Source: Verrucomicrobiota bacterium (GTDB taxonomy: Bacteria > Verrucomicrobiota > Kiritimatiellia > CAIQIC01 > Lenti-01). Taken from it: a DNA stretch of 64,000 bases. The first letter of the stretch is position 1; the number at the start of each line of letters is the position of its first letter. The position numbers were made by a program, and so were the translations under genes. The notes under the pieces were generated by a model. The model was not told the DNA's origin. It saw only the letters and a program-made list of their open reading frames with translations, and made no database searches. The stretch lies in NCBI GenBank assembly GCA_031262805.1, contig JAISGX010000036.1:22257-86256 (forward strand). The letters are read 5' to 3'. Shown here piece by piece: positions 1-64,000 of this stretch.

Positions 1-2
1 TG

Positions 3-575
3 GATACCCTTGAAAGCCTGAAGGCAGAAATTGCGCAATGCCATGCCTGTCCCCTGTGGGAGACGCGCCTGCATACGGTTCCCGGCCAAGGCATCCTCCA
101 TCCGGACATCATGTTCATCGGGGAAGGCCCCGGCCAGAACGAGGATGAACAAGGTTTGGCCTTCGTCGGAAAGGCGGGCCAGCTGCTGACCAAAATGATT
201 CAAGCCATGGGATATGCCCGCGAAGACGTGTTCATCGCCAACATCGTCAAATGCCGCCCGCCGGGAAACCGGGTGCCCTCTCCCGATGAGATGGCCGGCT
301 GCATGCCCTATCTCAAGCGGCAGATCGCCATCATCCAGCCCAAACTGATTGTCTGCCTGGGGGCCACGGCTGTACGCGGTCTGGTGCAGGAACAAACCAG
401 CATCAGCCGGGTCCGCGGCTCCTGGCGGGAGTTCGAAGGCATTCCCGTCATGCTGACCTTCCACCCGGCCTATCTTCTTCGCGATCCGCGCAAAAAAGTG
501 GAGGCCTGGGCCGATTTGAAAGCCGTCCTGGCCCGGCTCGGCAAAACGCCGCCGACCATGCCCGCCAAACCATGA
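3..575 (+). CDS. Uracil-DNA glycosylase, family 4 (UdgA-type); 5' end lies upstream of the window
   Basis: Frame-3 translation from nt 3 gives ...CHACPLWETR...GEGPGQNEDEQGLAFVGKAGQLL...KCRPPGNR...FHPAYLLR, the family-4 UDG motifs (4Fe-4S Cys, GEGPG, FVG-AG). No start codon in the window, so the gene is partial. Confidence 0.85.
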   Translation, partial: DTLESLKAEIAQCHACPLWETRLHTVPGQGILHPDIMFIGEGPGQNEDEQGLAFVGKAGQLLTKMIQAMGYAREDVFIANIVKCRPPGNRVPSPDEMAGCMPYLKRQIAIIQPKLIVCLGATAVRGLVQEQTSISRVRGSWREFEGIPVMLTFHPAYLLRDPRKKVEAWADLKAVLARLGKTPPTMPAKP

Positions 576-943
576 AGGCCGCTCGGCGCCGAACCGGGAG
601 AGCCATCCTGTTGCTGGCGGCCATGGGGGTGGGCGCCCTTCTTGTCCTGTATGCCGTGGACCCTGCGGCATCTTCCTTGTATCCCCGCTGTCCGCTGCAT
701 GCTCTCACCGGCCTCCTGTGCCCCTTGTGCGGCGGCCTGAGGGCCATGCACCACCTGCTGCACGGGGATGCGCAAACCGCTTGGGCGCTCAATCCTTTCG
801 TGTTCTTCGCCCTGCCGACGGGGTTTCTGCTGATGGCTCTGCCGTCCCTGCCCCAGGGCCTACGTTCGGGACTGCTTTGGGCAATGGCGTTGCTCCTGCT
901 AATCGTCTTTCTTTGGCGGAACGGCTTCCTGCCCGGGGCATGA
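572..943 (+). CDS. DUF2752-family small membrane protein
   Basis: CPLHALTGLLCPLCGGLRAMHH motif (CP..tG..CPxCGg.RA) followed by hydrophobic helices. ATGA overlap with the upstream UDG stop. Confidence 0.6.
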   Translation: MKAARRRTGRAILLLAAMGVGALLVLYAVDPAASSLYPRCPLHALTGLLCPLCGGLRAMHHLLHGDAQTAWALNPFVFFALPTGFLLMALPSLPQGLRSGLLWAMALLLLIVFLWRNGFLPGA

Positions 944-992
944 AAAAACCCGCCCGAAAAACGGGCGCTCGCTCCTGCCTCCGTGGGCAACC

Positions 993-1631
993 TTATGCCT
1001 CGGGAGGCGGTTCCTCCGCTTCGATGCGGCTCTTCTCTTCGACGGCCTGCCGCTCTTCCAAACTGGGGGACAGGTGATGGTAAGCCACCACGGGAATCGC
1101 CAACATCAGCGGCGCCGTAAAGAAGACCCCGATGCCGCAGACCAATGCGCCCACCACGAACAAGGAGATGGACACGAGACACAGCAACAGCAACGGCCCA
1201 TACTGGGTCTTGGCCATGTTGTAACTCTGTACCATGGCCGGCCCGAAATCCATTTTGCGATCCACAATCAACGAAATGGTGAACATCACCAATGGAGATA
1301 CACACCATGCGGCCACCGCACCGATACCCGGGGCTAGGTAGGAAAGCAAGGAGGACACGACGCCCCACACCAGACAAAACAGAAATGCCGGCAGGAAGTA
1401 TTCGAACCCGATGAACACATCCCCCACATTCGGCTTCTGGGGGGCGTTGCGCAACAACCGCAACAGGATGAGCGTCACGCCCGCCAGCATGGGTCCATAC
1501 AGGATGCCGCAGGTGAACACGCCCAGAAGCAACGCCAACAGGCTGGCGACGAAAAGAAGAACAAAGTTCTCCTTATACAGCTGGAAGGCTTCCTTAATCC
1601 AACCGCCAAAATCCATTCGTTGCTCCGTCAT
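993..1631 (-). CDS. Integral membrane protein of unknown function (DUF975/GP-PDE-membrane-like)
   Basis: Several predicted TM helices. N-terminus MTEQRMDFGGWIKEAFQLYKENF resembles that domain family. C-terminal acidic tail. Confidence 0.45.
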   Translation of the reverse strand: MTEQRMDFGGWIKEAFQLYKENFVLLFVASLLALLLGVFTCGILYGPMLAGVTLILLRLLRNAPQKPNVGDVFIGFEYFLPAFLFCLVWGVVSSLLSYLAPGIGAVAAWCVSPLVMFTISLIVDRKMDFGPAMVQSYNMAKTQYGPLLLLCLVSISLFVVGALVCGIGVFFTAPLMLAIPVVAYHHLSPSLEERQAVEEKSRIEAEEPPPEA

Positions 1632-1765
1632 ACGAACCTCCTGACTCAAACAAGGCTAATATCTCGTGAAAACAATCGCATAAAGTCATGGCGGATGGCA
1701 AGCCCTCTGTTGCTTGACATTTTCCACCAACCCCGTATGCTTCCCACACTTTCCTTTGAAGAAAA

Positions 1766-1842
1766 GGGCGTTTAGCTCAGTTGGTTAGAGCGCGTGCCTC
1801 ACATGCACGAGGTCACTGGTTCAACTCCAGTAACGCCCACCA
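1766..1842 (+). tRNA. tRNA-Val (anticodon CAC)
   Basis: Cloverleaf read by hand: acceptor GGGCGTT/AACGCCC, D-arm GCTC..GAGC, anticodon stem CGTGC/GCACG with loop CTCACAT, T-arm ACTGG-TTCAACT-CCAGT, encoded CCA. Upstream TTGACA (1715-1720) promoter-like hexamer. Confidence 0.9.
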
Positions 1843-2138
1843 TGTAGAAAACCGGAACATAAACCTTCACCCAGATTATCCCTGCAGACGCAAAAGCAGA
1901 CGAGGTCTTGCAGGCTTGGCTCGAAGCCGTTTGGGAACGCTTTGCGACGCTTGAAAACGCGGAGTCCGCGCTCCGCAACATAAGGGCTTTGGCCGAACAG
2001 ATGCATAACCAAACAAAATTCCCGGAGCACCTCCATTTTCCATTTATGAATGCCGATCCATCGGTACCGGGCGATTCCTCCACAAATTGACCTTTCGCAC
2101 GACTGGGAATACATGCTCGCAACCATATTCATCACGCC

Positions 2139-3128
2139 GTGCGAATTGATTTACCAATACATTATGAATGGAGTTCCAAAGAAATGAATAAGCAAGAAGC
2201 TCAACCCACGCTGGACGAATTAGTACTGGGATTCGAAGGCGAGATGTCGCGCATTGATTTTGCTTCAATGCTCGCTTCGTCAACATTCAAGGAAACGCGA
2301 GATCGCTGGAAATCTCAGATTGAACACATGAAAAAGCATGCCGAAGCGCACAAAGAAAAATCGAAAACTACTGTTTACAGCCGCAGTATGTGGCGCCTAT
2401 TTTCCTGCGATGATGCAAGAACTGACCCGCAGGCGCCTGCGTGGATCTCTCTTAACTCGCATGGCGAGCAGGATGAGGAACTGCTTTTGACCTTGGAAGA
2501 GAACTTTTCTCTTCAATTGAACTGGTTCTTTGTTTCGGCCTTTGAAGCTTATGAGCGTTTTGTAAAATCAACATATGCGGCACTTGGTTATCTCGACAAG
2601 GGCTTCTGGCTATGTTCGGACTATGGCGAAATTCCCGTCCGCGAGATTTCTCAGAAACCTCAGAATTGGTTTGAAGAGAAAATGCGCCGTAAGCCAAACC
2701 AATTCTCCGTGGATGCCATTTTAAAGCGAATACGAGAGGTCTTGCCTCATATTGTTGAGCACGAAAAAGCACATGAATTGCGCATGTGGGGCAGCGTCGC
2801 CGAGAAATTTCGGCATATAATCGTTCATGATCATGGCGTCATACCTCAAAAGAAATTCTGGGAACAAATGGATAATGCAACGGGCTGTCATTTGGATGGG
2901 AAAACACCGGGAATGATTGAGATGAAATATTGGATTTCAACGCACCTTAAGTCAGAGGACATGAACTATAGGATTATTATGATTGATTGTTCAAAAATCG
3001 GGAAGAAGGGGTCCAGAATTAGCACCCCCCTCGACCAAATGCTCCGAAGGCTTGCAAACCATGCATTGCTGATTTATTCAAGCCTAGCAGAGCATTTCAA
3101 TTTCACCCCACATTGGGAAAGGAAGTAA
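2139..3128 (+). CDS. Orphan hypothetical protein (329 aa) in the AT-rich island next to tRNA-Val
   Basis: Long ORF with much lower GC than its neighbours. No family recognised. Contains EKAHELRMW and FRHIIVHDHG (R-x4-H), loosely reminiscent of HEPN/Abi_2-type motifs. This is speculative. Confidence 0.5.
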   Translation: MRIDLPIHYEWSSKEMNKQEAQPTLDELVLGFEGEMSRIDFASMLASSTFKETRDRWKSQIEHMKKHAEAHKEKSKTTVYSRSMWRLFSCDDARTDPQAPAWISLNSHGEQDEELLLTLEENFSLQLNWFFVSAFEAYERFVKSTYAALGYLDKGFWLCSDYGEIPVREISQKPQNWFEEKMRRKPNQFSVDAILKRIREVLPHIVEHEKAHELRMWGSVAEKFRHIIVHDHGVIPQKKFWEQMDNATGCHLDGKTPGMIEMKYWISTHLKSEDMNYRIIMIDCSKIGKKGSRISTPLDQMLRRLANHALLIYSSLAEHFNFTPHWERK

Positions 3129-3545
3129 GGCTCACTTTCGATGTCTGTAGTGTATGGTCCTAGAATAGCCGGACTTTGGGGTGGTTAATGCCGCCACGCT
3201 TTTGCGTGGTGGCGAGAAGCCACTGGCGAAAATCATGCGCGCCTGGGTGAACAAAGCGGTTGAGAGCGTGGATGTAAGCGAGGTTGTTGCTCTAACGATA
3301 GACGGGAGATCATTCAAGCAAGTATGTGCAGCTGAGAAGCGAGCCCGAAACGCGAACAGCGTAGCGTCGCGACAGTCGCCAAAAATAGACGCTCCCAAGC
3401 GCGAAAACGCCGAAAACACGATGAGCGATGGCGGCTTGGACGAGCTCTTTTCCACACAAAACACCGCGAATCCTAACGCCAGAATGCTCACAATAAAGGT
3501 GAGAATCTTGCGCCCTTTGGAAAGCCTAAAAACGGAGAGCCGGGA

Positions 3546-4940
3546 TTATTCGGCGTTTTCATGGCCATACCAGTCGAATTTTCGCGTCACGAACATGATA
3601 AACGCCGTAACGGCAAACGTGCACAGCGCCCCGATCAAAAGCGCGTACGACTCGACGTTTAAAACCGCGTAGAGCAACACATACGACAAAACGGCCACCG
3701 CGCCCATATACCACGTTTTTGACCACGACGGAAGCAGGGAGCGCGAATATAATGTGAGCATAACGGTCACTGCGGACGCCGCGACAAAGTAGGCGGTGTA
3801 AAACGGAATTTGTTCTGACAGCGCCAAGAGCAACAGGTAAAAGATGATGTTTCCGATCCCCACGAGAATGTACGGCACCGGATGAATGCGGCGCTTGGTA
3901 AACACTTCAAGCAAAAACAGCGTGAGAAAGGGAACGATTAAAAACAGAATGGCGTATTTTACCGCCCGCGTATTCAGCGCGTATGTGTCGATCGCACGAA
4001 AAAAGTTTACGCCGAAAAAAGATTCTGAAGCATCGGGCACGGCGGCGCTTGTCCAAAAAAGTGGAATGTCGCGGGAAAGATAGCTCACCTCCCATTCGGC
4101 GGAAAAATCTGTATCGCTTATCTTTGAGGAAACGGGGAGAAACGCCCCTTGGAACGATGGCGACGGCCAGTCCGCACGCATCGCCACGTGCGTACTTTGC
4201 GCTATCGGCAAAAAGCGCGCCGATTTTCCGCCCTGAATGCCGATGGTCACCACAAAGGGAATGTCGCCCGAAAAATCCGCTTGTCCCAACGTGAGGCGTG
4301 CGGATACGCCGCTCGACGAATTGCTCGATGGAACAAGGGATGTGCTCCCCGGCTCAAAAAAAAGACCTTGCGCGCCACCCGCGCCGGAGAAAGCCCCGAT
4401 TGTGCCTTCAATGGCGGTGATGCCTTTTTGACTTTGGATGGATATGTATAACACTGCAGGCGCATGAGGATTAAGACTTTCACCGGCGGCCGCGTTGAGC
4501 GCCCCTGTCGCACGCGCAAGATTAAACGTTCCGGTGAGCACGATGTTGCCGGAGTACAGCGGCACCGAAAAAATCCCGCGCTTACGGATTTGCGTTTTGA
4601 GCGCTGTGTCTATAGAAAGTTCTTTTGGCGCGACGGCAAGATAATACGCGCTCTTTGTGGTTTCGGTCGTTTTTATGCCGTTAGAGGCGGTGGTAACGAC
4701 TTCTTTGGTCCTGGTACAGGGGATGCTCAAAATCGGCCCCGAAAACACTAACGATCCGCCCCACGCTTCCATAATTTCGTCCTCGGCGCGAGTCGCGGTG
4801 TGCCCGCGGTCGCGCACGATGCCTCGCACCATTGAAAGCGGAATAAGCATCACCAGCACAAGCGTCATAAGCAAAAGAATTTTTGCCGTGGACGTTGAAA
4901 ACAAGGGGGGACGCTCTCGAACCGGTTTTTCGCCTTGCAT
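3546..4940 (-). CDS. creD: Cell-envelope integrity inner-membrane protein CreD
   Basis: Co-linear similarity to E. coli CreD. N-terminal TM helix (PLF...LLL..IPL), large periplasmic region with WPSPSFQGAFLP (E. coli WPHPSFLGDFLP), then TRAVKYAILFL..., HPVPYILVG, FYLLLLALSE, FVTRKFDWY (E. coli ATKYAILLI, HPMQYLLVG, FYLLLLALSE, FVTRNIDWY). Start set at MQGEK (4940), which has a GGAGG RBS 6 nt upstream. The longer ORF reaches 4991. Confidence 0.85.
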   Translation of the reverse strand: MQGEKPVRERPPLFSTSTAKILLLMTLVLVMLIPLSMVRGIVRDRGHTATRAEDEIMEAWGGSLVFSGPILSIPCTRTKEVVTTASNGIKTTETTKSAYYLAVAPKELSIDTALKTQIRKRGIFSVPLYSGNIVLTGTFNLARATGALNAAAGESLNPHAPAVLYISIQSQKGITAIEGTIGAFSGAGGAQGLFFEPGSTSLVPSSNSSSGVSARLTLGQADFSGDIPFVVTIGIQGGKSARFLPIAQSTHVAMRADWPSPSFQGAFLPVSSKISDTDFSAEWEVSYLSRDIPLFWTSAAVPDASESFFGVNFFRAIDTYALNTRAVKYAILFLIVPFLTLFLLEVFTKRRIHPVPYILVGIGNIIFYLLLLALSEQIPFYTAYFVAASAVTVMLTLYSRSLLPSWSKTWYMGAVAVLSYVLLYAVLNVESYALLIGALCTFAVTAFIMFVTRKFDWYGHENAE

Positions 4941-5110
4941 TACAATCCTCCGCACTTTAGGTAACTTGCCATCGGGCGAATTGTTGCACACGCGCCCAAA
5001 CGGGTCAAGCGCCCGCGCCTGCCTGTGGGATGAAAAGGATCTGATGGAACGGCTCCGGCTCTATGGAACAGCCTCTTCAGCACCGCAACAGAGAAATGCC
5101 CCTGACCGAC

Positions 5111-5203
5111 CCGCTCCCAACTCGCATCCCCAAACCTTCGGACAAAACCGCCAGCCATTCAGGCGCTTTCGCGCTCCCGTTTTGTCCTTATGGGACAGGA
5201 GTG
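5111..5203 (+). repeat. Copy A of a ~93-bp structured repeat (ccgctcccaa...cgttttgtccttatgggacaggagtg)
   Basis: ~90% identical to 53803-53895. Core TTTTGTCCTTATGGGAC is also present at 55825-55841. Predicted long-range stem (ggacaaaacc / ggttttgtcc), an internal GCGC-TTTC-GCGC hairpin and a GTCC-TTATG-GGAC hairpin. Followed 65 nt later by a hairpin plus T-run. Confidence 0.8.
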
Positions 5204-5262
5204 GAAACTTATTTTCCAATGCGTAAAAAAAGGGTTCCCGGATAGCCATGAGGTCCGGAACC

Positions 5263-5305
5263 CAAAAATTCCACACAGTGGAAAACTTTTTTCCACACGG
5301 TGGAA
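5263..5305 (-). terminator. Tandem hairpin rho-independent terminator after the gltD/nfnB-like gene (bidirectional)
   Basis: TTCCACACGGTGGAA (5291-5305) and TTCCACACAGTGGAA (5269-5283). On the minus strand the second hairpin is followed by TTTTTGGGTT. On the plus strand the first hairpin is followed by AACTTTTTT. Confidence 0.7.
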
Positions 5306-5318
5306 AAGAAGTAGAGCC

Positions 5319-6809
5319 CTACGGCTGCGAGAGCAGAGCGTTGATGGCGGCGGCGGCCTTCCGGCCCTCGCCCATGGCCAGGATGACGGTGGCGGCGCCG
5401 AGCACGATATCCCCGCCCGCAAACACCTTTGGGAGGCTGGTGCGGCCGTTTTCATCCGTCAGGATGTGGCCCCACTTGTCGGTTTCCAGCCCCGGCGTGG
5501 TCTGCTTGATGAGCGGATTGGATTCGTTGCCGATGGCGATGATGACGGCATCAATGGGAATCTGGAATTCGCTACCGGCCACCTCCACCGGACGGCGGCG
5601 GCCGCTGGCATCTGGCTCTCCAAGTTCGTAGCGCAGACATTCGACGGCCGTGACCCGCCCCTTTTCGCCCAGGATGCGCCGGGCGTTCTGGAGCAGATGG
5701 AACTGCACGCCTTCTTCCTTGGCGTGGCGCACTTCCTCGACACGGGCGGGCATTTCCACCTCGGTGCGGCGATAGATCAAGTGCACATTCTTTGCGCCCA
5801 GGCGGAGGGCCGTGCGGGCAGCATCCATGGCCACATTGCCTCCGCCGAGAACGGCGACGCGTTCAGGAGAATGAATGGGGGTGAAGGCCTTGTCGCTGTT
5901 ATAGGCCTTCATGAGGTTGGAGCGCGTGAGGTATTCATTGGCGGAGTAAACGCCGACGAGATTCTCGCCCTCGATGTTCATGAACTTGGGCAGGCCGGCG
6001 CCGGTGCCAACAAAAACGGCGTCAAAGCCATCCTTCTCCAGCAGATCCGCCAGCTTGCGGGTGCGGCCGACGACAAAATTGGTGCGGATTTCCACGCCCA
6101 TCTGCTTGAGTGCGTCGAGCTCGGTCTGGACGATGGCTTTGGGCAGGCGAAATTCGGGAATGCCATACACCAGCACGCCGCCAGCTTTGTGGAAAGCTTC
6201 GAACAGGACGACCTCGTGTCCGGCGCGGCGGACATCCGCCGCCACGGTGATGCCGGCGGGACCGCTGCCGACCACGGCGACTTTTCGGCCGGTGGCGGGC
6301 GCCACCACCGGGGACTGCATGGCGTTGTGTTCCCGCTCCCAATCCGCGGCATACCGTTCCAGCCGGCCGATGGCGACGGCCTTCTCCACCGACTTGAGGG
6401 CCTTGCCCAGCGTGCAGGGCTGCTGGCACTGGGTTTCCTGCGGACACACGCGCCCGCACACCGCAGGCAACAGGCTGGTCTGTTTGATGATCCGGATGGC
6501 CGCAGCGGGATCGCCCTTGACCAGCTCGGCAATAAAGTCGGGAATCCGAATGCTCACCGGGCACCCGTTCACACAGGGGGCGTTTTTGCATTGCAGGCAG
6601 CGCTGTGCCTCCACGCGGGCCTGGTCGGCGAAATAGCCGGTGGCGACTTCCCGCATATTTCGGGCGCGAGCCAGCGGCTCCTGCGTCGGCATCTCCTGCG
6701 CGGGAAGGGCCATGCGGTCGCGGGGCTTCAACGGTTGCGCCAAGCCTTCCAGGCGCTCCCACTCCAGGCGGGCGGCCTCCTTCAACTCATCTGGGTTCTG
6801 CCAACTCAT
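5319..6809 (-). CDS. GltD-family NADPH-dependent oxidoreductase, large subunit of an NfnAB / sulfide dehydrogenase (SudA)-like pair
   Basis: Two Cys clusters (CLQCKNAPCVNGCP, CGRVCPQETQCQQPC), FAD/NAD Rossmann motifs VAVVGSGPAG and VAVLGGGNVAMD, C-terminal GGD. ATGA overlap with the upstream partner gene. Confidence 0.85.
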   Translation of the reverse strand: MSWQNPDELKEAARLEWERLEGLAQPLKPRDRMALPAQEMPTQEPLARARNMREVATGYFADQARVEAQRCLQCKNAPCVNGCPVSIRIPDFIAELVKGDPAAAIRIIKQTSLLPAVCGRVCPQETQCQQPCTLGKALKSVEKAVAIGRLERYAADWEREHNAMQSPVVAPATGRKVAVVGSGPAGITVAADVRRAGHEVVLFEAFHKAGGVLVYGIPEFRLPKAIVQTELDALKQMGVEIRTNFVVGRTRKLADLLEKDGFDAVFVGTGAGLPKFMNIEGENLVGVYSANEYLTRSNLMKAYNSDKAFTPIHSPERVAVLGGGNVAMDAARTALRLGAKNVHLIYRRTEVEMPARVEEVRHAKEEGVQFHLLQNARRILGEKGRVTAVECLRYELGEPDASGRRRPVEVAGSEFQIPIDAVIIAIGNESNPLIKQTTPGLETDKWGHILTDENGRTSLPKVFAGGDIVLGAATVILAMGEGRKAAAAINALLSQP

Positions 6810-7663
6810 TCCTTCAATCCTTTTTCCATCGCTTCCTCGTGCATCCGGCAGCCGTCCGCCGCGATTTTCTCCTGCTCGCGGAAGGCGCCGAGACGCTGAA
6901 TCAACAAATCATAATCCACTTGGTGACCGTCGAATTCCGGCCCGTCCACGCACACAAACTTGGTCTGGCCGCCCACGGAGACGCGGCAACCGCCGCACAT
7001 GCCGGTGCCGTCGATCATGATGCTGTTGAGGCTGACGACGGTGGGCACATTGTAGAGCTGGGTGGTCAGTGCGCAAAACTTCATCATCATTGGCGGGCCA
7101 ATGGCAACGGCCAAGTCTGGCTTTTCCTGCCGCTCGCACACTTCTTTCAGCGGCGCCGTCACGAGGTCCTTGCGTCCGTAGGAGCCGTCATCCGTGCAGA
7201 TGAACAGTTCGTCCGCAATGGCGCGCATGTCCTCTTCCATGATCACCAGCTCCTTGGTGCGCGCACCGATGATGACGATGAGCTTGTTGCCGGCCTGCTT
7301 CATGGCCTGGGCAATGGGATAGGTGGGCGCCACACCGATACCGCCGCCGACGCAGACGACGGTGCCGACTTTTTCAATGTGTGTGGGACGGCCGAGCGGG
7401 CCGACCAGGTTGGCGATGGACTCGCCTTCCTCCATCTGCGCCAGCACCCATGTGCTACGGCCGACGACCTGAAAGACGATGGTGATGCTCCCCTCTTTCT
7501 CATCGGCATTCGCAATGGTCAGCGGGATGCGCTCCCCGAAATCCGTATCCATCTGCAGAATGACAAATTGGCCGGGCTTGCGCTCTTCGGCAATCAACGG
7601 CGCACGGATCCGCATGCGGTAGACATCTTTCGAGAGCTGTTCTTTCGCCAGTATTTGATTCAT
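6806..7663 (-). CDS. Ferredoxin-NADP+ reductase-like small subunit (NfnA/SudB; PyrK-like FAD + [2Fe-2S])
   Basis: MNQILAKEQL...RMRIRAPLIAE...GQFVILQ...VCVGGGIGVAPTYPIAQ...GMCGGCRV. Start set at MNQ (7663), which has a GGAG RBS. The table ORF extends to 7732. Confidence 0.8.
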   Translation of the reverse strand: MNQILAKEQLSKDVYRMRIRAPLIAEERKPGQFVILQMDTDFGERIPLTIANADEKEGSITIVFQVVGRSTWVLAQMEEGESIANLVGPLGRPTHIEKVGTVVCVGGGIGVAPTYPIAQAMKQAGNKLIVIIGARTKELVIMEEDMRAIADELFICTDDGSYGRKDLVTAPLKEVCERQEKPDLAVAIGPPMMMKFCALTTQLYNVPTVVSLNSIMIDGTGMCGGCRVSVGGQTKFVCVDGPEFDGHQVDYDLLIQRLGAFREQEKIAADGCRMHEEAMEKGLKE

Positions 7664-7697
7664 CTGCTCACTCCATGTGTGAAAACTGGAATAAAAA

Positions 7698-7773
7698 TGG
7701 TGGCGAGAATCGGGATCGAACCGATGACACATGGATTTTCAGTCCATTGCTCTACCAACTGAGCTATCTCGCC
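7698..7773 (-). tRNA. tRNA-Phe (anticodon GAA)
   Basis: Reverse complement GGCGAGATAGCTCAGTTGGTAGAGCAATGGACTGAAAATCCAT...GGTTCGATCCCGATTCTCGCCACCA. Anticodon loop CTGAAAA, canonical T-arm, encoded CCA. Confidence 0.9.
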
Positions 7774-7861
7774 ACCAAAATCCTGTCTCTTATATCGCAA
7801 GGGGCACCGGCGTGTCAATACGCTTGCCTCCTCAAACGGCTCATTTTATAATGGGTGAGAT

Positions 7862-8245
7862 ATGAGTGAGCGCCTTGATTGTCCGTTCTGCGCCCTCCCG
7901 GCCGAACGCGTGGTGGAGGAGGAGGGTCCCTGTCTGGCCTTCCGGGATGCCTTTCCCGTCACGGAGGGGCACATGTTGATCATTCCACGGCGGCACACTC
8001 CGTCCTTCCGGGAGCTAACGGTGGAAGAATGGGCGGCCGCCCACCGGCTGGCCCGGCGGCTGGCCGTGAAACTGCAGGAGGCGGACGCCACCATCTCCGG
8101 CTTCAGCTTCGGAGCGAACGATGGAGCATCAGCCGGACAAACCGTCTTCCATTGCCACCTGCACCTGATTCCGCGGCGGGAGGGGGACCATCCCGCGCCG
8201 CGCGGCGGCATACGGGCCGTCATCCCCCACAAAGCGCACTACTGA
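7862..8245 (+). CDS. HIT-family (histidine triad) nucleotide hydrolase
   Basis: CPFC zinc-ribbon start and the HCHLHLIPR histidine-triad motif. Confidence 0.85.
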   Translation: MSERLDCPFCALPAERVVEEEGPCLAFRDAFPVTEGHMLIIPRRHTPSFRELTVEEWAAAHRLARRLAVKLQEADATISGFSFGANDGASAGQTVFHCHLHLIPRREGDHPAPRGGIRAVIPHKAHY

Positions 8246-8576
8246 AAGCCTTCACGGACGGGGGAACCCGGCGGATCCTTCAGCGGAAAGGATTTATCGA
8301 ACGCCAGGGCCTCCTCTTCCAAGAGTTCAACCGGCGCAAAATCATATTCCCATTTTCCGTTTATGTCCCCCAAGGCGCCCGGAAGTGGCTCCACCGCGCA
8401 TGAAGGCATCGGTTTTTTTCTCATGAGGCGCGCCGTGGAACCCTTCGGTATTCAGGAAGCGGCACAGAGCGCCCCATTTCTCCCTTGCGAGACCGTGAAA
8501 TCGAGGGTATCTTTTCTCGCTCTCCGGGAGAACGTGCCAACGGGTGGCCGGATTGAGCGGATATAGGGATGTGGAG

Positions 8577-10370
8577 ATGAAGAGCAACCATACAGAATTG
8601 AATGCGTGGATCGAAGAAGTGGCCGCGTTGTGCAAGCCGGATGCCATTTATTGGTGCGACGGCTCTCAGGAAGAATATGACCGCCTCGCGGCGGAATTGG
8701 TCGCGGGCGGCACCTTCACGAAACTGAACGAAGCCAAGCGCCCCCATTCCCATCTGGCCTTCTCCGACCCGGCGGATGTCGCCCGTGTGGAGGACCGCAC
8801 GTTTGTCTGTACCACCGACCCGAGGGAAGCCGGGCCGAACAACAACTGGTGCGAACCGGAGGAAATGAAGGCAACCATGCGAAAGCTGTACGACGGCTGC
8901 ATGCGCGGCCGCACGATGTATGTCATTGCGTTCAGCATGGGCCCCATCGGCTCCCCCATCGCCCACATCGGCGTGGAGCTGACGGATTCCGCCTATGTGG
9001 TCTGCAACATGCGCATCATGACCCGCATGGGCGGGGAGGTGCTCAAGGCCTTGGGCAAAGACGGCGTGTTTGTGAAGTGCTTGCACTCCGTGGGCTATCC
9101 TCTGGTGGATCGGCCGGATGTGCCCTGGCCCTGCAATCCCGAAAACCGCTACATTTCCCATTTTCCGGAAGAACCCGCCATCTGGTCCTTTGGGTCCGGC
9201 TATGGCGGCAACGCCCTGCTCGGCAAAAAGTGCTTCGCCCTCCGCATTGCCAGCACCATGGCCCGCAAGCAGGGCTGGATGGCCGAGCATATGCTCATCC
9301 TTGGCCTGACGAATCCCGAAGGGAAAAAGATCTATGTGGCCGCCGCCTTCCCCAGCGCCTGCGGCAAAACCAACCTCGCCATGCTCCAACCAACCATCCC
9401 CGGCTGGAAAGCGGAATGCGTGGGCGACGACATCTGCTGGATGAAGTTCGACGCAACCGGCCGACTGCGCGCCATCAACCCGGAGGCTGGATTCTTCGGC
9501 GTGGCCCCCGGCACCTCGATGAAATCCAACCCCAATGCCATCCTGACGCTGCGCGCCAATTCCATCTTCACGAATTGCGCGCTGACGGAGGAAGGCGATG
9601 TGTGGTGGGAGGATATGACCGACGAGCCGCCAACCCATGCGACCTCCTGGCGGGGGGAGCCCTGGACGCCGGAATCCGGCACAAAAGCCGCCCACCCCAA
9701 TGCGCGCTACACCACGCCCGCCAGCCAATGCCCTGTGATTGATCCTGCTTGGGAAGACCCGGCGGGCGTGCCGATCTCCGCCATTCTCTTCGGCGGCCGC
9801 CGTCCCGGCACGGTTCCACTGTGCTTCGAAGCGCCGTCATGGGAATATGGCACCTTCCTCGGGAGCATCCAGGCCAGCGAAACCACCGCCGCCGCCGCAG
9901 GCAGCGTGGGTGTGTTGCGCTACGATCCGATGGCTATGCTGCCGTTCTGTGGCTACAACATGGGTGATTATTTCGCCCATTGGCTGTCCATGCCGGGCCG
10001 GGTGGAGAATGCAAAAATGCCCTTGGTCTTTTATGTGAACTGGTTCCGCAAGTCGGATGACGGCCGCTTCCTGTGGCCGGGCTTCGGCGAGAATGCGCGA
10101 GTGTTGAAATGGATTTTCGAACGCGTGGAAGGCGGCGGCAAGGCGCAGAAAACCGCCATTGGCTTGCTACCCACCGCCGATGCCATCGATACCACCGGCC
10201 TTTCCATTGAGGCGGAGGATATGGCGGAACTGCTTTCCGTGGATGCCCAGGGCTGGCTGGACGACATGCCTGCCATTCGGGCGCATTACGCCAAATTCGG
10301 CGACGCCATTCCAGAACGGCTCCAAACGGAATTGAACAACCTGGAGGCGCGCCTCAACGCGGTGCCATAA
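8577..10370 (+). CDS. pckG: Phosphoenolpyruvate carboxykinase (GTP)
   Basis: [28 protein letters not shown], kinase-1a motif [21 protein letters not shown] motif CVGDDICWM. Start at MKSN (8577), which follows a GGAG RBS. Confidence 0.9.
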
Positions 10371-10416
10371 CCACAAAGGACAGGAAGGCGCGACCGCCGT
10401 GGCTTCCGTTTTCCCC

Positions 10417-10659
10417 ATGAAGCACATCACGCTCCGCTATTATGCTCTCATCGGCGCCCGGCGCGGGACACAGGCCGATCCGTATGAAACGAATGCGGAA
10501 ACGGCCCGTGAACTGTTGCACGAACTCGAAGCGAACCACGCCGTTCCGTTGACGACGAACATCGTCAAGGCGGCGGTGAATGAAGAATTCGTCGAGTGGG
10601 ATGCTCCCATCCATGATGGGGACACGGTCACGCTTCTGCCACCCTTTTCGGGGGGCTGA
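10417..10659 (+). CDS. MoaD/ThiS-family sulfur-carrier protein (C-terminal GG)
   Basis: 81 aa with a beta-grasp-like sequence ending ...TVTLLPPFSGG. Confidence 0.6.
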   Translation: MKHITLRYYALIGARRGTQADPYETNAETARELLHELEANHAVPLTTNIVKAAVNEEFVEWDAPIHDGDTVTLLPPFSGG

Positions 10660-10721
10660 AAAAGCACAGACGAGAGCCTGTTGTTTTTTTGCGGGCGGCC
10701 GACGGTGGCCGGAAAAAGGCC

Positions 10722-11690
10722 TTACTTCACAAAGGGACTGGCTCCACCCAGGCGCTCCCCCCGCCCCAGATATCGACCACAAATGAAGGCGTCGGAAGTC
10801 ATGACTTTTCCGCCTTCCGGCTGGACGGACAACAACCGGACCACGCCAACACCGGCGGCCACGCACAGGCCTCCCTTGTCGCACCGGAGGACGGTCCCGG
10901 GCGGCTCATCCGTTTGGCCCTCTTCCCTTTTTAACTCATGAACTTTCAACAACGTGCCATCCGGCAGGGTGGTATAAGCGCCGGGCCAGGGATGGAAACC
11001 CCGCCAGCGGTTGACAATGGTGTCCGCAGATGATTCCCAGACTATCCGGCCATCCTCCTTCTTCAGTTTATGGGCAAAGGTCACCTTCGACTCGTCTTGG
11101 GGAATGGCCGTGGGTTTTTCTCCACTGTGCAGGACAGAGAGCACCCCCTGCAACAACTCCGCTCCTTTTTGGGCCAGTCTGGGCGCTAGGGACAGATAGG
11201 TATCCGCCGGGTCAATCGCCACGGCCTCCTGCGCCAGCAAGTCACCGGCATCCATGCGGGGGGTGACATAAAGCACGCTGACGCCGGTCTGTGCATCCCC
11301 GTTCGCCAATGCCCATTGAATGGGACTGGCGCCCCGGTATTTCGGCAACATGGAGGGATGAACATTGAGGGTGCCCAGGCGGGGAATCGCCAGCAGGTCG
11401 GCTCCCAGAAACTGACCGTAGGAGGCCACCACCAGCACATCCGGATCCAGCGCCGCCACTAGGGCGACGGACGCTTCATCATTGACGTTCATGGGGTCCA
11501 GAATGGACAGATGATAATGCCGGGCCAATGGCTTGATGGCACAGGCCTTGGCCCCCAGGCCCCGTCCGCCGGGCCGGTCCGGCTGGGTGATCACTCCCGC
11601 CAGTTCGTCCCGCCCTTCGAGCACAACCGCCTCCAGCAACGGACAGGCCAACTCCCCGGAACCCAACAGGACGATTTTTAATCTGCTCAT
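10722..11690 (-). CDS. fmt: Methionyl-tRNA formyltransferase
   Basis: MSRLKIVLLGSGELACPLLEAV..., formyltransferase motif NVHPSMLPKYRGASPIQWAL, and a C-terminal Fmt domain. Start at MSRLK (11690). The table ORF extends upstream to 11879. Confidence 0.9.
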   Translation of the reverse strand: MSRLKIVLLGSGELACPLLEAVVLEGRDELAGVITQPDRPGGRGLGAKACAIKPLARHYHLSILDPMNVNDEASVALVAALDPDVLVVASYGQFLGADLLAIPRLGTLNVHPSMLPKYRGASPIQWALANGDAQTGVSVLYVTPRMDAGDLLAQEAVAIDPADTYLSLAPRLAQKGAELLQGVLSVLHSGEKPTAIPQDESKVTFAHKLKKEDGRIVWESSADTIVNRWRGFHPWPGAYTTLPDGTLLKVHELKREEGQTDEPPGTVLRCDKGGLCVAAGVGVVRLLSVQPEGGKVMTSDAFICGRYLGRGERLGGASPFVK

Positions 11691-11787
11691 GGGTCCATGA
11701 TAAACAGGGTTTTCCACACGGTCAAACACAACACCGGGAATCGGCATCTTTCTTGTGGAATCCGGGAAAATGTGGAATACTCCGCAC
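11691..11787. promoter_or_regulatory. Divergent fmt / DUF3089 intergenic region with three TTCCAC/GTGGAA motifs
   Basis: ggTTTTCCACACGGTc, cttGTGGAATcc, aatGTGGAATac. Shares the 13-mer TTTTCCACACGGT with the 5263-5305 hairpins. Confidence 0.3.
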
Positions 11788-12798
11788 ATGAAAGCATGCC
11801 GTTTCTTCCGATCCATTATCCTTCCCCTTCTCCTAGTCGTTTTCCTGTGCGGTTGCGGGGCTCCGGCTCCACACGCCATCCCAGCGCCGGACTATGCCCA
11901 GGCGGAGGCATGGGCCATCCGGCCGGAAGCTACGGGGCCCCGACAGCCCGTGGACCTACTGTATATCCACCCGGTTCTGGTGGCCGATCTTGAGCAGCCG
12001 CTCATGGACTGGACCGACCCGGCCATCCGTCAAAAAGTGCTGACCTATTCCCGCCAGCAGACGGATGCGTTTGCCGCCTTTGCCAATGTGTATGTCCCCT
12101 TCTGTCGCCAGCTTGAATTCAACCGGGCCCTGGTGGCATTGAAGGACACGCCCGGCGATTTCCATGCCATGGAGGTCGGCGCAGAAGATGCCCGATCCGC
12201 CTTCCGTCACTATCTGGAAGAGTGGAACCAAGGTCGGCCCTTCATTCTGTTCGGCCACAGTGAAGGCGCCATGGACTGGCTCCATGTCATGGAAACGGAA
12301 TTCCGTGATCCCGACGTCGCCCGCCGCCTCGTGGCGGCCTATCTGATCGGCATTCCCATCGATCCCGCTCGGCTGGCCGCCACGCCCCATTTGAAACTAG
12401 CCGAAGGGCGGGAGGACACAGGTGTCATCATCACCTATAATACGGAAGCGCCGGAGGCGGCCGCCTCCCTGTTCACCTTGCCCGGCGGAGCATGCATCAA
12501 CCCCCTCAACTGGCGCACAGATGCCGAACCCGCAGAAGCTTCTTTGAACCTAGGGGCGGTCTTCTTCGATTACTCGGGCACCCGCACCGAACCGATCTTG
12601 GAACTTCCCGCCTTTTGCGGAGCGGTGGTGGATCCGAAACGGGGAGCGCTGATCGTGAATCTGGAGTCTCCGGAGGCCTATTCGGCTCCCGACATAATGG
12701 GAGAAGGCATCTACCACATGAACGATGTCTATTTCTTTCTTCGCAACCTGGCTCAAAACGCCCAGGACCGCATACAGGCCCATTCCCGGAATCCTTGA
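11788..12798 (+). CDS. DUF3089-family lipoprotein (alpha/beta-hydrolase-like, GHSEG)
   Basis: Signal peptide plus lipobox (LLLVVFLCGCGAP) and a nucleophile-elbow-like GHSEG. Start at MKACRFF (11788). Confidence 0.6.
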   Translation: MKACRFFRSIILPLLLVVFLCGCGAPAPHAIPAPDYAQAEAWAIRPEATGPRQPVDLLYIHPVLVADLEQPLMDWTDPAIRQKVLTYSRQQTDAFAAFANVYVPFCRQLEFNRALVALKDTPGDFHAMEVGAEDARSAFRHYLEEWNQGRPFILFGHSEGAMDWLHVMETEFRDPDVARRLVAAYLIGIPIDPARLAATPHLKLAEGREDTGVIITYNTEAPEAAASLFTLPGGACINPLNWRTDAEPAEASLNLGAVFFDYSGTRTEPILELPAFCGAVVDPKRGALIVNLESPEAYSAPDIMGEGIYHMNDVYFFLRNLAQNAQDRIQAHSRNP

Positions 12799-12828
12799 GC
12801 CCACGACTCTCCACCGGAACGGGGGGCA

Positions 12829-12862
12829 CAAAAAAAAGCAAGGGCGCGAACCCTTGCTTTTG
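12829..12862. terminator. Bidirectional rho-independent terminator between the convergent DUF3089 and M20 genes
   Basis: AAAAAAAA-GCAAGGG-CGCGAAC-CCTTGC-TTTTG. A-run on one side and T-run on the other. Confidence 0.75.
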
Positions 12863-12884
12863 AGCGGCGTGGCCGAAGGCGGCT

Positions 12885-14105
12885 CTATTTCGCCGGCGGC
12901 GGGGTTTTGGCATATTCCATTGCGAAATCAGCATAGAAGGCTGCCGCCCGCGTGAGGTCCGCAATGTCGATTTCCTCGTTCGGGAAATGGGCAAAACGCT
13001 CATGGCCCGGGCCGAATCCGATGCAGGGAATGCCGAACATGCCGCAGATGGACACGCCGTTTGTGCTAAACACCCAATAGGACACCACGGGATCTTCGCC
13101 AAAGGCATCCTGGTAAGCGCGGACCGCACTGGTCACCTGCGGGCTATTTTCGGGAATGTTCCACGTTGGATAGTACTTCTTCGTGGGGTACACCAGGCCG
13201 GTCCAACTCGGCACGGAATATTCCAGCACCTTGATTTCCGCCGAGGCCTTTTGAACGCTCGGCAGGGCGCGGAGTTCCGCCACACTGGTTTCCTCGTTTT
13301 CGCCAACCGTCAGGCGGCGGTCCAAATGGATCGTGCAGCTGTCGGCCACGGCACACAGGCTCGGGGAGGTTGAGCGGATGTGGCTGATCGTGACCGTGCC
13401 TTTGCCCAATGGCTCCTTGGGCGGAAGTGTCTCGTTGAGCTTTTCGATGTCCTTGATGATGTCCGCCATCTTGTATACGGCATTATCGCCGCGTTCCGGA
13501 GCGGACCCATGGCAGGAAACCCCGCGGGTCGTGATTTCAATTTCCATACGGCCGCGGTGGCCGTGATAAATTTGAAGGCTGGTCGGCTCGGTGGAAACCA
13601 CCACTTCAGGGACCAGCTTGCCTTCCTGGACGATGTACTGCCAGCACAAGCCGTCGCAATCCTCTTCCTGGACGCTGGCCACCACCCAGATGGTGAGGTC
13701 TTCCGGCACCATGCCAAGCTCTTTGAGCATGGCGATGCCGTAAATGGAGCTGGCGACGCCACCTTTTTGGTCGGTGCAGCCGCGGCCGTAGATTTTTCCG
13801 GCTTCCTTGTCCAGCGTGGCGGGATACGGCGGATGCGTCGTCCACAGGGAAATGTCGCCGATGTCCACAGTGTCGCAATGGCCGTCGAAGGCAATCACAC
13901 GGGGGCCATTGCCGATGCGGCCGAGCAGGTTGCCCATGCCGTCGATGACAACTTCATCGTAGCCCAGTTTTTTCATAGCCTCGGCCATGAATTTGACCAC
14001 ATCGCCTTCCTGACTGCTCAGGGATGGGATGCTGACAATGTCTTTCAAAAAATTCGCCAGGGCGTCTTCACGTTTCTTGGCTTCCTCATACATATTCGCA
14101 CTCAT
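12885..14105 (-). CDS. M20-family metallohydrolase, YgeY / acetylornithine-deacetylase-like
   Basis: IPSLSSQEGD...GHCDTV...GRGCTDQKGG...EEDCDG, the M20 metal-binding signatures. Confidence 0.75.
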   Translation of the reverse strand: MSANMYEEAKKREDALANFLKDIVSIPSLSSQEGDVVKFMAEAMKKLGYDEVVIDGMGNLLGRIGNGPRVIAFDGHCDTVDIGDISLWTTHPPYPATLDKEAGKIYGRGCTDQKGGVASSIYGIAMLKELGMVPEDLTIWVVASVQEEDCDGLCWQYIVQEGKLVPEVVVSTEPTSLQIYHGHRGRMEIEITTRGVSCHGSAPERGDNAVYKMADIIKDIEKLNETLPPKEPLGKGTVTISHIRSTSPSLCAVADSCTIHLDRRLTVGENEETSVAELRALPSVQKASAEIKVLEYSVPSWTGLVYPTKKYYPTWNIPENSPQVTSAVRAYQDAFGEDPVVSYWVFSTNGVSICGMFGIPCIGFGPGHERFAHFPNEEIDIADLTRAAAFYADFAMEYAKTPPPAK

Positions 14106-14133
14106 TTTTTCTTCTCCTTCTGCGGCGTCCGCA

Positions 14134-15612
14134 TTACATCTTACTCAACAGGCCGGTGGCGGCATTGAACTGGTTGATCATCTTGTCCCACTGGGCGACC
14201 TGGGCGGGGTCAAACAGCTTAGTCCAGAAATCTGGATCCCACAATTCGCGCAATTCCTCGCTGGTCTTGCCCTGCTGTTCCACCCAGGTGAAATACTTGA
14301 AGTTGTGCAACTGTTTGCGGTCGAAATAGCTCAGCTCGCGATAGGTGTCGGGATTGCAACCTTCCAGATACTGCCCGAACACACGCGCCGCGTGCTCCGT
14401 GGTGAAAAGGCCTTCCTCTTCGCGCATTTCCGCAATGCGGGATTCATACAGATCCATGGAATCGGTGAGCGGGAAGAAGATGACATCCCGGCCGTCCATA
14501 TCGTAGTACTTCGCGGTCTTGATGGCACTGACCATGTTGCACATGCCGGAAATGCCAACGGCATCCAGCTTCGCAATTTCGGCCGCCTTGAGGCCCTGCT
14601 TGGCCAGATAAGCCTTGCCAGATTCCTCGTTGAACAAGCGAAGGAGCTGCATGACCTGCTCGTCATCCACGGCGCTGACGGCATCCGTGTTGCGCACGTT
14701 GTGGACCCAAGGGATGTGCTTGTCGCCAATGCCTTCGATACGGTGGGCGCCGAAGCCGCACTGATACAGCGTGGGGCATTGCGCTGCCTCGCAAGCCACC
14801 ACGCGCAGGTCCGGATGCTGGGTGCGCAGATAATCTCCTGCGGCGATGGTGCCAGCGCTACCGGTGGCGCTGACATAGCCGGAGAGTTTGCTCCGGGCCG
14901 TTTTGAAATGGTTTTGGTAGATGCTTTCGATGGCCCAGCCCGTCGTGTTGTAATGCCAGATGCTGTTGCCGAACTCTTCGAACTGGTTGAAAATTACGAT
15001 TTTGTTTCCGCGTTCGCGCCGCAGCTCCCAGCACATGTCGTAGATTTCCTTGACGTTGGATTCCGTCCCGGGCGTGGCGATGATTTCATCGGTGTGGATG
15101 CTCTTGAGCCACTCAAAGCGTTCCTTGCTCATTCCTTCGGGCAGGATGGCGATGGCGGGGCAACCCAGCAGGGCGCAGTCATAGGCGCCGCCGCGGCAAT
15201 AATTACCGGTGGAGGGCCAGACGGCCTTCTGCTCGGTCGGGTCAAAATTGCCGCTGACCAAACGGGGCACCAAACAGCCGTAGGCGGCGCCGACTTTGTG
15301 GGCGCCCGTCGGAAAATAACGGCCCATCAACCCCACTAGGCGGGCCGACACACCGGTCAATTCGGACGGAAATTCAATGAAATTGCCATCATTGAAGCCA
15401 CCGGTCTTGGGATCGTTGAACCAGTTGATGCGGAAAAGGTTGAGGGGATTGATGTCCTGCAAGCCCACCTTTTTTAGTTTTTTCTGGATCTTGGCCGGGA
15501 TCTTCCGGGGATCCTTTTGCTGGGCAAAGGTCGGCAGAATTACGCCGCGCTCTTTCGCACGCTCAACGGCGCGAGCCAACACCTTCTTGTTCGTTTTTGA
15601 GATGATTTTCAT
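14134..15612 (-). CDS. PLP-dependent enzyme, fold type II (Trp-synthase beta / Thr-synthase / Cys-synthase superfamily); specific reaction unknown
   Basis: Lys motif FPTGAHKVGAAYG (cf. TrpB HTGAHK) and phosphate-binding STGNYCRGGAY. 492 aa with an N-terminal extension. Co-oriented with the M20 gene (28 nt gap). Confidence 0.55.
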   Translation of the reverse strand: MKIISKTNKKVLARAVERAKERGVILPTFAQQKDPRKIPAKIQKKLKKVGLQDINPLNLFRINWFNDPKTGGFNDGNFIEFPSELTGVSARLVGLMGRYFPTGAHKVGAAYGCLVPRLVSGNFDPTEQKAVWPSTGNYCRGGAYDCALLGCPAIAILPEGMSKERFEWLKSIHTDEIIATPGTESNVKEIYDMCWELRRERGNKIVIFNQFEEFGNSIWHYNTTGWAIESIYQNHFKTARSKLSGYVSATGSAGTIAAGDYLRTQHPDLRVVACEAAQCPTLYQCGFGAHRIEGIGDKHIPWVHNVRNTDAVSAVDDEQVMQLLRLFNEESGKAYLAKQGLKAAEIAKLDAVGISGMCNMVSAIKTAKYYDMDGRDVIFFPLTDSMDLYESRIAEMREEEGLFTTEHAARVFGQYLEGCNPDTYRELSYFDRKQLHNFKYFTWVEQQGKTSEELRELWDPDFWTKLFDPAQVAQWDKMINQFNAATGLLSKM

Positions 15613-15912
15613 GCTTTTTGCTCCTTATCGGGGACGTTTCAAGTACAATTTGAGAGAGAGTTTCCCCTCTTGGCTCGTTTCCGTCAATCCCTATAAAGCT
15701 TCACAAGAAAAGCGTTTCAACGTGCTTGCCTCTGTTTTCTCCGGTGCCCTAGGGCGGGATTCCGAACGGGAAGAGCGGAGCTCTTCCGAGGGGGGGGAGG
15801 GACACGTCCGCCCCCCCGGCCGCCAGCACCCTTTTTTGAGCGGGCTTGAGGGTTGACGCGAGGGAAAAGGCAGTGTAAAGTGCCTGTGTTGATATAGCTC
15901 TAGATGTGGCAG

Positions 15913-15939
15913 GAGTGGGTTCTTTATCCCACTCTTTTG
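15913..15939 (+). promoter_or_regulatory. Leader hairpin plus T-run upstream of nusA (candidate attenuator)
   Basis: GAGTGGG-TTCTTTA-TCCCACTC followed by TTTTG, 59 nt upstream of the nusA ATG. A TTGACG-N17-TAAAGT promoter-like pair lies at ~15853-15881. Confidence 0.4.
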
Positions 15940-15997
15940 CATGTAAGGGGTTATGCTTTGTGGTGCTTTTCCCCCGTTTGGGGAGGAGGTTTGACAG

Positions 15998-17278
15998 ATG
16001 AACAATGAATTGCTTGCAGTGTTTGAATATATGGAACGGGAGCGCAAGCTCGACCGTGAAACGTTGATCCAACTGGTGGAATCCTCGTTGCAGGTGGCCA
16101 GCCGAAAAAGCATCGGCCGCGTCCGTGACCTCCGGGTGGAAATTGATCGTAAGACATTGGCAATTAAGGCCTTTGCGGCAATTGAGGTGGTGGATTTTGT
16201 CCGCAACCGCCAGGAAGAAATTTCCTTGGAGGAAGCCCGCGTCAAATATCCCGAGAAAGAATACCAGATCGGCGACCTGATTGAAATTGAGGTCACCCCG
16301 CGCAATTTTGGGCGCATTGCCGCCCAAACCGCCAAGCAGGCCATCATCCAAAAGTTGCGGATGGCGGAGAAAGACAAGGTCTACGCCGCCTACAAGGATC
16401 ATGCCGGAGACATCGTCACCGGCACCATCCGCCGGTTCGATCGAAACGATGTGGTGGTGGACTTGGGCGATGCCGAAGGCGTCATGCCCAACAAGGAGCG
16501 CGTTGCCAACGAAGATTATCAGGTCGGCGACAGGATCCGCTTCCTGTTGCTCAGCATTGATGCCGGTGGCTCGCAGGGGACCCAGCTGGTGCTCTCCCGA
16601 AGCCATCCGGACTTCATCCGCAAGCTTTTCGAGCTGGAAGTCTCCGAAATTGCCGATCATACGGTCGAAATCAAGGGAATCGCCCGCGAAGCAGGATACC
16701 GAACCAAGATTGCGGTTTTCTCTCAGGACGAAAAAGTCGACCCCGTCGGCGCCTGTGTCGGTCTTCGTGGACAGAGGGTCAAAAACATCGTCCGGGAGCT
16801 CTCCGGCGAAAAAGTGGACATTGTGAAGTGGAGCCCCGACATCAAGACGTTTGTGACCAACGCGCTGGCGCCCGCCAAACTGCTACGGCTGGAGGTGGAC
16901 GAGCCCGGACACGTTGTGCGCGTCACCGTGGAGAAGGACCAGCTGTCCCTCGCCATCGGGAAAAAGGGCCAAAACGCCCGCTTGACGGCCAAATTGACCG
17001 GCTGGAAGGTGGACATTCAGAAGGACGAAAGCGACATTACCTTCGAAGAAAAAATTTCGCGGGCCACGGAGCAGTTGGCAGCCGTTCCCGGCATCGACCG
17101 GGAAAATGCCGACCGCTTGGTGGCGGCGGGCTTCCTGACGCTGGAAGGTATTCTGGCGGCAGAAATTCAGGACTTGGTCGATGTGGAAGGCTTCGATGCC
17201 GACATCGCCGAGCAGGTCCGCAAGGCGGCGGAAGCCGCCATGGAAAGCGATAGCGGAAAGGGTGTGGAACAAGAATGA
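15998..17278 (+). CDS. nusA: Transcription termination/antitermination factor NusA
   Basis: N-terminal NusA domain, S1 and tandem KH regions. ATGA overlap with infB. Confidence 0.92.
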   Translation: MNNELLAVFEYMERERKLDRETLIQLVESSLQVASRKSIGRVRDLRVEIDRKTLAIKAFAAIEVVDFVRNRQEEISLEEARVKYPEKEYQIGDLIEIEVTPRNFGRIAAQTAKQAIIQKLRMAEKDKVYAAYKDHAGDIVTGTIRRFDRNDVVVDLGDAEGVMPNKERVANEDYQVGDRIRFLLLSIDAGGSQGTQLVLSRSHPDFIRKLFELEVSEIADHTVEIKGIAREAGYRTKIAVFSQDEKVDPVGACVGLRGQRVKNIVRELSGEKVDIVKWSPDIKTFVTNALAPAKLLRLEVDEPGHVVRVTVEKDQLSLAIGKKGQNARLTAKLTGWKVDIQKDESDITFEEKISRATEQLAAVPGIDRENADRLVAAGFLTLEGILAAEIQDLVDVEGFDADIAEQVRKAAEAAMESDSGKGVEQE

Positions 17279-19398
17279 GAATTTGTGATTTAGCCAAGGA
17301 ACTAATGACCACGGGCAAGGAATTGCTCGGGCTTCTGCAGGCGCGTGGCTGCAGTGTGCGAAGCACCCAGGCGACCTTGACACCTGAGCTGGAACAATAT
17401 CTGCGGAATGAAATCAACCGCATTTATTACAGCGGAAAAACGCAGGCTCCGTCGGTGGCGGAAGCTCCGGCCGCCGATGCGACGGCGGAGGAGGAAGAAA
17501 CGGCGGGCGATGTTTCCACCGCCGTCGACGCCACACCGGCGGCGGAAGAAGAAGCCCCCGCCACCAGCGAAGCCCTCCCGGAGGAAGAGCCCGACGCCGA
17601 AGAGGAAGAAGCCGCGCCGAAGACCATCGCCGTCAAAGGCCACGTGGTGGTCAAGGAATTGGCGGACATGATGGGCGTGAAGCCCAATGTGCTCATCACC
17701 GCCCTGATGAAAATGAATATTTTCGCCTCCATCGGCATGAAAATCGAATTCAAGGTGGCCGAGAAGGTGGCCGAACAGTTCGGCTTCAGTGTGGAGCACG
17801 AAAAGAAAGTCACCACGCCCCCCCCCCAGAAGGACGAGCCAAAACCAGAGATCGTGGCCGATACACAGGACAATCTGCTCCCCCGCCCTCCCGTCGTCAC
17901 CTTCATGGGCCATGTCGATCACGGCAAAACCTCCCTGTTGGATTATATCCGAAAAGCCCATGTGGCCGCCGGAGAGCATGGGGGCATCACCCAGCACATC
18001 GGCGCCTACCAGGTGGAGCATAACGAGCATGTGATTACATTTTTGGATACGCCCGGCCATGAGGCCTTCACCGCCATGCGGGCACGCGGGGCCAACCTCA
18101 CGGACATCGCCGTGATTGTGGTTGCGGCGGATGACGGCATCATGCCACAGACCAAGGAAGCCATCCAGCATGCCCAGGCCGCCAAGGTGGCCATGATTGT
18201 CGCCATCAACAAAAGCGATCTGCGTTCCGCCAATCCCGACCGTGTGAAACGCCAGCTCCAGCAGATGGGCCTGGCGCCGGAGGACTGGGGCGGGGACTTG
18301 ATCACCTGCGTGGTCAGCGCCAACACCGGCGACGGCATAGACCAACTGCTGGAAATGATTTTGCTCCAGGCGGAAGTTCTGGAACTGAAGGCGAATCCAC
18401 GCCGAAAGGCCCAAGGATATGTCATTGAATCCCGGCTGGAAGCCGGCATGGGCCCCACGGCGAACGTTTTGATCACCAACGGGACCCTACAGCTGAACGA
18501 TGCCGTCGTCTCCGGCTCCTCTTGGGGACGCGTGAAGGCAATGATCAACGACCAAGGCCACAAGGTTCGGACGGCGGGGCCCTCCGCCGCCGTGAAGTTG
18601 CTGGGATTGACCAGCGTGCCGGAACCCGGAAGCGAGTTCCATGTCTATAAAAATGACCGCGAAGCGCGCCAAGTGGCCGACGACCGGGCGGCGGCCGCCC
18701 GGTTGAGCGACCTGGCCGGAAGCGTGGCCCCTCGTACGCCGATGACCCTGGATGAACTGCTACAGGAAAAAGCGGGTAGCGACAAACGGACCTTGAACAT
18801 CATTGTAAAGACCGATGTGCTAGGCTCATTGGAAGCCATCCGGAGCTCGCTGGAAGCCATCAAGAGCGACAAGGTGGATTTGGAAATCATCAGTACGGGA
18901 GCGGGCAACATTTCCGTGAACGATGTGCTGCTAGCCTCGGCCTCCAAAGCGGCTATTCTCGGCTTCCATGTGGGCAAGGACAACGGCGCAGGTGCGGAAG
19001 CCAAGCGAAAGGGCATTGAAATCCGCCTCTACTCCGTCATTTATGAAATGCTGGACGATGTGAAGAATTTGATGACCGGCCTTCTGGACCCCGTCGTCAA
19101 AGAGCACATCAACGGCTATGCCGTCATCCGCCAGATTTTCGACATGGGCAAGCGCGGCAAAGTGGCCGGTTGCATGTGTATGAAAGGGAAAGTCACCCTC
19201 AAGGGACGCGCCCGCGTCAAACGCAAGGACGATGTCCTTTATGAAGGCAAAATCGCTACGCTACGCCGTTTCCAGAACGAAGCAAGCGAAGTGCGCGAAG
19301 GCCAGGAATGCGGCATTGTGCTGGATCATTTCACTCACTTTGCAGAAGGCGACACCATCGAATCCTACGAAATTGAAAAGGTGGCGCAGGCCCTCTGA
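17275..19398 (+). CDS. infB: Translation initiation factor IF-2
   Basis: Ala/Glu-rich N-region, G-domain GHVDHGKTSLLD / DTPGHEAF / NKSD, C-terminal beta-barrels. Confidence 0.95.
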   Translation: MRICDLAKELMTTGKELLGLLQARGCSVRSTQATLTPELEQYLRNEINRIYYSGKTQAPSVAEAPAADATAEEEETAGDVSTAVDATPAAEEEAPATSEALPEEEPDAEEEEAAPKTIAVKGHVVVKELADMMGVKPNVLITALMKMNIFASIGMKIEFKVAEKVAEQFGFSVEHEKKVTTPPPQKDEPKPEIVADTQDNLLPRPPVVTFMGHVDHGKTSLLDYIRKAHVAAGEHGGITQHIGAYQVEHNEHVITFLDTPGHEAFTAMRARGANLTDIAVIVVAADDGIMPQTKEAIQHAQAAKVAMIVAINKSDLRSANPDRVKRQLQQMGLAPEDWGGDLITCVVSANTGDGIDQLLEMILLQAEVLELKANPRRKAQGYVIESRLEAGMGPTANVLITNGTLQLNDAVVSGSSWGRVKAMINDQGHKVRTAGPSAAVKLLGLTSVPEPGSEFHVYKNDREARQVADDRAAAARLSDLAGSVAPRTPMTLDELLQEKAGSDKRTLNIIVKTDVLGSLEAIRSSLEAIKSDKVDLEIISTGAGNISVNDVLLASASKAAILGFHVGKDNGAGAEAKRKGIEIRLYSVIYEMLDDVKNLMTGLLDPVVKEHINGYAVIRQIFDMGKRGKVAGCMCMKGKVTLKGRARVKRKDDVLYEGKIATLRRFQNEASEVREGQECGIVLDHFTHFAEGDTIESYEIEKVAQAL

Positions 19399-19431
19399 TT
19401 CCGGGTACGCGCCCTCCCCCCTATAACGGAT

Positions 19432-19827
19432 ATGAAAGCCGACCGCATCACCCGCGTGAATGAGCTCATCCGGCGGGAGCTGGGCCTCCAGCTCTATCGG
19501 GTGGTGAACCGGCCGGACTTCAATCCTGCCGCCGTCACGTTCACGCACGTTCTCACATCTGTGGATTTGCGAAGCAGCCGCGTACTGGCTTCCGTTCTTG
19601 GAGACCTGCCGGAGCAGGAACGGATGCTGAGAATTCTCAAGCTGCACCGGGTGGATTTCCAAAAAGCCATCCGGGACCATATCGTGCTCCGCTATACGCC
19701 CCATCTGCATTTCGTGCTGGACCATTCCGTGGAGCAAGGCGACCACGTGCTACAACTGCTCAACCAAATGGAAGAAAACGGGGATGTGACTCCGCAAGAG
19801 GATTCTCCGGAAGAACCGCCCCCGTAG
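19432..19827 (+). CDS. rbfA: Ribosome-binding factor A
   Basis: RITRVNELIRRELG...VTFTHVLTSVDLRSSRV, in the canonical position after infB. Confidence 0.85.
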   Translation: MKADRITRVNELIRRELGLQLYRVVNRPDFNPAAVTFTHVLTSVDLRSSRVLASVLGDLPEQERMLRILKLHRVDFQKAIRDHIVLRYTPHLHFVLDHSVEQGDHVLQLLNQMEENGDVTPQEDSPEEPPP

Positions 19828-19857
19828 GCTCCCTGATTTTGTTTCATCCCCTTCTGC

Positions 19858-20592
19858 ATGCCTTCTTCCTCCCCATCCTTCTGCGCCCTCGGCCCTCACG
19901 ACGGCCTGTTGCTGGTCGATAAGCCCTCCGGCCCCACGTCGCATGACATCGTGGCCAAAATCCGGCGGCGGTTTCAACTCCCCAAAGTCGGCCATGGCGG
20001 CACCCTAGACCCCATGGCCACCGGCCTGCTGGTGCTTCTGACCGGAAGGGGAACCAAAATTTCCGAACGCGTGATGGGACACGACAAAACCTATGAAGGC
20101 ACCTTCCGGCTCGGCATCACCACCGACTCGCAGGATGCCGAAGGCCGGGTGCTTGCGCAAGGCGATGCTTCCGGCATCCGGCAGGACCAAATCCTAGAGG
20201 AAATGCAGAAACGGCTGGGCGATCAAATGCAGACGCCGCCCATGGTTTCCGCCATCAAAATCAACGGCGTCGCCCTCTATAAACTGGCGCGTAAAGGGCA
20301 AAGCGTGGAACGACCGCCGAAGCTGATCCATTTGTATCGATTCGAACTGCTGGCATTCACCCCGCCGGATGTCCGCTTCGTGGTGGAATGCACCAAGGGA
20401 ACCTATGTCCGAACGCTGGCCCACGATATTGGCCAAGCCCTAGGCTGCGGCGCCCACCTCGCCCAGCTGCGCCGGACGCACATCGGGACGTTCTCCGTGG
20501 CGGAAGCCCATTCCCTCGAAGCCTTGATGGCCGCCGACACCCTAGAGGGCAAAATCCTCCCCCTAACCGCCGCGTTGCCCCGGCTTGTTTGA
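19858..20592 (+). CDS. truB: tRNA pseudouridine(55) synthase TruB
   Basis: GLLLVDKPSGPTSHDIV...GHGGTLDPMATGLL catalytic Asp motif. Confidence 0.9.
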   Translation: MPSSSPSFCALGPHDGLLLVDKPSGPTSHDIVAKIRRRFQLPKVGHGGTLDPMATGLLVLLTGRGTKISERVMGHDKTYEGTFRLGITTDSQDAEGRVLAQGDASGIRQDQILEEMQKRLGDQMQTPPMVSAIKINGVALYKLARKGQSVERPPKLIHLYRFELLAFTPPDVRFVVECTKGTYVRTLAHDIGQALGCGAHLAQLRRTHIGTFSVAEAHSLEALMAADTLEGKILPLTAALPRLV

Positions 20593-20598
20593 GCCACT

Positions 20599-21882
20599 TT
20601 ATTTTTCCCGGGAAATTTCCGCGCCCAAGGCGCGGAGGCGTTCTTCAATCCGTTCATATCCCCGGTCCACCATTTCCGCTTTTTCAATGGTGGTCGTCCC
20701 CTTGGCGCACAGGGCGGCAATCATCAGCGCCATGCCGGCGCGAATATCCGGGCTTGTGATCATCTGCGCCCGGAGTTTAGCCGGACCGCTGACCACCACG
20801 CGGTGGGGATCGCACTGGACCAGCGTCGCCCCCATTTCCAGCAGCCGATCAACAAAATACAACCGGCTTTCAAACAGTTTTTCAAAAAACAAAATGTTCC
20901 CCTTGGTCTGCGTGGCCAATACCAGCGCGACACTCAACAAATCCGACGGGATGGCCGGCCAAATGCCGTCCTCCAATTTTGGAATGGCGCCGCCCAGATC
21001 TTTTTTCACGCACAGGGTCTGCCGAGCGGGCAGCACCAGCTCATCCTTTTCCAGCACCCATTTCACGCCTAGGCGTTCAAACGCACGTTGCATGACCTTG
21101 AGCGTCAATGGATCAGGCCGCTCCGTCACCGTCAACGTACCGCCCGTCGCCGCCGACGCCGCAAGGAAACTGCCGACTTCAATATAATCTGGCGCCACCC
21201 GATGGCGGGCCCCCTTCAAAGCCGAGACGCCTTCAACCTCAATGCGGTTGGTGCCCAAGCCGGAAATCCGTGCCCCCATGCGGGTGAGCAAAGCGCCCAG
21301 ATCCTGGACATGGGGTTCGCAGGCCGCGTTCACAATGACCGTACGGCCCGGAGCAAGGGTGGCGGCCATCAGGAGGCTTTCCGTCGCCGTGACACTGGCC
21401 TCATCCAACAGGATGTCCGCGCCGCGAAAGGCTTTTTTCCGGGCAAGATGAAAGGCGCCCTCCCGCCAAGCCATTCGTATACCCAGCTGGGCCAACCCGT
21501 CAAAATGAGTATCCAGCCGGCGGCGGCCGATCACATCCCCTCCCGGGGAATAAAGGACAGCCTTGCCATGCCGGGCGGCCAATGGCCCGGCCATGAGGAT
21601 GGCCCCCCGCACCCGGAGACACAGGTCTGCATCCAATGTTGTACTGGACAATCCGGCAGCGCAAATTTCCACGGCATGGTGTTTTCGATGGACCGAAACC
21701 CCTAGGTCCGCCAGCAAATGTAGCATGTTCTCTACATCCAGAATTTGCGGCACATTCTCCAGCACCACTGGTTCATCCGTGAGCAGGCAGGCCGCCAACA
21801 TGGGCAGCACCGCGTTTTTATTGCCCAAGGGCGTAAACATCCCGCCGATAGGTCGTCCGCCGCGAATGATGAAGCGCGCCAT
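20599..21882 (-). CDS. murA: UDP-N-acetylglucosamine 1-carboxyvinyltransferase
   Basis: MARFIIRGGRPIGGMFTPLGNKNAVLP... EPT fold across the full length. Confidence 0.92.
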   Translation of the reverse strand: MARFIIRGGRPIGGMFTPLGNKNAVLPMLAACLLTDEPVVLENVPQILDVENMLHLLADLGVSVHRKHHAVEICAAGLSSTTLDADLCLRVRGAILMAGPLAARHGKAVLYSPGGDVIGRRRLDTHFDGLAQLGIRMAWREGAFHLARKKAFRGADILLDEASVTATESLLMAATLAPGRTVIVNAACEPHVQDLGALLTRMGARISGLGTNRIEVEGVSALKGARHRVAPDYIEVGSFLAASAATGGTLTVTERPDPLTLKVMQRAFERLGVKWVLEKDELVLPARQTLCVKKDLGGAIPKLEDGIWPAIPSDLLSVALVLATQTKGNILFFEKLFESRLYFVDRLLEMGATLVQCDPHRVVVSGPAKLRAQMITSPDIRAGMALMIAALCAKGTTTIEKAEMVDRGYERIEERLRALGAEISREK

Positions 21883-21899
21883 GGCGTCCGTCCTGCGGC

Positions 21900-23750
21900 T
21901 TATTCCACCGTGACGCTTTTAGCTAGGTTGCGCGGCTTGTCAATATCCGCCCCCCGGGCCTTCGCATTGTGGTAGGCGAACAGTTGCAATACAATCACAT
22001 TCACGATCGAGGAATATTCCTCGATGGTTTCCGGCACGGGAATCACATCCTGAGCAAAGGCCCGAGCCTTGTCGTCCCGTTCCGTCACCACAGCAATGAT
22101 GCGCCCCTTCCGTGCCTCGACCTCCTTAAGGTTCGAGATCATTTTGTCATACACCTCGTCCGCCGTCGGCGTACACAGGCAAACCACCGGCAGAAACTCG
22201 TTGATCAAGGCAATGGGGCCGTGCTTCATCTCTCCGGCGGCATATCCCTCTGCATGTTGGTAGGAGATTTCCTTGTTTTTAAGGGCGCCCTCCAGCGCGA
22301 TGGGATAATTGAAACGGCGGCCAAGATACAAGGCGTTGTAACATTCATAATATTTCTGTGAAATGGCGCGGATATCCGCCTGCCGCTCCAACACCCGGTG
22401 AATGGCATTCGGAATTCGTGCCAATTCCGCCGTCAGCTCTCTTTCACGCGCCTCGCTCATGATGCCCCGGAGACGGGCCATGCGGATGGTCAGCAACACG
22501 AAGGCCATCAACTGCGCCGTAAACGCCTTGGTGGAGGCCACTCCGATTTCAGGCCCCGCCTGCGTCGGAAGAGCGGCGTCGCTTTCCCGCAGCAACGTGC
22601 TCCCCGCCACATTGCAGATGCTGAGAACCTTGCAACCCATGGTTCGGGCCAAACGGACGGATGCCAAGGTGTCCGCCGTCTCGCCGGACTGCGAAACCGC
22701 AATCACCAGCGTATGTTCCGGCAGGCGGGGTTCTCGATAGCGGAACTCGCTACCCAGATCCGTCTCGGAGGGAATGCCCACCCAGCGCTCAAACAGCAGC
22801 CGTCCGTACATCCCCGCATAATAGGCGGTCCCACAACTCAACACCAGAATCCGCTGAATGTCCGGCATTTCCGCCGCCAGCAGGGCTTCGGCATCCTCGT
22901 CCAGCCGGACGGCCCCATTTTTGTCCACATGCGTATCCAGCAAGGCGCGCAACACCCGAGGCTGTTCATAGATCTCCTTGAGCATGAAAGTTTCAAACCC
23001 GGCCCGTTCCGCCGCCTCGGCTCGTAACGTCACTTCCTGCACCACGACCGCGGTCGGCGTGCCGTCCAGCCGGGTGAGCGTGACGCCCGACGGACGCAGT
23101 TCGGCCACTTCCCCGTCATTAAGGTAGATCACCTTCTTCACCCGGTTGAGGATGGCGGGCACATCGCTGGCAATGAACTGTTCGCCGTCGCCTACGCCGA
23201 TGATCAACGGAGAGCCGCACCGGGCGGCATAAAAGGCATCCGTCTCCCCCTGGAACACAATGCCCAACGCATATGCGCCTTTGGCGAGCCGTAACGCCTC
23301 CCGGATGGCTTCCACATGGCTTTTACCACCCGGCTTCAGAATTTCCTCAATCAAATGCGGCAACACTTCCGTATCGGTCTGCGATTGGAAGACGTGCCCT
23401 TTCGCTTCCAGATCGGCACGGAGCGAAAGGTAGTTCTCAATGATGCCGTTGTGCACCACGGCAACCCGCCCGCTGCAATCCAAATGGGGATGAGAATTGA
23501 GGGTGGAGGGCTCCCCATGGGTGGCCCATCGGGTATGGCCGATGCCCGGCGAACCGGACAGCGGCTCAGCATCCAACGATTCTTCCAGATTGGACAGGCG
23601 GCCCACCTGTTTGCGTACGGAAAGCGATCCATCCGCCTGGCAAACGGCAATCCCGGCGGAATCATAACCACGGTATTCCAGCCGCTTCAGCCCCTCGATC
23701 AAGAAGGGAACCGCATTTTGGGGTCCAATATAACCTACAATGCCACACAT
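21900..23750 (-). CDS. glmS: Glutamine--fructose-6-phosphate aminotransferase
   Basis: MCGIVGY N-terminal nucleophile, two SIS domains, C-terminal ...VE. Confidence 0.95.
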   Translation of the reverse strand: MCGIVGYIGPQNAVPFLIEGLKRLEYRGYDSAGIAVCQADGSLSVRKQVGRLSNLEESLDAEPLSGSPGIGHTRWATHGEPSTLNSHPHLDCSGRVAVVHNGIIENYLSLRADLEAKGHVFQSQTDTEVLPHLIEEILKPGGKSHVEAIREALRLAKGAYALGIVFQGETDAFYAARCGSPLIIGVGDGEQFIASDVPAILNRVKKVIYLNDGEVAELRPSGVTLTRLDGTPTAVVVQEVTLRAEAAERAGFETFMLKEIYEQPRVLRALLDTHVDKNGAVRLDEDAEALLAAEMPDIQRILVLSCGTAYYAGMYGRLLFERWVGIPSETDLGSEFRYREPRLPEHTLVIAVSQSGETADTLASVRLARTMGCKVLSICNVAGSTLLRESDAALPTQAGPEIGVASTKAFTAQLMAFVLLTIRMARLRGIMSEARERELTAELARIPNAIHRVLERQADIRAISQKYYECYNALYLGRRFNYPIALEGALKNKEISYQHAEGYAAGEMKHGPIALINEFLPVVCLCTPTADEVYDKMISNLKEVEARKGRIIAVVTERDDKARAFAQDVIPVPETIEEYSSIVNVIVLQLFAYHNAKARGADIDKPRNLAKSVTVE

Positions 23751-23803
23751 AACGTATTCAATCCTTTCGGTCCATCACAGCCGATTGCATTCAAATAGTA
23801 TAC

Positions 23804-23836
23804 AAAAAAAACCGGGAATCTTCAACAAATTCCCGG
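23804..23836 (-). terminator. Rho-independent terminator after the prepilin-like gene
   Basis: Minus strand: CCGGGAAT-TTGTTGAAG-ATTCCCGG followed by TTTTTTTT. Confidence 0.75.
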
Positions 23837-23854
23837 CGGAAGGCGAACCACGGA

Positions 23855-24508
23855 CTAGTTGCTACTGGTCTGGATCGGGGTATTAACGACCTGAACCGAA
23901 TTGGTCATGGTCAGGGAGGGATTGAAATATTCGCTGAGCAGTTGCGGCCCCTTCATGGAGAAGGCCGATCCGCCCTTCAGCACCGCCACCATGCCGTCCG
24001 TTCCGAAAGGAGAGCCCTTGCCGCTCTTAAGTTCCAGCCGTTGGCCGGCCTCGGTCGGCAACGAGCTCGGCTGATAGTTCTTCGTGAACAGGAAAGTGGA
24101 GCCTTCCGGCAAATCATCCAGCCCCAGCACGATGCTCCATGCATTGCCCGAATCCTTGAAATCGCTCACGACTTTAGAGCGGATGGCATCCACGCCCTTC
24201 GCCGCGAAAAAGTCAAAGGAAACGTTCATGATTTCATCTTCGACCAAATGCTTGAAATAATCGGTGGCCGTCTTGTAATTGCCATCCACCGGCGGCCAGC
24301 TTTCCGATGCCGAGCCGCCCAACACATACGTATCGATGTTGCCAGCAAAGGCCGATTTGTAAATATTCGCCCCGTTGGAGACCGTCTGAACCAACGCCGC
24401 ACTGGTGAGCGCGCTGTTGACGGCAGGAACGAGGATGGCGGCGAGCATGGCAATGATGGCAATCACCACCAGCAGTTCAATCAAGGTAAACCCAACTTTG
24501 CGCTTCAT
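23855..24508 (-). CDS. Prepilin-type N-terminal cleavage/methylation domain protein (type II secretion pseudopilin / DUF1559-like)
   Basis: MKRKVGFTLIELLVVIAIIAMLAAIL is a class-III signal peptide. Start at MKRK (24508). Confidence 0.75.
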   Translation of the reverse strand: MKRKVGFTLIELLVVIAIIAMLAAILVPAVNSALTSAALVQTVSNGANIYKSAFAGNIDTYVLGGSASESWPPVDGNYKTATDYFKHLVEDEIMNVSFDFFAAKGVDAIRSKVVSDFKDSGNAWSIVLGLDDLPEGSTFLFTKNYQPSSLPTEAGQRLELKSGKGSPFGTDGMVAVLKGGSAFSMKGPQLLSEYFNPSLTMTNSVQVVNTPIQTSSN

Positions 24509-24592
24509 TCTATTCTCCTTAGTTGACGAATCTACACGCATCATACGCCTACAAGGCAAGGAGTCAACTCCATCCGCCAAAAATTATGCAAC

Positions 24593-25099
24593 TCAACCGC
24601 CTGCCGCCCAAGCCCCGGCATAATGATGCGTCACCAAGGCAACCACCAGCCCCAGCATGGCGCCGGCCAGCACCTCCAGCCGGGTATGCCCCAGAAACTC
24701 CACAAGCTTTTCCGGTGAAAACTTATGGTTCCGATAAAACTCTTCCGCCATCTGATTCAGCAGGCGGGCTTGCTGACCAGCCGCATAACGTACGCTTTGG
24801 GCATCAATCATGATCAACGCCAGCATCCCAACCGCCACTGTGAAAATGGCGGAATCAAAACCCGTCCGCATGCCGACGGAAACCGCGCATGCCGCCGCAG
24901 AAGCCGTGTGGGAGCTGGGCATGCCCCCCAAACGAAGCATGAAGCCGTAATCGAACTTCCGCTCCCGTAGAACATAGACCATCAGCTTGATCAGCTGGGC
25001 CGTCAGCCAAGCCACCAGCGCAGCAATCAACGAAATATTATGAGCAATCGCATGGAACATGATGAAGGCCACTGTATCGAACCCCCGCCGCTTCTGCAA
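24593..25099 (-). CDS. Divergent PAP2 / YuiD-like (DUF212) membrane protein
   Basis: GGMPSSHTASAAA motif in a polytopic membrane context. Confidence 0.65.
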   Translation of the reverse strand: MQKRRGFDTVAFIMFHAIAHNISLIAALVAWLTAQLIKLMVYVLRERKFDYGFMLRLGGMPSSHTASAAACAVSVGMRTGFDSAIFTVAVGMLALIMIDAQSVRYAAGQQARLLNQMAEEFYRNHKFSPEKLVEFLGHTRLEVLAGAMLGLVVALVTHHYAGAWAAGG

Positions 25100-25172
25100 T
25101 CAGAAAGGTCAAAAATCCTTCTTGCATGAACCATCAAATTTTGATTCCCTTTCGGCGAAACGAAAGAAATCC

Positions 25173-25736
25173 ATGGGTACCTCTTCCAAAGCGCTTGCAC
25201 AAAAACTGAAAAATGTGGCGGCCTCACAACATGGCTGTTTCACTGCAGCACAGGCCATTGAAGTTGGCTATGCAGACAGTGTCCATTTGTATCATGTGAA
25301 AACAGGAAGCTGGGTCCGCCTTTTTTGGGGGGTGTACCGTTTTTCCGACCTGCCGGAAACCCCGGCGGCACGATGCATGGCCGCCCTGCTGTGGAGCCGG
25401 GATAAAACAGGCAAGGTGCTGGGCATCCTTTCTGCGGAAACGGCTTCCCTGTTGCAGGCCGACTGCCTGACCTCTTCGATGCCCGTTCAAATCTGTGTGC
25501 CCAAAGGATTTCGCCGGACATCTGCAACGCCGAAGGGCATTGTGGTGTTCATTATGGATACAAAAGCACTCAAAACCTCAAAAATCAAAAAAATGCCCGC
25601 ACAGCCGTTCAAACCGAAGAAGAAAGAAACGCCGGAAAAGGCCGGGACGGCGGCCGCAGGCCGGATGGAATCGGGCATGGACATTGCCGATTACTACGAC
25701 CTGCTGGACTATCAAGCCGTCAAACAAACGGATTGA
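25173..25736 (+). CDS. AbiEi-family wHTH domain protein (type IV TA antitoxin-like N-terminal domain)
   Basis: LAQKLKNVAASQHGCFTAAQAIEVGYADSVHLYHVKTGSWVRLFWGVYRF...PAARCMAALLW matches the AbiEi_4 N-terminal pattern (..GvvT..eAl.lG.s...l.rlv..G.l.Rv..GVY). The C-terminal half is Lys-rich and of low complexity. Confidence 0.5.
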   Translation: MGTSSKALAQKLKNVAASQHGCFTAAQAIEVGYADSVHLYHVKTGSWVRLFWGVYRFSDLPETPAARCMAALLWSRDKTGKVLGILSAETASLLQADCLTSSMPVQICVPKGFRRTSATPKGIVVFIMDTKALKTSKIKKMPAQPFKPKKKETPEKAGTAAAGRMESGMDIADYYDLLDYQAVKQTD

Positions 25737-25768
25737 GCCGCCGTTCGCCTTGTGGTATCCTGCGAAAA

Positions 25769-27235
25769 ATGAAACGGTCCTTCTTTCGTGGTTTCCTTTG
25801 GGTTGGGGCTTTTCTTTTTCTATGGGGAATGGTTCCAACGGTCCATGCCCTTTATTTTCGGTTGGATGGAGACCGCTTGTGGCTTCAGGCCGTCCAAACG
25901 CCCCTGGTGGAAATATTGGACCAGTTTTCCCGCGCCGGTGTGAACGTGTTTGTGGATCCCTCCATTCAGACCACCGTGAATGGCAACATCCGCGGCGGGG
26001 ATCTGGACGAAAGCCTCCCGGGCCTGCTGGAGGCATATGACTATCTTCTGACATGGAAAATTCTCCGGGGCCCCCTCGGCCGCGTGCCGAAATTAAAGGA
26101 AATCCGGATTTTCTCCAGAGGAAGAGCCAGCGCGGCACGGCCATTACCTAAACGATCCACCTCCTTTGACGTGACCCGGGGGGTAACCGGAACACAGCCG
26201 GAATTCGTGAAGGACGAGCTACTGGTCGGTGTCCACTCCGGCACCACCTATCGCCAATTCCAAAGCCTTCTGGACCAGATCGGCGGTATGATTGTCGATT
26301 CCCAGGATGGGATCTATTTGATCCGCTTCCCGCCCGGAACAAATGTGGAAGCCCTGCTGGAGCAGCTGCAGCGGAATGCCATGATTGCCCATGCGGAGCT
26401 AAATTATGCCAGCCGGATCGCTCCCAACGAGTTTGCCGCCCTTCCACCGGCCGGACTGCCCCCTATCGTGCCCCCTGCGGACGGTTCCATTCCGGTGGCC
26501 GTGCTGGACAGCGGCCTCCATCCTCAAGCCGGACTTTCCGCCGTTCTCCATTCGGGGCTGGATGCGTTAGATCCCTCGCGCACCCTCTCCGACCCGGACG
26601 GTCATGGAACCCATATGGCCTATCTGGTGAGTGGTCTTTTCACGGCAGACGGCATTCCACCGACGGATGGCCCCCTTCCGCTGGTCGCCATTCGTGCGTT
26701 TGACGAAAATGGACTCACCTCCAATTTCGCTCTATTGCAGGCGCTGGCCCATGCCAAGCAAGCGGGCGTCAAGGTTGTAAATATGAGCTGGGGGTCCGAC
26801 GTCGAGAGCCTGTTCATGCAATCCGTCATCCGCGAAGCCGCGCAACAGGGGTTGCTGCTGGTGGCCGCCGCAGGCAACACGCCGTCGGGAAAGGAAGTCT
26901 ATCCGGCGGCCTATCCCGAGGTTCTCGCCGTCGGGGCAACGGAAGCGGATGGACGCCCCTGGAGCCAATCCAATTATGGCCGTTTTGTCGACCTTTCCGC
27001 ACCGGCCAGAGCGACCTTTCCGACAGACGAAGGCGGAAAGGCCCGATATGTCGGCACATCCATTTCATCCGCTGTGGTGGCGCATGCGTTGGGGCAATAC
27101 TTCAACCAGCATCCCAACGCCTCCGCCTCGGAGGCCGTGCAGGCCCTTCGCCATTCCCTTTCCCCGGCGCCGGCCCCCGGCTGGGGCCAAGGGATATTTG
27201 ACCGCCAAGCTCAAATCCGTTTGCTGGGCCGCTGA
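25769..27235 (+). CDS. S8-family serine peptidase (subtilase) with signal/TM anchor, STN-like N-domain and I9-like propeptide
   Basis: Asp VAVLDSG, His DGHGTHMA, Ser GTSISSAVVAHALG, oxyanion MSWGS. The N-terminal region LQAVQTPLVEILDQFSRAGVNVFVDPSIQ...ESLPGLLEAYDYLLTW resembles a secretin/TonB short N-terminal (STN) domain. Confidence 0.8.
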   Translation: MKRSFFRGFLWVGAFLFLWGMVPTVHALYFRLDGDRLWLQAVQTPLVEILDQFSRAGVNVFVDPSIQTTVNGNIRGGDLDESLPGLLEAYDYLLTWKILRGPLGRVPKLKEIRIFSRGRASAARPLPKRSTSFDVTRGVTGTQPEFVKDELLVGVHSGTTYRQFQSLLDQIGGMIVDSQDGIYLIRFPPGTNVEALLEQLQRNAMIAHAELNYASRIAPNEFAALPPAGLPPIVPPADGSIPVAVLDSGLHPQAGLSAVLHSGLDALDPSRTLSDPDGHGTHMAYLVSGLFTADGIPPTDGPLPLVAIRAFDENGLTSNFALLQALAHAKQAGVKVVNMSWGSDVESLFMQSVIREAAQQGLLLVAAAGNTPSGKEVYPAAYPEVLAVGATEADGRPWSQSNYGRFVDLSAPARATFPTDEGGKARYVGTSISSAVVAHALGQYFNQHPNASASEAVQALRHSLSPAPAPGWGQGIFDRQAQIRLLGR

Positions 27236-27318
27236 CGCCCCTTTGGTTTTTTAACGCTTGTGGCCCCGTGGAGGACGATATAGAGTACTGCATATATGGA
27301 AATTATCAGGAGAAATCG

Positions 27319-27627
27319 ATGAGTACGGAACTGAATAGCCAAACGTTTTCCGGTTTTATTGCCTCCGGCTTGGCGCTGGTGGATTTTTGGGCGCCTTGGT
27401 GTGGACCGTGCCGCATGCAGATGCCGATCATGGATCAAGTCGCCGAACAAATGCCCGATGTGAAAGTCGGCAAGGTCAATGTGGATGAAAATACCGAATT
27501 GGCCGCCCAGTTCGGAGTGAATACCATCCCCTACCTGATCATCTTCAAAGACGGAAAAAAAGTCTCCGATTTTATTGGCATGCGTCAGGCCAATGTCCTA
27601 ACCGACGCCTTGATGGCCGCACGATAG
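27319..27627 (+). CDS. trxA: Thioredoxin
   Basis: WAPWCGPCRMQMP active site, ~103 aa. Confidence 0.9.
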   Translation: MSTELNSQTFSGFIASGLALVDFWAPWCGPCRMQMPIMDQVAEQMPDVKVGKVNVDENTELAAQFGVNTIPYLIIFKDGKKVSDFIGMRQANVLTDALMAAR

Positions 27628-27642
27628 GGCGACCGGCATTCC

Positions 27643-27879
27643 ATGCCGCTTTTTGAGTATAAATGCAAAACCTGCGGCAAGGCCTGTGAGCTGTTGGTTT
27701 CCGGTTTGCGCCGGGCTGTTTGTCCGTCGTGCGGTTCTACACGTCTTGAAAAAAACCTCTCCTCTTTCCATGCGCGGGCCGGGCGGGCGGAAAAACCGCG
27801 TCCGTTCTGTGCCGCCGGGGGTGGATGCCCATCCAACGGAACAGGCTGCGCAGGTGGAGGCTGTCCCCATCTCCAGTAA
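27643..27879 (+). CDS. FmdB-family zinc-ribbon protein
   Basis: MPLFEYKCKTCG...CPSCGS, plus a Gly/Cys-rich tail. Confidence 0.7.
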   Translation: MPLFEYKCKTCGKACELLVSGLRRAVCPSCGSTRLEKNLSSFHARAGRAEKPRPFCAAGGGCPSNGTGCAGGGCPHLQ

Positions 27880-27894
27880 CAAAAATCTAGGAAC

Positions 27895-28845
27895 GTGCCC
27901 ATGAATTCACCCCTTGCCGTCATTGCCATCGGAGGAAACTCGCTCATTACGGATAACACCAAAATGTCCGTGATGGACCAGTATCAAGCCGCTGGCGAAA
28001 CCTCTCATCATATTGCGGCCTTGATCGCCGCCGGCTACCGCGTGGTGGTCACGCATGGCAACGGGCCCCAGGTGGGATTCATCCTGTTGCGTTCCGAACT
28101 GGCCAAGGACAAACTGCATGAAGTCCCCCTTGAAAGCTGCGTGGCGGATACCCAGGGGGCCATTGGCTATCAAATGAGCCAGACGCTGACGAACGAGTTG
28201 CTTCGCCAAGGTCTCCACAAATCCATCGTCACGCTGGTCACCCAAGTCCTAGTGGATCGGAATGATCCGGCTTTCACCCACCCCACCAAACCGATCGGCC
28301 CCTTTTACACAGAGGAAGAAGCCCGGCAATATGAGAAAACCAACGGCTGGGTGCTTCGGGAGGATTCGGGCCGTGGATGGCGCCGGGTGGTGGCTTCTCC
28401 AAAACCAATTAAAATCATCGAGGAAGATATCATCCAGCGCCTGTTGGAACAGGATATCATCGTGATTGCCGTCGGCGGCGGCGGCATCCCTGTGGTGGAA
28501 AATGAAAAAGGGGAATTGGAAGGTCGACCTGCCGTTATCGACAAGGATTTGGCCTCCTGCCTGTTGGCAAAAAAACTGAAGGCGGATTTGTTCATTATTT
28601 CCACCGGCGTGGACAAAGTCTCCATCCATTTCAAAAAGCCGGACCAAAAGGAACTGGACACGCTGAGCGTGGCCGATGCCGAGCGTTATCTAGAAGAAGG
28701 CCAATTTCCTGCGGGAAGCATGGGCCCTAAGATTGAAGCCGCCATTGATTTTCTGAAAAGTGGCGGACGGGAAGTCATCATCACCCAGCCCCACCTGCTG
28801 GAAGACGCCATTGCCGGGAAAAACGGCACACATATCATCCCGTAG
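27895..28845 (+). CDS. arcC: Carbamate kinase
   Basis: AVIAIGGNSL...VVTHGNGPQVG...IAVGGGGIPV, the amino-acid-kinase fold with carbamate kinase motifs. Confidence 0.85.
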   Translation: MPMNSPLAVIAIGGNSLITDNTKMSVMDQYQAAGETSHHIAALIAAGYRVVVTHGNGPQVGFILLRSELAKDKLHEVPLESCVADTQGAIGYQMSQTLTNELLRQGLHKSIVTLVTQVLVDRNDPAFTHPTKPIGPFYTEEEARQYEKTNGWVLREDSGRGWRRVVASPKPIKIIEEDIIQRLLEQDIIVIAVGGGGIPVVENEKGELEGRPAVIDKDLASCLLAKKLKADLFIISTGVDKVSIHFKKPDQKELDTLSVADAERYLEEGQFPAGSMGPKIEAAIDFLKSGGREVIITQPHLLEDAIAGKNGTHIIP

Positions 28846-29204
28846 CCCGGTGGCAGACCTTCTGTCATTCTACGCCACGGTCCTCTTCGTGGGTGGGCGA
28901 ACATATGACCAAATGACGACCCGGGGATCATGGCCATATGGCAAAGGACCAACCATGGTGTTTGCGCCTCATGTTCCACAAAGGGATGGAAACAAATATG
29001 CCAGCCTGTTGGCGGCGAACGTTTTCCCCGTCTGGATTTGGTGAAAGAATTCCAGATTTTCGCCATGTCCATCCTGCGGAGAAACAGCATTTTCCGCTTT
29101 CCGGCCCCCGGGTTCCCGGGGTAATCTGCGAGACTGGATGCCCCCTTCCGCTTGGATGGGACGCCAGCGGGCATGAGCTCCGACATGGCGTAGCCAAGAG
29201 CGAA

Positions 29205-29236
29205 AACCCCAAAAAACCGAAGCCGGAAGGCTTCGG
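29205..29236 (-). terminator. Terminator immediately 3' of tRNA-Lys
   Basis: Minus strand: CCGAAGCC-TTCC-GGCTTCGG followed by TTTTTTGGGGTTTT. Confidence 0.75.
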
Positions 29237-29241
29237 AGAAA

Positions 29242-29317
29242 TGGTGAGACGGGTGGGGCTCGAACCCACGACCCCAAGCTTAAAAGGCTCGTGCTCTACC
29301 GACTGAGCTACCGTCCC
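29242..29317 (-). tRNA. tRNA-Lys (anticodon TTT)
   Basis: Reverse complement GGGACGGTAGCTCAGTCGGTAGAGCACGAGCCTTTTAAGCTTGGGGTCGTGGGTTCGAGCCCCACCCGTCTCACCA. Anticodon loop CTTTTAA, encoded CCA. Confidence 0.9.
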
Positions 29318-29395
29318 ACGACTTTCGATTAACGAAAATCTTTGCCGTTCTACGCCACTTTCCTGTTGCACACAAGCAAAAAGCGGGGAAAGGAA

Positions 29396-30985
29396 TCAGT
29401 TACGCTTCCATTTTCGAGGCGCCGCACGATGCACCACCACATTCGTTCCCGGCACAATCTGAAGATCGGCATGCTTCTGAACATACCGAATCACCATATC
29501 CCGCGTTGTTTCCTCCATCATCCCCAAGCGGGCCACCGGCTGGTTGACGGCCTTCACCAATTCTGGAAAGCGTCCGCCGCCACCAGCAAGCTGGTAACTG
29601 TTCATGGCGGTTTTGATTCTCCGGCGCCCATGAATAGGCGTGCCGTCCGCGGCACGAATGTTCCGGATGCGTTTTCCGTGCGGCGCATAAGGATGGATTT
29701 CATAACGAAGTCCCCAAGCCGACATATACCGGTGCCCGCCCAAATGGTCGGCGGCTTCTTCCAGAATCCTCTGGAGATCGGACACCTGGAGCCAGGCACA
29801 ACCAATGGTGTTTTCATAGGGAACGAGTCGCCAAATGTCGGAAATCCGGATGTCGCCGGGTTGAATTCCCTGGTTGGAGAAGACGCCATGGAGCACAACT
29901 TCTGCTTCGGTGGCATCGGCAATCGAACGACACAGTAGCTGGTGAACCGGGCTCAACCCCGGAATGGCCGGGGACGCCGTCAGCGGCAGCAAGGTCTTCC
30001 CAATGATGGAATCCATCCAGAGATCCGCCCGTCGGATATCCTCCGCCACCAACGCGGAGAGGGCTGGATCCTCCGGCACATCCGGGGAAACCGGCAAAAA
30101 AGTGAATTGCTTGTCCACCACCTCCTTCCGGGTGGTGTCATATGTCAAATCCATGCGGAGCACGCCCTGGGCATCCGCTCCAGCTTGGGCATAATCCACC
30201 CTCCCTACATGGGCACCGGGCAACACCCAATGCAAATGGCCGCCCAATACCGCATCAAACTCTCCAAAGCGCCTGCAAATGGCGTTGATTTCGTTTGCCG
30301 CATCATCTTTGGACAGAAGACCCTGATGAACCAACAGGATCAGGATATGGGGATCTTGCTTCCGTATCTCCGGCAGAATCCGCTCCAATGCACTCCGAGA
30401 ATCCATTGCCGCCACGTCATGCTCCGGCAGGTCCCTGAACCAGTTATGCAGGTTGGGCGTCGTCAACCCCACCACCGCCACCCGCAATCCACCCACTTCC
30501 TTCATCACATAGGGCTGGATCCGGCGGAAACCGTCTGGTGATCGGGGCCCGATCCGTAGATTGGCGGCAAGAGGCACCGCCACCATTTGGCCTAAAAAAT
30601 TCCCCAAGGGGGCAACGCCCCAATCGAATTCATGGTTGCCGACGGCAACGGCGTCGTACCCCAGCGCGTTCATGGCTTTGCTCATAACCATGCCCTGGGT
30701 CAGATAGCTCTCCGCTGTTCCTTGAAACACGTCTCCGCAATCCAGCAACAGGGTATTGGCATTCTCCATGCGGACCCGGCGAATCAGGGTGGCGCACTGC
30801 AGAAGGGAGCCGACCTGTTTTCCGGCATAGCGCTCTGGAGCATGCCGAATAGCGCCATGCATATCGGTTGTATTCAGAATGCTCAGATGGATCGTCCGGG
30901 CCTGCACTGGAAGCAACACGACATATAGGCCGCCGAACAGAAAAAGCCTGCGCAGGCATCCACGCAGGCTCTTGTTGGTTTGCAT
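29396..30985 (-). CDS. Secreted bifunctional metallophosphatase / 5'-nucleotidase (UshA-like)
   Basis: Signal peptide MQTNKSLRGCLRRLFLFGGLYVVLLPVQA, then DMHG, GDVFQG, VGNHEFD metallophosphoesterase motifs and a C-terminal 5'-NT domain. Start set at 30985. The table ORF start (31105) would overlap clpX by ~109 nt. Confidence 0.8.
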   Translation of the reverse strand: MQTNKSLRGCLRRLFLFGGLYVVLLPVQARTIHLSILNTTDMHGAIRHAPERYAGKQVGSLLQCATLIRRVRMENANTLLLDCGDVFQGTAESYLTQGMVMSKAMNALGYDAVAVGNHEFDWGVAPLGNFLGQMVAVPLAANLRIGPRSPDGFRRIQPYVMKEVGGLRVAVVGLTTPNLHNWFRDLPEHDVAAMDSRSALERILPEIRKQDPHILILLVHQGLLSKDDAANEINAICRRFGEFDAVLGGHLHWVLPGAHVGRVDYAQAGADAQGVLRMDLTYDTTRKEVVDKQFTFLPVSPDVPEDPALSALVAEDIRRADLWMDSIIGKTLLPLTASPAIPGLSPVHQLLCRSIADATEAEVVLHGVFSNQGIQPGDIRISDIWRLVPYENTIGCAWLQVSDLQRILEEAADHLGGHRYMSAWGLRYEIHPYAPHGKRIRNIRAADGTPIHGRRRIKTAMNSYQLAGGGGRFPELVKAVNQPVARLGMMEETTRDMVIRYVQKHADLQIVPGTNVVVHRAAPRKWKRN

Positions 30986-30996
30986 CCCCGGCATCT

Positions 30997-32310
30997 CTAA
31001 TCCATTGCTTCCAACCGCTTTGGCGATGTTTTGGCGGGCCGCTTCGGCGGAGGCGCCGCCAACATGCCTTGATGGTCGCGAACCATGGTATCCGTAATCA
31101 GGCACGTGCCGCCTTTCGGCTGCCGGGGCGCATCATACATTACATCCAGCATCAGGTTTTCCAGCAGCGAGCGGAGTCCCCGTGCGCCGGTCTGGCGTTG
31201 AACCGCTTCCCGCGCCAATTCACGGAGGGCTTTGGGTGTAAACGCCAGATCGATCTGCTCCATGCGCAACAGTTTCTGATACTGCCGGATCATGGCATTT
31301 TTCGGTTCAGTCAAAATCCGTACCAAATCCTCTTCCGAAAGGGCATCCAACGTCGCCACGACGGGAAGGCGACCGACGAATTCAGGAATCAGGCCGAATT
31401 TCACCAAATCATTGGGTTCCACCTGGGGCCGGGGCATCTCTTTTTCCCGGGGTGTCCGATCCGGGGTGCTTTCAAAACCCATCACGCCTTTACCCACCCG
31501 GCGCTTCAGAATGTCGTCCAACCCGACGAAGGCACCACCGCAAATAAACAAAATGTTTTCGGTGTTGATTTGCAGCATTTCCTGCTGGGGATGCTTCCGT
31601 CCGCCTTGAGGCGGCACACTGGCCACGGTGCCTTCGAGGATTTTCAACAGCCCCTGCTGAACGCCTTCCCCGGAAACATCCCGTGTGATGGAAACATTTT
31701 CCATCCGCCGGGCAATTTTATCGATTTCATCAATATACACGATGCCGATTTCCGCCCGGGCAATATCGCCGTCTGCAGCACGGATCAACCGGAGCAGCAC
31801 ATTCTCCACATCCTCCCCGACATAGCCGGCTTCAGTAATGGTCGTGGCATCGGAAATGCTGAAGGGAACATCCAGAATCCGGGCTAGGGTTCGCGCCAGC
31901 AACGTCTTGCCGCTTCCCGTGGGCCCCAGAATCAAAATGTTGCTTTTGTCCAGCTCCACGTCGTCTGCGTCCGTTTCACCGGTCTTTCCGGCCACCCGGG
32001 ACTTCACCCGCTTGTAGTGGTTGTGTACGGCAACCGACAACACCTTTTTGACATAGTCCTGGCCGACCACATATTCATCCAGCTTCTCCTTGATTTCATG
32101 CGGTCTGGGCACGTCCAGACGGCACACGGCGTCCGCCGGATCCGGAGTCTGGAGCGCTTCCGCACGCTGGAGAACGCTATTGCAGATGGCAACACAATCG
32201 TTGCAGATGTACAGCCCATCCGGTCCGGCAACCATGCCTTTCACGGTCTCCCGGGGCTGCCCGCAAAAAGAGCACCGGTCGCCATTCGACATATTTTTCT
32301 TCCCGGACAT
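30997..32310 (-). CDS. clpX: ATP-dependent Clp protease ATP-binding subunit ClpX
   Basis: C4 zinc finger CSFCGQ...CNDC, Walker [12 protein letters not shown]+ fold. Confidence 0.95.
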
Positions 32311-32312
32311 GC

Positions 32313-32921
32313 TTACGCTTTTTGAGGCGCCGGATTCAACACATCATCCACCAGGCCGTACGTTGCGGCATCCGCCGCCGACATAAAGAAATCGCGATCG
32401 GTATCCCGGGTGATTTCTTTTACGGACCTGCCGGTATGTTTGGCCAACAGTTCGTTCAAGTAGCTCTTCAGACGCAGGATTTCCTGAGCCTGAATATGGA
32501 TATCGCTAGCAGTCCCCTGGGCGCCGCCCCACGGCTGGTGGATCATGATCCGGGCGCCGGGCAGGGCATGGCGCTTGCCTTTGGTTCCCGCCGCCAGCAG
32601 GACAGAAGCCATGCTGGCCGCCTGGCCGATGCAATAGGTCACCACATCGCACTTTAAAAACTGCATGGTATCGTAAATCGCCAATCCCGCCGTCACGGAA
32701 CCGCCGGGGGAATGGATGTAAATGCTTACATCCTTGCTGGAATCCTCACTCTGGAGGAACAAGAGCTGGGCAACCACCAGATTGGCCAGATCATCACTGA
32801 TTTCCGATCCAATGAACACAATCCGCTCCTTGAGCAGGCGGGAATAAATATCATACGAGCGTTCCCCGCGGCCGGTCTGTTCAATCACCATCGGAATTAA
32901 ATAAGATTTTTCTACACTCAT
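32313..32921 (-). CDS. clpP: ATP-dependent Clp protease proteolytic subunit
   Basis: Ser-His-Asp region: [20 protein letters not shown]. Confidence 0.95.
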
Positions 32922-34276
32922 TCTGCTTTTTCCTTCTTTTCTTCTGTTTTGGGCGGTTCAGCACCATCACCCGTCAGCGTGGCATTTTCCAGCAAGAAGG
33001 CGACCGTCTTGTCCGACTGCAAGTCCTTTCGAAGGGCATTGCGCATCTCCACTTCCTTGCGCTTGATGTGCTTGAGCCAATCCTTCACAGACATATTGGC
33101 CTGTTGGGCATGCGCCTGCAACAGGGCAGAAACGTCGACATCCGACACGCTGATGTTCTCCTTTTTGGCAATGGCACGGAGCAAATAGCGCAGTTTGACG
33201 CGATCCGCCGCCGCTGTTTTCGCCGACTCGGTAATCTTAGGCAAGTTATCACGAATTTCTTTTTCTTCCACTCCACGGCGAACGTTTTCGTTCACCATCT
33301 CATAGATCATATGGTTGGTTTCATCCTGAACTTCGGATTCGGGGACGTCCATCTGGACGCTGTTGCGTAATTTATCCAGCAATTCCATCCGGCGGCGGGA
33401 GGCTTCGGTCCTTTCCGCTTCGCGCTGCAACATCCCTTTGAACACCTCGCGGAGTTCCGCCTCATCCTTCACATCCATGGATTTGAAGAAGGCTTCGTCC
33501 ATCACCGGTTTCTGGCGAGCGCGAATTTTTTTGACAGTGGTGGAAAACACGGCGGTTTTATCCCGCAACTCTTCAATGGGCCCCTTCTCGTTGAAAGTGA
33601 TGGAGATCTCTTTGGAATCGCCCACCTTCAGGCCGATCAACTGGGGGCCGAATTCCGGCAGGAAGGAATACTCCTGATTGGCAATCACCCAAAAATCCCG
33701 GCCCTCTCCCAGGCTTTTGGCTTTTTCGGAAAATGCCGCCATCGGCTGCCCATCCACCGTGGCGGTGTAATCCACCGCCACCATATCGTTCTGCTGAACC
33801 GGACGGTCTTCCTCAATATCCAGATATTTCCCCATCCCTTCGAGATACCGGTCCAGAGCCTGGGTGACGGCGTCGTCGGAAACCTCCACTTTTTTGGCTT
33901 CCACGGAGATGCCTTTGTAGATAGGCAACTCGAATTCAGGCGCCACATCCATTGTCAGGGAAAACGAATAGGGCTCGTCGGCCTTCACATCAGACTGCTG
34001 CAGATCCATTTCCGCCACACTCTCAAAGTGGTACTCCTTGAGAGCCTGGTGATATCCCTTGGCCAGCAGGTGGTCCCGAAGAGCGGACAAAATGTCCTTG
34101 TCATATTGGCGGCGGATCATTTCCACGGGCGCACGACCAGGACGAAATCCCTTGATTCTGGCCTGCTTGGCATACACCGCCAGGGATTCATCGTATTCCT
34201 GCCGGACCTCTTGCGCAGAGAACTCCACCTTCAACCTCCGGCGACTGGGGCCCACATTGTCAAACGTCACATTCAT
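32918..34276 (-). CDS. tig: Trigger factor
   Basis: [19 protein letters not shown]... N-domain with the GFRPGRAP ribosome-binding signature, central PPIase and C-terminal domains. Start at MNV (34276). Confidence 0.9.
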
Positions 34277-34597
34277 GAAAACAATCCTTTCGATACTATA
34301 GGGAAACGGTTGGAAACCATACCCGGCCACCTCCCCCCGGTCAAGCGAACAGCACCGTTTGAGAAAGGCCGCACAGCCCGCGGGCGCCTTTGATTTTCCT
34401 GTGCTCTCCCCCTTGGCGGATGCCGGAGCCGGACCAGGCCGACAAAAAGGCCCGTCTCCGGCGGCAACACCCTTTCTTCTCTATCCGGAGCGGGCATCTC
34501 CTTGTGCCGGAACAGGATTCATTCGAAAAATACGGAAAGCCAAGAGGGCGCACCCGGATTTGCCTATCGATTCATACGGATGAGCCAACGGGTCCTG

Positions 34598-34632
34598 ACA
34601 CAAAACAGCCGGCAGGAAATCCCTGCCGGCTG
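34598..34632 (-). terminator. Rho-independent terminator after the giant caspase-domain gene
   Basis: Minus strand: CAGCCGGCAGG-GATTTC-CTGCCGGCTG (11-bp stem) followed by TTTTGTGT. Confidence 0.7.
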
Positions 34633-34654
34633 TCCGAGAAACAAGGCCTGTTTT

Positions 34655-37600
34655 CTATTCCACGCCGCCGATTCGGTATATCTGCATGGGGCTGGAGCCG
34701 AAATCAATGCTCAGCGTGCCGCCAGAGAAACTCCATTCGCTGGAGGGCAGTTCCACCCAATTCCACTCATTCTCCACCAAGCCATTCGCACCAAAAATGC
34801 GGATTTCGGCCGTGTCCTCCACAGCCAGCGCAAAGCTGAATTCTCCTGCCGTGACATCGATGGTGATGTCGCCGATTTCCACTTGTTCCGGAGCGCCGGC
34901 GCCCAATGTGGTAACAGAAACGACTTGCGACCATAACCCGCTGGCATTGTCGCACACCCGGACATAATAGGTGGTTGCGGCATCCAACTCCGGCACCCGG
35001 TGGCTCAATGCCGGGGTGGTGGCATCCAAGACCAAGGAGCTTTCTGCGTCTGTTTCGATGCCCGTCAGGACTAGGGAGGCAAATCCGGCCCCACGGCCAC
35101 TGCCGGCATACGGACATGTCCATTTCACACAGACTTCCGCTTCGCCGACATAGGCCGAGAGATCCACTTCCGCCACGGCAGCCAAGCTACTGTTCACGGG
35201 GGTCCGGGTGGCCGCGCCTTCCCATGTCAATCCGCCATCGGTCGAGATGGAGATTTGGATGACCGGGATGTCCCCGGTCGCGCCGCCATAGGTGCGAGCA
35301 CGAAAATTCAAGGCTAATGAGGTATAGCTTTCCGTTGAGAAGACTTCCGACTGCACATATTGGGCATCGTTCGTCAGGAGCAGATACTTCGCCGTCGTTC
35401 CAATCGCATAGATCCATCCGGCAGGTGCAACAGCCGGATTGGTGGCGACATTGTTGAATAGCGTACGTTCATCCCCGTTTCCGGCGCTGCTGAACCGGTC
35501 GTCCAGCGCGACTTGAATCCGGTACGCCTCCGCACCCGTCACCGCCGTCCATTCCGCCGTGAAGGCATTGCTGGCCACGCCGCTCGTCGTCACGGTGGGA
35601 ATATAGACGGGGGCGGCGCTCACCACGACCGTCAAGGTGGCTGAAGCCGAACCGGACGAGTTGACGGCCGAGAAATCGAAGGTGAAGGTGCCGATTTCCG
35701 ATGGAATGAACAACAGCTGTCCCTCTTCAAATAGGTAGTCATCCGCATTTGCCGTGCTGTTGGTCAGGGAAAGGACCGGGGTGGGAGACCCGGAAACAGC
35801 CGAGGCAATATCCATGTCCACAGATCCATCCAGCGTGATGCTCTGGGCGGGCAGAGAGGCAAACGCGGGAGCCGCAGGACCATCCGTTGTAGTGACGTCC
35901 ACTGGTTCGGACCATTCGCTGAAGAGCGAACTTCCGCCCACCACACGCAAGGCTAGGGTGTATTCCGTCAGCGGCGCCAAGCCTTCCACCGTATAGGTGA
36001 TGACATCGCCCACATCTTTCGGATATCCAGCCAGCCGTTCTCCTTCCAAGGCTGGCGCACGCGCACGGCTTGTGCTTGAAATCGTGACATCATCCAGATA
36101 AAACCGCTTCCGGTTGGCTTGGCCATCCAACTTAATGGATGTCGTGGCCGTGCAACCCGACAAGACAAGAGTATAGATCTCATTCGCGCCCAGCGTGATA
36201 TTCGTCACGGCAACGGCATACGAACCCGATCCGTCCGTATCCATCGTCACCGCCAAAATGGTGCTGTCCGACCCATACTGTTCCGCCGCAAATTCCATCA
36301 CGGCAGAACCCCCGGAAATATCCAGCGGCGGCGTTGCAATCCAGCCCGGACCTCCCGAGGCTCCCAGTTTGGCCCGGCCACCGCCGGTATACACACGACT
36401 GCCGGTCCAGCCGGGTGTTTCCGTATAGTCATTGAGCAAAGCATTGATATCCGCAGTTCCGTCCGAACCGCCTTCAACGCCAAACGCACTGAAGTCTTCC
36501 GTCAACAGCGTGGCGCCGGGCGAAGGCGAACTGCCGCCGACCACTACATCCAATTCATAGCTGACGGCACCGGCAAGCGCCGACCATGCCACCACCACTT
36601 CATCACTGCCGGTGGAAACCACCCGAAGCTCAGGAACGGCCAATTCCGCCGTCACCACAAAAGCGACAGAATTCCCCGCCCCCTGGGCATCGTCCGAAGC
36701 GGTGAAGGTGAAGGTGAAGACGCCTGCCGCAGCCGGGGTGAACGTGAAAAGTCCATCCGAAGTCAAATTCCACAGATCGCCGGACGCGTCCGTGGCACAA
36801 TCCAGCGTCACGGCATCCCCATCCGGCTCGCTCCACGAGAGCTGAACGGGGGTGATGGCGACTCCCACGGTCGTGGTCTGGGCGGACACATTCGCCAGCG
36901 TCGGCGGAGAGTTCGGCTCCTGTATGGTGCCAACCTGGCAGACAGCCGAATAAGGACCTGCCGCATTCCCAACGGCACGAACACGGAAATAATAAGTGGA
37001 ATTAACGTCCAACCCGGTCACGGAATAGCTCGTTGCGGCGACCTGCTCGCCGTTGAGGATCAGCGTGTTTCCGCCTGCGGACTGGCGGCCGGTGACCGCC
37101 AAGCGGCGCAACCGGATGCCGGCCGAACCATCCGCAACCCGGCAATGCCATTTGATTCGAACATCCGCCTGTCCCAACGCTTCGGCCGGCAAGGCCATCG
37201 ACTGCGTCACATAGGAGCTGGAGCTGGCGCTGAGATCCGTATTCACGACCATCCAGTCGCCGCCGGCAATGGAATAGGAAACAGTCAATTCATTTGCACT
37301 GGCCCCGCCGAATGTCGCCACCTGATATGCCACCGTCGCTTCCAGATGGTTCAAGGTGGAGAAGGAGGGGCTCACCACGCCTGGATTATTGCCGCTCACC
37401 AGTTTATGATAGGCGCTAGATCCTGAACCGGCTTGTTCTGCGCCATCCACATAGGACCACCCCTCTGAGCTGGCCACCCCGTCATTGGCCACCTCCACAA
37501 TCGTCTCTTCTTCACCGGAACCTCCTGGAGAGAAGGAGGCCTCCGTCGCCACATCCAAAAGATAGCTTTGAGCCCCGGCCACGGCATCCCAATTGGCCGT

Positions 37601-38815
37601 AAAAAAGCTTTCGCCGATGCTGGATGCCGTTAGGTTGGTGGGAGCGGCCACGGAGGCGGCCACGGACAACGTGGCCCGGCCATCGGTCCGAGCGCTTGAA
37701 TTGGTCGCCACAAAAGTAAAACTATAGGCGCCATCCGTCGTTGGAGTAAACGAGAGCTGGTTACCGGAAAAGGAGTAGCTCGTTGCGGGAGCCGTGGAAG
37801 AATCGATCTGGATGACAATCGCACCGGAGCTTCCATCCGAATTGGTGGCCACCACTGGATATGCCAAGGTCTGGCCCACCGTCATCGTCTGCGGCTCCAT
37901 AGGGGCAAAGCGGATCCCGGCGGGTTCTTCCTCCCCGACCCAACCGGCAACGGTAGCCAGCAACACATTGGTGTTGAAGCACTGCGCGTCGGTCTTATCC
38001 TCGCCCTCGCCAAACCCAACGGCAATATCCTTGGCATAATTCCACAACTCGTAAAAATCAGCATAGCCATCCTGATTTCCGTAGGTGGCATTATCGCACA
38101 AACCCCTCTGCCAGCCATCAATCACCGCTTCTGTAAATTCGCCGCCGGTATCTCCATCCCATGAATATTGATTATAATCCGCCGCCGTGACCCAGCCGAT
38201 TTCACTGGAAGAAACGCGGGCTCCCACATCCTTGGCTCCGGCCAAAATTTTTGCCCGGCGTTGCTCATCCATCAGCTGGGAAACCCGTTCGGCCAGCATC
38301 CACTTCGTATTCTCCGAACGGCTCACGCGGGAGCCCTCTTTCACCGACTTGAACAACCCGCCGGAGTTACAGGCATCCACCATCACCACCACCCGGACCC
38401 CGGTACGGAACTGAGACAGATCCGCCGCCAGCTCCGTGTCATCATAATCCGCATTGTAGGAGCACAATCCCACGCTGGTTCCGGAAATTTGATAGCCGTG
38501 GCTGGAATGGAAATAGAAAAATACGTCTCCCGCCACCGCCGTGGACGCATAGGACGAGATGGCTGAACGAATCGCGGATTTGGTGCCGCTGGAATTCAAC
38601 AGCTTCGTAACCGTCCCGGCGGTCCACTCTCCGCGCTGAAGGGTATTGGTATAGATGCTGTTGGCATCCGGAACACACCCAGAGAGATCGTTGTTTTGAA
38701 TATACGAGCTGCTATAGGTATTCAAGCCGACATAGACACCGTAATTTGCTCCCCACCCTGTACACAGACAAACCGTGAACAACCCCAGTAAGCCGACAAA
38801 CATTTTCTTCTTCAT
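34655..38815 (-). CDS. Secreted ~1387-aa protein: N-terminal caspase-family (C14-like) peptidase domain followed by many FN3/Ig-like beta-sandwich repeats
   Basis: Signal peptide MKKKMFVGLLGLFTVCLCTGWG. Caspase His/Cys dyad context YVGLNTY...FFYFHSSHGYQ...VVVMVDACNSGG. Repeated FN3-like modules (PTNLTASSIGESFFTANWDAVAGAQSYLLDV, VPELRVVSTGSDEVVVAWSALAGAVSYELDV, and similar). Start at 38815 rather than the longer table ORF. Confidence 0.7.
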   Translation of the reverse strand: MKKKMFVGLLGLFTVCLCTGWGANYGVYVGLNTYSSSYIQNNDLSGCVPDANSIYTNTLQRGEWTAGTVTKLLNSSGTKSAIRSAISSYASTAVAGDVFFYFHSSHGYQISGTSVGLCSYNADYDDTELAADLSQFRTGVRVVVMVDACNSGGLFKSVKEGSRVSRSENTKWMLAERVSQLMDEQRRAKILAGAKDVGARVSSSEIGWVTAADYNQYSWDGDTGGEFTEAVIDGWQRGLCDNATYGNQDGYADFYELWNYAKDIAVGFGEGEDKTDAQCFNTNVLLATVAGWVGEEEPAGIRFAPMEPQTMTVGQTLAYPVVATNSDGSSGAIVIQIDSSTAPATSYSFSGNQLSFTPTTDGAYSFTFVATNSSARTDGRATLSVAASVAAPTNLTASSIGESFFTANWDAVAGAQSYLLDVATEASFSPGGSGEEETIVEVANDGVASSEGWSYVDGAEQAGSGSSAYHKLVSGNNPGVVSPSFSTLNHLEATVAYQVATFGGASANELTVSYSIAGGDWMVVNTDLSASSSSYVTQSMALPAEALGQADVRIKWHCRVADGSAGIRLRRLAVTGRQSAGGNTLILNGEQVAATSYSVTGLDVNSTYYFRVRAVGNAAGPYSAVCQVGTIQEPNSPPTLANVSAQTTTVGVAITPVQLSWSEPDGDAVTLDCATDASGDLWNLTSDGLFTFTPAAAGVFTFTFTASDDAQGAGNSVAFVVTAELAVPELRVVSTGSDEVVVAWSALAGAVSYELDVVVGGSSPSPGATLLTEDFSAFGVEGGSDGTADINALLNDYTETPGWTGSRVYTGGGRAKLGASGGPGWIATPPLDISGGSAVMEFAAEQYGSDSTILAVTMDTDGSGSYAVAVTNITLGANEIYTLVLSGCTATTSIKLDGQANRKRFYLDDVTISSTSRARAPALEGERLAGYPKDVGDVITYTVEGLAPLTEYTLALRVVGGSSLFSEWSEPVDVTTTDGPAAPAFASLPAQSITLDGSVDMDIASAVSGSPTPVLSLTNSTANADDYLFEEGQLLFIPSEIGTFTFDFSAVNSSGSASATLTVVVSAAPVYIPTVTTSGVASNAFTAEWTAVTGAEAYRIQVALDDRFSSAGNGDERTLFNNVATNPAVAPAGWIYAIGTTAKYLLLTNDAQYVQSEVFSTESYTSLALNFRARTYGGATGDIPVIQISISTDGGLTWEGAATRTPVNSSLAAVAEVDLSAYVGEAEVCVKWTCPYAGSGRGAGFASLVLTGIETDAESSLVLDATTPALSHRVPELDAATTYYVRVCDNASGLWSQVVSVTTLGAGAPEQVEIGDITIDVTAGEFSFALAVEDTAEIRIFGANGLVENEWNWVELPSSEWSFSGGTLSIDFGSSPMQIYRIGGVE

Positions 38816-38966
38816 GTCTCCACATCTCTTTCTGTTGGCACCTATCCAATCGAATAAACAATACACCTTCCACCCAAGGAAACCAAAAGAAAAAGAAATG
38901 GGCGGCTTGAATCGTTCTACGGATCCCATGGAAAAAGAATTTCCGCTTGCACCCTATTGGGGTGAA

Positions 38967-39560
38967 TTATCGTTTAGCCAAGATCATACGGAGCAGTTCT
39001 TCGACGGTTTCCTTTTCACCGATTTGCGTCGATATTTTCCGGACCATTTGTTCCGCATCCCCCACGCGGTAGCCCAAAGAGGTAAGGGCCAGAACCGCAT
39101 CCCGAAGACGGTGGTCTGTAAAAGAGCCTTCCGACGGCGTGGCATCCATCCCCGCCTCATGGCCCAATTTATCGCGCATTTCCAGCACGATTCGCTCCGC
39201 TGTTTTTTTGCCCACGCCGGAAATGCCGCTCAGCCGCTTGATATCGCCCTTGGCCACGGCGCTCTTTAATTCCCGCACGGAAAGGCCACTCAACACGGCT
39301 AGGCCGAGTTTCGGCCCGATGCCGTTCACCGTGGTCAGCAACAGGAAGGCGGAGCGTTCTTCCCCGGACATGAAACCAAACAGCAGATGGGCATCCTCCC
39401 GCACCACCGGAACCGTCAGCAGGCGGAAGGTTTCGCCAACGGCGGGCAGGCGATCATAGCTGTTGACGGAAATAGACGCTTCGTAACCGATGCCGTTGAC
39501 ATTGATCACCGCACGCGTCGGCTCTTTTTCCTCCAGAACGCCTTCCAAAAACACCATCAT
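38967..39560 (-). CDS. ruvA: Holliday junction DNA helicase RuvA
   Basis: VINVNGIGYEA OB-fold, tandem HhH (NGIGPKLGLAVLS, ISGVGKKTAERI), C-terminal domain. Confidence 0.88.
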   Translation of the reverse strand: MMVFLEGVLEEKEPTRAVINVNGIGYEASISVNSYDRLPAVGETFRLLTVPVVREDAHLLFGFMSGEERSAFLLLTTVNGIGPKLGLAVLSGLSVRELKSAVAKGDIKRLSGISGVGKKTAERIVLEMRDKLGHEAGMDATPSEGSFTDHRLRDAVLALTSLGYRVGDAEQMVRKISTQIGEKETVEELLRMILAKR

Positions 39561-39873
39561 CGTTCCATCTCCCGCCGCCTGTTTCTCCGCAGTAAACGCA
39601 GAAACCCGCCGCGCCAACCGGCGCCGGCGGATCCATGCGGTTGTCCGACAAAGCGGACGAATGCCCTCTCGGCAGGACTAAGCCGCAGCTTTTTTGCCCT
39701 GCTGCGCACGCTCTTTCAACCGTTTTTTCCGGCGGTCGCGGGCTTTGCGCTTCACTCTCATTCTCAATTGCTGTCCCATACGTCCGCCCGTGGTAACAAA
39801 CTTCTTCAGTGGAAGTCAAGCCTGCCCCGCTTCTTTTCCGCCGAGAAGAAGCGCTGGACCCTACCGCGCCACC

Positions 39874-40851
39874 TCAACCACGCACCACCGTGAAGGCATC
39901 CGTCTCTCCCCGTCCGGGGTGCGGCGGGGGATGAAGTTCGGTTTTCTTCCCTTCCCACCAGCCCTTCAAGAACGGCCGGACGCCGAACGCTGTTCCCTCC
40001 ACCAGCATCCGGGCCAACAGATACAGATGATGGACGGGACCGGTCAGCCAACGGTAGCGGGCGTGCTTGCGGAAGAATATGGCGCTGCTTTTGCCGTAAT
40101 GCATCCAGAAAAACGGGTTTCGCGTCCCCACCCCCGTGGATTTGGATACCTTGTGCCACATATGCGCCTCCGGGACAAACCGGATGGAAAATCCATTTTC
40201 CCGGGCCCGGATGGACCAATCGTAATCATCATACATTATGAAATAATCCCGGTCCAACAGGCCGGTTTTCTCCAAAAACGGGCGGGTAACCAGTAGGGCG
40301 CAGGTGGTGGCATAGGCCAATTCCCGCTCGCCATCCAATTGGCCGCGGTCCTCTTCCCGCGTCTTGCGCATAACCAAGGCGGGCGGAAACCGCCGGAAGC
40401 GGGAGCCTGCCGACCAAATCACCTTCGGGTCGTCATAATAGTAGATTTTCGGCACCAGGATGCCGGCTTCCGGATGAGCAAGGGCTTCTTTCAGCAGGCA
40501 GGCCAGACAATCGGGCGCCACCACTGTATCGTTGTTGATCATGAAAACGGCATCCGCCCCTTGGGAACAAGCATATTCCATTCCCGCATTAAAACCGCGC
40601 GCAAACCCCACATTCTCCCCTGTTTCCACCACACGAACATGCGGCAGTTCCGCCAGGACCCGGGCCACGGAATCATCCGCGCTTTGGTTGTCGGTAAACA
40701 GAAGGGTAAAGGCGACCCGCTCACTTTGGGATAGACTTTTCAGACACTCCAGTGAATCCTCCGCATGGTTGTAGCCCAGTGTGATCACCCACACATTCCA
40801 CGGGCGGGAATCTTCTTTTTTTTGCTGGTGCATTGCGTCCGTTTGCCTCAT
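39874..40851 (-). CDS. Family-2 glycosyltransferase
   Basis: GT-A fold with a DxD-like region (FTDNQSADDS, FMINNDT). Confidence 0.75.
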   Translation of the reverse strand: MRQTDAMHQQKKEDSRPWNVWVITLGYNHAEDSLECLKSLSQSERVAFTLLFTDNQSADDSVARVLAELPHVRVVETGENVGFARGFNAGMEYACSQGADAVFMINNDTVVAPDCLACLLKEALAHPEAGILVPKIYYYDDPKVIWSAGSRFRRFPPALVMRKTREEDRGQLDGERELAYATTCALLVTRPFLEKTGLLDRDYFIMYDDYDWSIRARENGFSIRFVPEAHMWHKVSKSTGVGTRNPFFWMHYGKSSAIFFRKHARYRWLTGPVHHLYLLARMLVEGTAFGVRPFLKGWWEGKKTELHPPPHPGRGETDAFTVVRG

Positions 40852-40884
40852 ATCTACTCTTCAATTCAAAAGCGACAGCCCGAC

Positions 40885-42036
40885 ATGCCAGGCGTTCTTC
40901 TAACTTCATATTACACTATCCAAAACCCTTCCACGGGAGGCAAGCGCCGAGTTGCAGAACTGGTGCAGGCGCTTCAGCCGGATGTGCATCTGCTGCAACC
41001 TCCGCCAGCTCCACGGGACGCCGCCATCTGCATCTATCCACGGGATTTCGGCCGACGCAAACATGGCATCAACTGGGGCATTTTCAATTTATACTGGCCT
41101 AGCAACCGTCGGGCGGCGCGGCAGGCCGCCCGGCGTCTCCGGCCCGATGTTCTCTTGAACGCCTCCATCTGGTGCCATGATGCTTTTTCAGGGCTGAAGA
41201 TCCCCCGGGTGCTGGATGCACAAAATGTGGATGCCTTGGCGATTGCCGGGCGTTTCGGCTCCACCCACCCGTTTACGCAACTTGTCCGCCGGAAAGAACG
41301 GCAAGCCTGCCTTGAATCCGAACAGATCTTCTGCTGCTCCCAAACCGATGCGGAGGCTTTCCAACGGGAATACGGCCTACCGGAATCCAAACTGACGGTG
41401 GCCCCAAATGGCGTGCGCCTGCCGGAACAACCGGCGGAGGACCCATTGGCGAATCAAACGGCGGCCGAACTGGCCGGGCAGATCAAACTATTCTTCATGG
41501 GCAAACTGGACTATGCCCCAAATGAGGAAGCCCTTGCTTTTCTGGCGGAATTCCTCCTGCCGGAACTGGAACGCCGTCTGCCTGGAAAAGTGGTCTGCCT
41601 AGTGAGCGGCGGGCCCGGCCTGCCTGCGGGCGTTTGGCACCCTGCGCTTCGCTACATCGGCCGTGTCCCGGATGTGGCGCCATGGCTTGCCCTGGCGGAT
41701 GTCTGTCTTGCCCCCGTCTTCAGCGGATCCGGCACCCGACTGAAGGTATTGGAATATTTCGCGGCGGGGAAACCGGTGGTGGCCACCGCCAAAGCGGTGG
41801 AAGGCCTGGATGTACAGGATGGGCGCGAATTCCGGCTCGCGGAACGGAACCATTTTGCCGAAGTGCTACTTCATCTCCTCCACTCCCTCCCGCAGGCCTC
41901 AGAAATGGCCGCCCGCGCTCGGCAATTGGTTCAGGCCCGATATTCCTGGGACCAAACGGCCCGCATCTGGCAAGCCGGCCTGGCCCCCTTCCTTCCATCC
42001 GCCGGCCACGGCCATGCCCAAGGAGCTTTCCGGTGA
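40885..42036 (+). CDS. Family-4 (GT-B) glycosyltransferase
   Basis: C-terminal GT1/GT4 signature: ADVCLAPVFSGSGTRLKVLEYFAAGKPVVAT. Start at MPGVLL (40885). Confidence 0.75.
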   Translation: MPGVLLTSYYTIQNPSTGGKRRVAELVQALQPDVHLLQPPPAPRDAAICIYPRDFGRRKHGINWGIFNLYWPSNRRAARQAARRLRPDVLLNASIWCHDAFSGLKIPRVLDAQNVDALAIAGRFGSTHPFTQLVRRKERQACLESEQIFCCSQTDAEAFQREYGLPESKLTVAPNGVRLPEQPAEDPLANQTAAELAGQIKLFFMGKLDYAPNEEALAFLAEFLLPELERRLPGKVVCLVSGGPGLPAGVWHPALRYIGRVPDVAPWLALADVCLAPVFSGSGTRLKVLEYFAAGKPVVATAKAVEGLDVQDGREFRLAERNHFAEVLLHLLHSLPQASEMAARARQLVQARYSWDQTARIWQAGLAPFLPSAGHGHAQGAFR

Positions 42037-42914
42037 ATCCAACGCCCGTCGTCTCCATCCTCATTCCAAGTGATGGCCGGGCCAGCCTCCGGGATACACT
42101 GGCTTCCATCGGTGCTTCGCGAAATGCCCCCGACCACGAAATCATTCTGGTTGGCCGCCTGCCGGATGGAATGGAGACGCCCATCCCCTTCGTCCATTTC
42201 ATTGCCTGCACCGGCATGGGCACCGGCGCCATGCGCAATATGGCGGTTTCCCATGCCAAGGGGGATTTATTTTTATTTACGGATTCGGATTGCATTGTGG
42301 ATCCGGATTGGATGGCCCGCGCCGCCCGTTCCTGCACGCCGGAGCGGCCGGTGGTGGCCGGCGGCATCCGGTTTCCGGAGACGAACCCCTGGGACTGCGG
42401 CGACAATCTGGCCATCTTCCACGCCACCCATGTGTCCCAGCGGGCGGGACGCGCCCATGGGCATGTCGGCACCAACAACCTAGCGGTTCGCCGGGAAGTG
42501 TTCTCCACCCTGGGGGGGTTCGACATCAGCCTGACGGTCGGCGAGGATGGTGATTTCTTGGCCCGTGCGGCCAAAGCCGGTTATCCCGCTTTTTTTGACC
42601 CCTCTTTTGCTGTCCGCCACCAGAGCAACCGTGAAACGCAAACCCAGGTCCAAGCGCATGCCGCATGGTATGCCTCGGGATATGTCAACCTATTGCGCAG
42701 CGGCATTCTGCCGCATGGAAAAATCCGGGCCGAATCCATTTTACCGCGACATCCCCGCATGGCGTCCGTGTGGAGCGGACTGAAGGCCACCCTCGCCCTA
42801 GCCCGGATTGTGCTCCCCCACCCCGCCTTCTGGCGATACCGCCGTTCCTTCGCGGCAGCTTGGATCTTCCTGTATGCACGGCGGCGAGCCGTTTTTCGCC
42901 TGCTGGCGGAATAA
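42033..42914 (+). CDS. Family-2 glycosyltransferase (GTG start overlapping the upstream stop, GTGA)
   Basis: VNPTPVVSILIPSDGRASL...FTDSDCIVDPDW...GEDGDF. In frame with table ORF 41634, but the plausible start is the GTG at 42033. Confidence 0.65.
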   Translation: MNPTPVVSILIPSDGRASLRDTLASIGASRNAPDHEIILVGRLPDGMETPIPFVHFIACTGMGTGAMRNMAVSHAKGDLFLFTDSDCIVDPDWMARAARSCTPERPVVAGGIRFPETNPWDCGDNLAIFHATHVSQRAGRAHGHVGTNNLAVRREVFSTLGGFDISLTVGEDGDFLARAAKAGYPAFFDPSFAVRHQSNRETQTQVQAHAAWYASGYVNLLRSGILPHGKIRAESILPRHPRMASVWSGLKATLALARIVLPHPAFWRYRRSFAAAWIFLYARRRAVFRLLAE

Positions 42915-42920
42915 CGGCAC

Positions 42921-42952
42921 AAAAAAAGCCGTAGCATCCGCTACGGCTTTGC
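42921..42952. terminator. Bidirectional terminator between the GT2 gene and hup
   Basis: AAAAAAA-GCCGTAGC-ATCC-GCTACGGC-TTTG, a 9-bp stem flanked by A- and T-runs. Confidence 0.75.
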
Positions 42953-42969
42953 CTCATCCACGTGGATGA

Positions 42970-43257
42970 TTATTTGCCGAGGATGGCATCCTTGGCGACT
43001 TTGGCCACGCGGAACTTCACGACCTTCTTGGCCGGAATCTTGATCTGTTCGCCAGTCGCGGGGTTGCGGCCCATGCGAGCTTTGCGGCTCACGAGAACGA
43101 GCTTGCCCAAGCCGGGAACAGTGAAACCATTTTTCGCATTTTTGTACGCCAAAGCCGAGAGAGCTTCCAACGCCGCGCCAGCCTGCTTCTTGCTGATGTC
43201 AGCCTTTTCCGCCACAGCCGCCACGATTTGGCTCTTTGTCAATGCCTTTGCTGCCAT
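42970..43257 (-). CDS. hup: HU-family DNA-binding protein
   Basis: MAAKALTKSQIVAAVAEKADISKKQAGAALEAL...GFTVPGLGKL...RNPATGEQIKIPAKKVVKFR. Confidence 0.92.
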   Translation of the reverse strand: MAAKALTKSQIVAAVAEKADISKKQAGAALEALSALAYKNAKNGFTVPGLGKLVLVSRKARMGRNPATGEQIKIPAKKVVKFRVAKVAKDAILGK

Positions 43258-43417
43258 AACTCATTACTCCTTGTTTATTTCTTCGTTTCTAAAATGGGCT
43301 CTTACCTCGTAATTTCCCTATATCCGTTGCGCGTTATGCGCTAATTCGCTTTGAAAAGCAATACTATTTCGCGGTTTTCCCATGAATTATTTTCATTCCG
43401 TTGGATGGTTTTCTGCT

Positions 43418-44230
43418 TTACATCACAGGGGCGGCCGGCGCGGCGCTCATTTCCAATACCAGGATGTGGGATTTTCCGATGGCCTGAATCGACAGGGTCT
43501 CCTCCGTGCTTTCCAATGCATCGCCGGGGTGTAGCGGCAAACCGTTGATCTGCGCCTCTCCTTCCATTTGAACCAAATAGGCCTGGCGTCCTTCCTCCAC
43601 TTCGAAGGCGATGTCCTTCCCGGCATCCACCTCCACGGCATAGATATTGATGTCCTGATGGATGTTGACCGCCGCGCCGCCCCCGATCCCTGAGACCATA
43701 TGCAGCCATTTTCCCTGCCGTTTGGCCCATTCGAACCGATGGTCGCCATACTTGGGACGATAGCTTTTCCGATCAGGGAAAATCCAGATCTGCAGCATGT
43801 GGAGTTCCTCCTCCGCATGGTTGTGTTCACTGTGAAACACACCGGTGCCTGCGCTCATATACTGCATCTCTCCGCGTTTCAGGATCCGTTCGTTGCCCAT
43901 GCTGTCGCGGTGGGTCAATTCTCCCTTGATGACATAGGTGACGATTTCCATGTCTCGGTGCGGATGCAGATCGAACCCGGAGGACGGCGCAATATAGTCG
44001 TCGTTCAGCACCCGGAGCACGCCGAAGTGCATGTTCGAGGGGTTATAATATTCTGCGAAAGAGAAATGGAAATGACTCTGCAGCCAACCCAGATCGCTTT
44101 TGCCCAGTTGATTGACATCTCTATACTTGATCACGATTCGCTCTCCTTCTTTCTGTGGGGTGAATAAACTGTTCCCGCGCTTGTCGCGCTTCCACCGTCT
44201 GCCCAATGTTCGAATGGATGACCAGCTCAT
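43418..44230 (-). CDS. Pirin-family cupin protein
   Basis: GWLQSHFHFSFAEYYNP...HPHRDMEIVTYVIKGELTHRDSMGN...FHSEHN. Confidence 0.8.
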   Translation of the reverse strand: MSWSSIRTLGRRWKRDKRGNSLFTPQKEGERIVIKYRDVNQLGKSDLGWLQSHFHFSFAEYYNPSNMHFGVLRVLNDDYIAPSSGFDLHPHRDMEIVTYVIKGELTHRDSMGNERILKRGEMQYMSAGTGVFHSEHNHAEEELHMLQIWIFPDRKSYRPKYGDHRFEWAKRQGKWLHMVSGIGGGAAVNIHQDINIYAVEVDAGKDIAFEVEEGRQAYLVQMEGEAQINGLPLHPGDALESTEETLSIQAIGKSHILVLEMSAAPAAPVM

Positions 44231-44835
44231 ACTTTTTTCTCCCTGCGGGTTAAGGTAGCGGCAATGGAGGGCTCCCAACAGGCTCCTGCCAATTCGTTTT
44301 CAATCGGGGCATGCTCGTTTTGAGCGCCGACAATGGAGGAGGCGCCATACGGCGGTTCGCCGCCGCCTCCGTCCCGCTCCATCCCGTAAAAGAAAACAGA
44401 AAGCCCACCATGATCATGCCGTGACAAAACCATGGAATATGAAACGACAGGAGCGTGAATTCCCGGCCGCCGCGCTGGGCGCTGGAACCTGTAAACACGC
44501 TTCCCGCCTCGCCCACGAGCGTGCCATGCGCCCACAACTCGCCGAATGCCCAAAAACAGGCCCATCTGGCCGGATATATTCCCGAAGCGGGCGGGAGCGC
44601 CGAAAGGAATGGCATTCGCCCCAATCATGTTTCCCTTGGAACACACAGGCACCAGAGGAGTGGCCTTCCAGGGCTCTTCCACTTGCGTGGCCTGAATGAC
44701 ATTCGGCGGCAGGGTTTCAGGGCCACGCCGAAGAATGGCCTCGGCTCCGGAGCCTTCGTGTACCGCCGCCGCAATGGCCTGCGCCATGGGGTGAATATGC
44801 CCATACAGGGAATGGCAAATAGCCAATATCGTCAC
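44227..44835 (-). pseudogene. wrbA: wrbA-like NAD(P)H:quinone oxidoreductase (flavodoxin fold) disrupted by two frameshifts
   Basis: N-terminus MTILAICHSLYGHIHPMAQAIAAAV and C-terminus PYGASSIVGA match WrbA in one frame. The central WrbA segment (GELWAHGTLVGEAGSVFTGSSAQRGGREFTLLSFHIPWFCHGMIMV ~ [29 protein letters not shown]...LAHHGMVIV) is in a different frame (table ORF 44250..44624). Confidence 0.55.
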
Positions 44836-45051
44836 ACGCTTCCTTTCGCTTTTTTCTTATATTATGAATTTATTATATGCGAAATGTCAGATCAAGAGAA
44901 AATTTCACGTTATTTATCCATAAATTCTTTCGAAATAATTTGTAATTAGTTCATAATAAAGGAAATATATTTATTAGAGATTTATTTATTTCTTTTGCTT
45001 CTTTTCGGGCTGGACTTTTGATTCCAGATAAAAGAGGCTGAACGCCTCTTC
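44836..45051. promoter_or_regulatory. Strongly AT-rich (~25% GC) intergenic region upstream of the efflux operon
   Basis: By far the lowest-GC non-coding stretch in the window. A/T tracts and an AGAGGC-TGAAC-GCCTCT inverted repeat just before the outer-membrane-factor gene start. Confidence 0.35.
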
Positions 45052-46578
45052 ATGGACAGGAAAGGATTGGATAACATGCGCCGGGTGAATCGAAAATGGA
45101 CGCGTTGGAGCACTTGCGCGGGAGTTGCCGCTGGATGCCTGTGGATGACGGGCTGCCTGTCCGTAGGGCCGGATTATCATCCCCCCGCGACTCCCGTACC
45201 GGAGGAGTGGCAGACGCCTCTTGCCCCATCTGCGGATGCCGCCGCGCCCATGGCGGAATGGTGGACAGTTTTTGGAGACCTCCAGCTGGAGGCCATCGTC
45301 CGTGCTGTACGGACAAACAACATGGACCTAGCCGCCGCCCTCGCACGGATGGATGCTCTCGCGGCCCAATACGGCATGGCCCGTTCCGCCCTTCTGCCCT
45401 CCGTTTCCGGTGTGGGCGGCGTGACGTGGGACCGCCAAACGGAGCGAGTGCATGTTGCAACGGACTACCCGGATAATCCGGCATGGCTTTATCAAGCCGG
45501 TTTTTCCATGCAATGGGAACTGGATGTGTGGGGACGCATCCGCCGGAGCATGGAGGCGGCGCGGGGGACATTGGATGCCTCGGTGGAGGATCTGCGCCAC
45601 CTGCTGGTCATGCTCCAGGCCCAGGCCGCCGTGGAATACATCACGTTGCGCACTCGCCAGCAGCAGTTGGTTTTTGCCGAACAAAACATCGCCCTGCAGG
45701 AAAAAACCGTCGCCTTGACCCGCGGACGCTATGACGCGGGGCTGACCAGTGAGCTGGATGTCCACCAATCGGAAATGAATCTGGCCGCTACCCGGGCGCA
45801 GATTCCGCAATTACGGGCCGACCTGACGGATTCGCTCAACATGCTGTGCCTGCTGAGCGGCCGACTGCCCGGAACTTGGGAGGAATTGCGCGCCCATGCC
45901 CCCATTCCCTATGCAGAAGCCCTGCCTGAGATGCTCCCGGCCGACCTGCTACGCCGTCGGCCGGATATCCGCTCCGCCGAGCGCCAACTGGCCGCCCAAA
46001 CCGCCCGAATCGGAGTGGCCAAGGCCGATTTCCTCCCCAAATTCGCCCTGAACGGCTCTTTTGCCTATGCCGCGACGGATAGCGGAGAGCTCTGGAAAAC
46101 ACCCGCCCAGAATTTCTCCATCGGCCCCAGCGTGGATTGGGCGCTCTTCACGGCTGGCCGGGTCCGCAACAACGTCCGCCGGGAGCAAGCCACCACCCGC
46201 GCCGTTCTCGCCCAATATGAACAAGCCGTCCTCGCGGCCTACCAGGAATGCGAATCCGCCCTCTCCGCGCACGTTCACAGCACGAAAACGTTGGCGGAAA
46301 TCCGAACCGCAGCGGCTTCTGCCGCCAAATCCGTGGAGCTGGCGGAAACCCTGTACCGCAATGGACTCACCAATTTCCAAAATGTCCTGGACATGCAGCG
46401 CCAGCTGGCGCAGTACCAGGACGCCCAAGCCCAGTGCATGGGGGCGGTGGCCGCCAACCTAGTCGCCGTATACAAGGCCTTCGGTGGCGGCTGGACGCCG
46501 GATGCCTTGCTGAATGAGGACATGGCACGGGTGGAACAACAGGATATCGAAGCGAGTGAACAGGAGCAGGCGGAATGA
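45052..46578 (+). CDS. Efflux outer-membrane factor lipoprotein (NodT/OprM family)
   Basis: Lipobox LWMTGC, PDYHPP, paired alpha-helical/beta-barrel repeats. Confidence 0.85.
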   Translation: MDRKGLDNMRRVNRKWTRWSTCAGVAAGCLWMTGCLSVGPDYHPPATPVPEEWQTPLAPSADAAAPMAEWWTVFGDLQLEAIVRAVRTNNMDLAAALARMDALAAQYGMARSALLPSVSGVGGVTWDRQTERVHVATDYPDNPAWLYQAGFSMQWELDVWGRIRRSMEAARGTLDASVEDLRHLLVMLQAQAAVEYITLRTRQQQLVFAEQNIALQEKTVALTRGRYDAGLTSELDVHQSEMNLAATRAQIPQLRADLTDSLNMLCLLSGRLPGTWEELRAHAPIPYAEALPEMLPADLLRRRPDIRSAERQLAAQTARIGVAKADFLPKFALNGSFAYAATDSGELWKTPAQNFSIGPSVDWALFTAGRVRNNVRREQATTRAVLAQYEQAVLAAYQECESALSAHVHSTKTLAEIRTAAASAAKSVELAETLYRNGLTNFQNVLDMQRQLAQYQDAQAQCMGAVAANLVAVYKAFGGGWTPDALLNEDMARVEQQDIEASEQEQAE

Positions 46579-47783
46579 AAAAGAATATAAATGTCATCGG
46601 GCGCGCGGTCGGCATCGTGTTGTTATGCGCGGCAGTGGCCGCCGTCTTCCTATATAAGAGCGATCAAAAGCCGCCGGAGCTCCCACAGCCGGTCCGCCCC
46701 GTCAAGAGCTTTTTGGTTGGCTCCGAACGGGAAGTGCCCAAATTATACTTTCCGGGCACCATGGATGCCGAAACCGGCGTGGCCCTTTCCTTCGAAGTGT
46801 CGGGACGGCTGATCGAATTTCCCGTCCAGCGCGGACAACGGGTGAAAAAAGACGCTGTTCTGGCTCGACTGGACGATCGCGATTTCCAAAACCAGGTGAA
46901 AAACGCCCAGGCCGATGTGGACTTGGCCCAAAGCACCCTCGCCCGCATTGAAAATGCATTGAAGCTCAATGCCGTTTCCCAAGAAGATTATTCCCGCGCC
47001 AAGGCCGACCTCGACAAAGCACAGGCCCAGCTGGACATCCGGCGCAAGGCCCTGGAAGACACCACCCTGACCGCCCGCTTCGACGGCGTGATTGCCGACA
47101 CCTATGTGGACAATTTCGACACCATCGCCGCAGGCAACCCCGTGCTGAAACTGCAAAACGTCCAAGTGCTGAACTTGGTGGTTTCCGTGCCGGAAAGCTA
47201 TGTGCTCCAATCCACCGAAGACCGCTGGCGAAAATGGACGTTCTCCGCCCAGTTCGATGCCCTTCCCGGGCGGAGCTTCCCCGTTGAATTGAAGGAATTC
47301 GCCTCCACGGCCGATGCCATCACCCAGACCTACCGCGCCACCTTCACCATGAAGGCACAGCCGGATCTGTTGATTCTGCCCGGCATGAGCGGCACCGTGG
47401 TCGCCAGCTTACCGGAAGAAGATGTCCTAGATGCCGCCGTGCAGGTGCCTTCCGATGCCGTGGGCATCTCCAGCGACGGTTCCGCCTTCGTCTGGGTGCT
47501 GGAAGACCATGGCGAGGGCACCTATATCACCCGGCAGCGGATCGTGACGCCGAGTGAGCGTGCGGGAACATGGCTCGGCATTTCCTCCGGGCTGGCCAAG
47601 GGCGAGCAAATCGCCGCCGCCGGCATCAGTGTTCTGACGCAAGGGCGTGTGGTCCGCCGGCTGGAGGACGATCCGGCCGCCCTAGTCGCCTCCGATCCCA
47701 CCAGCCCCACCCAACCCGGCGAACCGATGATTTCCCGAGACGTGCAAGCCCTGGACGCCGCCGCAGCGGAGGATGCTCCATGA
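46575..47783 (+). CDS. RND efflux periplasmic adaptor (membrane fusion protein)
   Basis: N-terminal TM, coiled-coil hairpin, biotinyl-like and beta-barrel domains. ATGA overlaps at both ends. Confidence 0.85.
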   Translation: MKKNINVIGRAVGIVLLCAAVAAVFLYKSDQKPPELPQPVRPVKSFLVGSEREVPKLYFPGTMDAETGVALSFEVSGRLIEFPVQRGQRVKKDAVLARLDDRDFQNQVKNAQADVDLAQSTLARIENALKLNAVSQEDYSRAKADLDKAQAQLDIRRKALEDTTLTARFDGVIADTYVDNFDTIAAGNPVLKLQNVQVLNLVVSVPESYVLQSTEDRWRKWTFSAQFDALPGRSFPVELKEFASTADAITQTYRATFTMKAQPDLLILPGMSGTVVASLPEEDVLDAAVQVPSDAVGISSDGSAFVWVLEDHGEGTYITRQRIVTPSERAGTWLGISSGLAKGEQIAAAGISVLTQGRVVRRLEDDPAALVASDPTSPTQPGEPMISRDVQALDAAAAEDAP

Positions 47784-50700
47784 GCATTGCGCAGTTTTCG
47801 ATTGATAAAAAAGTCATCACCTATGCCTTCACGGCGGCCATTCTGCTCGGCGGCATGCTGGCCTATACCAAGATTGGACGCTTGGAAGACCCCGAATTCA
47901 CCATCAAGGCCGCCCAGATCATCACGATGTATCCGGGCACCACAGCGCAGGAGGTGCTCGAGGAAATCACCGACCCCATTGAAATCGCCGTCCAGAAAAT
48001 GGGGCAGCTCAAACGCGTCACCAGCACCTCGTATCCCGGCCGTTCCATCATCATGGTGGAAATGGAGGATAAATATGGGAAGAAAGATCTCCCGCAGATT
48101 TGGGATGAACTGCGGCACAAGGTGGCCGACATGCAGGACAGCCTGCCGACGGGCGCCTCCGTGCCGCTGGTGGCGGACGATTTCGGCGATGTCTATGGCG
48201 TCTTCTATGCCATTTATGGCGATGGATATTCCTTCGCCGATCTGAAGGCCTATGCCAAACTGCTACGGCGGGAACTGCTCCAGTGCGAGGATGTCGCCAA
48301 AATCGACATGATCGGCGATCAGCAGGAAGTGGTGTATCTGGAAATCTCCCGCGCCCGCATGGCCGGACTCGGCATCACGCCCCAGCAAATCCAATCCGTC
48401 ATCAGCGGGCAGAATACGGCCGCAGACGCCGGATCCATTGAAATCGGCGACAAATATATCCGTATTTCCCCCACCGGCAAGCTGCAATCTGTGGAGGAAC
48501 TGGGCGAGTTGCTCCTCGTGCAGGGCTCGGCAGCGGGTCAGCAACGGGTCCGTTTGAAGGACCTCGCCACCATCCGGCGCGCCTATCAGGAACCCGCCGA
48601 CGCCCTGCTCCGCTATAACGGCCATCCGTGCATCGGCCTAGGTATCTCGACCGCCAAAGGAGGAAACGTGATGGTCATGGGCGCCTCCATCGACAAACGC
48701 ATGCTGGAGCTGCAGTCCGAAACCCCCGTTGGCATCGAAGTCGGCATCATTTCCCATCAGGCGGACAGCGTGGATGTCGCCATCCGGGGCTTCATCGTCA
48801 GCCTGGTCGAAGCCGTCCTCATCGTGGTGGCCGTCCTGCTGTTCTCCATGGGGCTACAGAGCGGCATTTTAATCGGCGCGATCGTCATCGTCACCGTCAT
48901 GAGCACCCTCATGGTGATGCAAAGCATGGGCATCCTGCTCGAACGTATCAGCCTCGGCGCCTTCATCATCGCCTTGGGCATGCTGGTGGACAACGCCATC
49001 GTCATCACCGAAGCCGTGCTGATCGCGGCCCAAAAGGGCCTCAACAAGGTCAAGGCTGCCGTGGAAATCGTCGAGCAGACCAAATGGCCCCTCCTCGGCG
49101 CCACCGGGGTCGCCATCCTTTCCTTCGCGCCCATCGGCGCATCCCAGGATTCCACGGGGGAATTCTGCCGTTCCCTCTTCCTCGTGCTGCTGATCTCCCT
49201 CTTCATGAGCTGGGTGCTCGCCATCACCTTGACGCCCCTACTGGCTTCCAGTTTCCTCAAAGTGAAAAAACAGCCTGAAAATGCGAAGCCCGTCGATCCT
49301 TACGACACCCACTTCTTCCGTGCTTACCGGGGCCTGCTGATCCGCTGCATCCGCCACCGCTGGCTGTTCATGCTCGTCATGGTCGTCCTGCTGCTGCTCG
49401 CCGGATACGGCTTCCGCTTCGTGAAGCAGAACTTCTTCCCCGATTCCACCCGCCCCCAGATGATGGTGCACTTGTGGATGCCGGAAGGCAGTTCTATCTA
49501 TTCCACGGCCGAACGCATCCAACAGCTCGGCGACCATGTCAAAACCCTCGATGGCGTCACGGGCATCACCGACATGGTCGGCACTGGCGGACTGCGCTTC
49601 CTGCTCACCTACACCCCCGAAGATCCGGATCCGGCCTATGGCATTTTGTTTGTGGATATCGAGGATTCCACCCTGGTGCCCCACCTGTCGAAGACCATCG
49701 ACGAATTCGCCAGAGAAAACATTCCCGATGCGTTGGTTTACTCCCAACGTTTCGTGCTCGGCCCGGGCGATCCACAGAAAATTCAGATGCGCATCATCGG
49801 AACGGATGCCGCCCTCCTTCGCCAGGTTGCCGACAAAGCCCTCGACGTGATGCGCGCAGACCCCAAGCTGGTTGAAATCCAATCCGACTGGCGAAACCGC
49901 GTGGACTTGATCCGTCCGGTCATCTCCACCAACCACGCCCGCAACCTCGGCATCACGCGCACGGAAATCGCCGCCGCCTTCAAGGAGGCCACCACGGGCA
50001 TTCCCATCGGCGCCTATAAGGAAGGCGATGAAAGCCTGCCGATTCTCCTTCGTGCGCCCGAACACGAACTGGAGGACCCCGACTCCCTATTCAGTGCGTG
50101 GTTCTGGGCCGCACGTCTCGGCCGCTCCATTCCCCTCTCCCAACTTGTGGACCGTTTCGAAAACACATCCGAGGAAGCCCTTCTGCAACGCCGAAACCGC
50201 TCGCTGTGCATCACCGTCAAATGCAACACCAGCGGCGAGGAAACCGCCGCCACGGCCTTCAAGCGCCTCGCGCCGAAGTTGCTCGCCGCCACGGCGGACA
50301 TGCCGGAAGGCTATTTCACGGAATGGGGCGGGGAGCACGAAAGCTCCACCAACGCCAATAGCGGTCTAGCAGGCAAGATTCCCCCCATTGTCGCGATCAT
50401 GATCCTGATCGTGATCGCCCTGTTCAACTCGATCCGGCAGCCCGTCGTCATCTTCATGACCGTTCCGCTCACCCTCATTGGCGTGACGGTCGGCCTGCTC
50501 GTTTTCGGCCAGCCCTTCGGGTTCATGGCCCTGCTCGGTTTTCTCAGCCTCGGCGGCATGCAGCTCCGCAATGCCATTGTCCTGATTGATGAAATCAACG
50601 CACAGAAAGCACATGGAGAGAACGACTTCAACGCCATCGTCAATGCAGGAGTCATCCGTCTGCGGCCCGTCGTCATGGCCGCCACCACCACGGTGCTGGG

Positions 50701-50842
50701 CATGTTGCCTCTCGTGGTGGATGCCTTTTATGCCTCCATGGCCGTCACCATCATGTGCGGGCTGACCTTCGCCACCATCCTCACCATGGTTGTCATTCCG
50801 GTCAACTATGCCATTGTTTTCCGTGTACCCAATCCCCATTGA
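47780..50842 (+). CDS. RND efflux permease (AcrB/HAE1 family)
   Basis: MSIAQFSIDKKVITYAFTAAILLGG... 12-TM architecture with two large periplasmic loops. Start at MSIAQ (47780), not the longer table ORF. Confidence 0.9.
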   Translation: MSIAQFSIDKKVITYAFTAAILLGGMLAYTKIGRLEDPEFTIKAAQIITMYPGTTAQEVLEEITDPIEIAVQKMGQLKRVTSTSYPGRSIIMVEMEDKYGKKDLPQIWDELRHKVADMQDSLPTGASVPLVADDFGDVYGVFYAIYGDGYSFADLKAYAKLLRRELLQCEDVAKIDMIGDQQEVVYLEISRARMAGLGITPQQIQSVISGQNTAADAGSIEIGDKYIRISPTGKLQSVEELGELLLVQGSAAGQQRVRLKDLATIRRAYQEPADALLRYNGHPCIGLGISTAKGGNVMVMGASIDKRMLELQSETPVGIEVGIISHQADSVDVAIRGFIVSLVEAVLIVVAVLLFSMGLQSGILIGAIVIVTVMSTLMVMQSMGILLERISLGAFIIALGMLVDNAIVITEAVLIAAQKGLNKVKAAVEIVEQTKWPLLGATGVAILSFAPIGASQDSTGEFCRSLFLVLLISLFMSWVLAITLTPLLASSFLKVKKQPENAKPVDPYDTHFFRAYRGLLIRCIRHRWLFMLVMVVLLLLAGYGFRFVKQNFFPDSTRPQMMVHLWMPEGSSIYSTAERIQQLGDHVKTLDGVTGITDMVGTGGLRFLLTYTPEDPDPAYGILFVDIEDSTLVPHLSKTIDEFARENIPDALVYSQRFVLGPGDPQKIQMRIIGTDAALLRQVADKALDVMRADPKLVEIQSDWRNRVDLIRPVISTNHARNLGITRTEIAAAFKEATTGIPIGAYKEGDESLPILLRAPEHELEDPDSLFSAWFWAARLGRSIPLSQLVDRFENTSEEALLQRRNRSLCITVKCNTSGEETAATAFKRLAPKLLAATADMPEGYFTEWGGEHESSTNANSGLAGKIPPIVAIMILIVIALFNSIRQPVVIFMTVPLTLIGVTVGLLVFGQPFGFMALLGFLSLGGMQLRNAIVLIDEINAQKAHGENDFNAIVNAGVIRLRPVVMAATTTVLGMLPLVVDAFYASMAVTIMCGLTFATILTMVVIPVNYAIVFRVPNPH

Positions 50843-50900
50843 GAGGGAGAGAGGGCCCAAGCGGCCCTCTCCTTCCCTCCTTTCACGAAAGGAAGATGAC

Positions 50901-51659
50901 ATGACAAAAATCCGTTTTTTCTCTCTGTTGGCTTTCTTCCTGGCCGCGCTGCAGGCCAGCGCCCAGGTGGCGTCAGGCGGAGAAGCCAGCACCCCACCGA
51001 AACCCGCTTTTACCACCACGATCTCTCTGGGCACCACCTATACCGAGGGCAACAGCGATACCGCCGTGCTCAACCTGCGCTACGCCACCGAAGGCCAGAA
51101 GGAGCGCCTCGGCACCCTGACGGCCAAAGTGGAAGCCAATTACGGTGAGAACCGGGTGGATGGCCTCAAGGACACCATCACGGAAAACTTCAAGGCCTCC
51201 CTGAACATCAAGAAGGATGTCGGCCGCTGGTATATTTCCGGCGACACCTCCTACTTCTACGACGATATTGCCCTGGTGGATTACCGCATTCTCCTCGGTC
51301 CCGGCGTGGGCCGCCGCCTACTGCAAAGCGACGCGCAGACCCTCACCGTGGAAACCGGCCCCTCCTACCTCTGGGAGCGGGTGGACGGCATCAAGGACGA
51401 CTATGTCGCCCTCCGCCTGGCGGAAAATTATGCCTGGCAAATCAGCGCCACCGCCAAATTCCACCAATCGCTGGAATATCTGCCCAAGGTGGATGATTTC
51501 GAGAATTATCTGTTGCATGCCGAAGTCGGGATCGAAACCGCCATCAACGAATGGATGAATCTGGCCCTGATCGTGCAGGACAAATACGACAATATTCCCG
51601 CCGCGGGCACGGAGCACAACGACCTCAGCATCATCGCCAGCCTCGGCATTTCCTTCTAA
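50901..51659 (+). CDS. DUF481-family outer-membrane beta-barrel protein
   Basis: Signal peptide MTKIRFFSLLAFFLAALQASAQV, alternating beta-strand pattern, C-terminal ...SLGISF. Confidence 0.65.
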   Translation: MTKIRFFSLLAFFLAALQASAQVASGGEASTPPKPAFTTTISLGTTYTEGNSDTAVLNLRYATEGQKERLGTLTAKVEANYGENRVDGLKDTITENFKASLNIKKDVGRWYISGDTSYFYDDIALVDYRILLGPGVGRRLLQSDAQTLTVETGPSYLWERVDGIKDDYVALRLAENYAWQISATAKFHQSLEYLPKVDDFENYLLHAEVGIETAINEWMNLALIVQDKYDNIPAAGTEHNDLSIIASLGISF

Positions 51660-51784
51660 GTCGGCCTCCCGCACGCCCCGCCCGGCATGCCATCCCCCGA
51701 GAGGGCATGTTCGGAATAGCGCTCCTTCTTCGGATTGATTTTTGTGCTGACATCTGGTTCTATTGTCCGATTCGAGTTCTCCCC

Positions 51785-53602
51785 ATGGCAAAAGCATCCC
51801 ATACCTACGACGAAAGCAAAATTCAGACCCTTTCTGCGCTGGAACACATCCGTAAACGCACCGGCATGTATATCGGCCGCGTGGGCGACGGCACCCAGTA
51901 TGACGACGGCATTTATGTGTTGCTCAAGGAGGTTGTGGACAATGCCGTGGATGAATTCATCATGGGATATGGCAAGCGCGTAGACATCACGATGGAAGGC
52001 ACCACGGTTTCCGTCCGGGACTACGGCCGGGGCATTCCGCTGGGGAAGGTGGTGGAATGCGTATCGCGCATCAACACCGGCGCCAAGTATAACGACGATG
52101 TCTTTCAATTTTCCGTCGGCCTCAACGGGGTCGGCACCAAGGCCGTCAACGCCCTTTCCTCTTCGTTCCAGGTGCAGTCGCACCGCGACGGGGAATTTGC
52201 CGGCGCCCGTTTCTCCCGGGGGGAGCTACTCAAAAAATCCGCCGGTACGTGCGCCGGAACCCCCAACGGCACTTTGATTGAATTTGTGCCGGATACGGAG
52301 ATTTTCGGCTCCTCCGCCTATCTCCCCGAACTGGTCCAGCGCCGCCTGCGGCTCTATGCCTGCCTCCATGCCGGGCTGGAGATCGTCTGCAACGGCGAAC
52401 GCATCATTTCCGAAAATGGATTGACGGATTTGATTCTGGAGGAAGTCGGCGACGAATCCGTCTATGGCCCCCTGCACTTCCGTTCCCCCACGCTCGAAAT
52501 TGCATTCACCCACACGCAACGGTTCAACGAAACCTTTTTTTCTTTCGTCAACGGCCAATTCACATCGGACGGCGGCACCCATTTGTCCGCCTTCCGCGAA
52601 GGCTTTCTCAAAGGCGTGAACGAATTCGCCAAAGCCAAATTCGACGGCGATGATGTGCGCGAATCCATGGTGGGCGCCATCGCCATCCGCTTGAAGGACC
52701 CGGTCTTTGAATCCCAAACCAAGAACAAGTTGGGCAATACGGAAATCCGATCCGAGCTGGTGGCTCGGATCCGCGACATTACGGTCGACCTGCTCCACCG
52801 CAATCCGGAAGCTGCGGAAATCTTGGTCAAAAAGATCGAAGAAACGCAGAGCCTCCGCAAAGAACTGCAAACCGTCAAAAAGCTGGCGCGGGAGCGTTCC
52901 AAGGCCGTCAGCATCCGCATTCCGCAATTAAAGGACTGCAAAACCCATCTGGACGCCAAACGGAACCGTGGGAGGGAGAGCATGCTTTTCATCACCGAGG
53001 GGCAATCCGCCGCCGGCTCCATCACGGCCTGCCGGAATGTCACCACGCAGGCGGTGTTCACCCTGCGCGGCAAACCCCTCAACGTGGCGGAATTGAACCG
53101 CGAAGCCGTCTACACCAACGAAGAACTGTATAACCTGATGCGGGCGCTCAATATCGAAGACTCCCTGGCCGGGCTTCGTTTCCAAAACGTCATCATGGCC
53201 ACCGATGCCGATGTGGACGGCCTGCATATCCGGAACCTGCTCCTGACGTTTTTTCTCCGCTTCTTTGAATCCTTCGTGACCGCCGGTCATTTATTCATTC
53301 TGGAGACGCCGCTTTTCCGCGTGCGCAACAAAAAGGAAACGCGCTACTGCTACAGTGAAGCCGAACGCGACAAGGCCATAAAGGCCCTTCGCGCCCCGGA
53401 AGTCACACGCTTCAAGGGCCTGGGCGAAATTTCGCCGTCCGAATTCAAATATTTCATTGGTCCCAACATGCGCCTAACCCCCGTGGTGGTGGAACAAACG
53501 GAACATAAAATTCCATACATCCTGCGATTTTACATGGGCCGTAACACGCCGGAACGCCGCCAATTCATTATGAATTACCTTCGGGTGGACGCAGAAGAAT
53601 GA
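51785..53602 (+). CDS. parE: Type IIA topoisomerase ATPase subunit (ParE/GyrB-like, 605 aa)
   Basis: GHKL ATPase motifs LEHIRKRTGMYIG, EVVDNAVDE, DYGRGIP. Toprim EGQSAAGS, DADVDGLHI. The length favours ParE over GyrB. Confidence 0.8.
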   Translation: MAKASHTYDESKIQTLSALEHIRKRTGMYIGRVGDGTQYDDGIYVLLKEVVDNAVDEFIMGYGKRVDITMEGTTVSVRDYGRGIPLGKVVECVSRINTGAKYNDDVFQFSVGLNGVGTKAVNALSSSFQVQSHRDGEFAGARFSRGELLKKSAGTCAGTPNGTLIEFVPDTEIFGSSAYLPELVQRRLRLYACLHAGLEIVCNGERIISENGLTDLILEEVGDESVYGPLHFRSPTLEIAFTHTQRFNETFFSFVNGQFTSDGGTHLSAFREGFLKGVNEFAKAKFDGDDVRESMVGAIAIRLKDPVFESQTKNKLGNTEIRSELVARIRDITVDLLHRNPEAAEILVKKIEETQSLRKELQTVKKLARERSKAVSIRIPQLKDCKTHLDAKRNRGRESMLFITEGQSAAGSITACRNVTTQAVFTLRGKPLNVAELNREAVYTNEELYNLMRALNIEDSLAGLRFQNVIMATDADVDGLHIRNLLLTFFLRFFESFVTAGHLFILETPLFRVRNKKETRYCYSEAERDKAIKALRAPEVTRFKGLGEISPSEFKYFIGPNMRLTPVVVEQTEHKIPYILRFYMGRNTPERRQFIMNYLRVDAEE

Positions 53603-53802
53603 CCCCTTTCCGCCGCCCTCGGCTCTAGGCTGACGCCCGCCTCTCACATGCGTTCGAGCTCAACGACGTATGCGACGCGATGGGCGAACACGACATCAAG
53701 TGGTAGATCTGGTGCGGGCGACTGCTCCACCTGCTGTTGCGCTTCCTGCGCGACCTGAGCCAGTGGGCTTCTTCCTTCTTCCGGCTCTTCGCCCTTTCCG
53801 CC

Positions 53803-53895
53803 CCGCTCCCAAATCACACCCCTAAACCTTCGGACGAAAACGCCAGCCATTCAGGCGCTTTCACGCTCTCGTTTTGTCCTTATGGGACGAGAGTG
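53803..53895 (+). repeat. Copy B of the ~93-bp structured repeat (left boundary of island 2)
   Basis: ccgctcccaaatcacacccctaaaccttcggacgaaaacgccagccattcaggcgctttcacgctctcgttttgtccttatgggacgagagtg. ~90% identity to 5111-5203. GC drops sharply immediately 3' of it. Confidence 0.8.
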
Positions 53896-54068
53896 AATAG
53901 ATATTGTGTTTTTCGCATGTAACTGCCAACTTTACATGCGGCGGTATCTCCTGTGTCGTTTGCAGATATAAATTCACAATAAGCAAGTGTCCATTGTTGA
54001 CAGCCTGTGCAATTAGCTGGCAATAACGGAGTGCCCTGCTGTGATGATCACCATGCAGTATCGTGATT

Positions 54069-54404
54069 TCATCCACTCATCACAATACGTGCAAAACGAT
54101 CCAATAAGTCCTTTTTTGTCCACCATAATATTAAATCCTCATCGTCATTTGTTGCAGGGCGTATTTTATAAAATTCGTGCCAATCATGGTCATCCACATC
54201 TTTACTGTAAAGTTGCCATAACTGCATCCGTAACGAAGGGATGCCGACTTCTTCAGGAATAAAATATTCATGGTCATACATATGCCTTTTCAATTGCGCA
54301 ATGTCATCCTTTAAAACCTCGCCATCGATAAGTAAGCGACCCCATGCTTTGTAGTTGCTTGCATCGCGATACAGGTATTCAATTACCGTTTTCTGTTTCG
54401 CCAT
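54069..54404 (-). CDS. Orphan hypothetical protein (111 aa), last gene of the island-2 operon
   Basis: AT-rich ORF 6 nt downstream of the HNH gene. No recognisable family. Confidence 0.5.
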   Translation of the reverse strand: MAKQKTVIEYLYRDASNYKAWGRLLIDGEVLKDDIAQLKRHMYDHEYFIPEEVGIPSLRMQLWQLYSKDVDDHDWHEFYKIRPATNDDEDLILWWTKKDLLDRFARIVMSG

Positions 54405-54410
54405 AATTTG

Positions 54411-55172
54411 TCAACCTTTAAAAACATGCTCATTATGCCAGACAAGATAGTTTTTCTCAGGCAAAAACTTCGCTGGTAGAATAATTCTGCGACCCTCCAA
54501 CTCCGCAATCAATTGACCTTGTTTGCTATTGTCTCGTTTGATAGCTCCTGATACCAGTATGCTATAGTCTGCCGTCACCGTAATTAACCCTCTATCAAAC
54601 GCCTTGTCGTGTATGGCTGATAAACACAACCCGTTACGTGGATTTAAGCGTAGTTCGCTTGCTGCAGCCCATGGCACAATGTGGCTTGCAACCAACAAAC
54701 CATGTATTGAAAGACCGCTCATACAGCAACGATTCTGATAACTTGCCATTACCGAGTTGCGGAAAAATGCCTGCCCAATTCTTGCCATTGTTGTAATTAT
54801 TCTGGTTTCACCCATATATGAAATACCGACGTCACTTTCCTGCTTTTCGTCAGGCTGTATACTCGCAAACTGAAAAGCGCACTCTTCACTCAAACTCGTC
54901 CAATCACTATGAAAGGCATCCCATATTCTTTTGTCTGCGACAGAAGCGTTGCCAAGACCTTTGCGACCACTATTGCGTATGGCTGGATCGAGGCTCGCGA
55001 AGTTTACCAATTTCATGGCAACGGCATTGGCCGACCTGCCTAAGAATCGAGCCAACACCTGTATTTGATTGTTTCTTGCATCAATCTTGCCAAAAGGGAG
55101 TTGACAGTATAAGTAAAATGCCAGTTTCAACTCTTGATCAGTCCAGTTTTTTCGCGTGTTTGTAGTTTCCAT
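54411..55172 (-). CDS. HNH endonuclease (HNH_2 / PF13391-like, putative restriction endonuclease)
   Basis: C-terminal motif ASHIVPWAAASELRLNPRNGLCLSAIHDKAFDRGLITV (His...Asn...His-x2-FD-x-G). Distinct N-terminal domain NWTDQELKLAFYLY...LARFLGRSANAVAMKL. Low GC. Confidence 0.75.
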   Translation of the reverse strand: METTNTRKNWTDQELKLAFYLYCQLPFGKIDARNNQIQVLARFLGRSANAVAMKLVNFASLDPAIRNSGRKGLGNASVADKRIWDAFHSDWTSLSEECAFQFASIQPDEKQESDVGISYMGETRIITTMARIGQAFFRNSVMASYQNRCCMSGLSIHGLLVASHIVPWAAASELRLNPRNGLCLSAIHDKAFDRGLITVTADYSILVSGAIKRDNSKQGQLIAELEGRRIILPAKFLPEKNYLVWHNEHVFKG

Positions 55173-55187
55173 CGCGGTATTCCTTGC

Positions 55188-55633
55188 TCACATTACTTTG
55201 TACATTCCGTTCCGTGCTGTAACCGAGTGTTTTTTCGATACTCCGGCTATTGAAAACGGTTGACAAGGGAAACCCGCAAGAAGTATGTCATGCTCCGGTA
55301 TATCATACTCATTGATTTTAGTTATATCGCCGTAAGGCATTACACCAAAGTTTTCATAATACGTTCTTTGGCAATACTTATCCCATTCACTTGAAAAAAC
55401 ACATTCGCCGCCCTGTGCTTCAAAAGCGATACGCATACCGCCTATTCCCGCAAATAGGTCTATAAACCTAAACAAGGCGGCATCGTGCTTGCTCTCTTTG
55501 CTCTTTTCCTCAAATAAGAGGGCAAGGGCTTCTAATATACAATCCTGCCGCGTCTTGTTCGCAACAGTTGCGTATTCTGTTAAGCTGGTGTATATACTCG
55601 ACCATCAAGTCGAATATGTACTTGTTGTGGCAT
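55188..55633 (-). pseudogene. dcm: Remnant of a Dcm/M.EcoRII-like DNA cytosine-5 methyltransferase (motifs I-IV only; N-terminal frameshift, C-terminal two-thirds missing)
   Basis: FRFIDLFAGIGGMRIAFE...VFSSEWDKYCQRTY...[23 protein letters not shown] aligns with E. coli Dcm (FRFIDLFAGIGGIRRGFE...[21 protein letters not shown]) and then stops 14 nt before the HNH start. The upstream in-frame extension has no start codon. MPQQVHIRLDG... is in another frame. Confidence 0.75.
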
Positions 55634-55820
55634 GGTGTTCACCTCTTGGAATTTTCTAATACCTATTATGACACAGTTGTTTCCAACAAGTCAATAAATT
55701 GGGTCTAATGTAATGCCTCCCGTTAGTCAAGGGTGGAGCAGGTGAAGAATTCGATGGCCGCCGCCAGAGTGATCAAGCGGTTTTTCAGCCGCACCCGCGA
55801 GTTGGAGAGGGCGATCCGCC

Positions 55821-55848
55821 CCCATTTTGTCCTTATGGGACGGGAGCG
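55821..55848 (+). repeat. Copy C (truncated) of the structured repeat, right boundary of island 2
   Basis: ccattttgtccttatgggacgggagcg shares the 17-nt core TTTTGTCCTTATGGGAC and flanks with copies A and B. The GTCC-TTATG-GGAC hairpin is retained. Confidence 0.7.
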
Positions 55849-55932
55849 AAACGATTCCATGATTGAATCCTCCACGGGTTGCGCTACAGTAACGGTTGGT
55901 GGAGCCCCAGCAGAGGATATCGCGTGAATTCA

Positions 55933-57120
55933 ATGTTTCATAAATGGTTTTGGATGGTATGGATTGGATTGGCTTGTGTGGCTTGCGGCCAGGTGAAGGT
56001 CACCAAGTCCGCGGGCGATAAAGTGGGGGTGGATTTATCTGGCATCCAAGTTTCCGGCGGTGCGGCGATCGCAGTGCGCAACACGTTGGTCAACAACTTG
56101 AACCGTTCGGGCTGGATGGAAGTGGCCCCTCCCGGAAAAGGAGGCGTTAAGGTCCGCGGGAGCATCACGGAGGCGAACGGCATGTTGAGCTTCACCTGCA
56201 TCGCCACGGATGCCTCCGGCCACACTCTTCTCAACGGCACCTATTCCCATCCGGTCCCCCGAGCCGTCTATCTGGCCCATCAGGTGGCGGACGACCTGGT
56301 GATCAAAAGCACCGGGAAACCGACTTTCTTCCAGGCCAAATTGGCCATGATCGGCGTCCGCAGTGGCGCCAAAGAGCTGTATGTGGCGGATTCCAGCGTG
56401 CAGGATGTCCGCCAAATCACTCATGACCGCTCCATCGCCATCAAACCCCGCTGGAGCCCGGACAACCGGTATATTTCCTATACGTCCTTCCGGCAGCGTT
56501 ATCCAGATGTCTATACCATCGAATGGGCCACAGGCATCCGCACCCGGGTGGCGGCTTATCCCGGCGTGAATTCCGGCGGCGCCATTTCGCCGGACGGGCG
56601 CTCTATGGCGCTGATTCTGTCCAAGGACGGCAACCCGGACCTCTATGTGCAGGATATGCCAAGCAAGCGCCTGACCCGCCTGACCCATACCCCACGAGCG
56701 GTGGAAGGCTCCCCCGCCTGGTCCCCGGACGGCTCACGGATCGTCTATGTCTCGGACGCCTCCGGCACCCCCCAGCTGTATCTTATTCCCCGGACCGGAG
56801 GCACTCCCACCCGCCTGACCACCAGTGGAAGTCAGAATGTGGCTCCGGATTGGGGGAAAAATGGCTTGATTGCCTATCAAACCCTAATCGGCGGCCATTT
56901 TCAGATTGCCGTGATCGACCCCTCCACCCGAGAAAGTCGCATCATCTCCCCCTTGGATGCCGCTTACGAGGATCCTTCCTGGGCACCGGACGAGCGCCAC
57001 CTCGCCGCCGCCCGCTCCGTCAACTACAAGTATTCGGTTTACCTTCTTGACAGTATGGGCGACAAACCCGTAGCGTTGACAACATCAGGCGATTGGCTCG
57101 CCCCGGCATGGACGCGGTAA
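55933..57120 (+). CDS. tolB: Tol-Pal system beta-propeller protein TolB
   Basis: Signal peptide, then repeated WSPDG / PAWSPDG / PDW WD-like propeller blades. Confidence 0.85.
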   Translation: MFHKWFWMVWIGLACVACGQVKVTKSAGDKVGVDLSGIQVSGGAAIAVRNTLVNNLNRSGWMEVAPPGKGGVKVRGSITEANGMLSFTCIATDASGHTLLNGTYSHPVPRAVYLAHQVADDLVIKSTGKPTFFQAKLAMIGVRSGAKELYVADSSVQDVRQITHDRSIAIKPRWSPDNRYISYTSFRQRYPDVYTIEWATGIRTRVAAYPGVNSGGAISPDGRSMALILSKDGNPDLYVQDMPSKRLTRLTHTPRAVEGSPAWSPDGSRIVYVSDASGTPQLYLIPRTGGTPTRLTTSGSQNVAPDWGKNGLIAYQTLIGGHFQIAVIDPSTRESRIISPLDAAYEDPSWAPDERHLAAARSVNYKYSVYLLDSMGDKPVALTTSGDWLAPAWTR

Positions 57121-57184
57121 GGCTTGTGAAACGGCCTGTGGATTTCGATTTGGATAAGGAAAAGAAGGCAAGGAGAAGAGAAAA

Positions 57185-57745
57185 ATGGCACATCGTTGGA
57201 TGACAATTTTGATGGTCCTGCTCGCGTTGGCATTGTTGGCGGGCACGGGGTGTGTGAAAAAGCAGTCGCCCAAAACCACCGTCGGCTTCGGGGAAACGGG
57301 CTTTGGAGAGACGGATCCGTTGATCATCGGATACGATGAGTTCGGCAATGCCATTTATGCCGACGGCACGGACAGCATGGTCCGCACGGATGGCTCCGAA
57401 ATCAGCGCCGGACAATTCGATGCCGTGTATTTTGAATTCGACAGCCCACAGCTCAATCCGTCCGAACAGGGCAAAATTGATGCCATTGTTTCCTACCTCC
57501 ACCAAAACCCCACCTTGGGCGTGATTGTGGAAGGCCATTGCGACGAACGCGGCAGCAACGAATACAATTTGGCACTGGGCGAACGCCGGGCCTTGGCGGT
57601 CCGGGCCTCCATGATTTCTCGCGGCGTCGATGGCGCCCGCGTACAGACCCGTAGCTATGGCGAGGAACGCCCGGTGGCGTTCGGCCATGATGAAGCGTCC
57701 TGGCGCCTGAACCGCCGGGCGGAATTCGTTCTGACCCAGATGTAA
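57185..57745 (+). CDS. pal: Peptidoglycan-associated lipoprotein (OmpA-family)
   Basis: Lipobox LLAGTGC. OmpA-like domain FDSPQL...EGHCDERGSNEYNLALGERRA...NRRAEF. Confidence 0.85.
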   Translation: MAHRWMTILMVLLALALLAGTGCVKKQSPKTTVGFGETGFGETDPLIIGYDEFGNAIYADGTDSMVRTDGSEISAGQFDAVYFEFDSPQLNPSEQGKIDAIVSYLHQNPTLGVIVEGHCDERGSNEYNLALGERRALAVRASMISRGVDGARVQTRSYGEERPVAFGHDEASWRLNRRAEFVLTQM

Positions 57746-57760
57746 TGCCTTCTATCGGAT

Positions 57761-57789
57761 GCCCGCCTTCCCGGCGGGCATTTTTTTTG
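57761..57789 (+). terminator. Rho-independent terminator after pal
   Basis: GCCCGCC-TTCC-GGCGGGC followed by ATTTTTTTT. Confidence 0.8.
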
Positions 57790-57799
57790 CCCTGGTTTT

Positions 57800-58708
57800 C
57801 TACTCCGCCGACAGGGCATCCAACTGGGCGGCCCATTTTTTCTGCAACGGCTTGTCGGCATAGCGCCGCCAGGCAGATTTGAATTTCCGGATTTGCTCCC
57901 GGCGGTGCTTGTGCAACACCTTCCGCACTGCAGCGCGTGTTTTCCCGGATGGAATATGGCGGGTTAATTCCAACGCACTGTCATCATCATGCACCTTGCC
58001 CAATGCTGCCTGGGCTTTGGTGATCCAATGGCCCGCACGAACATATTCCGCGCTGATGTCTTGCGCAAAAAACTCGGCCAGATAACGCAGGCGGCGGCCG
58101 GCACGTCGTAAATCATGGGCGGGGCCTTTGGAAAAATGCCCCACCTGACGATAGCGGGAGGCGATGAGCTTGCGCACCACCAGCGTGCGGCGGGCAACGA
58201 GTTGCATGGCGGACGGTCTCTTTTTTTTTCGAACGGGAGGATCGTCAGCCAGATAACCCGCCAGCTTTTGTTTAACCTTCCGGTACTCATCGGCTTCGAC
58301 GGCTGCATGAGCCAGCCGGGCCCGGTCCAACCGGAAAAACGCCAGAATACTCTTTTGTTCCTTTGGGGAAATGCCATCCAATTCGCCATCCTGAATCAGG
58401 CTACGAAAAAGATCCATCCAGACATCCAGATCGCGGGCCGCCCCCAGCGCATCACAGACTTTGGCGATCTGTCTATCCAGCCGCTTCAGAAAAACCGGAT
58501 CCAATTCGCCAAAGGTGACGGCCAGCGTCCGCATGCGGCGAAAAGCAATCCGGATGTCATGTAAGCCCTTCGCCGAACTCTTCTGGGTTCTTTCCTCATT
58601 TTTCAAAACCACATCAACCTGCTCCCGCAGGAGACGCCGGAACATTCCATCGGCCGTTTCCGGAGTCGGCAGGCCGTGCGGGCGCTGTTTTTTGTTCCGC
58701 AGCGACAT
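57800..58708 (-). CDS. CHAD-domain protein
   Basis: Conserved-histidine alpha-helical pattern (LHDIRIAFRRMRTL, AHDLRRAGRRLRYL). Start at MSLRNKK (58708), to avoid overlapping ppk1. Confidence 0.7.
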   Translation of the reverse strand: MSLRNKKQRPHGLPTPETADGMFRRLLREQVDVVLKNEERTQKSSAKGLHDIRIAFRRMRTLAVTFGELDPVFLKRLDRQIAKVCDALGAARDLDVWMDLFRSLIQDGELDGISPKEQKSILAFFRLDRARLAHAAVEADEYRKVKQKLAGYLADDPPVRKKKRPSAMQLVARRTLVVRKLIASRYRQVGHFSKGPAHDLRRAGRRLRYLAEFFAQDISAEYVRAGHWITKAQAALGKVHDDDSALELTRHIPSGKTRAAVRKVLHKHRREQIRKFKSAWRRYADKPLQKKWAAQLDALSAE

Positions 58709-58709
58709 C

Positions 58710-60851
58710 TCAGGCGCCGGAGGCTGAAGCATCTGCGGGACGCTGGGGTTCAAACACAGGGGTCTGATGTGCCGCCGCTACGGCTCGTTCCTCCGCCCAC
58801 TCGTGGAATTCCTTCTGGCAGCGCAGAGGCGGATGCCGGGAGTCCGCATGCCGCCGCTCATACGTTCCATCCGCCTTCAACTGCCAGGATTGTTGATTGT
58901 CGGCAAAGCACAGCATCAGAATTCGAGCCAGTTTTTCCGCCCCTTCCGAATCTTCCACCGGCACCATTAATTCAATCCGACGGTCCAAATTACGGGGCAT
59001 CCAATCCGCACTGGCCAGATAGGTTCGCGAGTGCCCTCCATTATAAAACCGAAAGATTCGGGCATGCTCCAAATAGCGGTCCACAATGCTGACCACCCGA
59101 ATGTTGTCGCTGAGGCCTTTGAGGCCAGGCCGGAGACAACAGATGCCTCTGACATTCAGCCGAATTTTCACGCCGGCTTTGGAGGCCCGGTAGAGCGCAT
59201 GGATCAATTCGGGATCGGTCAACGAATTCATTTTGGCATCCAATCCGGCCGCCTCCCCCTGACGGCTGTGTTCGATTTCCGCCTCGATCAGCTCCAGCAG
59301 ACGGGAACGGATGCCTTGGGGGGCCATGACGATTTTATGAAAGCCGGTCAGCTGCGAATATCCCGTGATGGTGTTGAAAAAGGCCGAGGCATCCGCCCCA
59401 TAGTCCTCCTCGCGCGTCATAAAACTGATGTCGGAATAAATTCGTGCGCTTTTTTCGTTATAGTTCCCCGTTCCATAATGGAGATAGCGCACCACCCCCG
59501 CCGGTTCCCGCCGTACAACGGCACAGACCTTGGCGTGGGTCTTGAATCCCTTCACGCCATAAATGACCTGGGCGCCTGCTCGTGCCAATGCATCCGCCCA
59601 ATCCATGTTCCGGGCCTCATCAAACCGGGCTTTCAGTTCAATCAAGGCCGTGATGTGCTTTCCGCCCTTCGCGGCGCGCATCAGCGCATTCACGATGGGG
59701 CTGTTGTCGCTCACCCGGTACAAGACTTGTTTGATCGCCAGCACATTAGGATCTTCGGCCGCCTCCTGCAGCAGCCTCACCACCGGATCATAGCTTTCAT
59801 ATGGGTGGAACAGCAGGAGGTTGCCGCGCTTGAGCACTTCAAACATGGATTCAGCCACCGGCGCCTCGGGAACGGGCTGCGGAGTCCAGGGTTTGATCTT
59901 CAACGCGTCGTAACCCGCCAGATTCGCCAGGCGGAAAAAGGAGGAAAGCGCCAGCGGCCCCGCAGCGGCATATATATCCTGGGGCTCCACCTCAAAGGTT
60001 TCCTGCAGAAAGGCTAGGGCCTCCCTGGATGCCCGCTTTTCAATTTCCAGCCGGACACAATCGCTTTCTGCCCGTTCCGTCAACACTTCACGCATTTGGG
60101 CAAGCAAATCTCCGGCCAGATCTTCCCGCACGCTCATATCCGCATTCCGCGTAATCCGGAAAGCCGTGGATTCCAACACAGCAACGCCGGGAAACAACCG
60201 GTCGATATAGACGCCCAGCACATCTTCCAGCAGCACATAGGAAAAGCCGCTCTCCTCCGGCACGGTAAGAAAGCGGGCCAAGCTCTGGGGCACCGCCACA
60301 AAAGCATGGCGCACCGGCATTCCGGCGCTCCCTCCGGCCAGCCGCACGTATAAGGACAGCCCCAAACCGGGCAAGCGCGGCAATTCCCGGCCCTCTTCCA
60401 CGGCCATGGGCGTGACCGTTGGATAAATGAAATCCTCAAACTGGGCTTCCACATGGCGACGCTGCGCCGGATTGAGTTCGGCCATGCCCAAGCGCCGGAT
60501 TCCACCCTTCCGCAGCTGGGGTTCCAGCTGTTTCAATACGCAGGCATATTGCCGATCCATCAGGTGGTGCATCCGGGAGGAAATGACCTGTAGCTGTTCC
60601 GATGGCGTCAATCCGGCCGGATCCGGCTGTTCGGCGCCCTGGTGCTGCAGGCTTTTCAGCCCACCCACCCGGACCATGAAGAACTCATCGGCATTGGACG
60701 CCGTAATGGTGGCAAACCGCAACCGCTCCAATGGGGGAAGGGAAACATCTTCGGCTTGCGCCAAGACCCGGAAATTGAACTCAATCCAGCTCAATTCCCG
60801 ATTCAAAAACAACATTTTTTTGCCCGCACCCGCACGGTGTTCCTTTTCCAT
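58710..60851 (-). CDS. ppk1: Polyphosphate kinase 1
   Basis: LFLNRELSWIEFNFRVL N-domain, PLD-like catalytic domains HAKVCAV / HSRTYLASADWMPRNLDRRIE. Start at MEKEH (60851). Confidence 0.9.
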   Translation of the reverse strand: MEKEHRAGAGKKMLFLNRELSWIEFNFRVLAQAEDVSLPPLERLRFATITASNADEFFMVRVGGLKSLQHQGAEQPDPAGLTPSEQLQVISSRMHHLMDRQYACVLKQLEPQLRKGGIRRLGMAELNPAQRRHVEAQFEDFIYPTVTPMAVEEGRELPRLPGLGLSLYVRLAGGSAGMPVRHAFVAVPQSLARFLTVPEESGFSYVLLEDVLGVYIDRLFPGVAVLESTAFRITRNADMSVREDLAGDLLAQMREVLTERAESDCVRLEIEKRASREALAFLQETFEVEPQDIYAAAGPLALSSFFRLANLAGYDALKIKPWTPQPVPEAPVAESMFEVLKRGNLLLFHPYESYDPVVRLLQEAAEDPNVLAIKQVLYRVSDNSPIVNALMRAAKGGKHITALIELKARFDEARNMDWADALARAGAQVIYGVKGFKTHAKVCAVVRREPAGVVRYLHYGTGNYNEKSARIYSDISFMTREEDYGADASAFFNTITGYSQLTGFHKIVMAPQGIRSRLLELIEAEIEHSRQGEAAGLDAKMNSLTDPELIHALYRASKAGVKIRLNVRGICCLRPGLKGLSDNIRVVSIVDRYLEHARIFRFYNGGHSRTYLASADWMPRNLDRRIELMVPVEDSEGAEKLARILMLCFADNQQSWQLKADGTYERRHADSRHPPLRCQKEFHEWAEERAVAAAHQTPVFEPQRPADASASGA

Positions 60852-60864
60852 TCCTATGCCTCGC

Positions 60865-62493
60865 TCATCCCATTGCATTTCGTTCCGACGGCAGGGCGCG
60901 AGCTTCACGTAGCTCCGGAACCATGCCGAACACATCCGCAAATAAATTGCCCCGTTCTCGCAATACCAAACGCTCCATGGTCAGATCATCCACGCCATGC
61001 ATCAAAATGACAAACCGGTTGGCTTCGCGGCGGAATTCCAGTTCCGGCGGCACATCACGATGCGTCCGCGACAACGCATCCGCCACCCGCAACAGCGCGG
61101 CCTGCTTCACCACCGTCATCCGGTCTTCCAACGGGAGCAGGGCGAATTCGGGGTGCGAGGGGTTGGGAACGGCCTTGCGATGATAACGCGACACAATCGC
61201 GACAATCCGCATGTCATGGCGGGTCAAGCCGAACAGATCGCTGTTTTGGATCAAATACATGGAATGCTTGTGGTGGGCACGATTGGATAAAAACATTCCT
61301 ACATCATGCAGCATGGCGGCGCAGCGCAGCAAGAGGCGGTCGTGGCTTTTCAGCATATGGTCGCTTTGAAGCACATCAAACAAGGCGGCGGCGGCGGACT
61401 CCACATTTCGGCTGTGGTTTTCGTCCACATCAAATTTGACCGCCATGTTCCGGGCGGAATACAACACCTGTTCTTCAAACCCTTCCGAGCGGTAATCCCG
61501 CATGGCCATCTCCCGGAGAAGGCCGTCACGCAGGGTGGCCCGGACAATATGAAGCTCCTTCACTTTGAAGGCCCGGGCGGCATGCGCCATCGTCATGATG
61601 GCCGGAGCCACCGTGGCGGCATCCTGATGGGTCATATGATGGGTTTTGGCCAATTGATCGGTGGCCGTTATGGCCACCCGTTCGGCCAGCTCCACCATGC
61701 GGGGAGTGGCAACGGTTGTGACGCGCCGGTCCCCTCCCCGAACCGCATCCACCGCCTGCTCCGCGGCGAAGCGGGCTCCGGCGCCCATGACGACAAACGC
61801 GGTGAAGCGTTCACTCGGAACAGATTGCCGCATCTGGTCGATGAGCTCGGCGGCATATGCCTTTAAAATCTTCCTAGCCTGCGGCCCTTCTCTTCCACTG
61901 GCTTCCAGTTGTTCATGCGTCCGCAGGGCCCCGGAACGAAACGCCTGTGCCACCATGACCTTTCCATTCCGAATGTAGAGCAAAATCGTCTGCCCGCCGC
62001 CAATTTCCATCACCGCCACATTTTTGGCATTCAGCAGGCCGTTGGCTTCCAAAATGTCGCGGACGGCCAGATAGGTCAGGCGGGCCTCTTCCGATTCCTC
62101 CAGCACGCGGACCATCATGCCGGTGGCCGTGCTGATTCGATCCACGAACATGTCCCGATTGGGCGCCTCCCGGGCAAAGCTGGTCGCCACGGCCCGGATT
62201 TGATCGGGCCGGGTCACCCCATATTCCTTCAACAACCGGTCGTAGTTCTTCAACACGGAAATGCTCCGCCGCAACGTATCCTGCTGGATCCGCCCCTTGG
62301 TGAACACATCTCGGCCCAGCTGCACCCCATGGCGGAGGCTTTCCAGAATCCGCACATCCCCTTGGGCGCCAACTTCCCCGATATCCAGCCGAATGGCGGA
62401 AGACCCAATATCAATGGCGGCAATCACCCGGCCCGCTCCATCCGCGCCAGAAGCGCCAGAGACCTCCCCCTCTTTTGGTTCCATCGTGCTCAT
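60865..62493 (-). CDS. ppx: Ppx/GppA-family exopolyphosphatase with C-terminal HD domain
   Basis: AAIDIGSSAIRL actin-like ATPase fold, E..ARLTYLAV, C-terminal HD region (LHDVGMFLS...H). Start at MSTME (62493). Confidence 0.85.
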   Translation of the reverse strand: MSTMEPKEGEVSGASGADGAGRVIAAIDIGSSAIRLDIGEVGAQGDVRILESLRHGVQLGRDVFTKGRIQQDTLRRSISVLKNYDRLLKEYGVTRPDQIRAVATSFAREAPNRDMFVDRISTATGMMVRVLEESEEARLTYLAVRDILEANGLLNAKNVAVMEIGGGQTILLYIRNGKVMVAQAFRSGALRTHEQLEASGREGPQARKILKAYAAELIDQMRQSVPSERFTAFVVMGAGARFAAEQAVDAVRGGDRRVTTVATPRMVELAERVAITATDQLAKTHHMTHQDAATVAPAIMTMAHAARAFKVKELHIVRATLRDGLLREMAMRDYRSEGFEEQVLYSARNMAVKFDVDENHSRNVESAAAALFDVLQSDHMLKSHDRLLLRCAAMLHDVGMFLSNRAHHKHSMYLIQNSDLFGLTRHDMRIVAIVSRYHRKAVPNPSHPEFALLPLEDRMTVVKQAALLRVADALSRTHRDVPPELEFRREANRFVILMHGVDDLTMERLVLRERGNLFADVFGMVPELREARALPSERNAMG

Positions 62494-62506
62494 GCCGAAG
62501 CCCTCA

Positions 62507-63484
62507 TCAGCCCAGTTCCGCTGCAGCCCAGGCGGCAGCCCCTTGGACGGACGCATCATCCCCCAGTTCCGCCACCTTGATTTTCAGGGGTTGAACCATG
62601 GAGGCCATCCCGCCCTCCTTCATGCCCTGCTTCACTTCCTCCAGAATCAAATCCGGCATGGCCTCCACCAAGCCGCCGCCCAGCACCACCACATCGGGGG
62701 CCAGTAAATTGACAACCCCGCCGATTCCCCGGCCCATTAGTTTCATGGCATTGCGGACAATCCGTTCCACAGAGGCATCCCCGGCCTTGATGGATTTGGC
62801 CAGCAGTCCACTTTTGATTTTTTTCAGATCAGTTCCCGCATTCTCCGCCACATAGGGAGCTTCTCCCCGGAAGGTGGCCTGCGCCACTTCGGCCGAGATG
62901 GCCAGGCGGCCGGCCTCCGCCTCCAGGCAACCCCGGTTGCCGCACCCGCATAGCCGCCCGTTTTCGCGCACGGGGATATGCCCGATTTCCATGGCAGAAC
63001 CCGACTTGCCGCGGATGAGCTTGCCTTCATAGACGCATCCGCCGCCGATGCCGGTGCCGGGGAACACGCCCAGTAGCGTTCGGGCGCCTTTGCCCGCCCC
63101 GAACATGAATTCGCCATAGGTTCCGGCATCCACGTCATTCAACAAAACCACGTCGCTAGCGAACCATTCCTTGAGAAGGGACTGCAGAGGGACCTTTTTC
63201 CATCCGAGGTTGGGCGCCTCCAAAATCACGCCCTTGTCCAAATCCAGCACGCCGGGACACCCCGCACCAATGCCGCGGACGTTCGCGGGCTCCACCCCGG
63301 CCGCCGCCAGAGCCGCAGAAAGGGTTTCCTGGATGCGCGCCAAAATGGCTTTGGGTCCGTCCCGCATCGGTGTTTTGTTTTTCACCGAGGCCAGAACCTT
63401 GAAGGAGGAATCGTAGACCACCGCCACCATTTTGGTTCCCCCCAGATCAAACCCCACCCAATTTTTCGTTTTTGCTTTGGTCAT
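62507..63484 (-). CDS. ROK-family glucokinase
   Basis: VGFDLGGTKM ATP-binding, CGCGNRGCLE zinc motif. Start at MTKAK (63484). Confidence 0.8.
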   Translation of the reverse strand: MTKAKTKNWVGFDLGGTKMVAVVYDSSFKVLASVKNKTPMRDGPKAILARIQETLSAALAAAGVEPANVRGIGAGCPGVLDLDKGVILEAPNLGWKKVPLQSLLKEWFASDVVLLNDVDAGTYGEFMFGAGKGARTLLGVFPGTGIGGGCVYEGKLIRGKSGSAMEIGHIPVRENGRLCGCGNRGCLEAEAGRLAISAEVAQATFRGEAPYVAENAGTDLKKIKSGLLAKSIKAGDASVERIVRNAMKLMGRGIGGVVNLLAPDVVVLGGGLVEAMPDLILEEVKQGMKEGGMASMVQPLKIKVAELGDDASVQGAAAWAAAELG

Positions 63485-63548
63485 GCCCGCTCCTTGTGCT
63501 CCGGTTTGATGCGGGAAAGGACGGCTTGCGCCGTCCTTTCCGTTTTCG

Positions 63549-64000
63549 TTATTCCGCCCGCTCGATGGAAATGATTTCCACGGTTTCCAGCGGCACATCC
63601 TGCATGCCGGCCTTGAAGCCCGTGCGGACACCCTTGATTTTGTCCACCACATCCATGCCTTCCACCACCTCGCCAAAAACGGCATAGCCGAAGCCCTGCG
63701 GATCGGGAGAGCGGAAATCTAGGAAACCGTTGTCCTTGACGTTGATGAAGAACTGGCTTGTCGCGCTGTCCACCACCATGGTCCGCGCCATCGCCAGCGT
63801 GCCGCGCTTGTTCCGCAAACCGTTCGCCGCCTCGTTCTTGATGGGCGCCTTGGTCGTTTTTTGCCGCATTTCCTTGTCAAAACCGCCGCCTTGGATCATG
63901 AACCCGTCGATCACGCGGTGAAAAACGGTTCCGTTGTAATGCCCAGCGTCCACATAGGAGAGGAAATTCGCAACGGACAGCGGCGCTTTGTCTTCCGCCA
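63549..64000 (-). CDS. ppiB: Cyclophilin-type peptidyl-prolyl cis-trans isomerase; N-terminus beyond the window end
   Basis: [19 protein letters not shown]...GTLAMAR...QFFIN...[16 protein letters not shown]. The ORF runs off the 3' end of the window on the minus strand. Confidence 0.85.

Follow-up and report, generated by a model that had tools for sequence, protein, structure and literature searches.

Related repeat systems

REP and BIME sequences (REPINs) are intergenic imperfect palindromes of 20-40 nt that are present in tens to hundreds of copies per genome and form inverted doublets. They are mobilised by RAYT transposases (Y1 HUH) and are known targets of some insertion sequences. Comparison is also made here with the attL and attR sites found in the 3' ends of tRNA, tmRNA and small RNA genes, with the subterminal hairpins of IS200/IS605 elements and PATEs (derivatives of these that are non-autonomous), and with integron attC sites, in which R'' and R' boxes (RYYYAAC ... 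GTTRRRY) lie at the outer ends of an inward-running stem, and which go together with intI and an attC array. To our knowledge, almost nothing is known about the mobile-element biology of the uncultured PVC-group lineage considered here.

The repeat family described here consists of 95-145-base non-coding units in an uncultured Kiritimatiellia genome, of which a handful of copies are seen. Four copies are found in about 96 kb of this genome, and it is on these 96 kb that both the copy number and the general tie to foreign DNA rest. Copies A, B and C are in the window (the whole stretch of 64,000 nucleotides that was analysed), and copy D is on a second contig, L126.

Copies, extents and copy number

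The four copies are as follows.

5063..5205, + strand: copy A, full unit of ~145 nt; its 3' two-thirds are the 5111-5203 of the preliminary description
53802..53897, + strand: copy B, ~95-nt version, shorter than A and D by their 5' 48 nt (covariance model, 57.8 bits)
55817..55855, + strand: copy C, the 3' hairpin HP2 alone, 38 nt (covariance model, 55 bits)
L126:4326-4468: copy D, fourth copy, ~145 nt, on another contig of the same metagenome

A and B are 90.8% identical over 87 nt (5110-5196 and 53802-53888; BLASTN, E 6.5e-28), with an overall range of 88-91%, which bears out the ~90% over ~93 nt first reported. Extended across 104-114 nt, their identity is 85-87.5%, and nhmmer relates them with E about 1e-39. 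A and D are 87.6% identical over 113 nt (A 5084-5196, E 4e-29), and their likeness can be traced by eye out to A 5063. Thus, the three copies previously noticed in the window are real, but comparison with D shows that the unit is ~145 nt long and that A starts at ~5063. C is a partial 3' copy with an exact 17-mer, as first proposed, although it matches over 38 nt and not ~28 nt (confined to 55817-55854 with nhmmer, E 1.6e-6). The 100 nt upstream of C are unrelated to the 5' part of A and B, as 564-819 of 2000 shuffles score equally.

The 3' end is common to all four copies and the 5' extents are nested (~145 nt in A and D, ~95 nt in B, 38 nt in C). Every copy is intergenic, C lying ~100 nt ahead of where tolB starts, and every 3' flank is AT-rich (GC 0.39-0.48 over 100-170 nt). 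The GC content of the repeat itself (0.54-0.58) is close to that of the host (0.574), compared with 0.40-0.44 for island 2.

No additional copy was found in the window with nhmmer or with a covariance model of the hairpin run with filters off, and the same model found no copy above noise on the minus strand. Some 70 related genomes, contributing about 500 kb, yielded zero copies, and three public collections had no true match to the repeat. Phage and plasmid collections gave no match to the unit, with chance-level matches only in IMG/VR. The one other assembly found, Logan SRR14710920, matches the window with 100% identity. When six-frame translations were compared with 5.8 billion predicted proteins, the sole match was an ORF over copy D; just one extra ORF over a copy among so many proteins suggests few copies. 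The repeat thus appears to be low-copy in the data reached.

The conserved core

The unit closes on its 3' side with a palindrome and has two degenerate half-sites near its 5' end.

5172..5203, + strand: HP2 of copy A, 32-nt imperfect palindrome, CGCTCCCG TTTT GTCC TTAT GGGAC AGGAGTG
5044..5053 and 5063..5072, + strand: degenerate half-sites ATGGAACGGC and ATGGAACAGC, respectively, resembling the 3' half of the core, ATGGGACAG

Copies A, B and D have an identical core, CGTTTTGTCCTTATGGGAC (5178-5196 in A; 53870-53888 in B, where HP2 is 53864-53895), and a core of 17-19 nt is exact in all four copies, while the flanks outside it diverge by 10-18% between copies. The 17-mer TTTTGTCCTTATGGGAC has exactly three occurrences in the window, all on the + strand (in C at 55825-55841), a number reached by none of 100 shuffles. 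The shared exact stretch is 19 nt between C and D, and 18 nt between B and C. HP2 of C reads CGCCCCCA TTTT GTCC TTAT GGGAC GGGAGCG. In A, B and C, HP2 folds as DNA with -6 to -7 kcal/mol (-6.9 kcal/mol in A, z -2.6), but in D with only -2.9. The stability of HP2 thus differs among the copies, and D has lost the pairing of the inner CGCC/GGCG and GCGC/GCGC hairpins, so that conservation is of the sequence rather than of the structure.

The second half-site of A also marks where the A/D unit begins on its 5' side, and it precedes the core by 127 nt. In D, ATGGGACAG at 4326 equals A 5190-5198, and the distance from the half-site ATGGRACAG to the core is 127 nt in both copies; a chance match to the half-site anywhere in the unit is roughly estimated at ~0.01. 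When the 1819-nt island 2 is deleted, the B-to-C core distance is 134 nt. The agreement between 127 and 134 nt hangs on a single degenerate 9-mer.

In anatomy, the repeat resembles REP and BIME sequences in its ~32-nt imperfect palindrome with a strictly conserved core and host-like composition, its strictly intergenic position, mostly at gene 3' ends, its tandem modules ~130 nt apart, and the presence of foreign DNA exactly at the foot of one hairpin. It differs from them in having apparently a handful of copies instead of tens to hundreds, in that the palindrome may carry a conserved, non-palindromic upstream body of 60-110 nt, and in that all copies seen are direct, with none in the inverted pairs of BIMEs and REPINs. 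In addition, a RAYT gene was not seen among the ORFs scanned or in the precomputed Pfam gene lists for about 81 kb of the main contig and for the 14.9-kb contig, lists that pass over ~29 kb in the middle of the window. Thus, of the two readings offered previously, a REP/BIME-like repeat that is a hotspot for insertion has the better anatomical fit (an intergenic imperfect palindrome of host-like GC), but the copies appear to be few and not in the tens, and on this count the repeat would not be a classical REP either.

The explanation favoured here, tentatively and at somewhat less than an even chance, is a lineage-restricted, low-copy, non-coding palindromic repeat that acts at the DNA level and is resident in the chromosome, with the foot of the B hairpin as the insertion point of island 2. 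Its functional part would be the invariant 17-19-nt core (C)GTTTTGTCCTTATGGGAC, at the centre of the 32-nt palindrome that closes the unit on its 3' side. The core may be a recognition site for a DNA-binding, strand-processing protein, a candidate being a transposase or recombinase like those acting on the hairpins of REPs or IS ends. The analysis establishes the repeat and its borders, its lack of coding, its few copies in the data reached, its host-like composition and the junction positions, whereas recognition by a protein, a hotspot role in insertion and the way in which the repeat spreads are proposals. The element would then act as a DNA sequence and not as an RNA structure. Counting against this explanation, a classical REP/REPIN family would seem to need more copies than this, and no RAYT, transposase or other recombinase was seen in the islands and the scanned part of the window.

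Pairing and coding potential

The preliminary description proposed a conserved fold with a long-range stem (GGACRAAAC/GTTTTGTCC), an internal GCGC-TTTC-GCGC hairpin and a GTCC-TTATG-GGAC hairpin. The pairing potential is indeed above controls (87-94% of cells are able to pair, against 33-53% with slid partners), but the long-range stem and the GTCC-TTATG-GGAC hairpin both need GTCC 5184-5187 and are therefore mutually exclusive, and the inner hairpins do not survive in D. An A-U to G-U substitution that preserves pairing between A and B was confirmed. In the B hairpin, the change in one arm is matched by the other, giving U-A where the other copies have C-G. No covariation in the proposed stems could be demonstrated: the three full copies give one compensatory pair, and 166-345 of 500 shuffles do equally well.

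These observations bear on whether the copies are a few paralogous genes for non-coding RNAs, read from the + strand, with a 3' hairpin that incidentally attracts insertions. The pairing potential, well over that of slid controls, the single compensatory pair and the A-U to G-U change would fit such genes, as would a good sigma-70-like promoter at the D locus (TTGCTC-17-TATAAT, about L126:4140-4175) that is directed at the element, and the weak terminator-like sites flagged for A and C. However, folding z-scores of the element reach only -1.3 to -1.7, RNAalifold gives an unfavourable covariation term (+0.89), and the inner helices are broken in D. The promoter is not conserved, with none on the + strand upstream of A or B, and B is without the 5' 48 nt common to A and D. 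A homologue is absent from the relatives searched, and Rfam has no match at the gathering threshold or at E up to 10. RNA genes of this kind are thus considered very unlikely. The blank results from ARAGORN and Rfam (up to E 10) also agree with the initial view that the repeat is not a tRNA, tmRNA or SRP RNA. The hairpin and T-run after A, previously suggested as a terminator for a plus-strand transcript, have to be reassigned: the T-run of the strong hairpin at 5233-5262 is on the minus strand, which makes it the terminator of the gltD-like operon, and the + strand carries one weak candidate after A, at 5269-5292.

The repeat is non-coding. A rapidly evolving gene for a small protein (60-68 aa) might be suggested by the +0 frame, which is open in A, B and D, by homologous ATG codons at A 5063 and D L126:4326, by a JGI gene call over D (P0001), and by the setting of the frame in D, which has GGAGG 14 nt upstream, a promoter farther up and a weak hairpin after the stop. 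However, differences between A and D at codon positions 1/2/3 number 4/12/7, and the changed codons are 18 non-synonymous versus 2 synonymous. B is without the ATG and the 16 codons at the N terminus, the copies have unrelated C termini, and there is no homologue in 5.8 billion proteins beyond the copy itself. A 47-codon open frame in one of six frames is unremarkable (probability ~0.2, by our estimate), and a protein gene is most improbable.

Island 2 and the B/C junctions

The DNA between copies B and C comprises two parts.

53898..55716, - strand: island 2, 1.8-kb low-GC insert (gene GC 0.40-0.44, GC3 0.37-0.42)
55717..55816, no strand: host-like spacer of 100 nt (GC 0.60) from the island edge to copy C, unrelated to the body of A, B and D

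Matches in Pfam, NCBIfam and PADLOC show the content of island 2 to be as described before: a Dcm methylase fragment comprising its first 82-95 aa, a 253-aa nuclease of restriction type (HNH_2) and an orphan ORF of 111 aa. On the left, GC drops from 53897, directly after the B palindrome, and the DNA on the 5' side of B, next to parE, is host-like (GC 0.64). On the right, the compositional edge is at 55716. Thus, the statement that the repeats sit at island edges is exact for B only (53897), with C 100 nt past the edge. B and C do bracket island 2 in the sense that a full and a partial copy lie in direct orientation on its two sides, but direct repeats exactly at both boundaries of the insert are found on the left (53897) and not on the right (55716, 100 nt short of C). 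parE and tolB are not neighbours in any related genome fetched.

The other reading offered previously takes the 3' palindrome as the attB of a tyrosine or serine integrase and island 2 as a decayed remnant, with B as attL, C as attR, and A and D as unoccupied or older decayed sites. As with attL/attR in the 3' ends of tRNA, tmRNA and small RNA genes, a full and a 3' partial copy surround a low-GC segment in direct orientation (here 1.8 kb of foreign DNA), B and C share an exact core of 17-18 nt (an exact stretch of 18 nt), and the nested copies with one 3' end are the expected product of integration into the 3' end of a target. A phage-type gene beside D (phrog_15286) and the position of A on the far side of DNA beginning at tRNA-Val are also consistent with this. 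However, the target is no recognisable RNA gene, the element matching no Rfam family, tRNA or tmRNA, and 100 nt separate the partial copy from the foreign DNA, placing it past the compositional edge and behind DNA of GC 0.60. The core is exact in all four copies, with more shared between C and D (19 nt) than between B and C (18 nt), which makes the likeness of B and C a family trait and not the footprint of a single integration. No integrase family or fragment was matched by the scanned island ORFs (p329, the 119-aa ORF, CreD, HNH, the dcm fragment and the orphan), as had been noted from the start; among the ORFs of islands 1 and 2, the only Pfam, NCBIfam and PADLOC matches are CreD, HNH_2 and the Dcm N-terminus, with no integrase remnant. 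The low-GC side is inconsistent (5' of A and D, 3' of B), and two of the three loci are without a second repeat, as neither a partial copy nor a repeat of the tRNA-Val 3' end is found at the other end of island 1 or the D island. Co-variation of the B hairpin arms would also be unexpected for arms derived from two different molecules. The position of C off the island edge, the core common to all copies and the lack of an integrase match thus weaken the att reading, which is regarded as unlikely.

Under the favoured explanation of a chromosome-resident repeat, the hairpin modules would tend to a tandem spacing of ~130 nt, as seen with half-site and core in A and D, and with B and C once island 2 is removed. 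Island 2 would have entered at the B hairpin foot, parting two modules that already lay side by side, and B and C would therefore be split members of the family, rather than an attL/attR duplication made by the insertion. The B/C pair should not be taken for att sites without an empty-site allele.

Surroundings of copies A and D

The preliminary description placed A at the far end of island 1. A is on the far side of DNA starting at tRNA-Val, but creD separates it from the clearly low-GC patch, which is at 1.9-3.1 kb. The GC3 of creD (0.62) is intermediate between native (0.67-0.80) and foreign genes (0.37-0.50). D adjoins a phage-type Bro-N gene (phrog_15286, E 1e-123). Each of the three full-length copies has lower-GC DNA at a distance of 0-400 nt or one gene, the neighbours being the R-M remnant, the Bro-N gene and creD/p329, and the repeat often adjoins foreign genes. 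This closeness of full copies to lower-GC DNA is equally expected of an att-type site, which counts against the favoured explanation.

Alternatively, the copies could be solo ends of a decayed transposon, IS or transposable prophage. The unit would then be a non-coding terminal region with a transposase-binding hairpin, having its outer limit at the 3' end of the palindrome and an interior that has been lost to variable extents. The fixed 3' boundary and variable 5' extents agree with this, as do the unrelated, AT-rich DNA that always follows the 3' boundary, the location of foreign or phage-type genes 5' of A and D, which is the interior side, and the confinement of the window copies to one strand. 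However, an inverted partner end is absent from the 96 kb examined, a transposase was not seen, and the interior side of B is host-like DNA beside parE (GC 0.64). Six-frame translations match none of 5.8 billion proteins save the ORF over D, and phage and plasmid collections are blank, with chance matches only in IMG/VR. Solo ends are accordingly considered quite unlikely.

Subterminal hairpins of IS200/IS605 elements and PATEs are similar in that the B and C hairpins are direct, on the same strand and flank a segment, in that the boundary is a few nt 3' of the hairpin, and in that the window copies are all on one strand. They differ in that no TnpA or TnpB gene was seen here, the IS605-associated RNA motifs of Rfam have no match, and the B-C segment is an R-M remnant of foreign composition. 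Moreover, in such elements the left hairpin should follow the left boundary, but here it precedes it.

Three further element types were considered and rejected. For a MITE, the ends have only 7 bp of imperfect complementarity (CCGCTCC/GGAGTGG), lost in B and D, and no duplicated flank is apparent by direct reading. For an integron attC site, ACAAAAC and GTTTTGT each have two mismatches to the consensus, and the stem runs outward (GGAC/GTCC). For a CRISPR leader and repeat, there is no array, and no Rfam CRISPR-DR match at E up to 10. The finding of no terminal inverted repeat longer than 7 bp and no target-site duplication also counts against the favoured explanation.

As things stand, this is a lineage-specific repeat that is mainly of value as an annotation note, and any activity is putative. 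If the core is an entry site for foreign genes, it would mark hotspots of gene acquisition in an uncultured PVC-group lineage, and the 37-nt model from this analysis could locate such hotspots across the full genome. There is a slender chance that the core is the landing site of a new Kiritimatiellia recombination system, one that would perform dispersed, integron-like capture of single foreign genes or small cassettes at a few chromosomal pads, with the recombinase encoded elsewhere. The cargo of such a system would comprise the R-M remnant, the phage Bro-N gene and the orphan ORFs.

Nested copies of the repeat in one genome

The repeat is a non-coding intergenic element of 95-145 nt, ending at its 3' side in a 32-nt imperfect palindrome with a 17-19-nt core. 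Copies A and B are 90.8% identical over 87 nt, in line with the roughly 90% of the preliminary description, and 85-87.5% identical over 104-114 nt (nhmmer E ~1e-39). As had been proposed, copy C is a 3' part only, its match being confined to 55817-55854 (nhmmer E 1.6e-6), and all three copies carry the exact 17-mer TTTTGTCCTTATGGGAC, which occurs three times in the window, each time on the plus strand (three matches were reached in 0 of 100 shuffles). CGTTTTGTCCTTATGGGAC is identical in A, B and the fourth copy, D, and C deviates from it at one edge base. No significant kinship to the A/B body was seen in the 100 nt that precede C. No further copy was found in the window, with a whole-unit profile or with a hairpin covariance model (filters off), nor in the other 17 kb of the contig examined.

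Outside the window, the core pattern had no matches in genome_contigs, and a near-identical pattern had none in metagenome_contigs. Matches to the 17-mer in IMG/VR lie within a coding signal peptide and were dismissed as chance; two more IMG/VR patterns gave no matches in one case and chance matches only in the other. BLASTN against phages and plasmids returned no relevant match, and no paper came up when full texts were searched for the core. As the public DNA collections gave no match, the frame open in both A and B (+0) was translated and searched against 5.8 billion predicted proteins. The single match, at E 7e-13, was P0001, a 68-aa 'hypothetical protein' that belongs to the same metagenome; when the remaining five frames of the three copies A, B and D were concatenated and searched likewise, no protein matched. 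P0001 is encoded on the 14.9-kb contig L126, where an nhmmer match (E 1.7e-28) places copy D at 4364-4466. It is flanked on one side by a phage-type Bro-N gene (GC3 0.50; phrog_15286, E 1e-123) and on the other by trpA, which borders it with its 3' end. A and D are alike over another 48 nt at their 5' side, with which A starts at 5063 and D at L126:4326. The copies thus end at the same 3' position but are nested in length, reaching ~145 nt in A and D, 95 nt in B and 38 nt in C. Facing D and P0001, the gap between Bro-N and D (L126:4130-4260) also has a sigma-70-type promoter close to consensus (TTGCTC-17-TATAAT), together with three motifs of the form TTGCGAC / TCGCGAC.

The window also corresponds to positions 22283-86282 of the 94.5-kb contig Ga0466706_060969 (JGI metagenome 3300042599), and the same proteins are present in the GenBank 'Verrucomicrobiota bacterium' MAG (ParE, MDR0993351.1; HNH protein, MDR0993353.1). 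ParE is at most 85% identical to the nearest species representatives, all Kiritimatiellia MAGs, so the host is an uncultured member of the Kiritimatiellia without a close genome in the searchable collections. The Logan contigs (SRR14710920) are 100% identical to the window and thus provide no independent strain. The evidence base is four element copies on ~96 kb of one genome.

Insertion of island 2 beside copy B

Copy B lies 200 nt past the parE stop. Where its palindrome ends, at 53897, GC drops over a few bases from >0.5 to 0.33-0.37, and island 2, the 1.8-kb low-GC insert between B and C, begins precisely at the foot of this hairpin. Its genes have a GC of 0.40-0.44 and a GC3 of 0.37-0.42, against a GC3 of 0.67-0.80 in native genes. 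All three features described before are found, on the minus strand:

Island 2, minus strand: Dcm methylase fragment, first 82-95 residues
Island 2, minus strand: HNH_2 nuclease, 253 aa (PADLOC HNH, E 1.6e-101)
Island 2, minus strand: orphan ORF, 111 aa

The right compositional edge is at ~55716, followed by 100 nt of host-like sequence (GC 0.60), copy C (55817-55855) and the tolB promoter region. The earlier placing of each copy at the edge of a low-GC island therefore holds for B, at the GC drop, whereas C lies 100 nt beyond the right edge. The nearest non-self HNH homologue is only 60% identical, so the borders of island 2 are not fixable by homology. The nuclease (54411-55475, minus strand) is of restriction type and apparently intact beside the truncated Dcm. 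In NCBIfam, its similarity to a phosphorothioate-DNA-dependent restriction endonuclease stays below threshold (68 bits against a cut-off of 180); from this it may be modification-dependent, in which case a cognate methylase would not be needed.

B and C could be read as the attL and attR sites of an integrase. Three things would then be expected, namely an identity peculiar to B and C, a repeat directly on each border and an integrase; none is borne out. The 17-19-nt core is exact in all four copies, with C and D sharing 19 nt and B and C 18; 100 nt separate C from the foreign DNA; and the ORFs scanned in islands 1 and 2 have no match to an integrase family, as the preliminary description had noted. 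Moreover, in the B hairpin a U-A pair replaces the C-G of the other copies, with the two arms compensating each other; arms derived from different molecules would match in this way only by coincidence. An att-type site is thus considered unlikely. That the element is a solo transposon or IS end appears slightly more doubtful again.

The reading we tentatively prefer, while giving it somewhat less than even weight, is a resident repeat acting at the DNA level, the conserved core of which is predicted to be recognised by a protein and to act as an insertion hotspot. At 0.54-0.58, the GC of the element is host-like. With island 2 removed, the B and C cores would be 134 nt apart. The 5' end of the unit in A and D is marked by a degenerate half-site, ATGGRACAG, at a distance of 127 nt from the core. 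This spacing argument hangs on one degenerate 9-mer, whose probability of matching by chance is roughly put at ~0.01 for any position in the unit and lower for the boundary itself. Host-like GC, insertion at the foot of the B hairpin and the 134/127-nt spacing fit a resident palindromic repeat family, in which modules would be arranged in tandem and one of them would have received island 2. Of three loci, two are clearly associated with foreign DNA and the third is ambiguous. In contrast to classical REPs, the element has an apparently low copy number and a conserved non-palindromic body, and the copies detected are all in direct orientation.

In Logan SRR14710920, the parE contig (L002) ends at window position 53853 and the island contig (L086) begins at 53835, inside B, with an overlap of 19 nt. 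No 31-mer in common with B at this break is present in A or D. Low coverage could account for the break, as could another copy elsewhere that is closer to B.

RNA, protein and other identities of the element

Rfam (gathering threshold, and E up to 10) and ARAGORN detected only the three tRNAs of the window; the element, which had not been recognised earlier as a tRNA, tmRNA or SRP RNA, thus matches no known RNA. Single-sequence folds have z of -1.2 to -1.8 on either strand, and the RNAalifold covariation term is unfavourable. In the stems proposed previously, 87-94% of cells pair, against 33-53% in slid controls, but covariation amounts to a single compensatory pair, equalled or bettered in 166-345 of 500 shuffles. 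The long-range stem and the GTCC/GGAC hairpin do not form one architecture, as both compete for the same GTCC, and the inner hairpins (CGCC/GGCG and GCGC/GCGC) are broken in D. Folded as DNA, the hairpin (37 nt) reaches -6 to -7 kcal/mol in the three window copies but only -2.9 in D. The element is not demonstrably a structured RNA, the conserved property is its sequence, and a small RNA gene is judged improbable.

A protein-coding reading was rejected: changes between A and D at codon positions 1/2/3 in the open frame number 4/12/7. With 18 non-synonymous against 2 synonymous changed codons (A-B and B-D are alike), a small protein gene is very improbable. A CRISPR-like reading was ruled out on anatomy, there being no array, as were attC-like and Xer/dif-like readings, which fit their consensus sequences poorly.

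The parE-tolB neighbourhood in relatives

Comparison with the parE locus in 80 species and with 34 metagenomic tolB loci (tolB ~38-80% identical) shows parE and tolB as neighbours in this genome only (window 51785-57120); relatives have other neighbours. No copy of the element was found in these loci, which shows only that it is restricted to a narrow lineage. Among the loci compared, L010 and L011 included, more distant relatives have a parC/gyrA-like gene directly after parE, and the closest MAGs have other parE neighbours. In one related MAG (JAQUJC010000047; L004:6812-6870), a G/T-rich GGTGG/GTTGG run of ~60 nt directly follows the parE stop. Downstream, the order tolB-pal-CHAD is conserved. 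Upstream of tolB, relatives L092-L105 have a conserved promoter-like block, GCATTCTG..GTTGCATCCGCGGCG..TTGGCTAGCATCCCC (TTGCAT-N17-TAGCAT), and at 55870-55953 the window carries just a diverged form of it, GGTTGCGCTACAGTAACGGTTGGTGGAGCCCC.

The locus of copy A

Copy A lies in a 378-nt spacer, with the creD start on one side and a gltD-like stop on the other:

3546-4940, minus strand: creD (Pfam CreD, E 7e-124)
5319-6809, minus strand: gltD-like gene, its stop facing the copy A spacer

The strong hairpin after A (5233-5262), earlier regarded as a possible plus-strand terminator, has its T-run on the minus strand and so terminates the gltD-like operon instead. No repeat of the tRNA-Val 3' end bounding island 1 was found, nor a second core-like sequence at the far side of island 1 or of the Bro-N segment on L126. 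Directly after tRNA-Val, the low-GC segment 1843-3545 contains a 60-aa ORF and a 329-aa ORF (GC3 0.48) with no matches in Pfam, NCBIfam or PADLOC; no integrase is present in the segment.

Tandem palindromes TTCCAC-N3-GTGGAA, often TTTTCCAC...GTGGAAAA, occur just past the gltD-like stop at 5269-5305 and also at 5200-5218 (2 matches in the window against 0.15 expected). Further sites are at L126:13524-13538 and, upstream of tolB in related Kiritimatiellia, at L097:3764-3778 and L104/L111:3629-3769. The motif looks like a separate, phylogenetically wider palindromic family, REP-like or an operator, and a further locus, L100, has the variant ACGTGGAACGT / TTTACGT.

Follow-up and report, generated by a model that had tools for sequence, protein, structure and literature searches.

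The locus described here lies in the window, the whole 64-kb stretch of a contig from a Verrucomicrobiota bacterium that was analysed, and consists of three minus-strand elements: a dcm-like methylase stub, an HNH_2 nuclease gene and a gene of 111 codons. All three had been named in a preliminary description of this DNA and all were found in the window sequence (Table 1). The island that they form was acquired horizontally and is a copy, decayed in part, of a module that is widespread and has three components: a Dcm/EcoRII-type (CCWGG-type) m5C methylase, a nuclease composed of a helical domain and an HNH_2 domain, and a small downstream partner. The host genes on either side encode a GyrB/ParE-type topoisomerase subunit and a PD40/TolB-like protein.

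GC content is 0.41-0.46 within approximately 53750-55750, against 0.55-0.62 on either flank; the lower GC previously noted is therefore real, but its size, about 12-17 points, falls somewhat below the '20-25%' given at the time. The island is bounded by direct repeats of 39 nt (53864-53902 and 55817-55855) that are 82% identical. The upstream repeat corresponds to the first hairpin alone of a two-hairpin element at the right boundary, in which a terminator-like U-run comes after the second hairpin, and a near-identical copy of this element occurs at 5145-5210; both copies give an RNA folding z-score of -2.4. An Rfam search with the island and its boundary repeats returned no match. Promoter-like sites in the region, among them the one listed upstream of the operon, are no more numerous than expected from shuffled sequence, and good Shine-Dalgarno-like sequences precede both the nuclease gene and the 111-aa gene.

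Table 1. Coordinates of the island and its features, with the basis of each assignment.
Feature	Position	Strand	Basis or remark
Horizontally acquired island	53864-55855	.	Low GC; imperfect 39-nt direct repeats at edges
Left (upstream) boundary repeat	55817-55855	-	Copy of hairpin 1 alone
Promoter-like site upstream of operon	55665-55694	-	TTGACT-18-CATAAT, extended TG; consensus match only
dcm pseudogene, first segment: start codon and beta-strand of RHH-like N-terminal domain (MPQQVHIRLDGRVY)	55592-55633	-	Three-frame translation, tblastn
dcm pseudogene, main body: remaining RHH-like domain and motifs I-IV/V	55193-55595	-	Pfam, homologue comparison
Intact 253-aa nuclease gene, helical N-terminal domain and HNH_2	54411-55172	-	PADLOC PDLC04132, Pfam HNH_2
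N-terminal helical domain, residues 8-105: predicted homeodomain-like three-helix core and two helices	54858-55151	-	
HNH part with catalytic H164, N180, H188 and CC149-150 pair	54414-54791	-	
111-aa partner gene (YLYRDASNYK family)	54069-54404	-	Acidic; confidently predicted alpha/beta fold, no known match
Right boundary, two-hairpin element (~65 nt)	53835-53900	-	Alignment and RNA folding

A truncated methylase gene

The methylase gene in the window is dead, having suffered an internal deletion of motifs VI-X with the target-recognition domain (TRD), plus two frameshifts. Its open reading frame (55188-55475) matches positions 1-82 of 324 of Pfam DNA_methylase (PF00145, E 8.5e-34) as well as the TIGR00675 dcm profile, and contains both motif I (FAGIGG) and motif IV (GFPCQPFS), the pair by which m5C methylases are recognised; motifs VI (ENV), VIII (QxRxR), IX and X and the TRD do not follow in one frame with them. 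When E. coli Dcm and the L001 fusion protein (see below) served as full-length queries, tblastn detected no motif VI-X or TRD sequence in the 64-kb window, nor a second Dcm-like gene there. Like the methylase domains fused to related nucleases, the stub is of Dcm/EcoRII type (NCBIfam PRK10458, TIGR00675). Judged by its sequence, the element is a methylase pseudogene or stub and not a methylase.

An N-terminal frameshift had been proposed and is confirmed: the first segment (55633-55592) lies in one frame and IYTSLTEYATV... (from 55595) in another, placing the break at ~55590-55595. Joined, the two frames reproduce the ribbon-helix-helix-like (RHH-like) N-terminus of homologues P0161-P0163, and tblastn with P0162, P0163 and P0165 locates residues 1-14 in one frame and residue 13 onward in the other; the main body is 64-70% identical to the RHH-Dcm proteins P0161-P0163. 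A second frameshift, absent from the preliminary description, occurs in an A6 run (55230-55235) after GVSKK, beyond which the alternative frame reads KKNTRLQHGTECTK (HGTECTK) followed by a stop, matching KKNALGRPHGFECTT in the relatives L089 and L093. The earlier account of a methylase reduced to motifs I-IV and stopped after VSKKHS is thus correct as to the truncation, but the remnant is slightly longer and extends to motif V. The stub, its TGA stop and the nuclease ORF share a single reading frame. Both frameshifts are read from a single MAG contig; the large internal deletion is common to the independent metagenomes of L089 and L093 and is therefore not an assembly artefact.

An intact HNH nuclease with a helical N-terminal domain

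The nuclease is intact, as previously supposed: it is 253 aa long, its catalytic residues are unmutated, and it retains every residue that is invariant among 43 homologues. HNH_2 is matched at residues 149-199 (Pfam, E 2e-11), with the beta-beta-alpha-metal core, catalytic His and Asn and metal-binding His of HNH_2 and the His-Me finger group. Over its full length the protein, which is basic (pI 9.1), matches the PADLOC 'HNH' model PDLC04132 (E 1.6e-101), and it also matches PDLC03546, 'Type II restriction enzyme' (E 1e-46). A search recovered 6560 homologues; JGI and NCBI name the protein a predicted restriction endonuclease or HNH endonuclease. Among proteins of known structure, those closest to its HNH domain are VcaM4I and TagI, both modification-dependent enzymes. 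No island protein matches Vsr (PF03852).

The N-terminal domain is predicted to be an all-helical bundle and has neither a Pfam match nor a PDB sequence match, although it is very conserved across the family, with a mean column identity of 70%. It had been suggested as a modified-base reader; that suggestion is weakened, since none of the known readers (SRA, EVE/PUA, DUF3427, SBD, winged helix, NEco) was found in it, and a comparison with the GcrA DNA-binding domain gave an hhalign probability of 1%. Furthermore, one relative, P0373, has acquired a separate phosphorothioate-reading SBD ahead of a window-type N-terminal domain and HNH (PT-DNA_restrict, 263.9 bits against a cut-off of 180), which suggests that the N-terminal domain is part of the nuclease module and not itself the reader.

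Comparison with characterised systems places the nuclease within the PADLOC 'HNH', COG3440-type, Pfam HNH_2 group 6 by virtue of its PDLC04132 full-length match and its HNH_2 catalytic domain. HNH_2 includes AlwI, HphI and BbrI, whose recognition domains are unrelated or unknown (PMC5714182); these classical enzymes differ from the window in that here the cis methylase is dead. VcaM4I (EVE-HNH, PDB 6yex) and TagI (SRA-HNH, PDB 6ghs) carry base-flipping readers of the PUA superfamily at their N-termini, to which the all-helical, homeodomain-like domain of the window protein bears no detectable relation. The HNH half also matches positions 157-284 of the SBD-HNH enzymes (ScoMcrA/SprMcrA; NF045808; E 6e-19), but the window protein lacks an SBD and, at 68 bits, falls short of the curated cut-off of 180, which P0373 exceeds. 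Winged-helix-HNH enzymes dependent on N6-methyladenine are 224-283 aa long and have been reported beside methylases inactivated by frameshift (PMC11037411). The window protein shares their size and their plan of a small DNA-binding domain followed by HNH, but its N-terminal domain is predicted to lack a beta wing and has no winged-helix match.

At the level of gene order, the E. coli Dcm-Vsr and EcoRII/M.EcoRII systems resemble the window in having a second gene directly at the 3' end of a Dcm/EcoRII-type methylase gene, and the full-length methylases nearest to the stub belong to EcoRII-type systems; the partner in the window, however, is an HNH nuclease and not Vsr or EcoRII, and its methylase lacks motifs VI-X. 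In Neisseria gonorrhoeae, vsr, a truncated dcm and an HNH gene (39% identity to the window protein) occupy the pheS-pheT site at which N. meningitidis has NmeDI (V., M. and R.NmeDI). R.NmeDI is a 351-aa enzyme (PMC2095814), against 249 aa for the gonococcal protein, and on this comparison of lengths it is no more than a candidate for a characterised homologue. The literature searched, with Dcm-HNH fusions, PF13391, PF00145 with HNH and GcrA with HNH as subjects, contained no description of this family and no biochemically characterised member of the nuclease clade.

The small downstream partner

The 111-aa ORF begins 6 nt past the nuclease stop, as described earlier; it is not strictly the orphan it was then called, with 40 homologues found. 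The family is acidic (median pI 4.7) and is conserved beside HNH whichever of the two genes comes first (L001, L002), and distant homologues occur within small-gene arrays on phage- or plasmid-like contigs. Since the partner accompanies full methylase fusions (19/45) as frequently as solitary nucleases (23/77), it is not a substitute for the methylase. In a toxin-immunity or toxin-antitoxin pair, the adjacent small neutralising gene would be expected to covary with the toxin. Across loci, five recurrent families of small genes follow HNH, which covaries only weakly with partner class, and only in its C-terminal tail (0.533 vs 0.501 identity, a 3-point effect). A link to DpnD was considered and rejected: PF14207 is present in some distant partner homologues, but in a separate N-terminal extension outside the conserved domain.

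Related loci: methylase kept, cut or lost

The comparison covered 160 related loci. A complete methylase fused in frame to the nuclease (Dcm::HNH) is encoded by 45 of them; in 14 the contig ends within the methylase, in 11 only pieces of the methylase remain, and 77 contain the nuclease alone. The comparison with orthologous loci proposed in the preliminary description thus yields a full Dcm in 45/160, in each case fused to the helical-domain and HNH module, and the idea that HNH stands where the methylase C-terminus should be is supported by these same loci, in which a complete Dcm runs on in frame, at its C-terminal end, into the module. The classical Type II arrangement, with an intact adjacent cognate methylase, is therefore absent from the window but present in the 45 fused relatives, while the Type IV arrangement, in which the gene stands without an adjacent Dcm, occurs in 77 loci, with the remnant loci as 11 more. 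In ~40% of informative loci the nuclease still has a complete or contig-truncated Dcm attached to it, either covalently or by direct linkage. Solitary nucleases nevertheless outnumber methylase-linked ones, which is the reverse of the classical restriction-modification pattern.

The two nearest relatives, L089 and L093, have the same stub-HNH-small-gene layout as the window. Independent truncations with an intact HNH were found in the window, L089/L093, L008, L039, L021, L110/L150, P0371 and the N. gonorrhoeae pheS-pheT locus; internal deletion or truncation accounts for those of the window, L089, L093, L008, L039, P0371 and N. gonorrhoeae. In P0371 a motif I-IV stub is fused in frame to the nuclease. 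The gonococcal HNH (Q5F9T7) is an intact protein of 249 aa present on at least 1000 contigs, beside a dcm cut at motif IV. No DNA-level homologue was found in E. coli genomes.

Other genes of Dcm-type systems also occur near the module. In ~10 loci, L093 and N. gonorrhoeae among them, a Vsr gene lies near an HNH that stands alone or is linked to a stub; none lies within ~5 kb of any of the 45 full fusions. An MvaI/BcnI endonuclease adjoins the module in L052. Proteobacterial fusions carry the EcoRII/Dcm TRD motif TRTLSARYYKDG, shared with E. coli Dcm; a second linked methylase subfamily is of the RHH-Dcm type, which partners EcoRII endonucleases on Firmicutes-like contigs. The GN dipeptide of motif X is absent from all 43 aligned fusions. 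Dnmt3-type enzymes likewise have no motif X Asn, and with this precedent and the strong purifying selection on the Dcm domain we rejected the loss of GN as proof that the fused methylases are inactive.

Selection and recombination

Between L089 and L093, omega is 0.14 for HNH (dS 0.72) and 0.15 for the partner; to judge by these substitution patterns, the nuclease-partner pair in the relatives survives truncation or loss of the cis methylase under purifying selection. The Dcm domain of the fusions is likewise under purifying selection (omega 0.03-0.15). The 45-codon stub shared by L089 and L093, which are truncated at the identical point, shows 4 nonsynonymous against 26 synonymous differences (pN 0.04, pS 0.79, Fisher p 2e-17).

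Nucleotide identity between these two loci is highest, at 78-92%, over the segment that begins with motif IV and ends with the partner; ahead of this segment it is 55-62%, and past it ~42%. A recombination breakpoint at motif IV was considered and rejected, because synonymous sites in the stub are saturated (pS 0.79 vs 0.46 in HNH) and the jump in identity stems largely from protein conservation. The fused genes themselves are mosaic, with an identity between L010 and L033 of 94% over Dcm and 65% over HNH.

In the host part of the window, CCWGG, the target of Dcm/EcoRII-type methylation, occurs less often than expected (O/E 0.62, z -5.5), and CCSGG shows no such deficit. Locus flanks show similar depletion whether the nuclease is fused (0.68) or solitary (0.73), and for this reason CCWGG depletion was rejected as a discriminator between hypotheses. 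Dependence of the nuclease on CCWGG methylation is unlikely because the fused Dcm domain is itself under purifying selection; the proposal that HNH needs Dcm methylation, so that loss of Dcm would be selected, conflicts with the fusions. Its counterpart, that the nuclease does not need a cis methylase, gains support from the recurrent loss of the methylase with HNH kept and from the low omega of both HNH and partner.

Discussion

We tentatively favour, at a little short of an even chance, a restriction-type nuclease module that works without a cis methylase. The 253-aa protein would bind DNA through its basic, helical N-terminal domain and cut it with a one-metal HNH site like those of VcaM4I, TagI and the phosphorothioate-dependent SBD-HNH enzymes. 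The neighbouring methylase would not be what restrains the nuclease on the host chromosome; rather, the nuclease would serve in restriction-type defence independently of it, with discrimination provided either by a DNA feature other than Dcm methylation, in a Type IV-like manner, or by control through the acidic partner. The stub may contribute mainly a promoter, a ribosome-binding site and the reading-frame context for expression.

Several observations count against a methylase-independent reading. The selected linkage to Dcm shows that the module is functionally tied to CCWGG-type methylation, a tie that this reading does not explain, and the occurrence of Vsr in ~10 loci resembles a classical V-M-R system. 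PADLOC applies a Type II label, and AlwI, HphI and BbrI are also members of HNH_2 (PMC5714182). The N-terminal domain is no recognised modification reader and HNH-partner covariation is weak.

The principal alternative, less probable but one that we take seriously, is an ordinary Type II remnant, in which the nuclease is a methylation-sensitive endonuclease for Dcm sites (CCWGG or similar), the fusions are single-chain restriction-modification enzymes and another Dcm-type methylase in the genome affords protection. This accords with the linkage of the module to Dcm/EcoRII-type methylases of two subfamilies, with the Vsr genes and the MvaI/BcnI neighbour of L052, with the PDLC03546 match, and with the conservation of the N-terminal domain (70%), expected if all members read one site; CCWGG depletion in the window and in both locus classes is compatible with Dcm-type methylation in the hosts. 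However, solitary nucleases outnumber linked ones, and in every decayed locus it is the methylase, never the nuclease, that is broken, an order of loss that a classical system would survive only with a backup already in place. The window contains no second Dcm-like gene, purifying selection on HNH persists past truncation of the methylase, and a CCWGG-reading N-terminal domain would be hard to reconcile with the SBD-NTD-HNH order of P0373. To our knowledge, N. gonorrhoeae has not been reported to methylate CCWGG.

It is improbable that the whole module is decaying, with nuclease and partner ORFs that look intact only through recent arrival and are functionless in this host. Such decay would fit an island whose GC has not shifted toward the host value, whose exact sequence is found on one contig only, whose first gene has two frameshifts and a large deletion, and whose autoregulatory RHH-like domain is disrupted. 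Yet 253 and 111 codons are free of stops, frameshifts and losses of invariant residues, good Shine-Dalgarno-like sequences precede both genes, and the same truncated layout is maintained in L089 and L093 at an omega of ~0.14.

A similarly small probability attaches to the truncated Dcm being a working part, with its N-terminal half (AdoMet-binding motifs I-III and the catalytic loop) retained by purifying selection ahead of the nuclease, either as an AdoMet- or DNA-sensing regulatory subunit or through establishment of the unit by destruction of the resident dcm, so that the nuclease is tied to methylation or AdoMet. This reading draws on the low pN (0.04) beside a pS of 0.79 in the stub of L089 and L093, which have a common truncation point, and on the in-frame fusion of the P0371 stub to the nuclease.

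Very unlikely, in our view, is a dcm-disrupting cassette in which a motif IV-V stub, HNH and partner recombine into a resident dcm through its highly conserved motif IV coding sequence, a one-sided homology anchor or HNH homing site, and knock the methylase out, a knockout that would be required if the nuclease attacked Dcm-methylated DNA. The 5' piece of the remnant does end no more than ~30 codons past PCQ in 6 of ~9 lineages that retain one, and both the identity profile of L089 and L093 around the motif IV-partner segment and the mosaic fusions would suit such an exchange; but that profile largely reflects protein conservation, no 3' part of dcm lies downstream as a second homology arm, the window island holds the whole dcm 5' end and its own promoter region between unrelated host genes, and the fusions keep a selected Dcm domain. 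Slighter still is the likelihood of a mismatch-repair nickase, an analogue of Vsr acting at T:G mismatches left by deamination of 5-methylcytosine, which would explain the fusion at the dcm 3' end (the position of vsr in E. coli), the lack of vsr near full fusions, harmless and tolerated solitary copies, and an N-terminal domain conserved for a constant substrate, but which is at odds with Vsr and HNH occurring together in ~10 loci, with an HNH domain that groups with restriction enzymes, with the SBD fusion, and with a partner found in defence-like and mobile-element contexts.

The import of the module depends on which of these readings holds. If the nuclease is an ordinary CCWGG endonuclease, the finding would be of smaller value: a new HNH isoschizomer family of EcoRII and MvaI, and a case in which orphan Dcm methylases confer cross-protection. 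If, as we tentatively favour, the nuclease works without a methylase, it would represent a large family, with thousands of homologues, of restriction-type HNH enzymes so far uncharacterised, distinguished by an unassigned putative DNA-binding domain and a partner without a known fold match. A member conserved across Neisseria gonorrhoeae makes experiments easy to set up, and the natural series from fusions to solitary nucleases could show how restriction-modification systems become methylase-independent defence genes.

The island and its broken methylase

The composition scan of the window places a compositional island at approximately 53750-55750, where GC content is 0.41-0.46 compared to 0.55-0.62 on either side. 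It is flanked by imperfect 39-nt direct repeats of 82% identity, and its neighbours are genes for a GyrB/ParE-type topoisomerase subunit on one side and a PD40/TolB-like protein on the other. The source is a Verrucomicrobiota MAG, in which the island-bearing contig measures 94.5 kb. At its downstream end the island has a two-hairpin element of about 65 nt, and a near-identical copy lies at a distance of 48 kb. The second hairpin precedes a terminator-like U-run, the first alone recurs at the island's other end, and the element has no match in Rfam. Possibly a dispersed repeat or terminator of the host was used here as the island's insertion site.

Features of the island, in minus-strand gene order, and of its boundaries (window positions)
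Feature	Position	Strand	Remark
Promoter-like site	55694-55665	minus	first; ahead of broken dcm
Broken dcm gene		minus	second
HNH gene, 253 aa	54411-55172	minus	third
Small gene, 111 aa	54069-54404	minus	6 nt beyond HNH gene
Direct repeat	53864-53902
Direct repeat	55817-55855		partial copy of two-hairpin element (first hairpin)
Two-hairpin element	53835-53900	minus	island downstream end
Two-hairpin element, copy	5145-5210	minus

The preliminary description held that dcm had been reduced to its early motifs, with the later motifs and the target-recognition domain (TRD) missing, and this is borne out. The open reading frame at 55188-55475, which also matches TIGR00675, covers only positions 1-82 of the 324 in the Pfam DNA_methylase model (E 8.5e-34). 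When E. coli Dcm and a full-length relative were used as tblastn queries, no motif VI-X or TRD came up in the whole 64-kb window. Because these defining motifs are missing, the remnant is not a methylase. The reported N-terminal frameshift is likewise present: MPQQVHIRLDGRVY (55633-55592) and IYTSLTEYATV... are read in different frames and, when joined, rebuild the ribbon-helix-helix (RHH)-like N-terminus of the RHH-Dcm methylases P0161-P0163, with 64-70% identity. A second lesion lies at an A6 run past GVSKK (55230-55235), where the adjacent frame gives KKNTRLQHGTECTK followed by a stop, matching KKNALGRPHGFECTT in relatives; the HNH gene is in frame with the stub and with the TGA that ends it. 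Since the exact sequence is known from one contig only, assembly error could account for both frameshifts. It does not account for the large deletion, which L089 and L093, the two closest relatives, have as well. Among full-length proteins the stub is most closely related to methylases of EcoRII-type systems, which have an EcoRII-N/EcoRII-C endonuclease beside them; it therefore descends from a CCWGG-type methylase.

Three other RHH-Dcm genes (L172:4001-5145, L175:1462-2665 and L176:4001-5142) are each divided between two ORFs, with the break just past motif IV, and an EcoRII-type endonuclease gene comes after the split gene in L172 and L175. The split in P0174 and P0272 falls at the GVSKK A-run, the site of the window's second frameshift; such splits could be slipped-strand phase variation or homopolymer sequencing error.

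State of the methylase in related loci

The key result of our analysis is a survey of methylase state across 160 related loci, half of them (80) taken from metagenomes and the other 80 from species-representative genomes. Whether such loci retain an intact dcm, a question that the preliminary description raised for orthologues, is answered affirmatively for a part of them: a full Dcm/EcoRII-type methylase is fused in frame to the N-terminal-domain and HNH module at 45 loci (about 685-700 aa), while 11 hold methylase remnants only and 77 the nuclease alone. At a further 14 the methylase is present and cut by the contig end, and 13 are uninformative. We found no description in the literature searched of Dcm-HNH_2 fusions, the N-terminal helical domain or the partner family.

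Most remnants with a 5' piece stop shortly past motif IV (the window, L089/L093, L008, L039, N. gonorrhoeae, and P0371, a 459-aa protein in which an HTH and Dcm motifs I-IV, motif I degenerate, are fused in frame to the N-terminal domain and HNH module), the cut in gonococcal dcm lying inside motif IV. The pheS-pheT interval of N. gonorrhoeae (L170:3956-5747) contains vsr, a dcm stub, a 113-aa ORF and an intact 249-aa HNH protein (Q5F9T7), which is a homologue of the window's nuclease and occurs on at least 1000 contigs; the same site in N. meningitidis is occupied by NmeDI (PMC7973814). In L052, where Dcm is decayed, HNH is followed immediately by a gene (6965-7630) for an MvaI/BcnI-family restriction endonuclease (Pfam E 2.6e-31), with remnants in L018 and L039. 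The window trio, brought in on a 2-kb island, derives by internal deletion from a Dcm-HNH-partner module.

Selection was computed between L089 and L093, which come from independent metagenomes and share the window's layout. Omega is 0.14 for HNH (dS 0.72) and 0.15 for the partner, and the shared 45-codon stub has a pN of 0.04 against a pS of 0.79 (Fisher p 2e-17). Full fusions are under purifying selection in Dcm, N-terminal domain and HNH (omega 0.02-0.21 overall, 0.03-0.15 for Dcm) and are mosaics, L010 and L033 being 94% identical in Dcm and 65% in HNH. An alignment of 43 full-length sequences, comprising L001 and 42 fused loci (e.g. L001:3941-5998, L010:4708-6759), lacks the motif X GN dipeptide throughout (43/43), with F[S/A][Q/E/D..][A/S][A/V] instead of FGNSV; all other methylase motifs and the Dcm-type TRD are conserved.

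The nuclease and its small partner

The nuclease had been described as intact, and its active site agrees: the residues that are invariant across 43 aligned sequences are all kept, among them CC149-150, SH164, N180 and H188. The protein belongs to Pfam HNH_2 and to the PADLOC 'HNH' restriction component (PDLC04132, whole-length match, E 1.6e-101), and has 6560 detectable homologues. Its AlphaFold model (pLDDT 80.8) comprises an all-helical domain (residues 10-105; block pLDDT ~82-97, mostly >90), a disordered linker and the HNH domain. A profile search with the N-terminal domain returned 2403 representative clusters. The earlier suggestion that this domain reads modified bases was not supported; the protein is a member of none of the SRA, EVE, SBD and winged-helix reader-HNH families, since their defining reader domain was tested for and not found. 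P0373 (425 aa) carries a genuine phosphorothioate-reading SBD (PT-DNA_restrict, 263.9 bits) ahead of the N-terminal domain and HNH, and P0313 (329 aa) has the N-terminal domain twice in tandem before HNH.

Forty homologues of the 111-aa partner were found; the motif YLYRDASNYK is invariant in this family, and EYFIPE and DDHxWHE are conserved. The partner's confident structural model (pLDDT 89.7, pTM 0.81) has no match among solved or viral structures. Proteins of the partner family are acidic, with a median pI of 4.7; the nuclease is basic (pI 9.1). The partner gene occurs beside HNH in either order (L001, L002). In L005 its neighbour is a Schlafen-like helicase, and the surroundings are defence-like; distant homologues sit within small-gene arrays on phage- or plasmid-like contigs. 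One of five recurrent small-protein families is nearly always downstream of HNH in related loci, the window's being the commonest (52 loci) and equally frequent with fusions (19/45) and solitary nucleases (23/77). The four others replace it in 39, 11, 9 and 4 loci (e.g. L049:6762-7193, L021:6780-6950, L048:2848-3330); they include proteins of ~130-155 aa, ~56 aa (zinc-ribbon-like) and ~157 aa, and no Pfam family reaches threshold for any of the four.

Function of the module

CCWGG is depleted in the window outside the island (130 observed against 210 expected, O/E 0.62, z -5.5), ranking third among 112 palindromic patterns behind CGCG and GCWGC (1-64000 minus island), and CCSGG is without depletion there (1.09). 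This depletion, the conserved N-terminal domain, the vsr genes that accompany the module and the fact that the module associates exclusively with CCWGG-type methylases all fit the main rival explanation, a classical CCWGG endonuclease from which hosts are protected by another Dcm. We consider it rather unlikely; a backup methylase would be needed in every lineage that has lost its cis copy. Depletion in the flanks of related loci is alike with a fused Dcm (0.68) and without (0.73). Lesser rivals are a Vsr-like repair nickase, a cassette disrupting dcm, and simple decay of the entire module in this MAG; each has some points in its favour and clear evidence against it. The initial suggestion that the nuclease depends on Dcm methylation, so that loss of Dcm would be selected, is hard to square with 45 fusions whose Dcm domain is under selection.

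Methylase loss recurs, the nuclease is kept and the retained genes are under selection; hence the nuclease-partner pair probably has a function that needs no methylase in cis. Given such a function, the SBD fusion and an HNH domain akin to those of modification-dependent enzymes, we tentatively infer that the window's nuclease may be a methylase-independent, restriction-type enzyme, the reading we prefer.
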